Below, piece after piece: positions 1-64,000 of a stretch of 64,000 bases of DNA (the stretch's first letter is position 1; each line of letters opens with the position of its first letter). Below the pieces are notes generated by a model that was not told the origin of the DNA, did not search any database, and worked only from the letters and a program-made list of their open reading frames with translations. This DNA comes from Lingula anatina. Its lineage: Eukaryota; Animalia; Brachiopoda. A program made the translations under genes and the position numbers. The DNA is taken from contig CM120644.1 of assembly GCA_051362555.1 (NCBI GenBank), positions 18,994,534 to 19,058,533 of the forward strand. Reading direction: 5' to 3'.

Positions 1-1434
1 ATTCAGTAGTATGTATATAATTACAGTCACATTCAACACCTCAACAACAACAAAAAAAAAATCAATAATAATAATAAATAAATTAATTAAAAATTTTAAA
101 AAATAATTATAATTTAAATAAATAAGTTAAATTAAGTTAAATTTAAAAACATGACTTCTATATTAAGATAAATTACCTTGAAGAAAGTTGAACCTTTTTA
201 TCGACAGATGAGTCAGTGAAAGTTGTTAAGAGAATGGAAATACCCCAGATGGTGCAGTTACAAAGAAGAGCAAATATTGTGGATGTTTCTCCTACCTATA
301 ATAAAAATGTTTTACTATTACAGCAAACTAAAATTCAAAAAGAAGTTAAGATAAAATTCAAAGTTAAACATTTAATAGATGCTATGTTTTTATAGATGAT
401 TGATGCAGATTGTTAGTTGCCTGCTAAAGCGTTTTTATTTTAACACTTTTTTTCACTATTTTAATTGTGTCAATTTTAGGTCAGTTTATAGCATAGATTA
501 ATTTTCAGAGCCAAAACACTTGCTTTTAATAACTAATAATATCATTACAAAGAAAAAATAGTGAGTAAAAACATAATTTACATAATAAATATGGCGACCG
601 CACACGCACATGGCAGGGATGGCCTCAGTGCACATCATGTAATATTGCGCATTAAATTAACTATACTTTGCAACCTTCAAATTTCATGATTTTTCTACAT
701 AATATAGCAAATTTCATAAACTTTGCTGGATATAAATTTCAAAAAGGTGAAACCAGCACTTACCTGAAATTTTTTAGCATTTTGTAGAGGCAAAACTTCA
801 AACAACCCGTACCGAAACTGCTCAAAGACTGCAACAAGGGAAAATCACGTGACCGGATTTTACTCTTTGATTTACAACTTATTTAGTTAATGGCTTGTAT
901 TAGTTTTTTTACGCGGTGCTAAAAGAGAGATTTAAAAAAGGGGTTCCATAGGCGAACTGTCAGCAGGCCTACTTCAGTTTTACACATCACTGCCCCTGGA
1001 TAGTTACGACTGAAGCGCCCCTAGCGGATTGTGATATACCTATTCATTGAACTTCTGCTGGATATTGGATGAGGTGCAAACAAAGGAGTCATGTGTAGAC
1101 CCTGGCCACTTTGCCACCAAATTGGTGAATCTGAAATGTTAACTTATGCTTCCATCTTTCTGAAAAAGCGTTTTTCCCATTTGGGTATAAAGTTGGGAAA
1201 GACTATGCTTCCTTGTTGAATGAAGATTCGGAATGTTGATTTTCTGATGGAGCAAAACATAATATTCTGTCTTTGTACTTATCTAATATATACTGTAACA
1301 AATCTGGTTGCAAGCATGTTACAAGGAGTGCACTTGTTTTTGTAACTTCATCTTCAATATTATCATCAATATTATCTGAAAAATGCACTTTTTACTTTAA
1401 TGTATTTTCACTATTATTACCTTTATTTCTGGCA

Positions 1435-2190
1435 ACTAAGCACCGAAGTCTAGTGCCCATTTTCTTCTGGATATGTGCATTCTCCTTAAGTAATCTCGCT
1501 GTCCAGACCAAAGGGCTGCTGTTGCTGGACCCTCCAGAAGGCTGAGCTGTCCCCATCCCCTACAAATGGATTGTAGCGTAATCCATTAAGTTCCATGGAA
1601 TGACTGTATAAAACAGAGGCACCCTCAGCTTCCATGGCCTGGGCTGAGCCTTCGTGGTTGTGATGGCACTCCTCTATGTGTTTCAGTTGAAAGTCAACCT
1701 CTTCCGCCGTGGTTTGGGGCAGCTTTTGAAAATTGTCACATGTCCGACACATGGTATACATATAGTGAACGTTCAGAATTTCTCCCGTATCCACTGAAAT
1801 TGCAGCCACAAATCCATGTTTAGACAAGTTTCTGGTTTGCCAGGAACCATTGAAGGTAACCCCACAGTCCACAATTTCTCCTGGATCGACATTGCTTCCT
1901 TTGAGGACCTGCTTCACGGGAAGCGGGGTGCCATCCATGCTCTCCTGAGCTCTCTCCCTGGCGCGGTTGCCTTAGTCTGTGTGTGGAGACGCCAACTGTT
2001 GTTTGCCACTGGAGCCGGCCTGGAGAGGAATGCTGAAATCTTCTCAGCAGAAGTGTTCCCCCTTCCAATAGCTCACATTCCTAGTACGCTGGCCCTATTG
2101 ACTTCAAAAATCCTCCCTGTCTTTTGCCACGTAGAGGTCCAGCCTTCCTCTGGCATACCACCTCATGCTGTGCATGCCCATCTTCCTCCC
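1435..2190 (-). pseudogene. Mutator-like (Kolobok-type) DDE transposase remnant
   Basis: ORF 1486-1938 has TFNGSWQTR..GFVAAISVDTGEIL..CRTC..CHHNHEGSAQAME..LRY..FVGDGDS. It continues after a frameshift as HIQKKMGTRLR; the upstream frame reads FEVNRASVLGM*AIGRG. Confidence 0.85.
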
Positions 2191-3440
2191 CTACCATAGT
2201 AAGAAACATTTTACTTTTAATACTGCCTTAAATTCTTTAAATTAATTTTGATTTAAATCTCAATTGATTTAAATTTCCCATTTCAAATTCCCTACATATT
2301 CACAATATGAAAACATCTTGAATCCACCTCAACATAGTAAGACTTTTGATATCTCCATTCTTCCAACTTTTGATATCTCCATTCTTCCAAACTTCTTCTG
2401 TCACAATCACCTATAACCAATAAAGATCAGATAAATATAAAAACTCAAAATATACCACTACATCTTTTATCACATAAGTAATAAAATTTAATGATATAAA
2501 TGAGATAAGCTACATATTTACTCCACTAAATCCATATAACAGATATCCCAATTTCTGTCTTCAAATATATAATAGTGTAATAAATAAAATCAAGAAAGTA
2601 TCTCTTACCTCAAAGAAACCTTTTTAGTATTATACAAAAATTCCGTAACTTACTTCATTTTCTTCAAACTTGTAACCTTATTACATTTCCCTAAGTCACC
2701 TGTAAACAACAATAAAATAAATGATAAATCAATACATTTATAAATACTTCCAACATACCATATCATATATAACTAAATATTAACTAAATAAAAAGATATT
2801 ATATACGCACATAAAAAATATACCCCTATGGATACATAATCTGCTCTGCAATAAGAAAAAAGGAAAAACATCTCTACCATACAAAAATTCACCTGAAATA
2901 ATATCTATCCCTCATAAGAAAAGTAACTCTAAGCATTGTTCCCTGCTTTTAAAGGTTATTATCTTTTCTAAATTTTCTTCCAAAATTTCTTGTGATTTTA
3001 CATACAGTCCTTCAAAACCCCATATATCAAAAATAAATATCTAAACGGGTACATCTTCTGCTCTGTAGCAACAAAGACACGTTTTCTCATTCTCAACTTT
3101 ACAAATTCCTTGGACCTCTTTTTCCTGCAACATTCCAAGATAATCAAAGTAATATTGTTTTCATAAAAAAATAACTAGATAAATTGCTCTTCATTGCCAT
3201 CAAATTCCTAACCAAGATTTCTGCTGAACATTCATACAGCCTTTTATGATTCCATTTTTTTTTTTGGACAATTGCTCTAATACAACAGAGTCTGTAGGTT
3301 TACAGCCTTTAAACTCTAATATTTTAAATGCCTGTTCATAGTAATCAAGTGGGGTGTCAACCCAATCACCTTTCTCTTCCATCAAAATGGTGCACACATT
3401 TTGGCCATCCATAACTTAAAAATAATCAATGTGCTTACTC

Positions 3441-3494
3441 CTGCTGGTGGTATAATACCAGGAGGCAGTATGGCCTCTCTGATCCTCTAGTTTT
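3441..3494 (+). mobile_element. Orphan 3' end of a Helentron/HINE
   Basis: gctggtggtataata-ccaggaggcagtatggcctctctgatcctctagtt closely matches the 3' end of the element at 14610-18147 (subTIR, hairpin, CTAG-TT). Confidence 0.75.
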
Positions 3495-3689
3495 CATTTG
3501 CTTAATTCATTTTTGCATCAAAACAAACATTTATCGATAAAATCTGTCTTAATTTCTTCAAAAATACAATGTAAAAATGGTTGACAAGTCAATAGGAAAT
3601 TATTTCTTTTTTTAAATATCTAACAATAGTCCCTCACCTGATAAGGGAAAAGACTTCTAGAAAAGCACTTTCGCTAAAAGATTCATAGG

Positions 3690-4560
3690 GCAAGACAATT
3701 TTCACTGTGAATGCAGATAATCATTAAACATGACAATTAATTTCCATGACCTGAACACCTATTTGAATCACATTTTAGAAGCTTACACTTGCAACTAATC
3801 TGGATGACACAGGACCTAGCCCCTTAAAGTGTTTTGCTATCCAATGAACTTTACTTCAAGTTTATTTTTTATTTCTCACCCACTTCCGTTGGGATGTGGT
3901 GCTTCAATCCACTGCTTGGTACATGTATCAGATTTCTGGATTTTTGTTTGATAACTTCATCTCTCAATATACAAAATCAGAGCATCTTGGGTAAGAGGCA
4001 TTCTCTGCTCACTTGGGGTTGACAAGCAAAATATGTTGAACCTGGCCTCATTGACATTACTAGCTTCCTTCTGGCTATAAAAATTGCAGACAAATTGTTC
4101 CATCACTTTTGATTTTCTCTTTGCAACTGCGAAGACTGCTCAAAGACAGGAGAAAGCATCTATGAAGTCACTATTGCCATAATTCATGTATATATCAAAA
4201 GCTTTCCTCTCTCCTTTCCCCAAAAAAGGGTTGCAGATTGTTAAAAGCACTGGAAGTATTGGTATGCCAAGCATCGATGTTTGAATTCACTAAATGAGAA
4301 TAGAACTATTGATTTTTTTTTAAGTGTGTGGATGTTTCGATGTTACCTTGCCTGCCTTAAACATATAGCCAGCCATCCTGAGTTTTTCAGCAGTTCCTCC
4401 AGTTAGTCCATGTATTGAATCTTTGTAGGAAAGTGTGGGAGTCCTGCCAAAGATTTCGTCTATTCTCTACTGATACTGGACTAAGCTGGGAGGTCCATAG
4501 CTGCCTTCTCCCAGACTCTACCATCTGGATCTATCACTATATTTCTTGCTGGGTCTGCTT
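3690..4560 (-). pseudogene. Academ-type transposase C-terminal remnant (XPG-like region + CXC Cys cluster)
   Basis: Minus-strand translation EQFVCNFYSQKEASNVNEARFNIFC..RMPLTQDAL, followed by Cys-rich ISCKCK..KCDSNRC; many stops and frameshifts. Confidence 0.7.
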
Positions 4561-4744
4561 GATACACCTAACTGTAAATCTGTAAATTTAAAAATATATA
4601 TGTAAGTACAAAAGAAGGTTTTACATATACTTTGTTAAATACAATTAGTCCTGAACAAAAACATGCATCAAAAAATAAAGAATAATTGTTGACAATGTAT
4701 TTTTTTCTTCCAACACAATGTTTTAGGCACCAAACAAATTTTGT

Positions 4745-4960
4745 ACACACCAGTCACAGCCGAGTTGTCCATTGTATTGTTTGCAGTTCCTTATCAAAGC
4801 CCGTGCAGGGCTGTCTGTGCAACAGATGAATGGAAATACGTTGAACCCCTTGAAAACTGAATGCATTTTCTCCTAGTTGTGAGCTTTCATTGGTGAAAGG
4901 TTTTAAAAATCTATTAATATTGTTGGGCTTGCTATGTCCAAATGAGACCAATTAAAAGAA
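4745..4960 (-). pseudogene. EnSpm/CACTA (CMC) transposase fragment
   Basis: FGHSKPNNINRFLKPFTNE then, frameshifted, ICCTDSPARALIRNCKQYNGQLGCDWC (D.PAR...NG..GC..C motif). Confidence 0.8.
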
Positions 4961-6219
4961 CACTTTTGGAGTGAAGATATGGAGGAAGTTCATTAAGAAA
5001 CACTGCCCTGGGGGGGGGGGGGGGGGGGGCATAAAAAGAATGTAATTTAAATTTAGATAGTCAACCAAATTCTCATGACACCAAAGAAGCTGCATGAGCA
5101 TTGCAAGGGAAAAAAAAAAGAAAAAGAAAATATATCAAAATTACCATCAAAATGGCATCTATTTCTGTGGAATTCCGACCCTACCGCTTTTTAGGAACAG
5201 TTTTTTTAGGGTTTGAATGGATGATTGAAGCAGGAAATACGCCTACTGCAAGAAAATATATGAAACAAAACGTGCGAAAGGTTATTTAAATAAAAAATTA
5301 TTTGAAGTCACTGAAAAATGATCACAAAATTACCTTCACTAATGTTACATGATGTGTCCCAGCCCAATGAAAACTTCATCTAATCCTATCTTTCCATATT
5401 AAAACTCTTCAATGCGTCCAAAGTAGTCTGTTGGTTAGCTTGTGTCATGAAGTCCATGCTAATATCAGTTTTCTTAAGAATTTCACATTTCTTGCTCAAC
5501 AAGGTCGATTTTTCTTCATTGTGTCCCATGTAACGTTAATAATGCTGAAACTTCAGAGATCGATTTTTATCAGATGACTTGAAATTGCCGCTTGAAAATT
5601 GTACATCGATAGCGATCTGCTTCCATACTCACTAATTGATGACGTCTCACACACAAATGGCTTCTTTTGCACACTGGAAAGCCAGGTAAAACTGCCAAGT
5701 GCCCCATTCTAATAATAAGTAATGCAGTGACACTGGAGATGGGATGCAGGGCACAGGTGTACTTCCCTCAATTTAACCACCACGGGATTGTTTATGGAGA
5801 TCTTCTTTGTATGAAGGAGAGAAATACTGAGCTTCGTTTCATTTTTCTTCTTACCATCCAATTAGTAGGGTGACTTCGTCTGAATTTTTCATTATGAAAA
5901 TCTGACAGAGGAGGCACATTGCAAATTGTTTGAAATTCCAAATCAAGCTTTAACAGATAAAATCACCAAATATTGTACCAAATATCTTTTGGCATACTAA
6001 ACCAAAATGAAGTTATAATAGCTCGATCTTTGGAGAATTTACCCATTTGACAAAAAAAAAAAAAAAAAAAAAAAAAAATTGTGGAATTCTAGGATTTTCT
6101 GTATCCTAAGGTGGCTCAGGATCCCTGCTGATTGAGTGTTTTGTTGTATAATTAAGTTTCTGAGATTAAAAAAAAAATAATATGGCTGCCTTGCCAAACT
6201 TGCCCACCTGTATGGCAAC

Positions 6220-7740
6220 TCTATGGTGATCAATGGGCATACAGGAATTATCTCTGAACACCCAGCTCAGCATGGCATGGCTTGTTGGCCTCTTCACTGT
6301 ACATTTCAATCAGACACAACAAAACAGTAACCTGATTTGACAGCACTGAAGTCAAAAAGACCTACTTGGATTTAGGCTATTTGCAACCTTACATCTTTGA
6401 TCTTTCAAAAGAGAATATTCAGTTTCTGTTTTATCTTATAGGTTTTTGGGGGAGGAGGCATTTCACTTTCTTTTTGGCATACCTTGCTTTCTTCTCACTT
6501 GTGGACTCTTTCAGGGAGTCAGGAAGACATGTGTTCTATGCTACATATTATGTTCAGTTGCCTGTCTAAATAAGGTACCGTAGGAAAATGTTGCCAGCAT
6601 AATCATCCAATGTGGTGACACAGGCAGGAAGACTGTGGACAATGGTTGCACCATGTAGCACCTCACAGTCATGTGTTGGTGGTTGATCTGGTTGTTCACA
6701 TGGCTCGGGGCTTTCAAATATCTGAAAGTGAAGGAGGGAATGACTGGTCCACCTAAAGGACAGGAAATTCCTAAAAGTTACAAAGTTTTACATTGAGATA
6801 TATAATTGACCATATAGTCATGTTATTCTGTACAAATTTAAGTCTGTAATTTTTCTTAGGATTGATCTTTCTGTTGGCTTTTCTGAAGAGAGCTGAGGAA
6901 TTCTTCTTGGTAGCAATATGAATAGACAAAATGCATCCATGGAAGAGACTATCTAAAGAAACTGCTGGTATTGTTTCTAGCATGTCCATATGAAAATGCT
7001 GGGTTCTCAGTCAAATCTTAAGTTTGACTTGTACTTATCTTTTACCATATTGTTCTCCTGCTCATGACCCTGATTGAATGGGATGGCTGAAAACAATTGG
7101 CTGTTTCAGAAATCACGCAGTTTGAAGCATTTTTCAGTCCTGCACAGCAGAGACTTAAGGACAGACACCTACCTGGCCTAGTAAACATAGGCCAAGGCAA
7201 AGAAAAGGTGCTGCTTGATCCAATGCTTCAACATGAAAGGTATATTTTCTCTCCTTAAGGGCTCTGCTACACAGTGGAATGTCATCATAATATGTCATGA
7301 TCTTAGAACATGAATGTTGACCAGATTCTAATGTAGCAATTAAGTCTTTTCTGCAAGTGTGGATGGGAGTTTCATCATTTGAACCTCTATTGAGCTGAGA
7401 GATTGCACAGGGTTAAGTGCAAGATTATGAGCATCATGTACTTGTTTTGAACCAGTGTGAGGACTTCATAGAAAGAAGAGATATCTTCAGTCTCAGTCTT
7501 CTAAGAGATGACACCAAGGGTCTTTTGGATTGAAATTTTTGTCCAATCTTCTCCCCACCTCCCCCAGTATTAGAATGCCTCCCTTCACCGTTCATTAATT
7601 ACTATAATTGCACTCACTGTACTCTGACAAATAGTGTCTGATCAAATATGGTTACTGTTACTGGGATTTGGCCTGGATTCAGATAGTCAACTGTTTGGCC
7701 AAAAACATCCATGCCATGCTTTATTTGATTGCCTTTATTG
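6220..7740 (-). pseudogene. Academ-type transposase remnant (copy A)
   Basis: Motifs IKHGMDV..VDYLNPGQIPV..FDQ, LFFAL..Y*AR, FSAIPFNQGHEQEN and VLHGATIVHSLP. Confidence 0.8.
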
Positions 7741-9088
7741 TGGATTCTAAAACCATCAGATAATTGATTTTGACTTTACTTGTATTATTTTCATATTTAC
7801 ATGTATAATATTTATATTTACATGCAGAATATGATTGAAAATGTGCATTTGTCATGAAAAAACACTGCAGCAGTAAAACAGGTCACAAAAATAAATAAAT
7901 AAATAAATAAATAAATAGCTCCCATTTAACTACAAAATTTCTTACTGGCTGTATGTGTTTATAAAGTAGGTTTGTTTCAAAAATCAGCCTGGTTGGATCA
8001 TTATTACATAAATTCTTGATTACTTTTTTGCATTTTTTCAAGCGTCATATCTTTTGGTATAAGTGTATGTCCCCAAAAATGCAAAGCTATTTTTGTTTTT
8101 ACTTAAAATTTGCTGGCTGGCTATATGTTGATAAGGCAGCTTCATATTGATAATACGCATGATGAATTATTTATGTGAAAGTTCCAATTGCTTTATTGTC
8201 TTTCAGACATGTTTTTCCACGGATCCATGGAATTCTGCATTTTTACGTGATTTCAGAGCATCTAAGATAAAAAAAAATAGGTTAGTTTTTTTTTACCCCA
8301 TGATAACTGTTCAGAGGAGTTTTTTTTTTTTTTTTTTTTTTTGAGACCTCAGCTCACTTTTTACTTTAAATTTGCTTAGTCACCTTATTTTTTATTATGG
8401 CAGGTTCAGTTTGAAAATCAACACGATTGAATATCCTGACAAAGTTTTATCTTTTCAGAGGTTTTTATGTATATATGTCAGATAGACTAATAATCTGACT
8501 TTCAATTTGACCTTGACTTCTGTGACCTGGTACAATCATTAAAACGTATATAGGGTAGACAATTGCAAAGACACCAAAAGTAAGTTTCTTTATGGAGAAT
8601 TATCTGAGATGTGTATATTTTTCATATAATTCCATAAATTGGTGACCATCTTGAACTATTTGCCCAAATGGGGTTATTCTCCAGAGGGTTAGGAGGCTAG
8701 TATGATTTAGTATGTCAAAAGGTATCTATATATGTACACCTGCAAAATTTGGTGTTTTTATCCAGCTAGTTGCCAATTATAGATGATGCCCTTAAAAATC
8801 TATTATGTGCTTAGATTGTGACTGGTTGTGATTGCATTGTGTCTGGCATGCACCACTGTCACAATCTATGAAAGCAGGGCAAATTGTCTCTTATTCATTT
8901 CAGTACTCTTTACAAATATTATTAATTTATGAAGATAAACTGAAAGTGTAAAGTAGCAATAGAATTCTGAAGCCAATAATGTTGTTTTTTGTGTATCAAA
9001 GGGGCCAGTAAGAGAACACCTACCAGTATAAATTCATGGTAATCTCTACTAAGATATACAATACTTCTTAGTACTTTTTTACAAGTAT

Positions 9089-9221
9089 TGTAGCAATTTG
9101 GGGTAAGTGCAGAAAAATCACCTGCCAGACCAGGGATTCGAACCCGGGACCTCTTGCTAACAGGGCGAGTGCTCTACCGCCTGAGCTACCCGGCCGGTTC
9201 TACCCTGCATCTGGCACTACA
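9089..9221 (-). mobile_element. 133-bp solo LTR containing a tRNA-like sequence (Helenus-type TRIM)
   Basis: TGTAG...CTACA termini and 4-bp TSD GTAT. Empty site in the paralog (acaagtatcttcc at ~36454). Minus strand has A box TAGCTCAGGCGG and B box GGTTCGAATCC. Confidence 0.85.
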
Positions 9222-10563
9222 GTATCTTCCTGTTTTTCAACTTTTTGTCAAACTCTCCCTTTTAAATCTAAGTTTTCTGTTGGACCAGCTATATTGTTCT
9301 TTAATACTGTTAAAATAATATGAACAGGCAGATTTTAAAGTAATCAGAAATACTTTATAAACTGTCCTTTGAGAAGAAGTCAGTCCATCAATTCTGCAGG
9401 TATGTTAAGTTGGATGTTGTCTATGTCCCAGATATTATAATGGACTTGGAGATCTTCCATCTATAAAGCACCTTGGTTTGTCTAGTCACACGGTGTAAAC
9501 AGACAGTGTAATAATCAGTATTACAATGCCCCTTCTAGACCTTTGCTTTTGTTAACATTCTTATGCTGGCTCATGTTTGGCTTTCTGTCATTCTTTTCTC
9601 AAATATACCTGCTCATCCCAAGTGATTTTTTGTACAAATTTGGAGGTGGTTTTCTGGAAAGAACAGTCTGTACGAGCTGTTTACTTGGACATTGTGCAGT
9701 TTCTGCTAGCTGTAAATTCTTAAGCTTGGCAGATGTTGGGAAATCTGACATAATATTGGAGGCTACTTTGCCTGGTGTTTCAAATATGCCTCCAATGAGG
9801 TGTAGATTGTCAAGATTCCAAATTATAAATACAACCTCTACCCACACTAACAACAACACATTTAATTTTTAATTAACATTAATAGATAATGAATCTATTT
9901 TATTTTATTAAACTATTTAACATCAGATAACATTAATTTCATTTTCGTGTAACCCTACTAACAACAGCACATATTTTAATTAGCATTAATTGAACATGAA
10001 TTGAATTTTATTAAATGTCAGATATCATTAAAGAATTCTGGTCACGTTTAGATCTATTTCTCGAATTTTGTAAATTCAGAAATCAATCTGTACACTATAG
10101 ATATGTTTTCATCAACACCCACCTTTTAAATAGTATAAAAACCTATTAGTAGAAAAACCATTTTAGTAAACCTCACCTCAGTATGCAAAAATGAAGCAAC
10201 AGATCTGGGTCACATAATAGTGTGACGACATAGAAGATAAAGGAGAAGGGCCGCAAGATTTAAGATTCCTGGATCAAGGAATTGCATAATAATAACTAAG
10301 AACTGAGGAAACAAGTTTTTGGTACACATATTAGATAATTTAACAGAAAACAAGAGAAAACCATGTCAGTACAATATAATGAATTACACACTGTGTTGAT
10401 CCCTGAAAATGAATGCTCAAATTGTTTTCTGAATATTGGGATTGTAATCAATGATAGTGTGGATTGTACGAAGGACAGCAGAAACAATGGAAGCTGGTGA
10501 GGTCACTTCTGTGCTGATGTCATTTTCTCCCAGTTGACAAAAAACTATATCTAAGTTTGCTGC

Positions 10564-10900
10564 CTAAATAGTTATGAGTTGTCTGTCAAAATCTAATTGA
10601 GAAATTCCAAAATAATTACTCATAAAAGATTCATCAAATGCTTCATTTAAGACTTCCATTTGAGGGTTATCAAGAGGGAGATACAGAACATTTATGCACG
10701 TTCTGCTTGTTGGCATTATTTGTGCTGAAAATTCTATTTGAGGTGCCAAAGTGAAACCTATTTCTCCTGGATCCCGTGATGAATGCTAGGACATCCTCTA
10801 GCATTACTGTCCTTTCATCCGCTGTCTTCTGGCGTCCTGCTGAAACAATGAGACTTGCATAACCAGAAAGACATTGATTTCCAATTATGTTTAGAAGAGG
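10564..10900 (-). pseudogene. G2E3-like HECT E3 ligase C-terminal fragment (copy A)
   Basis: LEDVLAFITGS..., then PTSRTCINVLYLP (catalytic Cys motif) ...AFDESFMSNYFG. Confidence 0.7.
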
Positions 10901-11439
10901 CCTTATATTGGGATGTATTTAATTGTCTTTCTGTACAAAAACACAATTTAAGTAGTGTAATGACTGAAGTGATTACAAGATCTAGAAGTTTTAATGATTT
11001 TCTGCATTGACAAAAAATTAACATCCCAATTGTTATCAAACTATAAACAAAGGTACTTTCTCCTACCATTCAGTATTTTCTAGGTGTGGATCCTCCCACT
11101 CGTCAGCTGAAAAATCTCCTTCAAACCTCCGATTCCTCAAATGCTGACTTTCGAGGGAGGGAGGGGGGGAGGTCTTTGTCCAGTTGATACCATTTTTTTC
11201 TCCCAAAAATTCTTTGTTCTAGCAAATCTTGCACCATTTTCACCGCCGATGCTTCTGATGTTAGCAAACATTATAATTATACTCCCTCAACCTGTTTTTG
11301 AGGACCCGGATTTGGGTGGATATCACCTGAGATTAGGAGCAATAGAAATATATTACTTATATAGAACAGACCAGGAGTTGTGGGTTATATAAGCAAAGAG
11401 GATGGAACATGGGTACCGGTAAGACCTGGCATACTTATT

Positions 11440-11730
11440 GACATCTTCACACCTCCTCTCAGACCACAGCCTCCTAAGATGGCCTTTCAATGGCTTGTTC
11501 AAGGGGCTATGCCTTAGAGGTGAACCCTCCTGGGATGATGGCTGGCTTTGCTGACACTCACTGTAGTGCCGGCACCACTCTCTCAGTGGTATGGGTGGAG
11601 AAGGCATCCATAACCAGAAGAGAAGGGTGTAGCTCAATGTAGTGTCTAAACATTTGGCCACCCATTCTAGCATGAGGTCTTCTGTCGTGTAGGCTGTAGG
11701 ACCTTTCCTCTGGACTTTCCACTACTGGAT
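11440..11730 (-). pseudogene. pogo-family DDE_1 transposase fragment
   Basis: EDLMLEWVAK..LLVMDAFSTHTT..PAIIPGGFTSKA*PL..LRRLW. Confidence 0.8.
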
Positions 11731-11799
11731 TTCTCTTGCCTTAAATAATGAAAGAATGCCATATTAAATAGTGATATTTATAACTGAACCTTGTAACTT

Positions 11800-12210
11800 G
11801 CTTGAAGTGTTAATAAGGCGGTATCATCCGCAAACTTACAAATCAGACAATAGGGCTATGAAGCATCACAATCAGATGTAAACAGTGATTACAAAAGAAT
11901 TGAAATGAGGCAGCCATAAGGCGTGCCAGTGGTTATCTCCATGCATGGTCTTTGACTCATTGGACTCGAAATTTGAAATCCAGTCACTGAGTGATGTACT
12001 TATATTGAGAGAATTACAGGTTTTTCTTGCAGATTAAAAAAGCAGTATTGTGTTTAAGCAAAGCTAAATCAATAAAGAGTATTTGTACATATTTGGGCAT
12101 TTTAGGTTTTAAAAACCTAAGGACATTGTGTAAAGTGATAGCAACATCATCCTCAGTAGAGCTGAACTTACGATATGCAAATCGAAAAGGATCAGAAGTA
12201 AAAATGTAAT
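11800..12210 (-). pseudogene. Degenerate Rex1/CR1-group LINE reverse transcriptase
   Basis: DPFRFAYRKFSSTEDDV..ILFIDFSFA, EITTGTPYG and KFADDTA. A probable upstream continuation lies at ~13770-14200. Confidence 0.75.
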
Positions 12211-12381
12211 TGCTATTATAAATTATTTATTATTATTTATTGCGGTTCAAGTACATTTTTTACAATGACTATGACCTAACAGTATACATAATATAATCAT
12301 ATAACTAAAATTACAATAGTAAATTACAATATTGTTTATACAATAACTGTGATCAGATTTTACAATTGCAGTATACGCTCG

Positions 12382-13761
12382 TTACTTTGGTTGACTAGGT
12401 GGTGGTTGGTTGAGAATATTTTTTCTTACCTTATTACACATTGTGATATAGTGGGCCACATTCTTTATAACATGTAAATCGTTTGACTGCATTATGCATT
12501 TGAACTGACCCTCTGGGGTTTGTGTAGGATCTGGTTTTAGGATCTCCCTGTGTTTGGTGAGTAAGGGGCATTTTAAAAGAAAGTGTATTTCGTTTTCCAC
12601 TTCATCTGAGCATAACTTGCAGATCCTTTCTTCAGGGGGTATTGATTTTGGTTTTCGGTATCTGCCTCTTTGGATTTCTAAGTCATGTGCCCCTGTTCTA
12701 AATTTTGCCAAATTTTGCATTTCATGTTTTGGTATAGGTGCTGTTGTGTACGCTTCCCTTTCATAATTTGTTTTAAATAATCGATATGTACGTAGTATGC
12801 TGTTTTCTCGCTCTATTTCTTTGAGAAACAAAAGGGTATAATGACTTTCCAGTGCTTTTTTTACTTCTGCTTTCGAGGGGGTATTAGTCTGTGTTTTCAT
12901 TAGATTTTGAGTAATGTATTTGATTTCGCTTGACCAATTTTTTACCTGTGTATCCTGTTTTGTTTCATATTCATACATTGTTTTTGCCAAGCGCTGCTTT
13001 GGCATTTCAGAAAATCTTTGCCAGTAGGATGTAGCATGACCCATTATGTCATGTGTAATTGGGAATCTACCTAGTTCTGCTTTAGCTGCTATATTACTGG
13101 CATTGCGCCTCACACCTAAAATGTATTTGCAATAGTTATTTTGTACTACTTCGAATGGCAAAGTATTCATGTATTTAAGAGATTTTATGCTTTTAGATGC
13201 GATTGATGGTCCCCAGATTTCGCATCCGTACATCAGTATGGGTTTTATAAGAGAATCGAAGAGTTTTAAATATGTCTGGGTCATATTGTGGGTGGTGGAC
13301 TGTAAAACCTGCTTAACTGCAAAAACCGCCTTCATGGCTTTACCTTTCAGATCATCAAGTGTGCTTTTGAATGATCCATTCGATTTGAATCTTATCCCTA
13401 AATAATTATATTCATGTGTTATTTCTATTGTTTGATGGTCTATTGTGAAATTCATGTTTGGTTTTTTGCCTGACTTACTAAATATCATTACTTTCGTTTT
13501 GTTGGTATTGACTGTGAGCTTCCATTTTTTGCAGTAGTCCCCCAGATTGTCAAGACTTTTTTGTAGGCCCTTTGCAGATTTAGATAGAATAACGAGGTCA
13601 TCAGCATATAAAAGGTGACTGATTGTAGTGTTGGCATTAATTTTTACGGGATCACATGTGCTATTGAATACATTTTTCATATCATCTATGTAAATATTAA
13701 AAAGCATTGGACTCAAGCTGTCACCTTGCCTTATTCCTATATCTGTCGTATTATACTGCAT
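12382..13761 (-). CDS. 5'-truncated non-LTR retrotransposon ORF2 (RT + C-terminal Zn knuckle), RTE-X-like
   Basis: 459-aa open frame: GIRQGDSLSPMLFNIYI, LLYADD, YLG, YGCEIWG, HDLEIQRGRY, RICKLC..ENEIHFLLKCP. An (AAT)-rich 3' tail lies at ~12214-12241. Confidence 0.92.
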   Translation of the reverse strand: MQYNTTDIGIRQGDSLSPMLFNIYIDDMKNVFNSTCDPVKINANTTISHLLYADDLVILSKSAKGLQKSLDNLGDYCKKWKLTVNTNKTKVMIFSKSGKKPNMNFTIDHQTIEITHEYNYLGIRFKSNGSFKSTLDDLKGKAMKAVFAVKQVLQSTTHNMTQTYLKLFDSLIKPILMYGCEIWGPSIASKSIKSLKYMNTLPFEVVQNNYCKYILGVRRNASNIAAKAELGRFPITHDIMGHATSYWQRFSEMPKQRLAKTMYEYETKQDTQVKNWSSEIKYITQNLMKTQTNTPSKAEVKKALESHYTLLFLKEIERENSILRTYRLFKTNYEREAYTTAPIPKHEMQNLAKFRTGAHDLEIQRGRYRKPKSIPPEERICKLCSDEVENEIHFLLKCPLLTKHREILKPDPTQTPEGQFKCIMQSNDLHVIKNVAHYITMCNKVRKNILNQPPPSQPK

Positions 13762-14284
13762 GTTTTAAAGGTTTCATAACACACTGGTATAAATACTTTT
13801 TATTTCAGTGTGAGCAATGTGACATCATCCCATTTCTTTGGGTCTTCTGTAGATTTCGCTATCATTTTTTTGATTGTTTGATTAAATCTCTCTGAAATGA
13901 ACACCAAGACATTAAAATAAATGTAAACATGAAAGACATCAAATAGTTTAGTGTCCTCCTTAAATGTGAATTATACAGTCTAAAACAGATGACTGGTTGG
14001 AAGGTTTTTCTGAATGTACAGGGGACTTCAACAAATGGAAATGCAGCGGTTATCTCTGTCAGCACAGAGTCTGGCTTATTACTAGCATGGACAGAGCGGA
14101 CTTCAGCAAGAAGGGTGCAGTTAGACTTAATGTTGTTCTTAATTGTCCTGAAAAGCTGCTTGCTGTTTTCAGTTTTGCTTGCTGGCTTTGTTCCCAAGTG
14201 TCACTGGTATATACATATGATGATAAACATAAACTTATTTTTTGTAGTATGTCCTAATGTTAATTCCTATTCACTTTGTTCAAG

Positions 14285-14590
14285 GCAGTGCATTTTTGCA
14301 AAAAATAAATTGTTTATTGCTCCTGTTATATACATTTTGTGTGCCCTGTCTCTTATATAATTTAATCTACATTTAGATCTAACAGGACCAGGTGCCTTTT
14401 CTTTCTCTTCATCTAAAGAATCATGCAAAGAATCATTATAATGTTACAGTAAAAAAATTAAAGTAAAAAAAAAAGTGAAATTAAAAATGAAATAAAATAA
14501 ATGTTTTGCAACAAAAATTATCACAATTGTCAAAATTTGAATGTAGAGAAAGTTAATCATTTTATTTATGCTGTTAAAAGTAGTCACCAC
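14285..14590 (+). repeat. Dispersed ~300-bp repeat (second copy at ~46962-47270)
   Basis: Both share tttagatctaacaggaccaggtgcctttt..aaagaatcatgc..aatcattataatgtta and flanking sequence. Confidence 0.8.
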
Positions 14591-14609
14591 GGCTAACTTG
14601 ATTTTGAAA

Positions 14610-17600
14610 TTATTGTACCACCAGCGTTAGCGCTGGCGGTACACATGGTTTCGGTCCCGTCTGGATCGTTCCGCCGGCTCCGCCGGACGGCTACCGTTAT
14701 CGCTTCTCCTCCTAGACGGTAAGGGCCCCCGTACCCATCTCATGGATTTAGGTCACCTATAATCTCAACTCGTTCCACGTAAAATTTGGGCTTTGTCGGT
14801 ATTGGGGTCTGGGTGTGGCACTCATTACAATGCAACCTTGTCTAAAAATGGCAAAATAAAATGCTAATTATCTACCCTACGGAAGGAGTTATGGGAAAAA
14901 TTTCTATAGACGGCTTTCCAAAAGTCATATGTGTAGATTTCAAATATACCCTTGGATTTGACCTTTGACCTTTACTTCAAGGTCAAACAGGCCAAAATTT
15001 TCAAAAAAATGAAATTTTTTACGAAAAAATTTTTTTTTGCCCTGTTATTCAGACACTACACAGACTTAACCAATAATATTATTGGAAAGTGTTACCCTTA
15101 AGGTCATCTTTCATCTCCATGAATTTGGGGTCAATCGGTGCATTTTCACGGGAGTAGCGGCCATAAGATACCGAAACTGAAAACTGTCTCTAATTCAGGA
15201 ACCGTTAATGCTAGAGACCCATTCTTTTTTGCATTTTGTAGAGCATGTAAAGCCCAACACTGGAGGTGGTCTCCGTTTTTTTGTATTCCATACGGTTTTC
15301 GAGTTACGCTGTATCAAAAAGTACATATTGGTGGTAAAAGCAAAATGTGCAGTACGGTAATGGATAATAAATTTTGAACTCTGGAAAAATAAAACATAAG
15401 GCTTGGCAAAGCAGACAACTTGTGTTCAAAAATGACATTATTTCATCAAAATTGAACTTCTGAAATTCAGAGCACCTCCTATTTCAAGAATTTGCTTTCC
15501 TTTTGTCTCCAAAACTGGCAGAGATAGGTCCATAGTTACTCTTGAACTTGAATAGGAAGTCATATACTGGCAATCTATATGTGACCTTAAAATTGACCTT
15601 TGACCTACTTTTCACCATGAACTGAACTTTGCAAATTTTTCTTCCCTTTTATCTCCAAAACTGGCAGAGATACGTCCATAGTTACTCTTGAACTTGAATA
15701 GGAAGTCATATACTGGCAATCTATATGTGACCTTAAAATTGACCTTTGACCTACTTTTCACCATGAACTGAATTTTGCAAATTTTGCTTTTCTTTTATCT
15801 CCAAAACTGGCTGAGATAGGTCCATAGTTACTATTGAACTTGAATAGGAAGTCATATACTGGCAATCTAAATGTGACCTTGAAATTGACCTTTGACCTAC
15901 TTTACACCATGAATTGAACTTTGCAAATTTTGCTTTCCTTTTGTCTCCAAAACTTGCAGAGATAGGTCCGTAGTTACTATTGAACTTGAATAGGAAGTCA
16001 TATACTGGCAATCTAAATGTGACCTTAAAATTGACCTTTGACCTACTTTTCACCATGAACTAAACTTTGCAAATTTTGCTTTCCTTTTATCTCCAAAACT
16101 GGCAGAGATAGGTCCGTAGTTACTATTGAACTTGAATAGGAAGTCATATACTGGCAATCTAAATGTGACCTTAAAATTGACCTTTGACCTACTTTTCACC
16201 ATGAACTGAACTTTGCAAATTTTTCTTCCCTTTTATCTCCAAAACTGGCAGAGATAGGTCCATAGTTACTATTGAACTTGAATAGGAAGTCATATACTGG
16301 CAATCTATATGTGACCTTAAAATTGACCTTTGACCTACTTTTCACCATGAACTGAATTTTGCAAATTTTGCTTTTCTTTTATCTCCAAAACTGGCTGAGA
16401 TAGGTCCATAGTTACTATTGAACTTGAATAGGAAGTCATATACTGGCAATCTAAATGTGACCTTGAAATTGACCTTTGACCTACTTTACACCATGAATTG
16501 AACTTTGCAAATTTTGCTTTCCTTTTATCTCCAAAACTTGCAGAGATAGGTCCGTAGTTACTATTGAACTTGAAAAGGAAGTCATATACTGGCAATCTAT
16601 ATGTGACCTTAAAATTGACCTTTGACCTACTTTTCACCATGAATTGAACTTTGCAAATTTTGCTTTCCTTTTATCTCCAAAACTGGCAGAGATAGGTCCG
16701 TAAATACTATTGAACTTGAATAGGAAGTCATATACTGGCAATCTAAATGTGACCTTAAAATTGACCTTTGACCTACTTTTCACCATGAATTGAACTTTGC
16801 AAATTTTGCTTTCCTTTTATCTCCAAAACTGGCAGAGATAGGTCCGTAGTTACTATTGAACTTGAATAGGAAGTCATATACTGGCAATCTAAACGTGACC
16901 TTAAAATTGACCTTTGACCTACTTTTCACCATGAACTGAACTTTGCAAATTTTGCTTTCCTTTTGTCTCCAAAACTGGCAGAGATAGGTCCATAGTTACT
17001 CTTGAACTTGAATAGGAAGTCATATACTGGCAATCTATACGTGACCTTAAAATTGACCTTTGACCTACTTTTCACCATGAATTGAACTTTGCAAATTTTG
17101 CTTTCCTTTTATCTCCAAAACTGGCAGAGATAGGTCCGTAAATACTATTGAACTTGAATAGGAAGTCATATACTGGCAATCTATATGTGACCTTAAAATT
17201 GACCTTTGACCTACTTTTCACCATGAATTGAACTTTGCAAATTTTGCTTTCCTTTTATCTCCAAAACTGGCAGAGATAGGTCCGTAGTTACTATTGAACT
17301 TGAATAGGAAGTCATACTGGCAATCTAAATGTGACCTTAAAATTGACCTTTGACCTACTTTTCACCATGAACTGAACTTTGCAAATTTTGCTTTCCTTTT
17401 GTCTCCAAAACTGGCAGAGATAGGTCCATAGTTACTCTTGAACTTGAATAGGAAGTCATATACTGGCAATCTATATGTGACCTTAAAATTGACCTTTGAC
17501 CTACTTTTCACCATGAATTGAACTTTGCAAATTTTTCTTCCCTTTTATCTCCAAAACTGGCAGAGATAGGTCCATAGTTACTATTGAACTTGAATAGGAA

Positions 17601-18147
17601 GTCATATACTGGCAATCTAAATGTGACCTTAAAATTGACCTTTGACCTACTTTACACCACGAACTGAATTTTGCAAATTTTGCTTTTCTTTTATCTCCAA
17701 AACTGGCTGAGATAGGTCCGTAGTTATTATTGAACTTGAATAGAAAGTCATATACTGGCAATCTAAATGTGACCTTAAAATTGACCTTTGACCTACTTTT
17801 CACCATAAACTGAACTTTGCAAATTTTGCTTTCCTTTTGTCTCCAAAACTGGCAGAGATAGGTCCATAGTTACTCTTGAACTTGAATAGGAAGTCATATA
17901 CTGGCAATTTACTGTGACCTTGAAATTGACCCTTGACCTATCTTACGAAGAACTTAAATTTGATTGTACCATATATATTTTTTGCAAAAGTTTAAAAATT
18001 CTTGTTGATTGCATTTTTACAGCTTGTCAAGCACAAAACTGGTGGCTGTGTCCATTATTTTGTGTATGTGGGGGTCTATACGAATGCGCTTGCTCCAGCT
18101 GGTGGTACAATATTCGGAGGCGGTATCGCCTCTCTGATCCTCTAGTT
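14610..18147 (+). mobile_element. Non-autonomous Helentron (HINE/DINE-like) with internal satellite array
   Basis: 5' subTIR tattgtaccaccagc with an adjacent hairpin; 3' inverted copy gctggtggtacaata; 3' palindrome gaggcggtatcgcctc; terminal CTAG-TT. Confidence 0.88.
15490..17940. repeat. 146-bp tandem satellite, ~17 copies
   Basis: The unit contains tgaccttaaaattgacctttgaccta. Repeat ORFs are offset by 584 (4x146) and 1166 (8x146-2). Confidence 0.97.
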
Positions 18148-19321
18148 TTCTTTAGGATATGGTAAGTTCTCTGCTGTATAATTTCCTTGCTGTGTCTGTC
18201 CTAAAAATCTCTTTTAAAATTTCCAAAATTCTGTCCATCTCTTCCTTTAAAATGTAATTTTTGTTTTGAAAACATGATACCACTGAGTTAATGTGGCATT
18301 TGCCCAAATAGTCCATTCCTTCTATTAACCAAACTGTCCTCTTTTCTTGAGATACTTCACACGCACTACTTTTGCAGCGTCAAACGACTTGGGTCCAAAT
18401 CCAATTGCAAATGTATCCCTAAGGGAAAATTCACCCCTCAAATATGACTTTGTAACAAATTTGATCCTGCATCACATCAGTAGTGTCATAACTGGTACTG
18501 GGTGTTGATGTGACTTTGTGGCTGGGAGGAAGAGGTGTCTTGAGGCTCATGTAATAAGACTGGCTGTGACACTTGTCCTGACTCCATTTCTGCAGCAGTT
18601 GCAGGCTACTGATACACTTCACTCTGCAACTGCAATCCAAAAGTAATATTTAAAATTCTACATTTGTAAAAGACATTACAATAACAATTTGCATTAAGAC
18701 CAAATGGCACAAGATGTATTCTTTAATGTGATAAACTTTTCCTTTTTGTATGTTCCCAAAAAGATTATTTCTTTAGCAGTGGGAAAGTCTGCACATGAAC
18801 ACTTACATCATCCTCCGTGCATGTTGGCATGTTTGAATTTTTACTCCACTTTCTCATCTCCTCCTGATTCGTGAAAGTCCTTACTTTCCTATACAACAGA
18901 AAATAAATTATACCACCTAAATAAATCTAAAATCTTAATGGTAACATGGGATGCAAAGGAATGCATGGACAAAGGCAATTTTAAGTTGTACTGTGGTAAC
19001 TTTATAAGACTTTGGTCCATTATGGAAAAAGTATGAATTAAGAGCATCAATAACACAGTTATTATATATAAATAACTTATAACTTTTAACTTTTTTATTT
19101 AGTACTGAAAGCTGTGGACGTGTTGTCCTATGGTGCTATAAATACGCAAATTAAAAACTTTTCATTGAAGAAAAATGTTTGTTAAACATCTTAAGACAAA
19201 AAAGCCTTGTAAACTTTGGTAAACTCACATCATCATCAGCTGCATAACATATTCAGCTACTGATGAAGCATTCTTGTTCTGCAGTGCTGTAGCAGAAGCA
19301 TGTTTCGTTAAATAACAATTT

Positions 19322-19859
19322 CAGGCCTACCCAACTACCAGACTCGGCACCTAAGGATCCTGAATTAACCGGTATATCGGACCACGCTACCCGTTTTCAA
19401 GGTGTGTGTCAGATCGCATTTCGGAGTATCATACCCCAGAACAAATTTTGTAGCACGACTGCGGGCTCATCCACGCTCGGCTGAACAACCCTAAACTGTA
19501 CTCTTACTTTAGAGTACTCTATTTTATTGTCTCTATGGGGATATATGGGGACTTTACGACATTCGGTTTGAATGTTTTAACCACTTTTGATAGGGCTTTT
19601 TTGCATTGTATTAGATTAATGTGGCAGTCTAAGGTGCATCTAGGTGGCTTTCAAATTTATGCACCCGGTTTTAAAATCATATAGCGATTTTACTATCCAA
19701 TCAAGGTGACAGCCGAGCAGGCCAGGGCTCATCCTGTCGGTGTTCTGGCTGATACTCCGAAATGCGATCTGACACACACCTTGAAAACGGGTAGTGTGGT
19801 CCGATATACCGGTTAATTCAGGATCCTTAGGTGCCGAGTCTGGTAGTTGGGTAGGCCTG
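19322..19859. mobile_element. MITE with ~110-bp TIRs (CAGG termini), apparent 5-bp TSD AATTT
   Basis: 19322-19431 is a near-perfect inverted copy of 19750-19859; aattt flanks both sides. Confidence 0.9.
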
Positions 19860-20269
19860 AATTTACAGTGCATATATATTTGTACCCTCTGTGCGATTCT
19901 TCCATTGTAACTCGGTTTATTCCTATCTGTAAGTGCAAAAATAAAAGACCATATGCAAACTTTATCTCATAATACAATATACAATATATTTAATATCAAA
20001 CAGTAGATACGGGTTTATTGCAGCTTTAATTAAATGTTCCTAGTTTCTAAAAGAAAATAGTATTGGTAGATGGAATACAGCAACCTATTTTATAATGATT
20101 TACAGCAGCTCTTCTTATTCTCCGTACCCCTGGTTTCTGAATCACTAGTCCACTAGTCCAAGTTAGAAAGTGCCAGAGCTACTTACTCTACTAAGACAGA
20201 TAAGTTGGTCCATCATTATTGATTGAATTTGTTGAATGTCATCGGTATTATTGCAACAGTTTTGGTGGG

Positions 20270-21543
20270 GCATCTCGTTTCTATTATGCTGGTATTTTAT
20301 ATTTTGGATCTGCTTTAGGTTTGCTTAAGGTCTATCTGAAGCATCCTTCATGAGTTTCTAATCGTTCTTTAAGCTGGTGTGGCACTTTGACATACTCATG
20401 TTTAGATTTTTTGGTATTGCCTTGAACAGAAACAATTTGCGGCCAAGTCCCAACGTATTCAACTATTGCCACAGAATCAGATAGGGGCCTTCTTTCTTTC
20501 ACTGAATCAGGCACTTTTTCAAGCCAGGTGATTCTTCTCTTAAAGGCACTGTCTTTTTAAAGAAGAGAAATGTTGTTTCGTGGTGAGGATTTCACTTGGC
20601 TGAGGTACCAATGGTGTCCAGGGTTTTCAAATGAGAGTTCCGTAAATCCCTTCTTTCTCAATGACGAATTTTAAACTTCCTGCTGTATGAATATAATGAC
20701 TCAAAATTTGTAGAAAAACGCTTGCTATCCCATACCCCACAATCATTCGTAAACTGACTCTTCGACCACCTTTCATGTCGCTTTGGATTGTCACTGTTGT
20801 TTACAACAAAATAGATGTTTTCTTCCATTCCACACAGTATGTTGGATTTAACTTTTGGTGGGTTGCAAACTTTACTTAACAGGGTTTCTGGAGTTTGAAA
20901 TTTAGTAATACTTATTCCAAGCATTTCTGGCAAGTTGCTTCGGCCTTTGGTGTTTGAATCAGGAGTAAAAACAAAACTGCCATTTTCATCGTCAGAAATA
21001 TCTATGATGGAAATAATATCTCCATTCATTGTCGGAAATATCTATGACATCAGTGGGTGCGGAGTTTGTCACTGGGGGGGTCATGGAGATGGAGGATGCG
21101 TCTTTACATGGCCGCTTCTGAGGTGGTGTTTCAGGATCTTCAAGTTCATGCACTGGGGAACTCTTCTTATTCGAAAACACTCTGCAGTAGAATCAACAGT
21201 AAGGCCTTCACCAGCACAATGTTGAAGGTTGCCTTGAAAATGAGTTGTACTTAACCCAAAAAATCTTCATGAACATGCCTTCTTGTCGTACTGCTTCTTC
21301 AAGGTTATCTGGGGCAAAACCTTTAAGGCGTAGCAGGGCTTGGTGAAAGTCATAATCTCCACCTGGGGTTGAATTACAACTTTTGCACCAATACCCTAGC
21401 TTACTTTGCCCCAAAGCCTTGAAATCTGCCGCTGTTAAACCCTGGCATTCTATTTGAAACCAGGAATTACAGGACTCGCATAATATGGACACCGTGAAGG
21501 CAGTGTTCTTCCTGCAATTGCCACATGGATATCTCTTAGGCAT
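20270..21543 (-). pseudogene. PHD-finger / MULE-type transposon protein remnant
   Basis: PHD finger CGNC..CESCNSWFQIEC..YWCKSC (21208-21543); ENIYFVVNNSDN..QFTNDCGVW; RRITWLE..VAIVEYVG; DLKQIQN-type motif (also at ~40757-40820). Confidence 0.65.
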
Positions 21544-21990
21544 CTTTGTAGTAAAGATTTTGAATCACGGGTTCGTGGAATTGCTCGGATGTATATTCAC
21601 AGAGTCAAAGCTATGAATGAAGGCAGGTACTGGATTGAGCATGGCTTTTATAGGATTTTCAAACAAAGACATACGTAAGGAAGCAAGATTAGGTAAAGTG
21701 TGGGCCGTCAACTTACCTGTCTATGCTTAATCAAAGGTAATTAAATAGAATTTGATAGGGGACACCTACTCTATACCCATGGCAACTGATCTTATCAGTA
21801 GTGTCACACGTCAGCACAGGCTAGATCGTTCTGACACGTCGTATAAACAAAACATGCCACAGAACAACAGTTCCATTTTTTAATAAACTCAAAAAGCAAA
21901 TGATGTGTATACATTACCAAAGGGATTTAAGAAAAGAATATTTAAGTGTAGAACAATAAATTTTATCATTTCCTAAATACCAGTGCCCGT

Positions 21991-22320
21991 TGTTACGCCT
22001 TCGCGGCCGAGTGCCTTATGAAGGTACAAATAACAATGTACTTACTGGTGTCTCAGAGTATAAGCACAAAGCCAAAAAGCCAAAGAGATAAGCCTCAAGA
22101 GAAGAGCAAAAGAGACCGATTTATTTCACGTTACACCTTATATACAAGTTCAGATAGTACACGTTTACCAATCAGAACCAACTATACAATGAACAGTTTT
22201 ACCTTTAGGTTACCAATCACGGGAGAGATTCAAACTTGCACACCGGACAACACTTTACTTACAGAGACATCTACCGGTAGCAATATAAAATAATCTCATC
22301 TAACACACTACATCGTCACA
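21991..22320 (-). mobile_element. 3' LTR of Gypsy element (330 bp)
   Basis: TGTTACG...CGTCACA termini; adjacent PPT (minus strand AAAAGGGGGGAGAG, 22321-22334); partial homolog at 27205-27328. Confidence 0.88.
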
Positions 22321-22698
22321 CTCTCCCCCCTTTTGACGAACAAAACTCCCCCCTATTATTACAATATAAACCATTACTTTAAATTGTTAAACTAACAATT
22401 ATTATAATTCAACAACTGAAATGGTACTTTACATTTAAAATACGCAAGTAATGCAAATAAGTCATTCTTGTTATGCCAAGATTCAACATTTAACTTTAAC
22501 ACAAGCAAAGTCAATCAAGTCCATCTCTCAGCATAAATGTTCATCATTAGGAATGCAAAACAAAGTTTTTAATCCATTATCACTTTAAATCAACTTTAAA
22601 AGCAAACAAAGTGATTTTAACTCAAAGTTGCTCAAAACAACATTATTAATGATAACAATGTCAATGTGAAATGTCAAAATCATTATATAGTTCATCTT

Positions 22699-23412
22699 TC
22701 ATCCATGTAGCAAAGTAAAATTCATCCGCCGATACCAATGACTACTGAGTTCACGATCCTCTGATGAAAGTTTTTGTAACAGATGATACAAAGTTTTCCA
22801 GTGAAACAAAGTCAACAAAGAATTCAGAATCTCAGTCTTAGGCTCCATTCCATTTCCATGAATGTATATTTTCACAAAGTTAATGTCCTCATTGGAACAG
22901 TTATCTGGCAACATTATTAGTCCTTCATTTTTCACATAGTCCATCAGTTCCCATATATTTCTCATATTTAATGTCAATATCAGGAAATGTATAAATCCAT
23001 TCACCAACTGGATCCACAGTTTTTTCTCGAATTCACCAGTTCCACACGAATGAACATCACCATGACATTTACGTAAAAGCGAATTGTCCTTTTCCATCGA
23101 TCTGCAATACCAGCACACCAATCCTGGAGTCATATACCATGGCAAATGCACAGATTTCACATGACGTCCAAGATGTCTACTCAGGTCAGCACTGGACACC
23201 AGACACAAACCACACTGGACTTCTTTCCTCTGTTTCTTCCTTCTGCACTTTGAGTGGGTAACTTCCTCCCCCTCTTCACCAATTAGGACAGTAGGATCTT
23301 CCACCAGATCAGTGTCATCATAATCCGGGACAAAACAAGCTTCATCTAGCATGTCTAAATTATCCATATCTGAAATAAACTTATACAATGGTTTATTTTC
23401 TTGAATGAACAT
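22699..23412 (-). CDS. Gypsy accessory ORF: C2H2-like Zn finger protein (237 aa)
   Basis: Open frame between pol end and PPT: CGLC..HLGRHVKSVHLPWYMTPGLVCWYC, with an acidic N-terminus. Confidence 0.65.
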   Translation of the reverse strand: MFIQENKPLYKFISDMDNLDMLDEACFVPDYDDTDLVEDPTVLIGEEGEEVTHSKCRRKKQRKEVQCGLCLVSSADLSRHLGRHVKSVHLPWYMTPGLVCWYCRSMEKDNSLLRKCHGDVHSCGTGEFEKKLWIQLVNGFIHFLILTLNMRNIWELMDYVKNEGLIMLPDNCSNEDINFVKIYIHGNGMEPKTEILNSLLTLFHWKTLYHLLQKLSSEDRELSSHWYRRMNFTLLHG

Positions 23413-23974
23413 ACATGATAATGATCTTTTCTTTCAAATGAATATTAACATAATTTTACATTATTAACATAGTATTACAGCATAGCATTACATTACTAAC
23501 ATAGTAACACAGCATTGCCGCATTAACTATGTACAAATATTCAAATTAAAAGCAAAGTTAAATTGCTTTTTATATTAAATCTATGAAAAACTTTATCATG
23601 AAAATATATAATAAGAAAAAATTACCTTAACAATATCCAATCCAACTATCATAAATACCGTAACAATATCCAATCCAACTACCTTACATGCAAAACACAT
23701 GCTCAACTGCAACATATTAGTTTGAACAGTGTAACTATGTTAGGCAATATTCAATTTTTTTTTTTTTATAACCCCAATTCAAAATAAATATCAACTTATT
23801 CATGCAATGTTCAATGTAACATGCTCAACAATAAAATTCAAACAAATATTTAGAAAACCTATACCAACTTGGACTGTTGTTTTGATCAAATTACCTGAAA
23901 TATAATAGGAAGTACAAACTATAATATACTTCATCAAATATATCTTTATTATCTTGTTTATTTTTTCTAATATT

Positions 23975-24265
23975 TTAATACTGATAGAGTTTGTCTCTGA
24001 GATAACAAATAATATCAATACAATCTTCTTTAGATAACTCTTTGTTTATTTCTTTCTCGTGGTCCATGAACCAATCATAACCCGTCTCTAACAAAAATCT
24101 TTCTTTCCATATTTTTCCTAAATGGATGATTATTTTAGCTTGTTTTGAACTTTTTATTTCAATGTTTCTGATTGAGAGTATATATAAACGTTCTGGAGAT
24201 TCAACCCAATCTGTACACCATTGAAACTCTTCTTCCCAGATGTGCATAATGTTTGATTCATCCAT
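23975..24265 (-). CDS. Gypsy accessory ORF, unknown function (96 aa)
   Basis: ATG-initiated, protein-like composition, ~140 bp downstream of the reconstructed pol stop. Confidence 0.4.
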   Translation of the reverse strand: MDESNIMHIWEEEFQWCTDWVESPERLYILSIRNIEIKSSKQAKIIIHLGKIWKERFLLETGYDWFMDHEKEINKELSKEDCIDIICYLRDKLYQY

Positions 24266-24428
24266 GTTCTAAATAAAAAAAAATAAAAAAAATACAAATA
24301 AATAAATTAAATTAAATTCCTTTTATTTCAGCACTGCCGAAAATTAAGGAAGTATTTATATACAACTATACCTTGACTAATAAACTAAATATACATCAAT
24401 ATGATCATTCTAACGCAAAATCTCTTAA

Positions 24429-25915
24429 CCCCATAGAGCCTGGCAGCATCTGACCTAGAAAGTGCCCTTGGTCCTGAGCCCTCTACCCAGATGCACTCAA
24501 TTTTACAGGCGGCCTCATTTAATCAATGATAATGTATTTACTTGTCTAGAAAATACCTAAAAACTGTACATTTTTAAAAAGCCAAGAATGTAAGCTTTAA
24601 AGTCATATCAGTTTTATTCACATTTGTTAACTTAGGTAGATATAGCAGGAGTTTAAATATGAGACTTGCTTTTCTCGAAGAGAAGTAAAAAACAAAAACT
24701 TTAATTTCAGCATGCACATTCTTTTTCACTTAACCAAATAATTTGTTGAAATTTTCTCATAAACTTTCGAAATATGTCTTAAACAATGTCAGAAAATTTC
24801 AGAAAGATATCTTATTCAGTTTTTGAGATATAATAAATTTTCTGGGATGCGTACTGTACCTAAAAACCTGCATCACGTTAGAGAGTTGCACAATATACAG
24901 GCAGGCTAGCTGACTAGAAGACTTCCACCTAATTACTTTTATAATTACAAAAAGATTGTAAATTTAGTGCTTTTTACGAAAGTTTTTCATAGTTTTTTTT
25001 AATCAACTGAACCACGATACTCATAAAATTTTGTTTAGCACTCAAACCATATACAAGAATACAAACATTATCATGAGCAAATATTACACTTTCGTGAATA
25101 AAAATTGCATCATAAAAATACAAGTAAACGTGGCATTTTTACTAATACACAAGCAGGAAAAGACATGTTGATACAGCGCACTAGTAAACATATTATATCT
25201 GTATTTAAATACACAAGCAGGAAAAGACATATGTTGATGCAGCACACAAGTAAACATATGTCATTGGTACTTAGACATAAGCAGGAAAAGACATGTTGAT
25301 GCAGTACAACGTAACATATGACATTTGTAGTTATGCACAAGCAGGAAAAGACATGTTGATGCAGCACACAAGGCAACATTTAGCCTGACTTGCCACGGTA
25401 ACAGTCATTTTATCAGCGATATAGCCATTCCAATTACTATTGTCGTCTGCTTGGTTACTGCCCTTAGTATCATCAGCGTTTTTCATAAATCAAGCCCCAC
25501 GTCCGAATCTGCTCTCTGACAACTCATACTAGGCAAAGGTACATCATCTTTGAAGTTACCGGAGTATCAAAATCTATCAAGGACTCTTCCCTGAAGTCTG
25601 AATTTTCTAACAAATCTAAAACATTTCTCAACCCATAACTTCTGCTGACTTCTGGCCGCCATTATGACTTCATAGCGCCTCGACAATGGTTGAAATAAAC
25701 CGCTTTTTCATTATCTATTTCTCGCTACACGTCTTTCAAAAGCCGGCAGTAAACAAAAAACTAACATTATATTAGTCTTGTGATAGAAGCATGAATTGTT
25801 ACAAAAGACAGGGGACAGTACATGCATGTAAACACAGAAACCGCGTATTTGCGGTTCCCGGCACTGAGGACTTTTTAAAACGAACCGCATATGTGCGGTT
25901 CCCGGCGCTATGGGG
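24429..25915. mobile_element. Non-autonomous piggyBac-like element
   Basis: TTAA TSD on both sides; TIR CCCCATAG(A/C)GCC; subterminal duplicated palindrome aaccgc..gcggttcccggc; internal ~60-64-bp x4 tandem repeat (25140-25375). Confidence 0.88.
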
Positions 25916-25919
25916 TTAA

Positions 25920-27202
25920 ATGAGATGGCATTTTAATTTGTCTACCAAATCTTGATCTTTTTACAATTGGTTCCACCAATTGCGGTTCATTCAATTGAAA
26001 ATCACTCTCTCTTTCAACAAATTTCCTCAATCTGTCATGATGTACCACCTGGATTTTTCCCTTTTTTATCTTTAATTGTATAGAGAGGTGGGGATGCTTT
26101 GATAACATCATATGGTCCTCTATATAAGGGTCTAAGTTTCTTACTTTCTCCCTTTTTATGACTTTCATCCCTCAAATATACTTTCTGACCACAAGTATAT
26201 TCACTCTCTCTCAACTTTGCATCATACAATTGTTTTTGACCTTTCTGCACACATTTCAATTTTTCTCTAGCCATTTCATGTGATCTATTTAGACTTTCAC
26301 TCAAGTTTTTCAACCATTCATGAGTCTCATATGGTATCAGGTTTTCATTCACACAACCTGTTAGTAAGTGCAACGGCATAAAAACTTCTCTCCCTAACAT
26401 CATCATGTTAGGAGTAAACCCTGTTGATGCATTCACAGTTGAATGTAATGCCATAACTAATTGAGGTAAATCTCTATCCCAATATCTCACATTCCCTTCT
26501 ACATTACATCTAATCATCTGTGTAATAATACCCATGCATCTTTCAACTTGTCCATTAGCACTTGCTCTAAAACCAGTTGTTCTAAGTTGTTTGATTTCTA
26601 ATAATTTACACAAATTTCTAAATAATCTACTTTGAAAATTTGAACCTTGATCTGTATATATCTCTTGTGGACAACCAAAAGTAACTATGAATTTTTCAAA
26701 AAATGCTTTTGCTACTAATTCAGCTGTCTGATTTGGCAATGCCACGCATTCTATCCACTTAGTAAACTGATCTATCATAACCAAAATATAAGAATTCCCA
26801 AATTCACTTTGTGTAAATGGTCCAAGTATATCTAAATGAACCTTTTCCATAGGAAATCCTGCATGATGCAAAGTCATTTTGGCTTTTGGTTGAACATGCA
26901 GTACTATGCTTGTTTTTATTGCAAAGTTCACATGAACTTACATACAATTTACAATCTCTATTCATTCAATGCCATTTGAATGATTGTTTGAGTTTTTGCA
27001 AACTTTTCTTGTAAGCAAAATGACCAGCTGTTTTTGAATCATGACAGAAAAATAAAACTTCATTGACCAAATCTTTTGGTACAATTAAACATAAATTTCT
27101 ATCCTCTCTCTTTTCCCATTTGTAATATAAAACATCATTCAAAAGAATCAATTGTTCTTTGCAATTCCACAATCCTTTCACTGCCATACTACATAAATAC
27201 AA
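25920..27202 (-). pseudogene. pol: Gypsy pol C-terminus: integrase (HHCC, DDE core, GPY/F), frameshifted
   Basis: CHDSKTAGH; VHLDILGPF, IDQFTKW, TDQGSNFQS, ANGQVER; LRPLYRGPY. Confidence 0.95.
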
Positions 27203-27527
27203 CTCTGACTACCTTTAAGGTACCAATCATGGGAGAGATTCAAACTTGCACACCGGGTAACACTTTACTTATAGAGACATCTACCGGTAGCAATATAAAA
27301 CAATCTCAACTAACACAACATCGTTACAGTATGCTGGGGATTGACCTAACTCCCTGGGGGTTCACACTAAATTGATATTAGCTCAAGTCTGTCATGCCTA
27401 CCCAATCAACTAGGGGTAAAGATAATTACCCCCTAACAGTTTTACTAGGCATGACAAATGTTTAAGCTGGTTAGTTTAATAGCAATTTAGTGAGAATCTC
27501 TTAACACAGGTAAGGTAGATACATATA

Positions 27528-29469
27528 TGGTAATATGCCAAACAATTCGACCAAGATTAATTAATTAATTTCATGGAAATGTCAGTTTGGTCGAATTGAT
27601 TAAAATACAGCAATGGAAATCTTTGATATCGTCGGATTGTTAGGGGCATCTGCCAAAACGTCCATCTTACCGGAAGTATTGCACTTTACCGGAAGTGTAA
27701 CGCAAGATAAGCCGCAATTTTCACTCAACACGTGTTTCAAGCACGTTTTATCCTCCTTTTGAATTTTTATTTTGCTGTGTACAATATGTGCTAACATAAC
27801 TTGAGATTCAAACAGACGACAGTTCATAATTTCTATCTCCCTCACCGACGATCACTTTCATGACGCGCTTCACAAGTGGGACGCTTTTTCCCCCGGAGAC
27901 AGGTGTTGTAAACAGTGCCCGGTCACTTATATTTGAAACTGGTAGATTTACCAGACTTAAACCAGTTATGTGATCTACGTACGCCCCATTTGAATTTTAA
28001 TATGTCGACTGAAAGCAACCAAATTGAGATATTTTTACCAGTCTGAGATCAGTTGTTTTCAACTCGCAAGGCTTGCTCTGCGTAGACGCACGCATTTCCG
28101 AAGAAAATTCAATCGCCCCTATCATGGACATAATAAGAGACTACCCTATTTAGGTCCAAGCAACTATCAAAGAATACCAAGTGGCACTCGAACGGAATTC
28201 TGTGTAACTTTAAATTACTTTTCAGTATTTAATTTAAAAATCATGTCATATCAAAACATATTGAGAAAAGGCAGTCTACGGAGCCTACCTGTGCCGATAG
28301 ACATACAATGTATACAGTATTGTTGGCACTCTTCCGATTTTCTTACATGTATACACTCGCTGTGCACAAGCCACGGTGCATATAATAAACCCCACTGATA
28401 CAACCCGAACGTAAAATAAGCATTTAATTGCCATAATTTACACAAAACAGAAGCACTTATAATTTGACGTGAGAATTGAGCAAACGACACTGGTCTTATC
28501 TGGTCTGCTCCAGAATACTAGCGCAAACCACATGTTAATGAAGACGGTCCCATTGTGGGGCAGGGGGGTCACAGGAATGAGTTCTTCACGGATTACGCTA
28601 AATAATATCAACGTTTCATGCATCTGGGGAAATAAAAAGTGACTCACTAGTAACGTAAATACCCAGTGGAACTCTCTGTGAAACTCCGCTTTTCACCGCC
28701 ATATAAGTTAGTTTTTTTTCTAACAAGGAAGACGTCATTTTTATTGTTGACAAACGGTTATCCAAGTCGGTGAATAGCTACACGCGTTCGTCAGATTTTG
28801 ACAGCGCGTGGTATTTGGTGCCAAGAAGTCTAGGCGGTCGATCTCACTGATCTTTCAGTCGACTGTAGTAAATGTAGGATCTCGCGGCATTGACTTCAAG
28901 AACATTTCCCCTGCATATATATTTCAATCAAACTTGAAAACAAATTGCTTATTCTTCCCAAAATTTTTATTGCTAGCATACGCTACGTATGGTCTATATG
29001 AAGATATTTACTACATATCCTACCCACTGTCGACATTTGGTTTCATCCAGAACAGACATCCCCCCCCCCTCCCAGTTACGGGCATAACGAATCAGTCAGC
29101 GAGGGCAAGTCTGCTAAATTAGCACAAATTGTATGTTTATAAGCACTATTATTGTCATCGGGGACAAAGGAAATGACAGGTACGTCTCGCTTGCAGATTA
29201 GATCTTCAGTTAATTGTTTCTTCCTCATTGACAAAAGCTATTGAAAGGACAACAATTGACAAAGGGACGTTCATGCAGCATCTATTTCACTGGCTTGAAA
29301 ATTTACTGAGTATTGACGACGATGTGGTCGAACAATCGGAACAAGAAAAAAATTCTGTCGCATGATTTTGACGTATGGACTAAATGTTTGAGCCCTGAAA
29401 AATTAATTTTATAATATAATTTTTTTGGTCGGATTGACTGGGCCCGTCGAAATGCTTGGCACATTACCG
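27528..29469. mobile_element. Non-autonomous Tc1/mariner-superfamily element (TA TSD)
   Basis: Left ta|tggtaatatgccaaacaattcgac is an imperfect inverted match to right gtcgaaatgcttggcacattaccg|ta; CpG-rich interior. Confidence 0.75.
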
Positions 29470-29894
29470 TAGTGATTATTTTCTGGTTTCATTGATAACA
29501 TTAAACAAAGCCTCACTTGGCTGTTTAGATAACTTTCTGGTTCCCTTAGATAAGATATAAAGTCAGAGGATATAGTGTCCATTGTCAAGGTAAGGTAATG
29601 CACTTAATTAAAAACTCAAATGGTTTGTGCCTTCCACATAAGCAAGACCACAATAATTTGAATAGATATATATACAGGAAGGAAGGTTCAGCTGTATAAG
29701 TGGCCCACTGGCTGTAATGTTGGTTATTTTATTTTATTTCTTTTTCTTTTAATGAATATTAAATAATTATGAAATAAATAATGCTAAATATCTGTCATAC
29801 ATCTCCCTTGTCCAATAAACTAACTTGTGTGCCTCAAATGTTCTACAGATAACTTTGAGAAACTTTACATTAAACATTGATCTAACTACCAATC

Positions 29895-30137
29895 CTACTC
29901 TGCGGAAAAAATGTAAACGTCATCATTTATCTCAAACACACCACCCCTATTAACTTTTTCAGTCCATTCACAGGTATATCCCAAGAAGTTTGCAACCTTT
30001 CCAGTTGTCTTTGACCATGAGCTTAAAATGGGCAAACAGTACTGGTGGTGTAAATTGCAACTCTTTTGAAATCTGGCTAAAGGAAAGGGAATATAGCCTG
30101 CCACATATCTCAAAGTTTTCTCCTCTTCTGGGGTCAT
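29895..30137 (-). pseudogene. P-element/THAP9-like transposon protein fragment
   Basis: EEKTLRYVAGYIP...WTEKVNRGGVFEIND (YxAGY / RGGL-type motifs). Confidence 0.55.
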
Positions 30138-31229
30138 TTTCTCCTGTGGTTCGTTTTCAGGGTAATAGTGTTCTGTAAAAGTAGCTCATCAGTTAAGTCT
30201 ATGTTAAATGCAGATGAAAAGTCCCTGAACTTCTGTTTAACATTGTCACTTAATCTAAATTAATGGAAGTTCCTCAGCATGGTCACCCTTGCTGAGGACA
30301 GCATGGACTTTGTGTCACCTGATACCAATACCTGCCACAGTTCACTGACCAAATAAGATGAAAATCTGGAAAATTCTTCTGTTTCTTTCATGTGTAGCAG
30401 TTGCTTGGCTATCTCTGACACCATATCTCACCACATGTACTGAACGGTTTTCCACACTTTGTCGAGCTATCACATATTTTTCCAATGCAACATCCCTATC
30501 TTTGGTAAAGCAAAGGGTCCTTTACACTAGTAACACCAATCTCAGAACAAAATGAGTCAAAATTCTCTTTGCCAGTCACATCTGATCTCATGTTGTGGAA
30601 CGCTCCAAAGACAATAAGCCTAGAATTGCTGGTCATTTTTATGTGGTCACCACTTGTGACCACAGCATGCAATTGGCTATTTAGGTTTTTTAGATAATCA
30701 GTGGGGAATTGTTTGTTCTATCCATGTAATGATTTCTTTCTTACGACTTCTGCAGCTTCAGCAGCCCTTCTACCCCTCTCAGACACTGCTATATCTAACA
30801 CAATTTATGTGACAAAATCTTCTAGATAACTTCAAGATTTAAGAAACTTACATGTATAACATTATTGCAAATAAAGTAAGTACAACTTTTTGCTGCTCTT
30901 TTTCTTTCTCTTTCCTTTTGTAAGTGATGCCCCATCTTGGTAAATGTTAATTTTTCTTCAAGAGATCACTGAAGATCAACAATTCACGAAACGCATTACA
31001 AACCCCACCTGGCTACGGGTCTGGTAAATGCATTACACTTTCACAGTAAATTCTTCACACTGCATGTTTATAAAGAAACGGGACTAAAACATTAAATACT
31101 TCCTTACTACATTTTAAATTTACATTATTGCACCATAGCATACCTGTAGAACAGTGATCTCCAATGTGAGTTAGCTGACATGTTGGTGACCAGAGCATCT
31201 TTTCTTGGCTATAGCAGGGTACATCTACA

Positions 31230-31560
31230 CAGGGGCAAAACATTGTAATCCCTCCTCTTCTGGATTTCTGCATTCCGGGGCTCCTTACCAGGAACAAACT
31301 TCATAAACGACAAGTCTGAGAAGGAGTTGCAGGCCTTTTTCTTTGATCTCACCTTTCCCTCACTCTCTTGGTTTGTCTTTACAAGCAACCTCACAGGGGA
31401 CCTCTGTGGCACCACTTAGCTTTAAGTCATTTAAGAAAAAAAGGATGGCTACCACATGTTTACATCTGCCACTGGCACCAGCTTTGCATGTGCAATATAA
31501 GATCACCACTTGCCCATCAGATGAGAGGTCAACCTTGACTTGATATCTATCCTTGCTGAA
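31230..31560 (-). pseudogene. SWIM zinc-finger fragment (typical of YqaJ/ISL2EU-type TE accessory proteins)
   Basis: YQVKVDLSSDGQVVILYCTCKAGASGRCKHVVAILFFL..VACKDKP. Confidence 0.7.
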
Positions 31561-31827
31561 GCTAGCTCCTTGTTTGGCATCGATCAGTCCTCATTGGCAT
31601 CTCCCTGTATGGATAGTACCTCGTTGATGGACCTTTCTCTCTAACCTCTGTTTCACCTTGGTGCTCACACTAGTCACAGTCAAATTGTCCATTGCATTGT
31701 TTTCAATTCCTTATTAGTTCCTTATTAGTTGTCATATCTGAAATGGCATTGGCAGCCAGCAATGTCTCTACATTGCAGTTTGGTAGATGGTGAATGAGTT
31801 TGTCATTTTGTAAAATATCCAACAACT

Positions 31828-32782
31828 TGTACTAGGTCCTTAGATATACTGCGGGTATAACCTAAATGTTAGGGGCTCTTATCCTACGCTGGAAGATTCT
31901 AGGTACGGTACACGATTCCCAACTCTAAAAATCGCCGATTAAAAGTGGTAATGCTCGCATAACCTGACTGCGTGATAATTTCTAATTCTGATTTTAATTT
32001 CTTCGGTTCATATGGAGAAAGAAAAGACCTTTGGATGTGTTCTCTTATCATAAGCCAGACCGTCCCGTGCCTATCGGTTGGGAGTTTAAAAAATGCTCTA
32101 GATCCCTTCTTAGGGCCCCCTCGCAGATTTAGTTATTAGTTTCCCTATAACCCCCAGAATATCTCGCACCATGTCATTTAAAACATCCAACACATCAATA
32201 TACGTCCGACCCTCTGACGGGACATTTCCGTCACACGAACTTACACCCGTGGAGGCCTGGTCTATTCTACTTTGTCTAATTGTATAGTGCTGCTTACCTT
32301 GGAGGTTCCTGGCCAAGATATCCAATGTGTAGACTAATCTCTGCATTTCGGTTCCGGGCTGGATGGTAGCTTCACGCTTGTTATTGTGTCCCTCGGCCAT
32401 GGTTAGTGCGTGTTCTTACAATTCTCCCCGAATATAACCGAAGTCACTTTGCAGAATTGTGTGCGAGCTTTCGCCAAATCTGTACTAGGTCCTTAGATAT
32501 ACCGCAGGTATAACCTAAATGATAGGGGCTCTAATCCTACTCTGGAAGATTCTAGGTACGGTACACAATTCCGACTTGGGTTTTGTGCGGAGAGAAAAGT
32601 AACGCAACACCACTGTTTAGTTACCAAAATCAAAACTCATTTGTCAGGTCGTAGCCTGATTTTATACCTAAAATTGGTGTGACAGACTTATATCTTTATT
32701 GTGACTTCACTACAATTACAGAAGATAAGAAAAAGATAAACGTTAGATAAGAGATGTACTGGTCTGAATACAGGTCTGAACA
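31828..32782 (-). mobile_element. Internally deleted Gypsy element: 5' LTR (32481-32782), PBS-like site, gag fragment, truncated 3' LTR
   Basis: TGTAC...GAACA termini with 4-bp TSD AACT; TGGCG just inside the LTR; ~93-bp LTR duplicate at 31828-31921. Confidence 0.88.
31925..32400 (-). pseudogene. gag: gag N-terminal fragment
   Basis: ORF begins ~80 bp after the LTR/PBS; SCDGNVPS motif; continues frameshifted to KLKSELEIITQSGYASITTFNRRF. Confidence 0.65.
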
Positions 32783-33389
32783 AACTGTTCCTTTCCCCAT
32801 CCTTGATTGCTTGCTCCCCATCAAATGATGCTTCCCATGATCCACATATCTGTCTTGCCTTTTCTCTGCCTGAGTAGGAAGGGCATGATGGCCATAAAAG
32901 TAGACCTAAAAATCAATTAATATAAATTGAAAAAGATTGTTTTAATTCATCTTTGTTAATAGGTGTGGGTAACATTGGCAAATTTTGACTGGGAGTCAGA
33001 TTTTAATTATAAAAATCTAACTAAGGAGTCACCTTTTTGGGGAATTACATTTTCATGGTACACTTGCATAGTTCCTATCAGTTGGACATTGCAGATTGTT
33101 TTAAATTCCATGAAGTGAATAATGAAAAAACTCAAGCCTTCACAGATAAAATCACCGAATATTGTACCAAATATCTTTTGGCATACTAAATCAAAATGAA
33201 GTTATAATAGCTCGATCTTTGGAGAATTTACCCATTTGACAAAAAAAAAAAAAAAAGAAAAGAAAAAGAAAAAAATCATGGAATTCCAGAACTTTTCTGG
33301 ATCCTAAGGTGGCTCAGGATCCCTGCTGATTGAGTGTTTTGTTGTATAATTAAGTTTCTGAGATTAAAAAAAAAAATTAAATATGGCTG

Positions 33390-35165
33390 CCTTGCCAAAC
33401 TTGCCCACCTGTATGGCAACTCTGTGGTAATCAATGGGCATACAGGAATTATCTCTTAACACCCAGCTCAGCATGGCATGGCTTGTTGGCCTCTTCACTG
33501 TACATTGCAATCAGGCACAACAAAACAGTAACCTGATTTGACAACACTGAAGTCAAAAAGACCTACTTGGATTTAGGCTATTTGCAACCTTACATCTTTG
33601 ATCTTTCAAAAGAGAATATTCAGTTTCTGTTTTATCTTATAGGTCTTGGGGGGGGGGGGGGCATTTCACTTGCTTTTTGGCATATTTATCTTGCTTTCTT
33701 CTCACTTGTGAACTCTTTCAGGGAGTCAAGAAGACATGCTCTATACTACATATTATGTCCAGTTTCCTACCCAAATAAGGTAGGAAAATGTTGCCAGCAA
33801 AATCATCCAATGTGTTGACACTGGCAGGAAGACTGTGGACAATGGTTGCACCATGTAGCACCTCACTGTCACATGTTGGTGGTTGATCTGGTTGTTCACA
33901 TGGCTCGGGGCTTTCAAATATCTGAAAGTGAAGGAGGGAATGACAGGTCCACCTAAAGGACAGGAAATTCCTAGAAGTTACAAAGTTTTGCATTGAGATA
34001 TATAATTGACCATATAGTCATGTTATTCTGTACAAATTTTAATTGTGTAATCTTTCTTAGGATTGATCTTTCTATGGGCTTTTCTGAAGGGTGCTGAGGA
34101 ATTCTTCTTGGTAGAAGTATGAATGGACACTGTGCATCCATAGAAAAGACTATCTAAAGAAACTGCTGGTATTGTTTCTAGCATGTCCATATGAAAATGC
34201 TGGGTTCTCAGTCAAATCTTAAGTTTGACTTGTACTTATCTTTTACCATATTGTTCTCTTGCTCATGACCCTGATTGAATGGGATGGCTGAAAACAATTG
34301 GCTGTTTCAGAAATCACGCAGTTTGAAGCATTTTCCAGTCCTGCACAGCAGAGACTTAAGGACAGACACCTGCCTGGCCTAGTAAACATGGGTCAAGGTA
34401 AAGAAAAGGTGCTGCTTGATCCAATGCTTCAACATGAAAGGTATATTTTCTCTCCTTAAGGGCTCTGCTACACAGTGGAATTTCATGATAATATGTCATG
34501 ATCTGATCTTAGAACATGAATGTTGACCAGATCCTTATGTAGCAATTAAGTCTTTTCTGCAAGTGTGGATGGGAGTTTCATCATTTGAACCTCTATTGAG
34601 CTGAGAGATTGCACAGGGTTAAGTGCAAGATTATGAGCATCATATACTTGTTTTGAACCAGTGTGAGGACTTCATAGAAAGAAGAGATCTCTTCAGTCTC
34701 AGTCTTCTAACACCCCATTCTCATAGATTAGATCGACCTACATTGGATCGACCTAACTCCCTGGGGGTTCACGCTAAATAGCTGTCAGCCGGGCGGACAC
34801 GAAAGTTAATTACCCCTTAAAGCTTGTAGTAGGCGGGGACAGACACTTAAGGGGGATTATCTGACAGTAATCTAGTGAGACTCCCCGCGGTGATAGATCG
34901 ATCTAAAAGTTGTGAGAACAGAGCCAAAGAGATGACACCAAGGGTCTTTTGGATTGAAATTTTTGTCCAATCTTCCCCCCCCCCTCCCCCAGTATTAGAA
35001 TGCTTCCCTTCACCGTTCATTAATTACTATAATTGCACTCACTGTACTCTGACAAATAGTGACTGATCAAATATGGTTACTGTTACTGGAATTTGGCCTG
35101 GATTCAGATAGTCAACTGTTTGGCCAAAAACATCCATGTCATGCTTTATTTGATTGCCTTTATTG
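33390..35165 (-). pseudogene. Academ-type transposase remnant (copy B, MITE-interrupted)
   Basis: ORF 33718-33993 DSEVLHGATIVHSLP..TLDDFAGNIFLPYL; same motifs as copy A. Confidence 0.8.
34711..34925. mobile_element. PIF/Harbinger-type MITE
   Basis: Absent from the paralog (cttctaagagatg at ~7498); inserted at TAA; imperfect TIR; second copy at 43754-43960. Confidence 0.85.
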
Positions 35166-37769
35166 TGGATTCTAAAACCATCAGATAATTGATTTGGACT
35201 TAACTTGTATAATATTTATATTTACATGCAGAATATGATTGAAAATGTGCATTTGTCGTGAAAAAAAAACACTACAGCAGTAAAAGAGGTAACAAAAATA
35301 AATGAATAGCTCCCATTTAACTACAAAATTTCTTACTGGCTGTATGTGTTTATAAAGTAGGTTTGTTTCAAAAATCAGCCTGGTTGGATCATTATTACAT
35401 AAATTCTTGATTACTTTTTTGCATTTTTTCAAGCGTCATATCTTTTGGTATAAGTGTATGCTCCCAAAAATGCAAAGCTATTTTTGTTTTTACTTAAAAT
35501 TTGCTGGCTGGCTATATGTATAAGGCAGCTTCATATCGATAATCAGTATGATGAATTATTTATGTGAAAGTTCCAATTGCTTTATCGTCTTTCAGACATG
35601 ATGTTTTTTCCACGGATCCATGGAATTCTGCATTTTTTATGTGATCTCAGAGCATCTAAGATAAAAAAATAGGTTAGTTTTTTTACCCCATGATAACTGT
35701 TCAGAGTTTTTTTTTAAGACCTCGGCTCACTTTTTACTTTAAATTTGCTGAGTCACCTTATTTGTTATTATGGCAGGTTCAGTTTGAAAATCAACACGAT
35801 TGAATATCCTGACAAAATTTTATCTTTTCAGAGGTTTTATGTATATATGTCAGATAGACTAATAATCTGACTTTCAATTTGACCTTGACATCTGTGACCT
35901 GGTACAATCATTATAAAGTATATAGGGTAGACAATTGCAAAGACACCAAAAGTAAGTTTCTCTATGGAGAATTATCTGAGATGTGTATATTTTTTATATA
36001 ATTCCATAAATTGGTGACCATCTTGAACTATTTGCCCAAATGGGGTTATTCTCCAGAGGGTTAGGAGGCCAGTATGATTTAGTATGTCAAAAGGTAGTTA
36101 TATATGTACACCTGCAAAATTTGGTGTTTTTATCCAGCTTGCTGCTAAGTATAGATGATGTTCTTAAAAATCAAGTGTGTGCTGAGATTGTGACTGGTTG
36201 TGATTGCATTGTGTCTGGCATGCACCACTGCCACAATCTATGAAAGCAGGGCAAATTATCTCTTATTCATTTCAGTACTGTTTACAAGTATTATTAATTT
36301 ATGAAGATTGATTGAAAGTGTAAAGTAGCCATAGAATTCTGAAGTCGATAATGATGTTTTTTTATCTGTCAAAGGGGCCAGTAAGAGAACACCTACCAAT
36401 ATAAATTCATGGTAATCTCTACTAAAATATACAATACTTCTTAGTACTTCTTTACAAGTATCTTCCTGTTTTTCAGCTATTTGTCAAATTCTCCCTTTTA
36501 AATCTAAATTTTCTTTTGGACCAGCTATATTGCTCTATAATACTGTTAAGATAATATGGACAGGCAGATTTTAAAGTCTTCCTAAATACCTTATAAACTG
36601 TCCTTTGAGAAGAAGTCAGTCCATCAATTCTGCAGGTATGTTAAGTTGGATGTTTTCTGTGTCCCATATATTACTATGGACTTGGAGATCTTCCATTGAT
36701 AAAGCACCTTCAGTTTGTCTTTTAGCCACACAGTGTAAACAGACAGTGTAATAATCAGTGGTACAAGAGCATGTCCAAGTAAATAGTTCATACAAGTAAC
36801 AGACTGTTCTTTCCAGAAGACCATCTCCAATTTTGTACAAAAAAATCACTTGGGATGAGCAGGTATATTTGAGAAAAGAATGACAGAAAGCCAAACATGA
36901 GCCAGCATAAGATTGTTAACAAAAGCAAAGGTCTGACATAACATTGGAGGGTACTTTGCCTGGTGTTTGAAATATGCCTCCAATGAGGTGCAGGTTGTCA
37001 AGGTCCCTAAATGTTATCAATAACACAAACGTTCCCTAAATGCAACCTCTACCTGCACTAACAACCTCATGTAATTAAATTAGCTGTAATACATCATTAA
37101 TTGATTTTATTTTATTAAACTGTTCAACGGCAGGTAACATTTATTTTGTTTTAGTGTAAGATACTAACAACAACACATATTTTAATTAGCATTAATTGAG
37201 CATGAATTGAATTTTATTAAATGGCAGATATCATTAAAGGATTCTGGTCATGTTAAAATTCATTTCTCGAATTTTGTAAATTCAGCAATCAATGTATACA
37301 CTATAGATATGTTTGCATCAACACCCACCTTTTAAAAAGTATAAAAACTATCTATTAGTAGAAAAAAAAACATTTTAGTAAACCTCACCTCAATATGCAA
37401 AAATGAAGCAACAGATTTGGGTCACGTGATACTGTGACGACATAGAAGATAAAGAAGCGCCAGAAGATTCAAGATTCCAGGATCAACGAATTGCGAAATA
37501 ATAACTATGAACTGAGGAAACAAGTTTTTGGTACACATAAATAATTTAATAGAAACAAGTGAAAACCATGTCAGTACAATTTAAGTAATTACACACTGTG
37601 TTGAACCCTGAAAATGAATGCACAAATTGTTATCTGAATATTGGGATTGTAATCAATGATAGTGTGGATCGTACGAAGGACGGCAGAAACAATGGAAGCT
37701 GGTGAGGTCACTGCTGGGCTGATGTCATTTTCTCCCAGTTGACAAAAAAACTATATCTAAGTTTGCTGC

Positions 37770-38125
37770 CTAAATAGTAATGAGTTGTCTGTCAAATTCT
37801 AATTAAGAAATTCCAAAATAATAACTCATAAAAGATTCATCAAATGCTTCATTTAAGACTTCCATTTGAGGGTTATCAAGAGGGAGATACAGAACATTTA
37901 TGCACGTTCTGCTTGTTGGCATTATTTGTGCTGAAAATTCTATTCGAGGAGCCAAGGTGAAACCTAGCAGAGGAAATTGTCCTGGAGCCCGTGATGAATG
38001 CTAAGACATCCTCTAGCATTACTGTCCTTTCATCCACTGTCTTCCGACATCCTACTGTAATTAGAAACAATGAGACTTGCATAACCAGAAAGACATTGAT
38101 TTCCAATTATGTTTAGAAGAGGCCA
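37770..38125 (-). pseudogene. G2E3-like HECT fragment (copy B)
   Basis: VMLEDVLAFITGSRTI, then frameshifted PTSRTCINVLYLP. Confidence 0.7.
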
Positions 38126-38301
38126 AAAATTGGGATCATACAAGAAACTAGTGAGCTCCCCCTGAGCAATAAAAGTTAGTCGTGAGGCCATCAGCACTAA
38201 AATTGTTTGGTAGGGATGGCTCCTGGTGTAAAGGCTTTAAAAAGCTGCGCCCCATGAGTAGAGTCGGTCATGAACTGGTCCCCAGAAAGATGTCTGAGTT
38301 A

Positions 38302-38945
38302 TCATGGTCTTGCACACTTAAAACCTGTGTACTCCTGGGATGGAAATCTCTCTCTTATGTTAAATACAACACAGGAGGGAATAACCATTCTCTTCTTCCT
38401 TCCTAAATTATGGTGGATATCCACCTTGTAAAGGAGCGATAAGCTATGAAATGATATAACCTGGAACAAATGTTTGAAAGAATATTTTAGCGAGGAACGT
38501 ATGAAGATAAAAATGCCACTGCCATAAATCAGTCTGTGTGGCAATTCTAATGTAATATTTGTTTATTTATTATTTTTTACACTTAATTTGTGTAATTTTA
38601 GTACAAAAAAAGTGCACTAAAAATAAATACTAAGGATAATGAAAAACAGTGCTTGTTCATATTTATTATTATGTCATTAACTTATTTCAATAATATGGAC
38701 AAGGACTTAGAATAAAAATAAAATACATTACTTGTTGATGGGCACATTGTCATCAGTTGGTCCTTCCTGTTCCACATTCTGGTACATATTAACTTCAATC
38801 ACGTCTCTGTTAAGACACACTGGAATAGGCAGCCACATGCATGATGCAATTTTCATTTTCTAGTCTGTCTTCTATGGGGCTCAGCTCACGACAACGTATG
38901 CATTCTAGTCCATTAGACATTGGATGACATGAACAACACAAACAC
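38302..38945 (-). pseudogene. P2X7 ballast / nanor-like Cys-rich domain gene remnant
   Basis: CVCCSCHPMSNGLECIRCRE..NCI, and C-terminal LGRKKRMVIPSCVVFNIRERFPSQEYTGF; AT-rich intron-like spacer between them. Confidence 0.75.
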
Positions 38946-39309
38946 CTGGAAAATATTTTTTAATAATGAAGAGAGAAATGTCTACCACTTAAATTGCGTT
39001 TGTGGTAAAAACGAGGTTGGTAAGAATTTGCTGACTAGCAAGTGGGGCGGCTTTGGGACGCCATATGCTTAATTGTCTTTTTGTACAAATATGCAATTTT
39101 AAGTAGTGTAATGACTGGAGTGATTGCGAGATCTAGAAGTTTTAATGATTTTCTGCATCGACAAAAAAAAACAAAAAAAAACACCCCAGTTTTGATTAAC
39201 TATAAACAAAGGTACTTTCTCCTACCATTCAGTTTTTTCTTATCGTGGATCCTCCCACTTTTTAGCTGAAAAATCTTCTTCAACCTCCGATTCATCGTAA
39301 TGCTTACTT

Positions 39310-39525
39310 TCCAGGGGGGGGTTCCAGTTGACACCATTTTTTCTCCCAAAAATTCTTTGTTCAAGCAGCTTGTGTGGGTAGGGGCATTGTCTTGAAAAAA
39401 GCAGTGGCCTTCAGGGAGAGTTTCACTAAGGAATGGCAGATGGAAGTCTTATATAATTTCAACATAGAATTCCACATTCATCAGCCCTGAAAGTTTGGTT
39501 GCACCCATTTCGGAGATTCCTGAAA
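39310..39525 (-). pseudogene. Tc1-like DDE transposase fragment (shorter copies at ~11160-11224 and ~42000-42092)
   Basis: GISEMGAT..MNVEFYVEII..LPFL..LPEGHCFFQDNAPTHTS..NGVNW. Confidence 0.8.
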
Positions 39526-40869
39526 AAAAGATTACATATGTAAAGTGTTTTACTCTATTCTAATAGCAGAAACAAGCACTTCTGGTACTTACTGAGAGTA
39601 TTGCCTGGTCCTTCTGCTTAGGTGAGGCACTGTGCTTGTAGGTTTTGTCAGCGTGGAAGCGTGTGCGTGTCTTCACAGATTGAGATCTGCTGGGATCTAG
39701 GGCGTCACATCGTGTGCTGTTACTTTATATGTGCTCGCCCCTGCGCAGTCCCCATGTGTACAGCAGACATCCCAGGATGCTCTTGGCAGTGACAAAAACA
39801 CTACACTCCCCCCAGTTTTATTTAGAAAGGATCGACAGAGTATATACAAAGAAATCTCCCAGAGGTTTACTAAAGTTGAAATAGAAAAAAGAAAAATGAA
39901 AGTGAAGTCTATCCCCCCTACCCCCTGTAGTGACATGCCAGATAGAAAAATACAAGGTCCTGCAGACTTTATCCCTTTAAGGATATTTACATATATACAA
40001 ATCCCATGCCTGTATAAAGAGAATGAGTCCAGCTCAGACTAGATAACGGACAGAGGAGATATGTACAGACAATGTACAGACTATATACAGACAATATACA
40101 GAGTGCCCAGTAACTCTGCATTTCCAGATTGATAGAATTTAGAGAAGACACCTGGTTCTCCAGAAGGCCATATTCAAGAGTTAACCATACTAGCAATGTA
40201 AGATCTTCTAGAGCAGTATATTTTACTAGTGATATAAGATCTCCTAGCAAGTATCACTACAAGTGTTGTAAGAACTCCAGGTAGTAATACAACAGAATCA
40301 TCCCTGTGGAGGTAATGTCCCATGGTGATACAATATCTACCATGAACACCTAAAGTAATTTCTCTAAAAGAACCAGAATGATGTAAAATCTCTTCTTTAC
40401 GGTTTCCTTAATAGAGGCAAAATAAAGTGGTGATGATGTAAAATCTCTCACCAAACATCAAGATACAGAGCCCATAAAATTGACTCCTTGAATACCACTC
40501 CTCATTAAACTGAGCATAGAGAGAAAGTAAACCAAAATACTGAGATAGTCAAAACATGACATTTTCTCAGGTTTTTAGCCCAGACAAAAAGAAACAAAAT
40601 ACACTACTGAATTTTTCCCAAAAACACAGACAATATAAACATAACTCTACCTTCCTATGTCATATTCGACATTTTGAAGGACATCTTGTAAAAATATAAA
40701 TTGAGAAAAATAACATAATACACCTTTTTGGTGTCAGACCAACTTAGATTACACAGTTGGGCATCTCGTTTCTATTACGCTGGTATTTTATATTTTGGAC
40801 CTGTTTTAAGTCTCGCGGCGCGTTTTCGGGTTCTTCCGTTACCAATATAGCGGCACAGTAAGGTGGTGA

Positions 40870-41900
40870 GGACAGTCACCTGCGGTCACTATTTTGAGCC
40901 AGGGAGTTCTGACAACGATGTGTAGATTGCTCAATTGTCAAGGTAAAACTGATTTTGCAGGTTGCCCTCTAGTTTCTAAATAGTCAAGGGCATCCGTTGA
41001 TTGGTCGAGACTCAGGGTCTTTTCTGATTGGATGAAATTTATTTGGAGATTAGGATTTGAGGTGTGAGGTTGTCTTGATTGAGGGTGGTATTGATTTTAG
41101 GGGGGCTGCTGTTGCTTTGTTTTTGGCCAAGCTGCTAGTATTTTTCATCCTAATGACTCATAACTTTTAAGAAGGTTTAAGATAGATGGTACAGCAGATG
41201 TGATTATCTTTCTGTTTAGTTAGACCCAAGACCGGACGAGTATTCTGTGACTTATTTATATTTTAAAATGTCTTCTTTATTAGCTATATTTGGGCTTCTC
41301 ACCCTAGGGTGATTTTTTTTTTTCAAAGTATAGAGAGGGTTTCTCGCCCTTGGGATGGGACAAAAGAGAGATCTTCTTTGCTGCTTGTTTATTCATTTAT
41401 ATGAACATTATGGTATTGCTTTTCATGGGCATATGTGTAGCCCTGAACAGGGCTGTTTTTAATTTGTACTGCTGGCTCACTTGAGGCGCTTCAGGGTGGC
41501 CGCTGTGCGGCGTTTTGCTTTGGTTGATGTGACAAACTTTTTCTTCTTGGATTTCATTGTTAAAAGCAGAGCGTGGACCTGTTCCAGTAGATCTGGGTTG
41601 GTATTGGAAGTGGGCTGAGGGCTGGCATTGATTTTGAACGTCCCGTGCATTTTATATAAGTCCTCTGCCTTGATTTCACGGGCTAGGGCTTCTTCATGGT
41701 TCTCATTGGCCTTTTTCACTAAATCCTCTATGTGTAATTCGATTGTATGCTTGATTGCCTCTGTAGCCTTGTTCTGGATTTCAATTAGCTTTGAGGTGAG
41801 AGCTTTGTGGCTAAGGCATCCTTTAAAGTCTATCCTGGCTCTGATCTTGTGCGTTCCTCTTTCTCCGTACATCCTGTGATGTACTGTTTATAGTTTCTAT
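40870..41900 (-). pseudogene. Possible Penelope-like element 5' region remnant
   Basis: ORF 41477-41872 is helical and basic; downstream sequence is degenerate. No catalytic motif was seen. Confidence 0.3.
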
Positions 41901-43753
41901 CACCTCCTCTTAGTACGGGTTACTAGAGGCGCGTGGGGAACTCAAAGGTGCGGGTCCCTTGGGTATTCTGCCTTTCGGCGGCTCTGTTGTGTGCCATTTC
42001 TGGGGGGGTGGGGGGCTTCGTCCAGTTAACACTATTTTTTCTCCCAAAAATTCTTTGTTCAAGCAGTTTGTGTGAGTGGGGGCGTTGGTCTTAGTGGCCT
42101 TTGGTCCCAGTGGTGCAGGTTGACCAATTTCTTTTGTCTGCATAGTATACTACCTTGTGTCTATCTGAATGGTGCATTTATCTGAAACATATATAAACCA
42201 GTTAGTTAATTGAAAACATTTGTAAAATCCTTATGACTCTGCGCAAACTGCATATTTTTTTAAATTTTAATTTCAAGCATTATTTTTAAAAAAATTCTTT
42301 TAATGATATATCTAAATAATTTATTGTGCATTTAAAATTTAGTTATGCATTGTATTTTGCAGAATAGCTTCTGATATGAGAGCAAGAAAAGAGTTTATTT
42401 TGGTAATCGCACTTTGATATGACAAAATTATTTAAGTTATCATTTATGCAGTTAAGGATTTTAATTTTTGGATGAACCTGTAAACACCACATCTTCAAAT
42501 TGCACTGCCAAGGCCTGTCTACACCATTCCACATGTTTTGTTCTGTTGGACATCCTAACCAATTGGCAGTACTGCTTTTCACTTTTTCCCCAGCCCAATT
42601 TCTTTTTCATCTTTTTCACTGCTGCAAAGCAGATGTTGAGACCATTAAAAAAAATTAGATATAACTGTACCAGTTGTATTGGGTTTTCTCTTCTTCTGCC
42701 AGGTTCAGTGCCTACTTTTATTAAAAATTACCTTTTTTTTCTTTTATCAAGCTTGCATTATTAAAACATTGAGCCAAACAGTTACATTAAATGAAAGCTC
42801 GGTACACTGATATTACAGATCTCACCTGTGTACTGACATAACTTGTCTCACAAATCAACCATAACAAGCTCAGGTTAAGTTTCATTTATTCTTCGATGAT
42901 GTTTTAATGTCTTGCAAAGACTCCACGCTTCCTTTCATCTCTGCGTGAAGGTGTAGATACTGCTCTTAGCTACTGATATCCTCTCAGATCCTAGCTGTCG
43001 TCTAATGTAGGTAACTTCTTGTACGCTCTCTGCAAGGACTGCAATTCTTGTTTGTGTGTATTCACTCTGTTCACTCAAAAAATTGTCCCGTCTTTCTCGA
43101 AGTAGAGGTCCAGCCCTCTGGAATTCCGCCTCAAACAGTACAAAGCCACTGCATTTGATTAGATTAACCTTGCTTTTTCTCTTTATTCTCAACCAACACA
43201 ACGTCGCCACCACATGTATGACAGACACATCTTGTTCACACTTTCCAACAACTGTTCACTGTGCCAAAGTCTGTATCCAGTAGCTAATGTTTCCTCTTTA
43301 CTCAATAAATATTAATTCATCGATAATTAAAATCATTTTAGGCCATTTACCATGCCACATGCCTTAAAGTGATCATAACAGTGTACAACAGTAATGTTAT
43401 GTGTAAACCTCTATAGCAAATATCACACGCATATATCACTTATCTCAACAGGTTCTCCATCAATGGAAGTAAAAAAAAATTAAAAGATTGAAGAAACTTA
43501 AGTTAATATAGCTGTAGCACATGTTATGCACTGAGCATTCTGTAATAATACACCTAGTAGTAGTAGAATTTTACTAGTATGCATACACTGTACAGTATTA
43601 CCTTTGTCTTTTGGCTCATCCGGTTGAATACGAGTACTGCTAGATTTGCTTTGCATTACCATCTACAAAGAGTTCCCTTTTAGTACTCCTTATTTCTAAT
43701 TTTGATAAAGGAAATGGAAATGTGACTTGCTTTTATCAAAAACATCTCTGTAA

Positions 43754-43960
43754 GACCCCATTTCCAGAGATTCTACTTTAGATCGACCTAAATCCCTGGG
43801 GGTTCACACTAAATAGCTGTCAGCCGGGCGGACACAAAAGTTAATTACCCCCTTACAGCTTGTAGTAGGCGGGACGGACATTTAAGCCGGATTATCTGAC
43901 AGTAATCTAGTGAGACTCCCCGCGGGGATAGATTGATCTAAAAGCTCTAGGAATACAGCC
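43754..43960. mobile_element. PIF/Harbinger-type MITE with TAA TSD
   Basis: taa|gaccccatttccagag ... ctctaggaatacagcc|taa; homologous to 34711-34925, with a degenerate relative at ~27335-27500. Confidence 0.88.
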
Positions 43961-44079
43961 TAAAGAATTGCCATCCCATTTAGACTTACTTTCCTAAATT
44001 ATTGCATGTTTACACATTATGATCAATGCTTTTTAATTGAAATATCAAATGCAATATCAATATCAAATACAAAGGATGT

Positions 44080-44740
44080 CAACCAACTCATCATGCAAAT
44101 CTGGTGAGACACTGACTCCTTCCTCCACAATCCGTTCTTCAATTTTCCTTAGCTTTTCTTCTATCTTTTTGTTCTGCTTCCGTCCAGCCTTTTCCACTTT
44201 CTTCACATTTTTCATGTATTAATTCCCTTCACTCTTCTAGGCTATTGATGGGGGCATGGCTGCTTGGACTGGTGTTGGACTTGTTTTCTTTGTTGGCTTC
44301 TCTGTGGAACATGCTCAGTAATATAGGCCTGTATTTTGCACACGTTGCACACTGTTCATGATTACTGGTAATTAACACTGGAGATTCAGTGTCTTACTGT
44401 TGAAAAAAGGTTTGGCCCCTAATCTTGATGGAAAAATTGCTTTCCTTGGCGATGACTGTATTTACACTGCAGTCCATCTTTATTGCGGTTCCTGCATAAC
44501 TGAATAATGTTGTTCCCACTATTCCCTACACAGATTTTACCCTCTGAAACTTTCTGAAGCAGTAAAATCAATTCAGAGTTCAAAGTTATCTTCTCTGGTA
44601 TTTCACTGAAGATAGGATTCCTGGTGAGATTAACCCCATGAATTAGAACTTGCCATGAGCCAGAGTTTATAATAGAAACAACATGACTGACTTTCATGGT
44701 CCTGAGACCAAACACCTCCTCAAAGCACCGCAAAATTTGG
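44080..44740 (-). pseudogene. N-terminal region of a P-element-like transposase
   Basis: WQVLIHG..KICVGN.., then TVRH..VLI..EQCATCAKYRPILLSM, followed by a basic coiled-coil. Confidence 0.5.
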
Positions 44741-45429
44741 AGGAAAATAACTTTTTAAAGAATATTTTGAACAGTGCCCCCCTTCTCGATGATAGAAAAC
44801 CGAGACCAACTTCAAACTAGCGTTTTAACACCTTTCTGCATGATAAAAAAGGGAACTTCACTTTACTGGTGACCTGGTCATCCTCTTCATTCGTCAAACG
44901 CAGCGTCATAGATAGCACTACACCAATCTGCTGGGGTGCTTTGGGTCATTGCCTTGCATAAATCTATGTTTATCTGTCATTTTGTCCGTAATGAATGGGA
45001 CCAGATATCTTCACAAAATCTCCACAAAAAATTCATTGATTTTCACTTTTCCAATGTATATATGTGACAATGCATTTAACTCACCTATGCCTGTCCTTGA
45101 AATAATAAATAGTAAGTCACAATCTTGAAATTACAAAAGAACAAAATGTGAAGTACGTCTTTCTCCTATGATGTCACTGGGTGGAGTGAAATGAAATATC
45201 CAAGCTAACTGGATTATCCCTAAACTTATAACTTATCACTTATATGCAAATGAACGTTGCATCAGATGTGCCAAAATGACGGCTTCTCAAGCTAAAGGCT
45301 AACTAAATCCTACAGTGATTTAATATCAAGTATCACCATTTAGTAATCTCAACTATTATTTGCCTTGACAAAATATGAAATTATGAAACAAATCTGCTGT
45401 CACTTTGCTAGAATCAATTTTTGCAAATA

Positions 45430-46030
45430 CAGGGTGTATCAAAAAAAAGTGAACACTTAGAAAAAATGTCCAGACTTTAAAAATTTTATTTCATATAACA
45501 AATGTTAATGTTAATATAGATTTGTAGGGAAATTATGCTTTAAAACACACCATGGATTGTTGTCTTTTCATGCATGACTGAGCAGGGTCAAATTACATCA
45601 TGAGGATCAAATTTTTATTTCGAGAACTTTTTTTCTCAAAAGGTTGATCAGTTGCCATAAAATGGTTCTATCAATGGTTTTCAAATTAAAAACCTGCCAA
45701 TTAACCTTTTGTTTCCTGTTATCTGCCACTTATGTTCTTTTGTCATGAACATCCAATGTTACAAGAACTTGTCCACTAGTTTCAACTGAAGCAGCATCAA
45801 TATGCACAGTTTGTATGTACATGTGTGATAACTTCAAAGTTTAACCATTAGTCTTCAACATGCTGTCCATTTCTGTCCAAGCAGATTTCGGGCTCTTCTC
45901 CTCATGCCATAAGCTGCACGTCATACTGTGGCTCTATCCCGTTGAAGAACATCTACCTCATCCCTGATACGCCTCTCAAGGTCATCCAAGTCTCATTGTG
46001 GGGTTACATAAACCTTGGGCTTGATACATA
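45430..46030 (-). mobile_element. 3' part of a mariner/maT-type element with terminal TIR
   Basis: TA|CAGGGTGTATCAAAAAAAAGTG end; C-terminus IKPKVYVTP..LDDLERRIR..RAR.CLDRNGQHVED*. Confidence 0.75.
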
Positions 46031-46125
46031 CATTTGCAAATGTCAAATATCAAACAAGGTAATTTTTGATGATAGCTGCTGTCAGTAGCCAACCGCTACC
46101 TGGGTATTTGTTGCTCTGCTTGCAG

Positions 46126-46545
46126 TTACTTGAGTTTTCTTTTACAATCATCACAAGTATAAGAGTTATTGGTGACTAGCGTAGCAGCAGACTTGGCATC
46201 TATTCTTATACACATGTAATGATAGAAGTTATAACAGTTGGTACATCTTATCACTGGTGCCCCAGGACGGTGGGTCAAACACTTACAGTACACACTTATG
46301 GTATGAACCATTTCTTGTGCACTATGTCTCTGAGTTGAGGGTCTTTCACAGGGAAATAAAGTCAGTTCCTGACTCTGAAAGCACTTTAAAAGGTGAGACC
46401 TCATCTCATAACCATTCTAAGAATATTCAAGTCTTGAGCACCCATAAGAAAATTAAACAGTTCATTAAAGCTGAAGGCGCCTAGGGGTAGGAACTCTGAC
46501 AGCTGCCCTCTGAAGGGATCATGTATTGAATCATATGCTTTGCAC
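46126..46545 (-). pseudogene. Ulp1-protease/PHD TE accessory protein C-terminal remnant
   Basis: AYDS; MRSHLLKCF..LTLFP; PHD VYCKC..IRCTNCYNFYHYMC..YTCDDC. Confidence 0.65.
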
Positions 46546-47289
46546 TCTAGCAGGAGGTGGAACTCATCTACTTTATTCAAATCACAAAGTTTACAAAATC
46601 CTAGGTATAATACGATTAAAAAATAAAAAGATAAATTAAAAAGTAAATAAAAATTATATGCTATATACCTAGTTATTATACAATTAAAAAAAACAAAAAC
46701 AATTGAACTGTGTTTTGATCGGCACTAAAACATTTGACTATCAGCCTTAGCATCTCGTCGCTAGGGACCGCCATGTTGGATTTCTCACTTCCATCCCGCT
46801 GCCGTCCATGATCTAGTGTTGACCCTATGAATAGTGTATGGTACTGTCCAAAGAATCTTTTCCCATCTATCCAAGGTCACACCCAGGATCGCCTAGCTCT
46901 TGGATGGCTCTGTCTCTCTCGCTCTCTGATTAAAGCCATCAAAACTAGGTTGCGTTGTGCTCGTGTGCAATTTTGTAAAAAAAAAAAAATTGGTTTTGTT
47001 TCTGTTATGCACATTTTGTGTGCCATGTCTCTGATATAATTTGGTCTATATTTAGATCTAACAGGACCAGGTGCCTTTTTATTTTCTTCAGCTAAAGAAT
47101 CATGCTAAGAATCATTATAATGTTATGGTAAAAAACAATTGAAGAAACAAAAATTAGATTGAAAATGAAATGAATGTTTTTTCCAACTAATCTTACAGAT
47201 AATGTCAAAATTTGAATGAAGAGAAGGGTAACCATTTCATTTATGCTGTTACAATGAGTCAACATGGCCATGAGTCAACAGTTACAGTT

Positions 47290-48096
47290 TTTTTAAACTC
47301 CTAAGATTCCTGTTGGCTGTGTTCAGGGCAGTCACCATTTTGCTCCAAAAGTTGTCTTACGTTTGTTTTGGGTAAAATTTACGGACGGCATTTCTTATGA
47401 ACTCTACTCTAACAATGTCCATCGGGGCGCGTTTGTCTTGGCCTTTGGTTGATCTTTCAATATTCCTTGTCAGGTCTATTCTTTAAGCAGTAGTAAAAAG
47501 GCTGGCTATTACCTTCACGCAGAAGCTTGCTGGTCCTTTAGATTATATTTTAATTTTTGTCAACTCTAAATCAGAGAGCAAAGGGATGGGACCTTGGGCG
47601 GAAGAGGTGGGGCCACTGTTTCAAGTGATGAGAGAACTTTGGGAAGGCATGGTTGGCAAAGGACTGGGGAAAGGCACATGAAAGGACTTAGAGAGGGCAG
47701 GAGTGTGAAAGGAGTTGGAGTGGGACAGGTGGTGGAAGAAGTTGAGTGGGACGGGCACTGGAAGAAGTTGGAATGGGACGTGCGAGTTGGAGTGGGATGT
47801 GCGATGGAAGAAGTTGGAGTGGGAAGGGCGATGGAAGAAGCTGGAGTGGAACGGGCGATGGAAGAAGCTGGAGTGGAACGGGCGCTGGGGCAGGCTTCGA
47901 GCTCTCCTATTTTGTCCTTCATGAGTTCTTGTATGGCGTACATTTTCTTGTTTACTTCCTCCAGTTTGTCCATAATTTTAATGAATTCCCCTCTACAATC
48001 GCACTGCAACACAGGCACAGGTTGCTCTAGACCATTGTGTGGCCCTGCTTCACCTAGGGCCAGCAAGGGTCCAGGCTGAATATTCAAATATAACAA
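47290..48096 (-). pseudogene. BEN-domain protein remnant with coiled coil and Pro/Ser/Thr repeats
   Basis: ORF 47566-48096 with ~27-bp repeats (47700-47885), then frameshifted FCVKVIASLFT..KRAPMDIVRVEFIRNAV..FWSKMVTALN. Confidence 0.7.
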
Positions 48097-48414
48097 GAAA
48101 TGTAACTTTTGGTATCAACTGCAGTCTGTCGCTTTCAAATGTAATTAACATGGCACCAAATTACCAGTTTTTGGTATCTCTTAAAGTCAATCTCTAAAAA
48201 AATGCATTATATCTCACAAGCAGCAAACATACTACAGCTGCCAAGTTCACCATTTTCATGATACTATTTAAATAACATTATAAAGACCAGGGGCGTAACC
48301 AGATCCTTTAAAATTGTACGTACAGATTTTGAAAATTCCCAGGTACGATTATATTCCGTGAAAAATACACTGAATTTATGGAGAATAATATCATGCTTGG
48401 CTCAAAAAATTGTA

Positions 48415-50853
48415 CGGTAAAGTCTTGAAAATTTCGTCGCTTAAAAATTAATTAATATTTTTAATTGTGTAAATCCAACTAATTTTTCAAAATTACCTCT
48501 CCCCGACTCCTGGGTATGACGAAATTTTCAAAAATCCGGCCTTTGGGCTTTTATCCTTAGCGACTGTTATCTTTGACCCTCCTATATGGTGGGATATTTA
48601 TTACTACTTCCTAAGTCATTTTCTGGTGTTAAATAATAATCTATTTATTAGTGCATCTCGATTAAGTTACATTTAACTTACTGTACCCGAAAACATGTCG
48701 AGAAGTATTTTCTCGTAAAGAAACATACCTCCTGATAGAGGAGAAGGATCAAGATAAGCCTAATTGCAACCTTGCATCATAACCTGGACGCGACATGTTA
48801 AAAAAAATTACGCACTTGGGAACGTTTGTTGCATGCAGGGCTTTTCCCAGGATTGAGTGTCAGGCCTTCTAAAATTACCATCTGTAACTTCCTAAAAATT
48901 TACAGGGAGTTAAAATAATGATCTCCCGTTGACGATCTTCCGCAATTTAAGTTCCTTGAACTAATATGAAAACTGCATTTTATTATTGCTTACATCGCGA
49001 ACAATCTCCCGATGAAGATGTGAAAATTGCCTTTTCGTCTAGCAAGGATCGCGAACGATCTCCTGCTGACGATCTTCCGCGAACGAAGTTCCCTAAATCC
49101 CTTGAACTAATATGAATATCGCATTTCATTCTTGCTTGTATCGTGGACGATCTCCCAATGATGATATAAAAAATTTTCGTCTCGCTCGGATTGCGAACGA
49201 TCTCCCTCTGACGATTTTATGCGAACAAAGTCCTGACGATAGTACGCAAACGATTCTCCGCCGAAGATATGCCGTGAGCGGGGAAGGGGGGTTAAAGATA
49301 AAACTAAATATATATATTATTTATAATATTCAAAGGGGGAGGCGGAGTTAAAATAATGATCTCCCGCTGATGATCGTTCCCAAACTTAGTTCCTTGAACT
49401 AATATGAAAACTGCATTTTATTATTACTTACATCGCGAACAATCTCCCGATGAAGATATGAAAATTGCCTTTACGTCAAGCTAGGATCGTGAACGATCTC
49501 CCTCTGATATGATCTTACACGAACAAAGTCCTGAGGATATTACGCGAACGATTCTCCGCCGAAGATATACCGTGAGCGGGGGAAGGGGGCGGATTAAAGA
49601 TCAAATGAAAATGAATATTTTTTAAAAATCCAAAGCGTGTGTGTGTGGGGGGGGTTAAATAATCTCCCGCTGACGATCTTCCGCCAACAAAGTTCCCTAA
49701 ATCCCTTGAACTAATATGAAAATTGCATTTCATTCTTGCTTACATCGCGAACGATCTCCCGATGATGATATGAGAATTGCCTTTTCGTCTTGCTCGGATC
49801 GCGAACGATCTCCCTCTGACGATCTTACGCGAACAAAGTCCTGACGATATTACGTGAACGATTCTCCGCTGAAGATATGCCGTGAGCGGGGGAAGGGGAT
49901 GTTAAAGATAAAATGAAAAATATATATTATTTATAAAATTCAAAGGGGGAGGGGGGGGTTAAAATAATGATCTCCTGCTGACGATCTTCCACGAACGAAG
50001 TTCCCTTGAACAAATATGAAAAGTGCATTTTATTCTCACATTTTATTCTTACATCGCGAACGATCTCCCGCTGAAGATATGAAGATTGCCTTTTCGTCTC
50101 TCCCGAATCGCAAACGATCTCCCGCTGATGATCTTATGCAAACGGAGTCCGCTACAAATATGAAAATTATCTTCTCGTCTCGTTTGGATCGCGAACGATC
50201 TGTTGACGATATTACGCGAACGATTCTCCGCTGAAGATATGAAAGTTGTCATCTCGTCCCATTCGCATTGCGAACGATCTCCACATACGAGCCAGGTAAT
50301 CGTTAAATGGTCCTAAATTGAACATGGACATGAATAGAAGTGACGGGTACATTTCACTTCGAGATAATATCTTGATTTTTTCATTGTGTCTTCCTCATTT
50401 AGGACAGCCGCCGATAACAATAACGGCGTTACAAATGACAAAGCCGCGGCCTGTGACTTCTATTTGCCGGCTTGATAACACACCTTAAGTCAGGTAATAG
50501 TAATGCAAATAAAGACAAAAGGCCGACGTTCCCGCAATTGAGAACAGGAATTCACATCTAAACCATCTATATTGTGAGTAACCGCTCGCAGGGGCGCACT
50601 ATTGTTCCTATCTCCCATAGTGAGTGTTATCGGCAATGATATCCTGATCGTATCATTGTCTTGAATCAACTGACGCATTACCTGCATGTTTGAGCTGGAC
50701 AACGCGGCCATATTTGGTGACGAAATTTTCAAAAATTATAGAGTACCTCATTTTCAAGGTCGACGAAGTTTTCAAAGGGAAAAAAATTACATCGGCGGAA
50801 AATCGTCTGCCGGCGAAATTTTCAAGAACGACGAAATTTTCAAGACTTTACCG
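48415..50853. mobile_element. Non-autonomous TA-flanked TIR element with complex CpG-rich internal repeats
   Basis: Perfect 25-bp TIR cggtaaagtcttgaaaatttcgtcg with TA TSD; appears nested in a CAGGGGCGTA-started MITE (~48289). Confidence 0.88.
48905..50285. repeat. Hierarchical repeat array (core cgcgaacgatctcccgctgacgat)
   Basis: Many imperfect core copies, organised in longer blocks ending gccgtgagcgggga. Confidence 0.9.
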
Positions 50854-51115
50854 TACACATTAATTTGAAAACCAAAATTTTACCTTCATATATAGAAAAT
50901 TATTGTAATTCTTTTAAATATGAGAGGCAGGAAGTATGTTTTAACCGTATAATTATATTCTTTCAAAACTCACCTTTTTTTTTTGTTTGTTTTTGGAGCA
51001 GGAACCTGACCACTCTCAGTCTCTGAATTTGTCTCTGTCTCAGTTGCGGTCTCTGTAATACCTTTCGCACTATCTTCAGTGTCTCCATTTGAAATTACTA
51101 AGTTGTTTGTACCGG

Positions 51116-51603
51116 TGTTACAGCGCACCTTAGCTATGTGCGCTTGTATGGAATCTGGAATAGGGGAAGGGGGTATATTACAAAAAAAAACTATAAGTAA
51201 TATAGTGAACTGGAGTGACTAAACTCACTTATTATTGTGACAACTACAGTCTAACTAGCAGTGATGCACAAATGCGGCTGTCACACCCTGATCAGGGGCG
51301 TGAACAACTTCCCATAAATTTTCCACCTTTAGGACTCCTATGAAATCTTCAAAAAGCTCCTAACCTGTCTCTACTATATACACCAAGTGGTTTGATCCAG
51401 TAGGATGAGCGAAGGAATGTTGGTTGATTGAAGAATAGCTGGACAGGACATGTTGTCTCTATGGCGGTCTCTCAGTGGAGTGGATCTGAGTAAAACTATT
51501 CTTAAATTTTCTGCTATTCTCTTACTTTCTCCTAGGTGGCGCACCAACCAATTCATAGGTGACATTAGCACGCTGGCGTCCAACACACTCCACAACCACA
51601 ACA
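51116..51603 (-). mobile_element. Putative 3' LTR with PPT
   Basis: Minus strand: PPT AAAGAAAATGGGGGGAGGGGGGA immediately followed by TGTTGTGG; AATAAA at ~51229; candidate end ...TGTAACA at 51116. Confidence 0.65.
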
Positions 51604-52401
51604 TCCCCCCTCCCCCCATTTTCTTTAAATAAGATTGGGAACCTGCCCAATTTTGGATAAAAGGGGGAAATGAAATTGAATTTATGAAATTATAGGACCA
51701 GCCTATATGAAATTGGAAATGGGACCATAATTTGTGATAATGAGTATTTACAAGAAGGAGTTCCCCAAATAAAATGATGATAGGGCCAGCCCATAATTTT
51801 TGAATAAATATAAATTGGTATTGGACAAAATTTGGTTTGAAAATAAAATGCAGGGAGATCTGTATCCACTGTGCATATCTCCGGATTACCAGTTGCCTAA
51901 GTCAATCAGTTTTCCTTATTAAGTTCCTGAAAGACGTGTCCAGTAAAACTTAGACACAGCCACACAGCAAGGATCACGGGTCAGGGGGTCTCAGTCATAA
52001 TCACAAAACTGGTCTTCAAAAATAGCAGTACAGCAAAAATCAAAGTATATGGATATGAAAAATTAAGGTCTTATATGGGATATTTTTTCCAGATGACTTT
52101 GCTTGTTAACTGAAATAAACCATTTTCAAAAATAAAGTATGGGATGATTTTCCATTGTCAAGAATGAAATACAAGATAACTTTTCTTGTTGAGTATATGA
52201 ACATTTTGTACAAACTATGTACATGAAAAATATATAATGCAAATAAAATAACTGTGCAATATGTTATAGTAGTGCATTTTTTTTTTTCATTTTTTTTTTT
52301 TTTTTTTTGTTTTTTTTTTTCTTTTTCAATAAACAGAAAATTAAAGGCTGTACTTAATTTGATAAAGATAATAATGGGCCAGTTTACTCTTTTTGGTATA
52401 A

Positions 52402-53350
52402 TTAAATACTGTTGGTGACTGTAACAAGTATATGCCTAACCTTGACACACCTAGCCTCTGCTATAATTTCTGCTGTCTCAAACAACAAATATGGTGTGGA
52501 AGCCCTGATGTTTTGGGCATCGAAATATGGTGTGTCTGATTCCAAGAGTAATTTACACTCCAAGACAGCTTTGACCGCCTCCAACTGGAATTTGTTGAAG
52601 GTTTTAACCAGCCTGGTGAAGCCATAGTATATATATTGTTATAAACACGCAGCCACATCTCCATGAGCTGCTTAATTGTTTCCTGTAAAACAGTGGATAT
52701 GGATGGGCAGATGCTCTGGGATGTTATTCTGTTGTAGGATTGGTAACAGATGCCTGATGGCATACACATAGTTACCACCTTGCTGTCAATTACTGAGGGC
52801 AATAAATCATTGAAGAGATCTTCCTGATCCTGCCAGACATGGGAGGACTGTAAAAAATTAAGACCAACCTCTCCGATGGCGGTGACATGGGGATCTTGAA
52901 CCATCGTCCTGAAGGCTATGAGATTTTGCTCCCACAAAGCAGGGATTTGGCCTTTTTCGGTTGAAAGCCTATAGCTACGTACATGTTCTCTGGCTTATTT
53001 AACAAGGCACTCCGAGTCGGATACCTCTCCGGATCACAATATACCGCTACTGAGCCCACCATATTAACCTCCTTGCCCTATGGCACAGGAACTTTTTCCC
53101 GCAGATTCTCCAGGGTTCCATTGGACGGCAGATTATAAGCTTGAAGAGTCTTGTCCAAGTGGAAATAGCTATGGAAAGCCTGGACTCCGACTCCCATCAC
53201 TACATCTGCAACTGTTGTCCGTTGGATACCTGCAGGCACCTTGAAATTGGATACCTGCAGGCACCTTGAAATTGGATACCTGCAGGCACCTTGAAATTGT
53301 TCAGCCAAATCCCATTGGGCTAGATTCATGCATGAAGCTAACTTCAGCAC
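52402..53350 (-). pseudogene. tatD: TatD-family DNase remnant
   Basis: FHSYFHLDK; AVYCDP; AIGFQPK; AIGEVGLNF; IHIHCFTG; LLLESDTPYF; STP motif. Frameshifted; 25-bp x3 tandem repeat at 53224-53298. Confidence 0.85.
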
Positions 53351-53399
53351 AGCTCGCCAATAAAATATTTACTATTTATAGACTGACCTTTTCTTTTCT

Positions 53400-53963
53400 G
53401 AGACATCATGGCTGCCTCACGGACTTGGAGACCCTTATCCTCCTGTACTCCTCTTTCTTTTCGTTCTGTCTCTGGCTGTCCTCTGCAGCTGCATTCTCTT
53501 CAAGAACATCAGTCAGTTCTTGAAGCAGATGCTCTCTTTCCCCAACTTCCTCAGCTGTTCCTGACCTACAAAAAAATGAGGTAAAATCAATGTGCATCTA
53601 AAGCCTTACTATGCAGTTGTTAAGGAAAACTAATTTTACTGGCAAATGAGGTATACATAAAAGTCTTGGATACAAGAACCTATTAATTTATTTTTGCTGA
53701 CATTAATTACAAAACTATATATTTATATATGTATACTCACGCCTTTAAGGACTCTACAGTTTTCTGGCTGAAGGCAAGTTTTAAGGCCCTAATTCGTGCT
53801 TCGCAACTTTTTATGCTGAAACTGCCTTCTGTATAAGAAAAACTGTTGAGGTTGGTGACCACCTCCTCACATTTGCCCCCCCCCCTTCTTCAAATGGGTT
53901 AAGGGTGATGATCTCCCTCAATAGCATCAAATCGTCCTTCACAGTGAACCTCTTTTGAGACAT
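53400..53963 (-). pseudogene. Harbinger-type Myb/SANT DNA-binding protein, 2 exons
   Basis: MSQKRFTVKDDLMLLREIITLNPFE..., a GTGAGT..TTTGTAG intron, then SGTAEEVGEREHLLQEL. Confidence 0.75.
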
Positions 53964-54794
53964 GTTGGTTAACTATAAAAAAGGAAACAAAATTATTATT
54001 TCATTTCATGCACGTACATATAACTAAAAAACATTGCTTATCTCAAGAAAATAGCAAGCAAGTTACAGAGGAGCATATGCTAGGTTATGCCTCGCCTTTC
54101 TACCACAAATATAATAACAATTTACAGTCCTGTAGCCATCTATTTCCAAGGGGCAATTTCTTTTTTTTATGACATTTTACCGGCAAAAATGGCAGTTAGT
54201 AAGAACCCCCTTATCAACTCCCGACTATGTGCCTGATAAACCAAAACTAGTGACTCCTCTCTCTTTAAAAGCCGGAATTTGCATGAAGGTACACTTGTAC
54301 TATTGTAAAAAAAGTATATATGGCATATAAATTAGCAAACATTACCTTAAATAACTATTTATAATAATCTTCCACACTGGCTAGATAGGAGCGCTTGTAT
54401 TCCGCAGACTATATAGGACGATGGTATATATATAATGAACTCGTTGAACATCACTAACTGATGACATATTAATCTAGCCAGCGTATCTAGCCTGAAGATG
54501 AAGGGAGTGGGAGCTAGGTCTCCTGTGAAGAGAGGATCAGTCAAAGTTTGAAAATTTTGGTCTCCATTTTTGGCTGCCATGGCCATTTTCTCTAAATTCA
54601 AATTCATCTTTTGATCTCTGGCAAAAGGGTTTTGGCAAAATCGTGCTCAAACAATTGGAATGGTGGGATGCTGACATTTAATGTTTTTTCAAAAGTTGAA
54701 TGACCTAGAATATAATGAAAATAGTCTTCATCAAAGAAGTATTGTAGAAGTGCCAAATTAATTGGATGGGCTCTTGTGATTGAGTCATTATAGT

Positions 54795-57425
54795 CCCAGA
54801 TAGCATGCAAACGTTGGCCCAACGTTGGCCCAACGTTGCCTTGGTTGACCATGCATACGTTGGCCCAACGTTGGGTTTCCATCTAAGTGCTCACTTTGGC
54901 CAACGGTTGGCTGAACGTATTTGGCCAACGTTGGCCCAACGTTGGTCAATTTCAATGCTAACGCATTGCCAACATATTCCCAACCAAACTACGTTGGCCC
55001 TACATTGGGCCAACTAATATTCAACGTTGGCCCAACAATTACCCAACCTGTAACCAACAGTGTATTTACGTTGGTTCTACTAATAACCAACATCGGTCCA
55101 ACGATTACCCAACCTCAAACCAACATTGCTTTAACATTGGGCCAACGGTAGGCCAACTGGTCACCGAGGTTTCTGCAATTTGCACAACGATTAATGACCC
55201 AACCTAAAACCAGGGGCACAGTGATTTACATCATTGAACCAAAGGCAAAATAATTTTATCCAGAATCACATACGTAGTAGAGCACTGTAATAACATGTCT
55301 GATGCACAGGCAGATCAATGTCCTGATGAAATATCTTAAGCATCTGAAATCTACAGACTGCAAGGCATAACTGAAAAATTAGCAAGCTAATTAATGGATG
55401 AATTCTTCAGAGGACTTGATCTGCCTGTGTTGCGGTAGAAACAAAAAGATTAGTGATATATTTTAAACTGTTTAATTAATTCATAACATTACACTGAACA
55501 ATACCTTCAACCAACTAAATAATGTGATGGGAATGGGAAAATAGTACAAAAAGACATCTCAAAGAAACTTTTTATAAAAATATTATAATATTAAATTTAA
55601 ACAATCATAAATGTATTTTATATGAATTGTTTAATGATTAATGTCAAGAAAATTATTACCAGTCCTGTGAAAGAACTTCCCACCTTATTCCTGGAGTCAA
55701 GGCAGTTTTTTTTTTTCACTATTATAGTGTTTTTCACCCAATCCAAGATTCACGATTATTTCAATTTAAAAAAAATCTTCATTAAATTAAATTTAAATCC
55801 AGAAACCATTGATTATATATCAGGTAAGGTGTTTAAAATTCAAAAGAACTGTCATTAAGTAGATAAGTTACTAGTAAGTCTATAAAATCACATAAAGTCT
55901 CTTCCTTCAGGCAAAATCTCAGACATTGTCTCTTCAAATAAAATCAGTGGTCATATGAATGCAATCTTCATTTTTTCTCTCTCGATCTTTCCTGTCCTGC
56001 GCCTGCATGATCTTTGGCAAAGCACGATTAGTTAGGTGTATCTTCAACATCTTTTTCTGAACAGTCACAGAAGAGTGTGCTGCATCTACAAATTTAAATA
56101 TTAAAAATTTAACTTGAAATATAATGCTGGAATTATTATGCATATGCATCATATGCATAACATTTTTACATGCTTAACTATACCACTTTCCACATCACTG
56201 TGTTCATATACATACTAGTAGTTGTGTATTATAATATAATATGATAATCTCCCCATGTTCTCTAAGTTAGGCAAAAGCTAATATCTTTAACTTTTACAAG
56301 TGAGTGTCTGTGTGTGCAGTAATTCATAGCAAAATTACTAGTAGTTCTTCCATGTACACTTGACCATGGATTCAGTTTTAAAGGGTTCAAAATCCCATAC
56401 AACTGTACTGTACAACTGAATACTATATTATTTAGTACAACCAACAACTCTATCACAGAATTCACTGGCAAGGATTCATACAGACACATAAGAACAATTG
56501 GCTTTGAAGGACCATTAAGGCTCTAATTCAAGTAATTTTCAGGGAAAGGTATTATCCCCATCTGTGAATTATTGTCTGTATGTATGTCAAGCTTGAAGTA
56601 ATATTTTACCAAGGGCAAAAATGGTGAAATACAAACCCTTTTCAAACCTAATAGCAATGCAAGTACTTTTCAAAGTCACAAACAAAAATCAAAGTGCTGG
56701 ACTAAATTTGAATACTGTTCAAGGCTGTATGGATCCTGGTGCATCAGTAAATTATATGGAGAAATACAAAATTGAAAGACACTTACATGCTCACTTCTTA
56801 TCCTGTCTCTTTATCTCTTCATTTTCTTTCTAGTTTCCAAAAGATGTATTCTTTTTTAATCCAGAAATCCATGTTTTCAGTCTCTTCCTTATAGAACATT
56901 CTTGACCCTCTGGCTTAGATGTTTGAAATGGCTTAACCGTTGCGCGCTTAAACTGACCTGATTGAGCATGCTGTAGGCAAACAGTTTATATCAAACTGAC
57001 AGTTAAGATAAATTAAAGCAGAAAACTGATTTTAACTCAAGGAATTTAAACTCATAATGAAAAAAAAATTAAGAAAAAATTATATATGTTTCTTTTAAGC
57101 CTAATAACTCTATGTATATGATCAAAAGATAAGTATATGTGCTTCTCAGTTGTGAACAGAAACACTTTCAAATTAATTATTGGGTTTTTAATTGCATACG
57201 TTGACTACGTTGGCCCAACATTGGCACAACGTGTGCATATTGCAGTTACGTTATATATTTCATAAAATGATGTGGTTGGGCCAACGTGTACATATTGCAG
57301 TTACATTATGCATAAAATGATGTAGTTGGGCCAACGTTGGGCCAACGTAATACTGCCAACGCCAACTATGTGCCAACAAACCAACCATTCCCCTACGTTG
57401 GCCCAACGTATGCATGCTATCTGGG
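54795..57425. mobile_element. Non-autonomous EnSpm/CACTA-like element
   Basis: TIR CCCAGATAGCATGCA, 2-bp TSD GT, and many subterminal acgttggcccaacg repeats at both ends. Confidence 0.9.
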
Positions 57426-58150
57426 GTGACAGTTCTGGAGTCTGGGTGAGAGATATAGATAATCTGTGGTAACTGAACACTGACATGGTACGTACATTCA
57501 TGATGCAGAACTGACAACCTTGTATTAGGAATGTTTTTCTGTTTGGGCAATGAAATACCATTTTGCTAACATTTGAAACCAAAATTTTACCTTGTTCCAA
57601 CTCTCGAATTTCCTGTTTGCTTGCATTATGTACAAATTGGAAGTTACATAATGTTTTGACTTGCTTGTTAAGTCTCAAAAATAGTGACATAATGCATGAT
57701 TTCTGTGAAATAGGGGTGAGGGTTTTAGAAATAGGGCAAACTTTTAGGGTGGACCCATAACAGTTTTCATACTCTTCCCATGACATCTCCGTAGAGTACT
57801 GCCTATCCATGGTCACGACTAATAAATTTAGGGTATTAAAAAAATGAGTTGCATGTGATGTTGAATCATTTAATGGGACTGGAAAATTGGAAACTTTATA
57901 AATCTGGAATTTGCTTTTTAATGGAGTGAGGGTACCTTAATTGATTGTAACAAAAATAGTGTTATTGATTCTGGATGTCGCGAGCTTGGCTTGTGAAAAG
58001 TAAAAGCTGGGTTGAGTGATTGCAATCACTGATTGCAAAGTCTGTGTTATCTGTTTTTAAATGTTTTTGGATCATTTCTGGCATTGTTTTGATCATGTCT
58101 ACCGAAACTATGTCTGGGGATAATTTATTTGTGAGTTCTGTTATGCCCTG

Positions 58151-58318
58151 CAGGCCCGTAGCCAGCAATTTGAAAGGGGGGGTTCTTTTTCTGAAAAAGT
58201 GGACCTTTTACCATATAATCCCCATGTACCTAGGTCAAATTTTACCCAGAGTGGACCTTTTTCCAGCAAAAAGGGGGGTTCTTTCGAACCCCCCGAACCC
58301 CCCCTGGCTACGGGCCTG
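58151..58318. mobile_element. hAT-like MITE with 5-bp TSD CCCTG
   Basis: TIR CAGGCCCGTAGCCAG; removing it restores the env frame (..DTFTQG|ITEL..). Confidence 0.9.
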
Positions 58319-60023
58319 CCCTGGGTGAAAGTGTCTAAATTCCTGGGGATTTCAGTGGCTAAGTGTGTTTGATGCTGGGTTTTCGCTAGAATGTTTATGA
58401 TCAATTTAGTCTGTTCTTGTATGGTATCAATGTTGTTGTGTAGCTGTGTTAGTTCCATGTGATTTTATCTGATGGCCAAGATGGTGTTACTGACTCTTGT
58501 GTTAACTGCTTGAAAAAATGAACCTAACTTTTGTGTTTGCCTGTAAAATGCAGTTGTTGTAATTGTTTCTTTTCTGCAGTGCGTTTAAGTGGTCAATAAC
58601 CTTGTTTACGTCTTCTGTGGCTGTCCCAAACAATGAATGTGACAAATGTCCAACAAACAGTAGCAGCGATCTTTTCTCTCTGGAGTTACCGTGCTCTTCT
58701 GCCAGAGCTTTGACAGAGTTTGACCTTCAAGAGTCTGTCCTTGGCTTGTTTGTGCATTTGGAATATCTGACGTTCTGCTGACTTCACAGCGAGATATTGC
58801 GGGTACTTCTGTGTTGCAAACGGATCAATTTCCAATTTCTTCCTTGAGGGGTTGTGGTAAGGGGACTTCAAACGTGTGGAGCCAGTAATCTTTTGATGTC
58901 CATGCGAGTGCTACTTCCTTGAACTGGACTCCATAATTAACTTGGGTTAATGTGGAGATAGCTGATGCTGGATGGAGTAGCATTATTATAAGAGTGCACA
59001 TGATAATGAGGCTTCCTGGGAAAAGAATGATTTAGCCATTACCTTTTATTGCTTTTTGAGTTCTAATTGATTTGCTATAGCATTTAATCTAGGGTATCTC
59101 ACCGGCAATGGAAACTCTCTAATGTACAAGTGCACCCACAGAGTTGGCTGGCTTTAGGGTTACTTGCAGGGGCAGAGTGATGCCAAGATCTTGACAGAAG
59201 GCTTGCATGGCTTGCCGTTGGGCTTCGCCAATCCCCCTGATTTTTTGTCGCCTGATGTGGATATAAAATCAGATAGGCTTTTTAGGGGTTTATTAATACC
59301 AAAAATGAGCGAGATGTTTTTTTTTTTTCCGGATTGGGATTTCTCTCCCGTACTTACAAATTCAGAAAAGGGGTTCTTTCCAGTTTGGGATACTTGCACA
59401 ACTGAATGTGCTTTCTCACCCGTACTAGGAAAAGAAGGGAAGGAGAGGCTCATAAGGGATGGGATTGGCCTTTGATCTTGCTTTCTGCTTTGGGATATCT
59501 GCCCAATTGAATGGGTTTTCTCTCCCGTACTAACAAAGACAGAAGCAGAAGAGGAGGTGGTAAGTTTGCGGCAATGCGCACCAAAGCTGCCCGTCTACTA
59601 CCCTCCATGGAAAATACAAGGGACTTTTCCGAAGCAGACCGAAGAATTGCAAGACTCCCAAGAATAGACCTCCCCCTCCAGGACGTCCACCTCCATGGCC
59701 TCTGTTGATGTTGAAGGAACTGGTGTGGAAGTCCCCCCTCCCCCAGACACCACAAAAGAGGTTTGGGTAATTGTGGGGTCAGTTTCCAACCTTATATCCC
59801 TGACTGGTCCCGAGAAAACACTTGGCTCCCCAATATGTTTGGGTCTCACTGGCTTCTTGGATTTCCCAGTCTTAGAATAAGTTGGGAGTTATTTTTTTCC
59901 ACCCAGTTTTTATTGGAAATCCCCTTGGAGAGTACTTCAGACGCTAAGTTGTGCAGCCACGAGTAGTACTCACCCTACTTATTCTCTTTGGCCATTTGGA
60001 TTTTACATAAGTCCACAACGTCT

Positions 60024-60429
60024 TGTACTAAGTTCTTAGATATACCGTGGGTATAATCTAGTCGCTAAGGGCTCTAATCCACCGTTGAAAGATTCTAGGT
60101 TCAGTATGCTATTCCCGACTTGGGTTATGCCCAGAGAGAAGAGTAACGCAACACCACTGTTTGGTTACAAAAATCAAAACTCATTTATTGCCAGGTCGCA
60201 GCCTGATTTTATACCTAAATTTGCATGACAGACTTTATTGAATATCTTTATTGAAACTTTATAATTAAAGGAGATGAGATATGAAAAGAGATTAACTTTA
60301 GATATGAGCTATAAACTTTAAAGGACATGACATATGAACAGGGATTATAAGAGCTATAAACTTTGACACGTATTACGAGTCGTGCGCTCAAGCCCGCGAC
60401 TCAGGTTGAATAAATTACTAGTCTGAACA
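60024..60429 (-). mobile_element. Solo Gypsy LTR (related to 32481-32782)
   Basis: TGTAC...GAACA termini, 4-bp TSD GTCT, and the shared agtaacgcaacaccactgtt..aaaatcaaaactcattt block. Confidence 0.9.
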
Positions 60430-60635
60430 GTCTTATACTGACTGTTGGATCTTGTCAATATCCCCAGGCAGAGCTTCTACCAGATCACAGACAAATTTCC
60501 CGGGCTGGATGACTGGAAACACACAGTATTTTATCTATGTAGCCAGTTCATACACAACTGTATTTTTGGACTTGGGGGGGGGGGGGGGGGGGTTTGCTGC
60601 TGGGCCATCTGAAATGATAAATGAACACACATGTT

Positions 60636-60851
60636 TTAGGTTATATGTTGTTCAGCTTTCTTGCAACGAGGACATTTATACTTATCAATATCCCAGGCAT
60701 CAGTCACTGTGATATTAACACAGGACCCATGATACCATTCATCACAGAAATCACACTGAATCATGAACCTTCCACCATATGGTTCTCTACAAACACAACA
60801 TAAAGTGGTGACAGTAGTATCATTAGGAAGTAAATGGCTACAAATATACAA
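60636..60851 (-). pseudogene. PHD finger fragment
   Basis: LCCVCREPYGGRFMIQCDFCDEWYHGSCV..DIDKYKCPRC. Confidence 0.8.
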
Positions 60852-61974
60852 AGAATCAATACTTACTGGTTGTAGCTAAAACTGTTTCTTTTCCCTCTGA
60901 AATCTTGAAATCCATATGAAACAAGCACACCTTGTTGGATTTTCTCATTTGCAGTTAATTCTGAAGTCTTCATTCCAGAAATGGTTTTATCATCCCATTC
61001 AATGACTGCATAGGCATCTGAAAGCACAAACGACATCTGTGTATTAAACTTTGTAACCAAAATTACAATATTGTATGATATTCACAGCGCAATCACTGTT
61101 CCTCAAGATATACCATTAGGTCCATGTGAAAAAATATAGAGAAAAAAAAATTACAGATTAAGAATTTAATGTTATAAACAGTACATCGACATAGATAGCC
61201 GTTCACCTTACAGTTGTATTACATGCCTTCTGACACACCGCAAAGGGTGATTAAGTGTTAATGGGTGACGGTAATGTCACAATATCCGGAATGCACCAGT
61301 GGTGTGGAATTTTATGAGATTACTCATATCTGCATAGTTAAAATAAAAAAAACACTCATGTTCCTTTAGTCAGGCCAAGCCAGAGACATATCGGTCTAAT
61401 AGCCAAGGCACTACAACGAAAAAGAAGTGGAATTAAGTGCTGCTCTATAAATTAAAATTTTGAATTTAAAAATTATAAACATATGATAAATATATACACT
61501 ATTTATACATGCCCAACCAGTAAGAAAGCGTTTGAACAGATCTGCACTTATGACGTCCCTTCACCAGATGCTGTTATGAAGTTGACAATGAAGCTGCGAA
61601 AAATATAGCAGCGTTTTCCATTACAGAATCTGATGATGTTGAGACAGGAGTGTAAATCTATTTAATCGTCCCCTTTTTTGTAAAGCAGTAAACTGTAAAC
61701 TACACTAAATATATAAAAATAATATATAAATAAATGTAAAATAAAATACTGGTTTGAAACATATTTACATGTAAATGAAACATAATATAATACATATATA
61801 CAATGATGGTGTATAAAAATAAATACAAAGTAAACTATAGACAAAGTAAATACCTGTAAATATAAAATTAATCTATATAAAATTACAGCTATTTACATAA
61901 AAATAACACATTAAAAATATTGTACATATTTACAAAGTCAAAGCCTAAAAATACCTGGACAGACATGGCAGTAA

Positions 61975-63270
61975 CTAAATAACCTGTGGCTCTGCCTTCA
62001 ACATGAATTACTTCGGGCAATACCTTCTGAATGTGGTTAATATACTTAACACACTTAGCCTGATCCACAGTGGTCCAGAATTCTTCAATGGCAACCACAA
62101 GTTGATCTTTCGTTCTTGGTTCCACCCGGTTTCTGATAAATTACTTTAGTTCAGCCCAAAGCATCTCGATAGGGTTCAGATCAGGGCTCTCGGGGGGCGT
62201 CTTGAACCAGTTGATGTTGTGCGGCTCAAAGAACGTGGCCGTCAACCTGCTGATATGCATGGGCGCATTATCCTGCTAGAACCTGTGTCCCAGAGGAAAC
62301 CTAGCTGTAGTTAAATCAGAAGAGATACGGAAGTGTTACTATTTTCAGAACTTTCAGCTGATGGACAAAGATAAGCAATGCATACTCTAAATTGATACTG
62401 ACTTTTTTTTAAATTTTAATTGCTGATTTCCGCTTACCTTTTTTGCAGAAACGGAATCAGAGTGTCCCGAAGAATGTCCTGGTACGCCTCACTGTTCATC
62501 GTGTCAGTAAACATAATGATGGGAGTTGCCCCTCTTTGCAAATGCCTGAAATAGATAATATCAGTCCATTAGTTTACATGAACATGCGCTTTTATTTTAA
62601 AAGCCTAGTCATAATCTTGGCGAATTAGTTTTCAGAACCGGAGTGTTAAATTACACTTGTTAAATTTTGATTTATTACATTTCAACAAGCAAAGTTAACC
62701 CTTTTTTATCACAACAGTATTAAACATTTCACTGTAGTGTCTCACCTGCCCATACATGAACCTTGTAGGGGAGCTTCGGTTTGCTGCGCAGTGGGCGGGC
62801 GGACTTATGTCGTTGCCGTCTTTATCCCTGATGACTTTCCGAAAAATTTATCGACCATTCGTGTCCATCTCCACGGTACACTCATCTGAAGTGAATGCGC
62901 AAATAAGATAAATAAGACACATTTTGAAATTCAAAAGGCAAATTCAAGAAAAGAAATAATGTTTGTATACCTTTTTAACAACGGTGCTAATATATATACA
63001 TGTAGTTTTACAGAGTGAGCGGAATATCCGGTAATAGATCTTAAACAACAATACATGTACATGTTGGTTTTTTAATGCAGATCTGTGGGTTGTGGCTTAC
63101 CAGAAAACACAACGTCCTCAAACTTGTCCTCTACTGCCAGGGCCTCCTGGCACCAGTTCACTCTTTTCGGACGGTTCACAATGCTAACAAGCTGGCAGTA
63201 GCCCTTCGCACTTTTCACCCAGCCAACCTTCTTCCTTAATCTCCGCACAGCACTGGATGACACAATCAGA
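61975..63270 (-). pseudogene. Intron-containing Tc1-like DD34E transposase
   Basis: Exons ~63270-63101, 62888-62747, 62546-62418 and 62300-61978 with GT..AG boundaries. Motifs VVFS|DEC, KVHVW, QDNAPMH, WFKTPPESPDLNPIEMLW; 34 residues between D and E; in-frame stops. Confidence 0.9.
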
Positions 63271-63597
63271 TCTGTTAAAACGAACGAAAAAGAGCGGTAT
63301 ATATATATGAACATTCAGTCAATAATTTATTATTTCTTCACTGTATGAAAAAATCATTTTGACAAATTACAGTGTATGTTAACCACTATGTGCCAGATGC
63401 TTTCTCTTGTTTAGCTCAATGAGGAGTAGATTTCCTAACATTTCCTCCATTTGATGCGCGATGATCGCCACGGTCATATTTCGATGTGCATCATTTTAAA
63501 TACATCTTTAATGGTATTATTACATAATTATTACCTGCACCTTAGTAACTTTTTTTTGGTATCAAATAACAATTTAGCTATGCTTTTTTCCATCTTC

Positions 63598-63627
63598 ATT
63601 AGATTAGATTAGATTAGATTAGATTAG
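63598..63627. repeat. (ATTAG)6 microsatellite
   Basis: Direct reading of the sequence. Confidence 0.9.
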
Positions 63628-64000
63628 CATTGATTTCCGATTCAGGTTCCTACTGGATCCTCTTTATCGGACTCTTCCTCCAAAACTAACTTGTGACTTC
63701 CGATGATGTTGATTTCGGACCTATAAGTGTTGGTAGTCCAAGTTTACGTAATTTTTCTGGGTAACTAAGGTTATTCATGTCATCCTATAAGTTAGTTGTG
63801 AGAAGACACATTTCTTCTTGAACAAGACTCTCTCTGATACGATGATAATGTCCTTGCCTTCATCATCTATCTAAAATATGATAGTTATAAGTATATATTT
63901 AGAAACATGTCCCATCTTTACCTGCTTTGACAATCTTGTCCTAACTAACTGAGGCATGTATTGCCATGGGCAATTCACTTGTTATACCCTCCTCGCTTGT

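Follow-up and report, generated by a model that had tools for sequence, protein, structure and literature searches.

A candidate one-strand piRNA-cluster-like locus with co-oriented transposon remnants in the brachiopod Lingula anatina

The window analyzed here, a stretch of 64,000 nucleotides from the genome of Lingula anatina (GenBank assembly GCA_051362555.1, contig CM120644.1, positions 18,994,534 to 19,058,533), is dense in transposons and poor in genes. Two strand-blind Pfam scans were carried out, one with 521 stop-to-stop ORFs of at least 45 aa outside the satellite (258 plus, 263 minus) and the other with 261 stop-poor read-through segments with X at stops (135 plus, 126 minus), the latter set omitting the satellite along with the 49- to 50-kb tandem array and the greater part of duplicate copy 2. 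Neither scan of the 64 kb recovered an intact host gene; the features identified by these and other searches are listed in Table 1.

Table 1. Features of the 64-kb window, in order of position (strand ".", not oriented)
Feature	Position	Strand	Evidence
Harbinger-like transposase remnant (weak)	1043..1282	-	Pfam DDE_Tnp_4, E 0.0087, below cut-off
Mutator-like transposase remnant	1489..2162	-	PF20700, E 8e-23 (ORF scan), 4.8e-24 (read-through scan)
Helitron-like 3' end, imperfect hairpin + CTAG	3428..3490	+	86% like 18083-18153; fold
Academ-like transposase remnant	3879..4530	-	by eye, from translation; no Pfam match
EnSpm/CACTA-like transposase remnant	4650..4870	-	by eye, from translation; no Pfam match
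Duplicated block, copy 1	5940..11224	.	blastn; global alignment
Helenus-like solo LTR with tRNA-Thr-like sequence	9089..9221	- (strand from tRNA)	ARAGORN, Rfam
pogo-like transposase remnant	11356..11740	-	by eye, from translation; no Pfam match
LINE reverse transcriptase, 3' part, 460-aa open frame	12385..13812	-	RVT_1 E 8.3e-19; 619 homologues; tblastn
146-bp tandem array (16.8 copies) in non-coding Helitron-like element	15491..18147	+	TRF; ends in hairpin + CTAG
MITE-like element, 127-bp terminal inverted repeats	19317..19864	.	repeat comparison
PHD-finger remnant	21211..21564	-	E 1.2e-4
244-aa frame	22702..23433	-	51 residues 90% identical to the beginning of a gene model from Lingula anatina
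Gypsy-type integrase remnant	25911..27208	-	rve E 7.9e-16; Integrase_H2C2 3.8e-18
Faint likely plus-strand RNA, run X1	31341..37343	+	about 19 reads vs <1; repeat bin excluded
SWIM zinc-finger remnant	31363..31590	-	E 1.3e-5, above cut-off
LTR + gag-like remnant + partial second LTR	31820..32753	-	Retrotrans_gag E 0.0014; repeats; ends
Duplicated block, copy 2	33129..39367	.	extra 218-bp and ~930-bp segments, 156-bp inversion
High-copy non-coding repeat, three co-oriented copies	34709..34926, 27339-27498, 43751-43966	.	
HECT-like remnant (weak)	37806..38000	-	E 0.037; also in copy 1 near 10567-10785
P2RX7_C (nanor-like) remnant	38305..38562	-	E 2.6e-4; segment unique to duplicate copy 2
Tc1-like remnant	42464..42727	-	51% identity, co-oriented with 63099-63233
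PHD-finger remnant	46129..46416	-	E 4.7e-6
Second LINE, 3' end	46404..46676	-	profile from 120 LINE homologues, E 3.5e-7
BEN-domain remnant (weak)	47285..47977	-	E 0.0088
Element with 41-bp inverted ends + inner ~300-bp tandem array	48411..50857	.	
TatD-like nuclease remnant, broken, two frames	52405..52994	-	E 5.1e-6 and 2.5e-4
F-type env gene, broken, several frames, split by insertion	54509..59010	-	465 relatives (HMMER)
Insertion of ~2.7 kb splitting env	54796..57490	.	palindrome-rich, mutually inverted ends
LTR upstream of env on minus	60016..60308	-	79% direct repeat with 32481-32753
PHD-finger frame	60639..60875	-	E 1.7e-10
Tc1 transposase remnant	61892..63314	-	DDE_3 E 3.4e-11

The DNA-transposon pieces include a Mutator-like remnant, for which "Kolobok-type" was the label of a preliminary description of this DNA. 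PHD, SWIM, TatD, BEN, and P2RX7_C are in this window presumably transposon accessory domains. The Academ-like, EnSpm/CACTA-like, and pogo-like labels look right by eye on the minus strand. No tool match was obtained for the two Academ, EnSpm, pogo, maT, MULE, two P-like, Harbinger Myb, Rex1, "ballast," and Ulp1 labels. Atlas matches of the 244-aa frame were to unnamed clusters only.

Among the retroelement pieces, the env gene gave no match in the Atlas, and a word-index search against longer proteins retained none of its 345 candidates; its relatives were recovered by a full HMMER search, Baculo_F being carried by 5 of the best 12 of the 465, and all eight tblastn blocks lie on the minus strand. 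The solo LTR, whose tRNA was the sole Rfam match over the window, is a 133-bp insert with TG..CA ends and a 4-bp target duplication; copy 2 of the duplicated block has the empty site, and the LTR was inserted after the duplication. An LTR with a tRNA-like sequence and a 4-bp target duplication are features shared with Helenus, for which solo LTRs are described and which is recorded for Lingula anatina and pteriomorph bivalves (PMC10886601). A complete Helenus element has two LTRs that enclose a primer site and a polypurine tract; here, there is a solo LTR alone.

The two duplicated blocks represent one duplication (5.3 kb, 93.8% identical), and both of the orientable segments private to one copy (the tRNA-bearing LTR and the P2RX7_C piece) lie on the minus strand. 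The Helitron-like ends differ in orientation. By convention, a hairpin followed by CTAG marks a Helitron 3' end, and two such ends, each followed by T, are found at 3490 and 18147 on the plus strand, opposite to the coding pieces; a strict hairpin scan returned one match on plus and none on minus. Many RNA reads stop at 18147 and continue into unlike flanks.

Transposon-type Pfam matches with E ≤ 0.01 from the two scans taken together define 13 loci, all of them on minus and none on plus (two-sided P = 2.4e-4). Ten remain at E ≤ 1e-3 (P = 0.002), and six lie above the Pfam curated cut-off (Mutator-like, RVT_1, integrase, SWIM, PHD at 60.7 kb, and DDE_3), again all minus. Homologue searches added the second LINE end and the F-type env, both minus, beyond the Pfam loci. 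Sub-cut-off chance matches (E 1e-4 to 1e-2) hit both strands (Slo-like RCK, FYRN, and DUF6041 on plus; NIP_1, Caskin, AgrB, and CitMHS on minus), so the DDE_Tnp_4, BEN, and gag matches are treated as leads only. A measure independent of family recognition comes from dispersed repeat comparisons, in which 11 of 11 pairs are direct (P about 1e-3) after exclusion of the duplication blocks with their 156-bp inversion, tandem-array self-matches, the partner LTR at 31820, one palindrome, and opposite end-pairs of single elements (19317/19864, 48411/50857, and 54794/57408). ORFs of at least 150 aa number eight on minus versus one on plus. The strand bias of the coding remnants is real, but every P value is weakened by the selection of this window out of a very large scan.

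The preliminary description had placed all coding remnants on minus, and this holds for every remnant named by a tool (the 13 Pfam loci, the LINE end, and env). It also withstood scrutiny in reporting no plus-strand coding fragment and no host gene: neither scan gave a plus-strand Pfam family above cut-off, and RNA reads over 18 to 38 kb contained no GT..AG joints. Orientation was not balanced between strands for the coding remnants (13/13 minus), with the two plus Helitron-like ends as the exception. Its count of 25 pieces, with the P of 6e-8 for their independence, exceeds what was confirmed, 5.3 kb being duplicated and about ten labels made by eye only.

RNA-seq reads from four of nine same-species runs, three of them stranded (X1, X4, and X5), were placed on 18001-38000; X7, whose deepest bin gave 29.5 versus 29.1, is unstranded and did not enter the direction counts. 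Of the bins, five with high depth (from 18001, 19335, 27339, 34676, and 37344), in which 51 to 92% of the placed reads continue into unlike sequence, were dropped as cross-mapping repeats, and two 667-bp bins were empty in all four runs. Over 25 low-copy bins, X1 gave about 83 first-mate-minus versus 43 first-mate-plus reads, an excess that would reflect plus-strand RNA if the library is of the dUTP type, library direction being inferred from Gypsy-matching reads. The X1 interval in Table 1 was picked post hoc, after the data had been seen, and its reads may belong to the other copy of the duplication or to related copies located elsewhere. X4 and X5 showed no plus excess (about 25 versus 34 and 16 versus 41 reads, respectively) and almost nothing at 31 to 37 kb. 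The long plus-strand precursor envisaged earlier has the faint X1 signal (about 19 reads) in its favor but nothing comparable in X4 and X5. In the window, we found neither AATAAA depletion (74 plus versus 63 minus) nor splice-site depletion on plus, and no transcription-coupled G+T skew (G+T, 50.3%); the AATAAA and G+T results weigh against the cluster reading. An origin from retroposed mRNA was rejected: A-runs of at least 9 are balanced between strands (14 minus versus 18 plus), and no poly(A) signal lies within 40 bases of any of the 14 on minus.

Co-orientation, a local duplication, nested insertions, and insertions later than the duplication are thus all present in the window. We consider it likely, by a modest measure, that the region is part of a candidate one-strand piRNA-cluster-like locus transcribed on plus. 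Unistrand piRNA clusters in general yield 24- to 32-nt PIWI-bound small RNAs with a 1U bias from one strand. At such a locus, elements would insert in both orientations; those antisense to the plus transcript would be retained, with the transcript cut into piRNAs matching the mRNAs of active elements; and sense copies would be lost or never favored. The retained copies would be eroded by deletion and further insertion, while non-coding Helitron-like and MITE-like elements, having no mRNA target, would be exempt from the antisense filter. The two plus Helitron-like ends fit a filter that is blind to non-coding elements. With at least five unrelated element classes represented, the pieces do not form one composite element; by reasoning, we also rejected a single giant mobile element and a co-oriented array at a telomere, the pieces being of unrelated classes with their own ends.

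Instead, the window could be contained in a long plus-strand intron or lncRNA and have no piRNA role, the bias then reflecting ordinary selection that removes sense insertions carrying poly(A) and splice signals; we regard this as unlikely. The faint plus-strand reads are equally consistent with pre-mRNA, and within genes, LTR and LINE elements are known to lie preferentially antisense (PMC3088655, PMC1391917). However, the reported intronic bias is partial, with a skew of -0.3 for LINE1, and DNA transposons are the class with the least orientation bias within genes (PMC1391917), so intron selection alone predicts a weaker bias than that of the Mutator-like, two Tc1, SWIM, three PHD, and TatD pieces here, all of which are minus. 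Selection on read-through also predicts the AATAAA depletion on plus that was not found in the window.

A former one-strand cluster, now silent, would leave a fossil layout with little or no present RNA, and depth is indeed near zero across the unique parts of 18 to 38 kb in three of the four runs, with young non-coding elements oriented opposite. Still, the tRNA-bearing LTR that arrived after the duplication is minus as well, as is the LINE whose frame is open for 460 aa, and poly(A) RNA-seq, with ~6% of each stranded run read, is a poor test for piRNA precursors; we judge silence to be quite improbable. A similarly low probability attaches to chance together with non-independence (duplication, nesting, loss of inverted copies, and multigene elements) inflating a modest bias, the extreme being picked from many windows. 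The 5.3-kb duplication is in line with this, several accessory domains may share one element (e.g., the PHD at 60.7 kb beside Tc1), and the six matches that pass cut-offs give P of about 0.03 by themselves. Against it, with duplicates merged, 13 blind loci and three found by homology are still minus and belong to unrelated classes, and loss of inverted copies works within one family rather than between families.

Returning to the candidate cluster, a stronger version is that it might be a working piRNA master locus, with selection acting on the coding sequence of all transposon classes (including the PHD, SWIM, TatD, BEN, and nanor-like accessory genes) and env while ignoring Helitrons and MITEs; considered jointly with look-alike loci from other phyla, it would render pan-class antisense archives, which sequence alone would suffice to recognize, the general animal form and the Gypsy-only flamenco a special case. 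We offer this tentatively and hold it to be doubtful. If piRNAs are confirmed, the approach would provide a sequence-only route to transposon-defense loci in brachiopods, a phylum for which no piRNA-cluster study appeared among the records listed by our literature searches. It would also allow a direct test of the trap model as applied to DNA transposons, with coding pieces expected to be antisense and non-coding ones unbiased. If there are no piRNAs, the locus is a striking yet ordinary repeat graveyard within a long transcript.

Drosophila flamenco and flam-like clusters share with the window long, gene-poor arrays of one-strand transposon fragments, Gypsy integrase, and an env remnant, and the flam-like trait of an antisense env-bearing element is seen here in the minus-strand F-type env; however, their strand bias is described as exclusively Gypsy driven with strong Gypsy enrichment (PMC10643416), whereas DNA-transposon and LINE pieces here are as biased as LTR pieces, so the earlier epithet "flamenco-like" does not apply in that sense. 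Expression in ovarian somatic cells is a further trait of flam-like clusters. The breadth beyond Gypsy proposed earlier is seen in the shared orientation of DNA-transposon, LINE, LTR, and env pieces, but for DNA transposons it is not new, DNA-transposon-rich clusters having been reported in molluscs (PMC6128900). Those of the lophotrochozoans Lymnaea stagnalis and Crassostrea gigas are enriched in Gypsy, Kolobok, hAT, Dada, Polinton, and Academ and favor young elements, whereas most pieces here are broken; within-cluster insertion orientation is not reported for them in the main text, where the word "strand" is absent (PMC6128900). Mosquito read-through core clusters are likewise one-strand traps, holding antisense viral-derived sequence and driven by an upstream gene (10.1101/2022.08.22.504762), while the trapped pieces here are transposon genes and no upstream gene is seen within the 64 kb. 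Uni-strand clusters of Trichoplusia ni are of similar size (a 77-kb example) and hold antisense insertions that are not confined to one family (PMC5844692). Antisense copies there account for 57% of the insertions overall, 68% in that 77-kb cluster, and 80% of the bases derived from transposons, compared with all named coding pieces here, as judged from sequence alone. Type A (Seed) clusters of Schmidtea mediterranea are large, mostly one-strand, gene-poor, and antisense to transposons, although this antisense content is mostly LTR, with DNA transposons mainly sense in type B (10.64898/2026.01.28.702291). The antisense bias of one-strand clusters in the moth (PMC5844692) and the planarian (10.64898/2026.01.28.702291) supports the reading of the Lingula anatina locus as a cluster.

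To take out recognition bias, both strands of the window (64 kb, ~37% G+C, zero N) were scanned alike against Pfam with two inputs, namely, stop-to-stop ORFs of >=45 aa outside satellite (n = 521; 258 plus, 263 minus) and stop-poor segments with X at stops (n = 261; 135 plus, 126 minus). At E <= 0.01, the two scans recovered 13 transposon-type loci, 13 on the minus strand and 0 on the plus strand (two-sided P = 2.4e-4); the stricter set (E <= 1e-3) holds 10 loci (P = 0.002), and 6 of the 13 pass the Pfam curated cutoff. This tally includes PHD, SWIM, TatD, BEN, and P2RX7_C, which we take to be transposon accessory domains. Since sub-cutoff chance matches to unrelated families fall on both strands at E values of 1e-4 to 1e-2, the DDE_Tnp_4, BEN, and gag matches are regarded as weak. 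ORFs are likewise more frequent on the minus strand (8 versus 1 on plus at >=150 aa; 57 versus 35 at >=80 aa).

Transposon-type Pfam loci recovered in the two-strand scans
Feature	Position	Strand	Evidence
Harbinger-like DDE_Tnp_4	1043	minus	Pfam, weak
Mutator-like	1489	minus	Pfam
RVT_1	12385	minus	Pfam
PHD	21211	minus	Pfam
Gypsy integrase	25911-27208	minus	Pfam
SWIM	31363	minus	Pfam
gag	31902	minus	Pfam, weak
P2RX7_C	38305	minus	Pfam
PHD	46129	minus	Pfam
BEN	47285	minus	Pfam, weak
TatD	52405	minus	Pfam
PHD	60639	minus	Pfam
Tc1 DDE_3	61892	minus	Pfam

These blind scans bear out the preliminary description's observation that all recognizable TE coding fragments lie on the minus strand and none on the plus strand, and the co-orientation is largely real. 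Its list of ~25 remnants retains the single orientation but not the independent count: 5940-11224 (copy 1) and 33129-39367 (copy 2) are a single duplication at 93.8% identity, and ~10 labels drew no tool match, so the ~6e-8 chance once attached to one orientation is unsupported. The Academ, EnSpm, and pogo remnants are plausible by eye on the minus strand, and the HECT-like remnant has a best Pfam E of 0.037. The claim of a single orientation holds for coding remnants but not for two noncoding ends. An element with a 146-bp satellite array (15491-18147) terminates on the plus strand at 18147 with a hairpin, CTAG, and T, and a related plus-strand end lies at 3490; a strict scan for Helitron-like ends returned 1 on plus and 0 on minus. 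By the Helitron end convention, these elements are oriented opposite to the coding pieces. Other genomic copies of the 3' end of the 15491-18147 element are heavily transcribed, with a strong strand bias (173 versus 4 in the stranded run X1), and the reads continue into many unlike flanks.

Homologue and self-comparisons extend the pattern. The LINE frame has 619 relatives, and the best 120, run against both strands, matched only that frame and a second LINE end (46404-46676, minus, E = 3.5e-7). The env-like frame has 465 relatives; the 150 listed align in eight minus-strand blocks, first between 59010 and 57493 and then at 54795-54509; the env gene is therefore broken and interrupted by a ~2.7-kb insertion, whose ends are mutually inverted copies. 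Baculo_F exceeds the cutoff in 5 of 12 relatives scanned; the family comprises hundreds of ~800-aa members, about half of those scanned having no Pfam env annotation. Across 54509-60308, an LTR is followed by a low-complexity stretch and then the F-type env, with no pol between, and a short G+C-rich insert at 58200-58350 appears small-MITE-like by eye. Another Tc1 piece lies at 42.5 kb, sharing its orientation and 51% identity with the one at 63.1 kb. At the DNA and protein levels, all 11 comparisons of dispersed copies (10 families) are direct (P about 1e-3), a count to which ancient local duplication and the deletion of closely spaced inverted copies can contribute. Separately, 48411-50857 has 41-bp inverted ends around a ~300-bp degenerate tandem array.

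The 244-aa zinc-finger-like frame at 22702-23433 matched one of 528 candidates, a Lingula anatina gene model that carries VWD domains; over the opening 51 residues of the model, identity is 90%. This stretch of the model probably represents the same element, present there in another copy and taken as a first exon; it may be a transposon-derived exon or an error of gene prediction. On this single match, the host is likely a lingulid brachiopod. Within the frame, three X1 reads jump over 42 bases (23226-23269) with non-GT..AG ends, probably reflecting another allele or copy.

The duplicates differ by a 156-bp inversion (9537-9692 versus 36771-36934). Copy 1 alone carries a 133-bp solo LTR (9089-9221; TG..CA ends, 4-bp target duplication) whose minus-strand tRNA-Thr-like core is still called tRNA-Thr(TGT) by ARAGORN and Rfam; in these three traits it fits Helenus as outlined in PMC10886601, where Helenus is recorded for Lingula and bivalves. 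Copy 2 alone carries a 218-bp repeat and a ~930-bp segment with the P2RX7_C piece, without clean target duplications; these were either inserted into copy 2 or lost from copy 1. Of the copy-specific segments, the two that can be oriented lie on the minus strand. The coding pieces look whittled down in place; no sign of retroposed-mRNA origin was seen.

Coding pieces of unrelated classes are co-oriented amid duplication and nesting. A one-strand piRNA cluster is a plausible interpretation: a long plus-strand transcript would cross the locus, and retained copies would be those whose antisense RNA can guide silencing. Alternatively, the window could lie within a plus-strand intron or lncRNA, under ordinary selection against sense insertions. 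PMC1391917 describes antisense bias in genes as strongest for LTR elements, partial for LINEs, and least for DNA transposons, and an intron predicts this same order here; antisense bias of LTR elements and LINEs in genes is also documented in PMC3088655, which excluded DNA transposons. Against that prediction, the DNA-transposon genes of the window are fully biased, and plus-strand poly(A) signals are not depleted (AATAAA after masking, 74 plus versus 63 minus). On these two grounds, the putative piRNA reading is favored, without proof, over the intron.

RNA-seq of the same species label (4 of 9 runs, ~6% of each stranded run, aligned to 18001-38000) gives a hint of plus-strand transcription over 31-37 kb. 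X1, X4, and X5 are stranded, and X7 is unstranded. First mates over the Gypsy 3' region in X4 and X5 are exclusively plus, the pattern that sense transcripts would give if the library is of the dUTP type; library direction is judged from these reads alone. In X1, the interval 31341-37343, picked post hoc and excluding a repeat bin, has ~19 first-mate-minus versus <1 first-mate-plus reads, with a peak just ahead of the A16 tract at 33241, where plus RNA caught by oligo-dT would be expected; these reads may derive from the other duplicate. Over 25 low-copy bins, minus versus plus first mates number ~83 versus 43 (X1), 25 versus 34 (X4), and 16 versus 41 (X5). The deep bins correspond to repeats with expression elsewhere, two bins received no reads from any of the four runs, and reads on 18001-38000 contain no GT..AG joints. 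G+T is 50.3%, showing no transcription-coupled skew.

The label "flamenco-like" does not apply in its strict sense: flam-like clusters, as characterized in PMC10643416, owe their bias to Gypsy alone, which places this locus outside that class. Among the titles listed in literature searches, from which most subscription papers were absent, none concerns brachiopod piRNA clusters. Antisense-biased one-strand clusters are known from a moth (PMC5844692), a planarian (10.64898/2026.01.28.702291), and mosquitoes (10.1101/2022.08.22.504762); the majority of Nematostella clusters are one-strand (PMC5731801), and DNA transposons abound in those of molluscs (PMC6128900). The locus would add to one-strand antisense loci of an already known kind.

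Follow-up and report, generated by a model that had tools for sequence, protein, structure and literature searches.

The DNA analysed here, a 64,000-nt stretch of the Lingula anatina genome (contig CM120644.1, positions 18,994,534 to 19,058,533; hereafter the window), is best explained as containing the broken 3' half of a Ty3/Gypsy LTR retrotransposon from a lineage with a third gene between pol and the 3' LTR. This gene, ORF3, combines a zinc finger, a helical domain and a group II TatD, is likely expressed from a spliced message and likely encodes a 3'-5' exonuclease whose substrates are single-stranded DNA or RNA:DNA intermediates of the element itself; we put the probability of this reading as a whole at about 0.75. 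The layout, the breakage of the window copy, the conservation of catalytic residues in the relatives and the parallel divergence of integrase and TatD are established. The window copy is a dead pseudogene, the decayed 3' half of a Gypsy-type element, and its value is that of a pointer to the lineage.

The window copy and its insertions

The TatD domain lies on the minus strand at 53176-52390, where Pfam PF01026 matches in two frames (E 2.5e-4 and 5e-6). An initial annotation had recognised a TatD gene with a full set of motifs within 51116..53350. GEVGL (52874), HCFTG (52695) and LLESDTPY (52548) are indeed present, but they are spread over three frames with stops in between, substitutions have removed the first His of HxH and the HP histidine, and nothing is left of the HxR region. 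Nor is the gene confined to that interval: as judged from the sequence, a broken ORF3 begins at an ATG at 60608 (minus strand), and the TatD piece is its C-terminal third. When one frame of the window TatD was used as a protein query, with its stop read as X, the sole match was XP_013398409, an 826-aa protein 90% identical to the query, which is listed as an uncharacterised Lingula anatina protein and has the Pfam TatD domain at aa 553-824. In tblastn, the 826-aa protein aligns in order to window positions 60573-60421, 60028-59116 and 53368-52387.

Three segments of ORF3, all on the minus strand, can thus be delimited. The first (60430..60608), itself broken, corresponds to about aa 1-56 of the 826-aa relative (tblastn of the family member P0002, 59% identity). 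The second (59121..60019; about aa 51-508, tblastn of P0002, with a profile match at 59253-59110) consists of the low-complexity linker and part of the helical domain, carries deletions and frameshifts, and has had its zinc finger deleted. The third (52390..53358; about aa 508-826) includes the TatD domain and is marked by stops, frameshifts, replaced metal ligands and an internal 25-bp tandem triplication.

The first two segments are separated by a solo LTR (60020..60429) of another family, foreign to the TatD element, 406 bp in length, with TG..CA ends and a 4-bp AGAC duplication. Pieces related to this solo LTR (60429-60024) occur at 31820-31924 and 32481-32753, and its family is unrelated to the LTR of the TatD element. 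Between the second and third segments lies a 5.76-kb foreign block (53359..59120), a composite of other repeats inserted near codon 508, with three bases at the junction fitting both sides. The uninterrupted joint 60019-60430 was recovered in two of four DNA runs and the joint 53358-59121 in three of the four, so that other copies exist without both inserts. In addition, loose ends at 53361 (DNA run X1 and RNA run X10) agree by eye with the 59121 side, and the 826-aa relative aligns on both sides of the block.

The 5.76-kb block has a content of its own. An env-like ORF at 57301-57936 was at first taken to belong to the TatD element, until the joints placed it inside the inserted block. A fragmented ORF (59120-57426 plus 54792-54500, minus strand), presumably env-like though it gives no Pfam env match, is split by a 2.6-kb element with inverted ends (57425-54793). 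The block further contains a 170-bp repeat of very high copy number (58151-58318) and an intron-containing fragment (53960-53360, minus strand), presumably resembling the Myb-like gene of Harbinger transposons.

Upstream of ORF3, the sole surviving part of the copy's pol is a C-terminal PHD finger (60657..60806, minus strand; Pfam PHD, E 1.7e-10), about 50 bp from the ORF3 ATG and 56-68% identical to the pol C-termini of the related loci L007, L009, L010, L017 and L030. Two ORF fragments with PHD fingers of a different type lie at 46126-46416 and 21211-21564 (minus strand). Neither gag, RT nor integrase of the TatD element was found within the window, and self-comparison of the window revealed no second copy of its LTR; the link to an LTR element therefore rests on the PHD tail, the LTR signals and the relatives.

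Downstream of the TatD gene, about 780 bp of non-coding DNA, close to the 800 bp estimated at the outset, lead to the polypurine tract. This 3' untranslated region (51627..52389, minus strand) includes an A-rich tract (52277-52326) and is multi-copy on either side of it in DNA run X1. The polypurine tract (51604..51626) is followed by TG at 51603, in agreement with the initial annotation, and a G-rich tract with a TGT start is likewise found in L007, L010, L015, L017, L028 and L030. The 3' LTR (51201..51603, minus strand; about 403 bp) starts with TGTTGTG, as in L007 and L010, and its decayed 3' end can be placed to within a few bases: four RNA reads of run X10 leave the window sequence at 51204 and continue into the primer-binding motif TGGCGACGAG, the same motif that stands 3' of the LTR in L010 and L012, which sets the LTR at about 51603-51201. 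This interval behaves as an LTR by its polypurine tract and TGT start, shared with the relatives, and by the primer-binding motif that follows it in other copies. The LTR does not extend to 51116, as had been proposed; 51200-51116 is flank that, by eye, looks like an intron end and an exon of another repeat. The poly(A) signal attributed to the LTR was not recovered either, since no AATAAA occurs from 51000 to 51700 on the minus strand. The contigs of DNA run X1 that are identical to the window copy have a depth of 52-56. Summed depth, which is not to be read as copy number, is 280-650 in the TatD domain and 110-400 across most of the 3' untranslated region, and it rises to as much as 1600 in the LTR.

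The remainder of the window is rich in other repeats. Further G-rich tracts followed by TGT, at 29073 (minus strand) and 49888 (plus strand), are possible LTR starts. A 5-kb duplication (5940-11224 and 33129-39367; 81-94% identity) contains a small internal inversion, and its first copy holds a tRNA-Thr gene (9123-9194). Two tandem repeats, a 146-bp satellite with about 17 copies and another of high copy number, occupy 15491-17940 and 48900-50280. The intron-containing fragment at 63314-61889 (minus strand), for which the pieces tried gave no Pfam match, presumably resembles a Tc1-type transposase.

Gag, pol and ORF3 in related elements

A metagenome scan with the DSHFHLD pattern yielded 44 loci; because they were picked by one motif and many come from few assemblies, they are neither an unbiased nor an independent sample. 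Pol lies upstream of the TatD gene in 20 of the 44 loci; where the sequence upstream of the motif exceeds 2 kb, it does so in 18 of 21. The three informative loci without pol (L025, L046 and L048) are all decayed, and in L023 the upstream match is to the protease only. Among 47 chosen ORFs annotated with Pfam, those of L010, L017, L018 and L030 comprise gag, pol (PR-RT-RH-IN-PHD) and, as an ORF of its own on the same strand, TatD, the PR-RT-RH-IN order being that of Ty3/Gypsy elements; those of L013, L015 and L026 comprise pol and TatD. The order in the longest loci is gag-pol(PR-RT-RH-IN-PHD)-ORF3-PPT-LTR. The proposal that a Gypsy lineage carries a TatD gene in the env position is thereby borne out, as is the linkage of its homologs to LTRs and pol. 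A fusion of pol with TatD was not found among 15 near and six longer homologs or among 14 long representatives. The pol ends in a PHD finger throughout the lineage, and the gag of L015, L017 and L030 starts with a helix-hairpin-helix (Pfam HHH_3).

The termini of the relatives conform to the same plan, with a G-rich tract and a TGT start followed 210-450 nt on by a TGG primer-binding motif (ends set by eye); the motif stands after the LTR in L007, L010, L012, L015, L017, L030 and L046. The contigs of two loci, L010 and L015, are circular and show a single, collapsed LTR. In L046, ORF3 lies between two LTRs that are 87% identical, with no clear target-site duplication. This 2.7-kb element (L046:3225-5935) is non-autonomous, with the TatD ORF3 alone between its LTRs and both the primer-binding site and the polypurine tract kept.

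Pairwise distances of integrase and TatD correlate across nine loci (Mantel r 0.55, p 0.0015), with TatD identities of 28-66%; five of the 14 loci were omitted for having less than 100 aa of TatD in one frame. Such a correlation would fit long co-inheritance of the two genes, although related elements will share traits in any case.

A second, deleted Gypsy element is present in the window at 27330-21990 (minus strand), with a partial 5' LTR (27330-27210), an integrase (27208-25911), a polypurine tract at 22334 and a full 3' LTR. Its ORF at 23433-22702 has the zinc-finger/helical module and no TatD, which suggests that an older ORF3 module has either gained or lost TatD and that the nuclease is dispensable in some kin.

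The ORF3 protein and its expression

ORF3 opens with a small domain, after which come a long linker of low complexity, a zinc finger of C2H2-like type and a helical domain with NSxxxLxHWR at its end; TatD comes last. Named members of the family come from Lingula, Mercenaria, Pecten, Ruditapes, Littorina and Ostrea. A profile search returned 1170 clusters at E 1e-30 or better, which may include ordinary TatDs; the best 150 of these score above 256 bits, and at least 150 clusters (50% identity) share the ORF3 architecture or its TatD. All seven metal and catalytic sites are intact in P0002 and in 118 of the 138 relatives among the best 150 clusters that cover them. The check on catalytic residues suggested by the initial annotation thus gave conservation in the relatives and damage in the window copy. 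One or more sites are missing from the other 20, some of which are long open frames (P0055 and P0122). Zinc-finger ligands are invariant where aligned in the same clusters. Among the long open ORF3-like proteins that have lost the HxH motif are P0055 and P0169 of Ostrea edulis and P0122; P0055, which has two zinc-finger/helical modules and occurs on many contigs, may be a domesticated copy.

The predicted structure of the TatD domain is a TIM barrel (pLDDT mostly 80-95), and its top Foldseek matches are all TatDs (E about 1e-12), with 18-24% identity to solved structures; the zinc-finger/helical part was modelled poorly (pLDDT <60). Pfam detects TatD alone in ORF3, with no DEDDy exonuclease domain, and the TatD scores below the NCBIfam cut-offs of every named family. 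A quick tree, which included element proteins and six TatDs from viral contigs only, placed 38 element-type domains apart from the viral-contig sequences, which are 26-29% identical and served as outgroup. Eukaryotic TatDs make up the nearest Atlas clusters, and the ORF3 domain presumably resembles that of TATDN2. Its recognisable sites comprise the HxH motif, the GExG glutamate, HxR, HCF and ExD. By the HxH motif the domain belongs to group II as defined in the available text of PMC10085689, and E656, E774 and D776 align with the catalytic acidic residues that E. coli TatD and TATDN2 need according to the available text of PMC10711561. It is very probable, given these residues, that intact copies encode an active two-metal nuclease. 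No transmembrane-like stretch was found in P0002 or in 86 of 92 long relatives, and 51 of the 92 carry a basic cluster.

The ORF3 message would be made by splicing from a donor in the LTR to an acceptor before the ORF3 ATG. In the window, a pyrimidine tract and CAG resembling a splice acceptor (60606..60625, minus strand) directly precede the ATG at 60608. In 10 of 19 related loci the first long-ORF ATG has an acceptor-like signal within 20 nt, as against 220 of 2423 other ATGs (9%), and a donor-like motif is found within 100 nt before the primer-binding site in six of eight LTRs, against an expectation of 0.17 per 150 nt. Splicing from the LTR to ORF3 thus appears likely from these signals. 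The family is weakly transcribed, and its RNA reads, 70, 27 and 53 in three runs, are not assignable to the window copy, none being 99% alike to it. Over the stretch that these reads were aligned to, which excludes the acceptor, none was spliced. Across most of the TatD domain, X10 and X13 reads are oriented as sense RNA would be; reads of the opposite orientation were found in X10 near 53110-53364 and over the LTR, and X16 contains both.

Possible roles of ORF3 and relation to known systems

The ORF3 nuclease may act on the products of reverse transcription, trimming their ends or clearing leftover single strands and hybrids. By analogy this is our best single guess, held tentatively. A 3'-5' exonuclease acting on the single-stranded or hybrid products of the element is favoured by the activity shared among TatD enzymes, which are 3'-5' exonucleases on single strands (PMC10085689, available text), and by the unrelated 3'-5' exonuclease found in the same slot of the rotifer elements Juno and Vesta. 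Trimming of cDNA is made less plausible by the fact that ORF3 is separate and has no obvious route into the particle, and the second element of the window, which lacks TatD, and the long relatives without HxH speak against a universal need for it. It is also possible, with odds well below even, that ORF3 works outside the particle as a counter-defence, destroying DNA, hybrids or small RNAs of element origin that would otherwise be sensed by the host or serve it in silencing. Retroviral accessory genes are separate ORFs with splice signals, as ORF3 appears to be, and the protein is devoid of a transmembrane stretch; moreover, a TatD, QatD, takes part in bacterial anti-phage defence (PMC13434339, available text). 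The proposal overlaps with the preferred one, action on reverse-transcription products, if the substrate is the element's own by-products. A nuclear role, with the zinc finger guiding ORF3 to integration sites or to transcription of the element as an AP endonuclease or an R-loop RNase like human TATDN2, seems unlikely. Group II TatDs do have AP endonuclease activity (PMC10085689), TATDN2 degrades the RNA of R-loops (PMC10711561; available text in both cases), and the eukaryotic affinity of the nearest Atlas clusters, the invariant zinc finger and, as a weak sign, the basic clusters point the same way. Basic clusters are common in low-complexity linkers, however, and the kinship with TATDN2 is presumptive.

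Two further readings would deprive the association of any function for the element, and both are far less probable. The TatD piece could derive from a host TATDN gene, as a processed pseudogene or a fragment that came to lie beside an LTR by chance, as the A-rich tract beginning about 65 bp past the ORF3 stop and the listing of a relative in RefSeq as an ordinary uncharacterised gene might indicate. This origin is largely refuted and hardly credible: the tract is flanked on each side, in DNA run X1, by several diverged copies and so is not the tail of a retrocopy, as the initial annotation had considered, but part of element sequence running on to the polypurine tract and LTR; the N-terminal two-thirds of the protein are family-specific, with a pol tail in front; the relatives are placed after pol; and the number of clusters is far above expectation for a single-copy host gene. 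Alternatively, TatD could be carried without benefit to the element, its lack in the related element of the window and its disarmed state in some relatives being in keeping with this, yet such a passenger is very improbable given that the catalytic sites are kept over 28-66% identity while the linkers diverge freely.

No description of TatD in LTR elements was found in the literature searched, which lay outside Repbase, Dfam, subscription journals and supplements. The available text of the rotifer ORF3 paper (PMC5408684) does not mention TatD, term look-up in the available text of surveys of mollusc and annelid LTR elements (PMC6238403 and PMC8556966), whose supplements could list such elements, and of a review of accessory domains (PMC6338049) gave nothing relevant, and PMC12709183 and PMC6962438 deal, in their available parts, with TATDN2 only. 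TatD is absent from the searchable published lists of retroelement accessory domains. The role of non-envelope enzymes in LTR elements is a question remaining after the rotifer work, and a lineage that has at least 150 divergent ORF3 clusters, and in which active sites are intact, provides a direct handle on why such enzymes are carried. The findings also suggest that, in the annotations of brachiopods and molluscs, many gene models labelled "uncharacterised TatD" are retrotransposon genes, which affects gene-family counts. In a bolder and rather doubtful extension, these elements would form a Gypsy lineage of marine invertebrates that is old, widespread and so far undescribed and that has its own TatD as an accessory gene in the style of retroviruses; the enzyme, expressed from a spliced message, would destroy by-product nucleic acids before they come to the notice of host sensors or silencing pathways. 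If that were true, LTR elements, the rotifer ones with DEDDy ORF3s included, would repeatedly have taken up 3'-5' exonucleases of unrelated origin to serve a single step of the life cycle that has gone unrecognised.

Three known systems come closest to ORF3. Like the env genes of errantiviruses (Drosophila gypsy) and retroviruses, it lies between pol and the 3' LTR and is likely expressed from a spliced subgenomic message; unlike them, it encodes an enzyme and not a fusion protein, in keeping with the lack of a transmembrane-like stretch in P0002 and most long relatives. With the group II TatDs, among them E. coli YcfH and YjjV and human TATDN2 and TATDN3 (PMC10085689, available text), ORF3 shares the HxH, GExG glutamate, HxR, HCF and ExD sites and the TIM-barrel model, but it is mobile and multi-copy, has an N-terminal extension of 400-800 aa and is only distantly similar to the solved members. 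The nearest precedent is the DEDDy ORF3 of rotifer elements. The likeness to Juno and Vesta of bdelloid rotifers lies in a Gypsy-like element with a non-env enzyme in the ORF3 slot, intact catalytic residues and no transmembrane part; their ORF3 enzymes are a DEDDy 3'-5' exonuclease and a GDSL esterase (PMC5408684, available text), and the former would match the presumed class of the TatD enzyme. The TatD element differs from both in that its ORF3 is a TIM-barrel TatD instead of an RNase H-like DEDDy enzyme and is fused to a zinc finger and a helical domain, in a pol that ends in a PHD finger, and in a gag that often starts with a helix-hairpin-helix.
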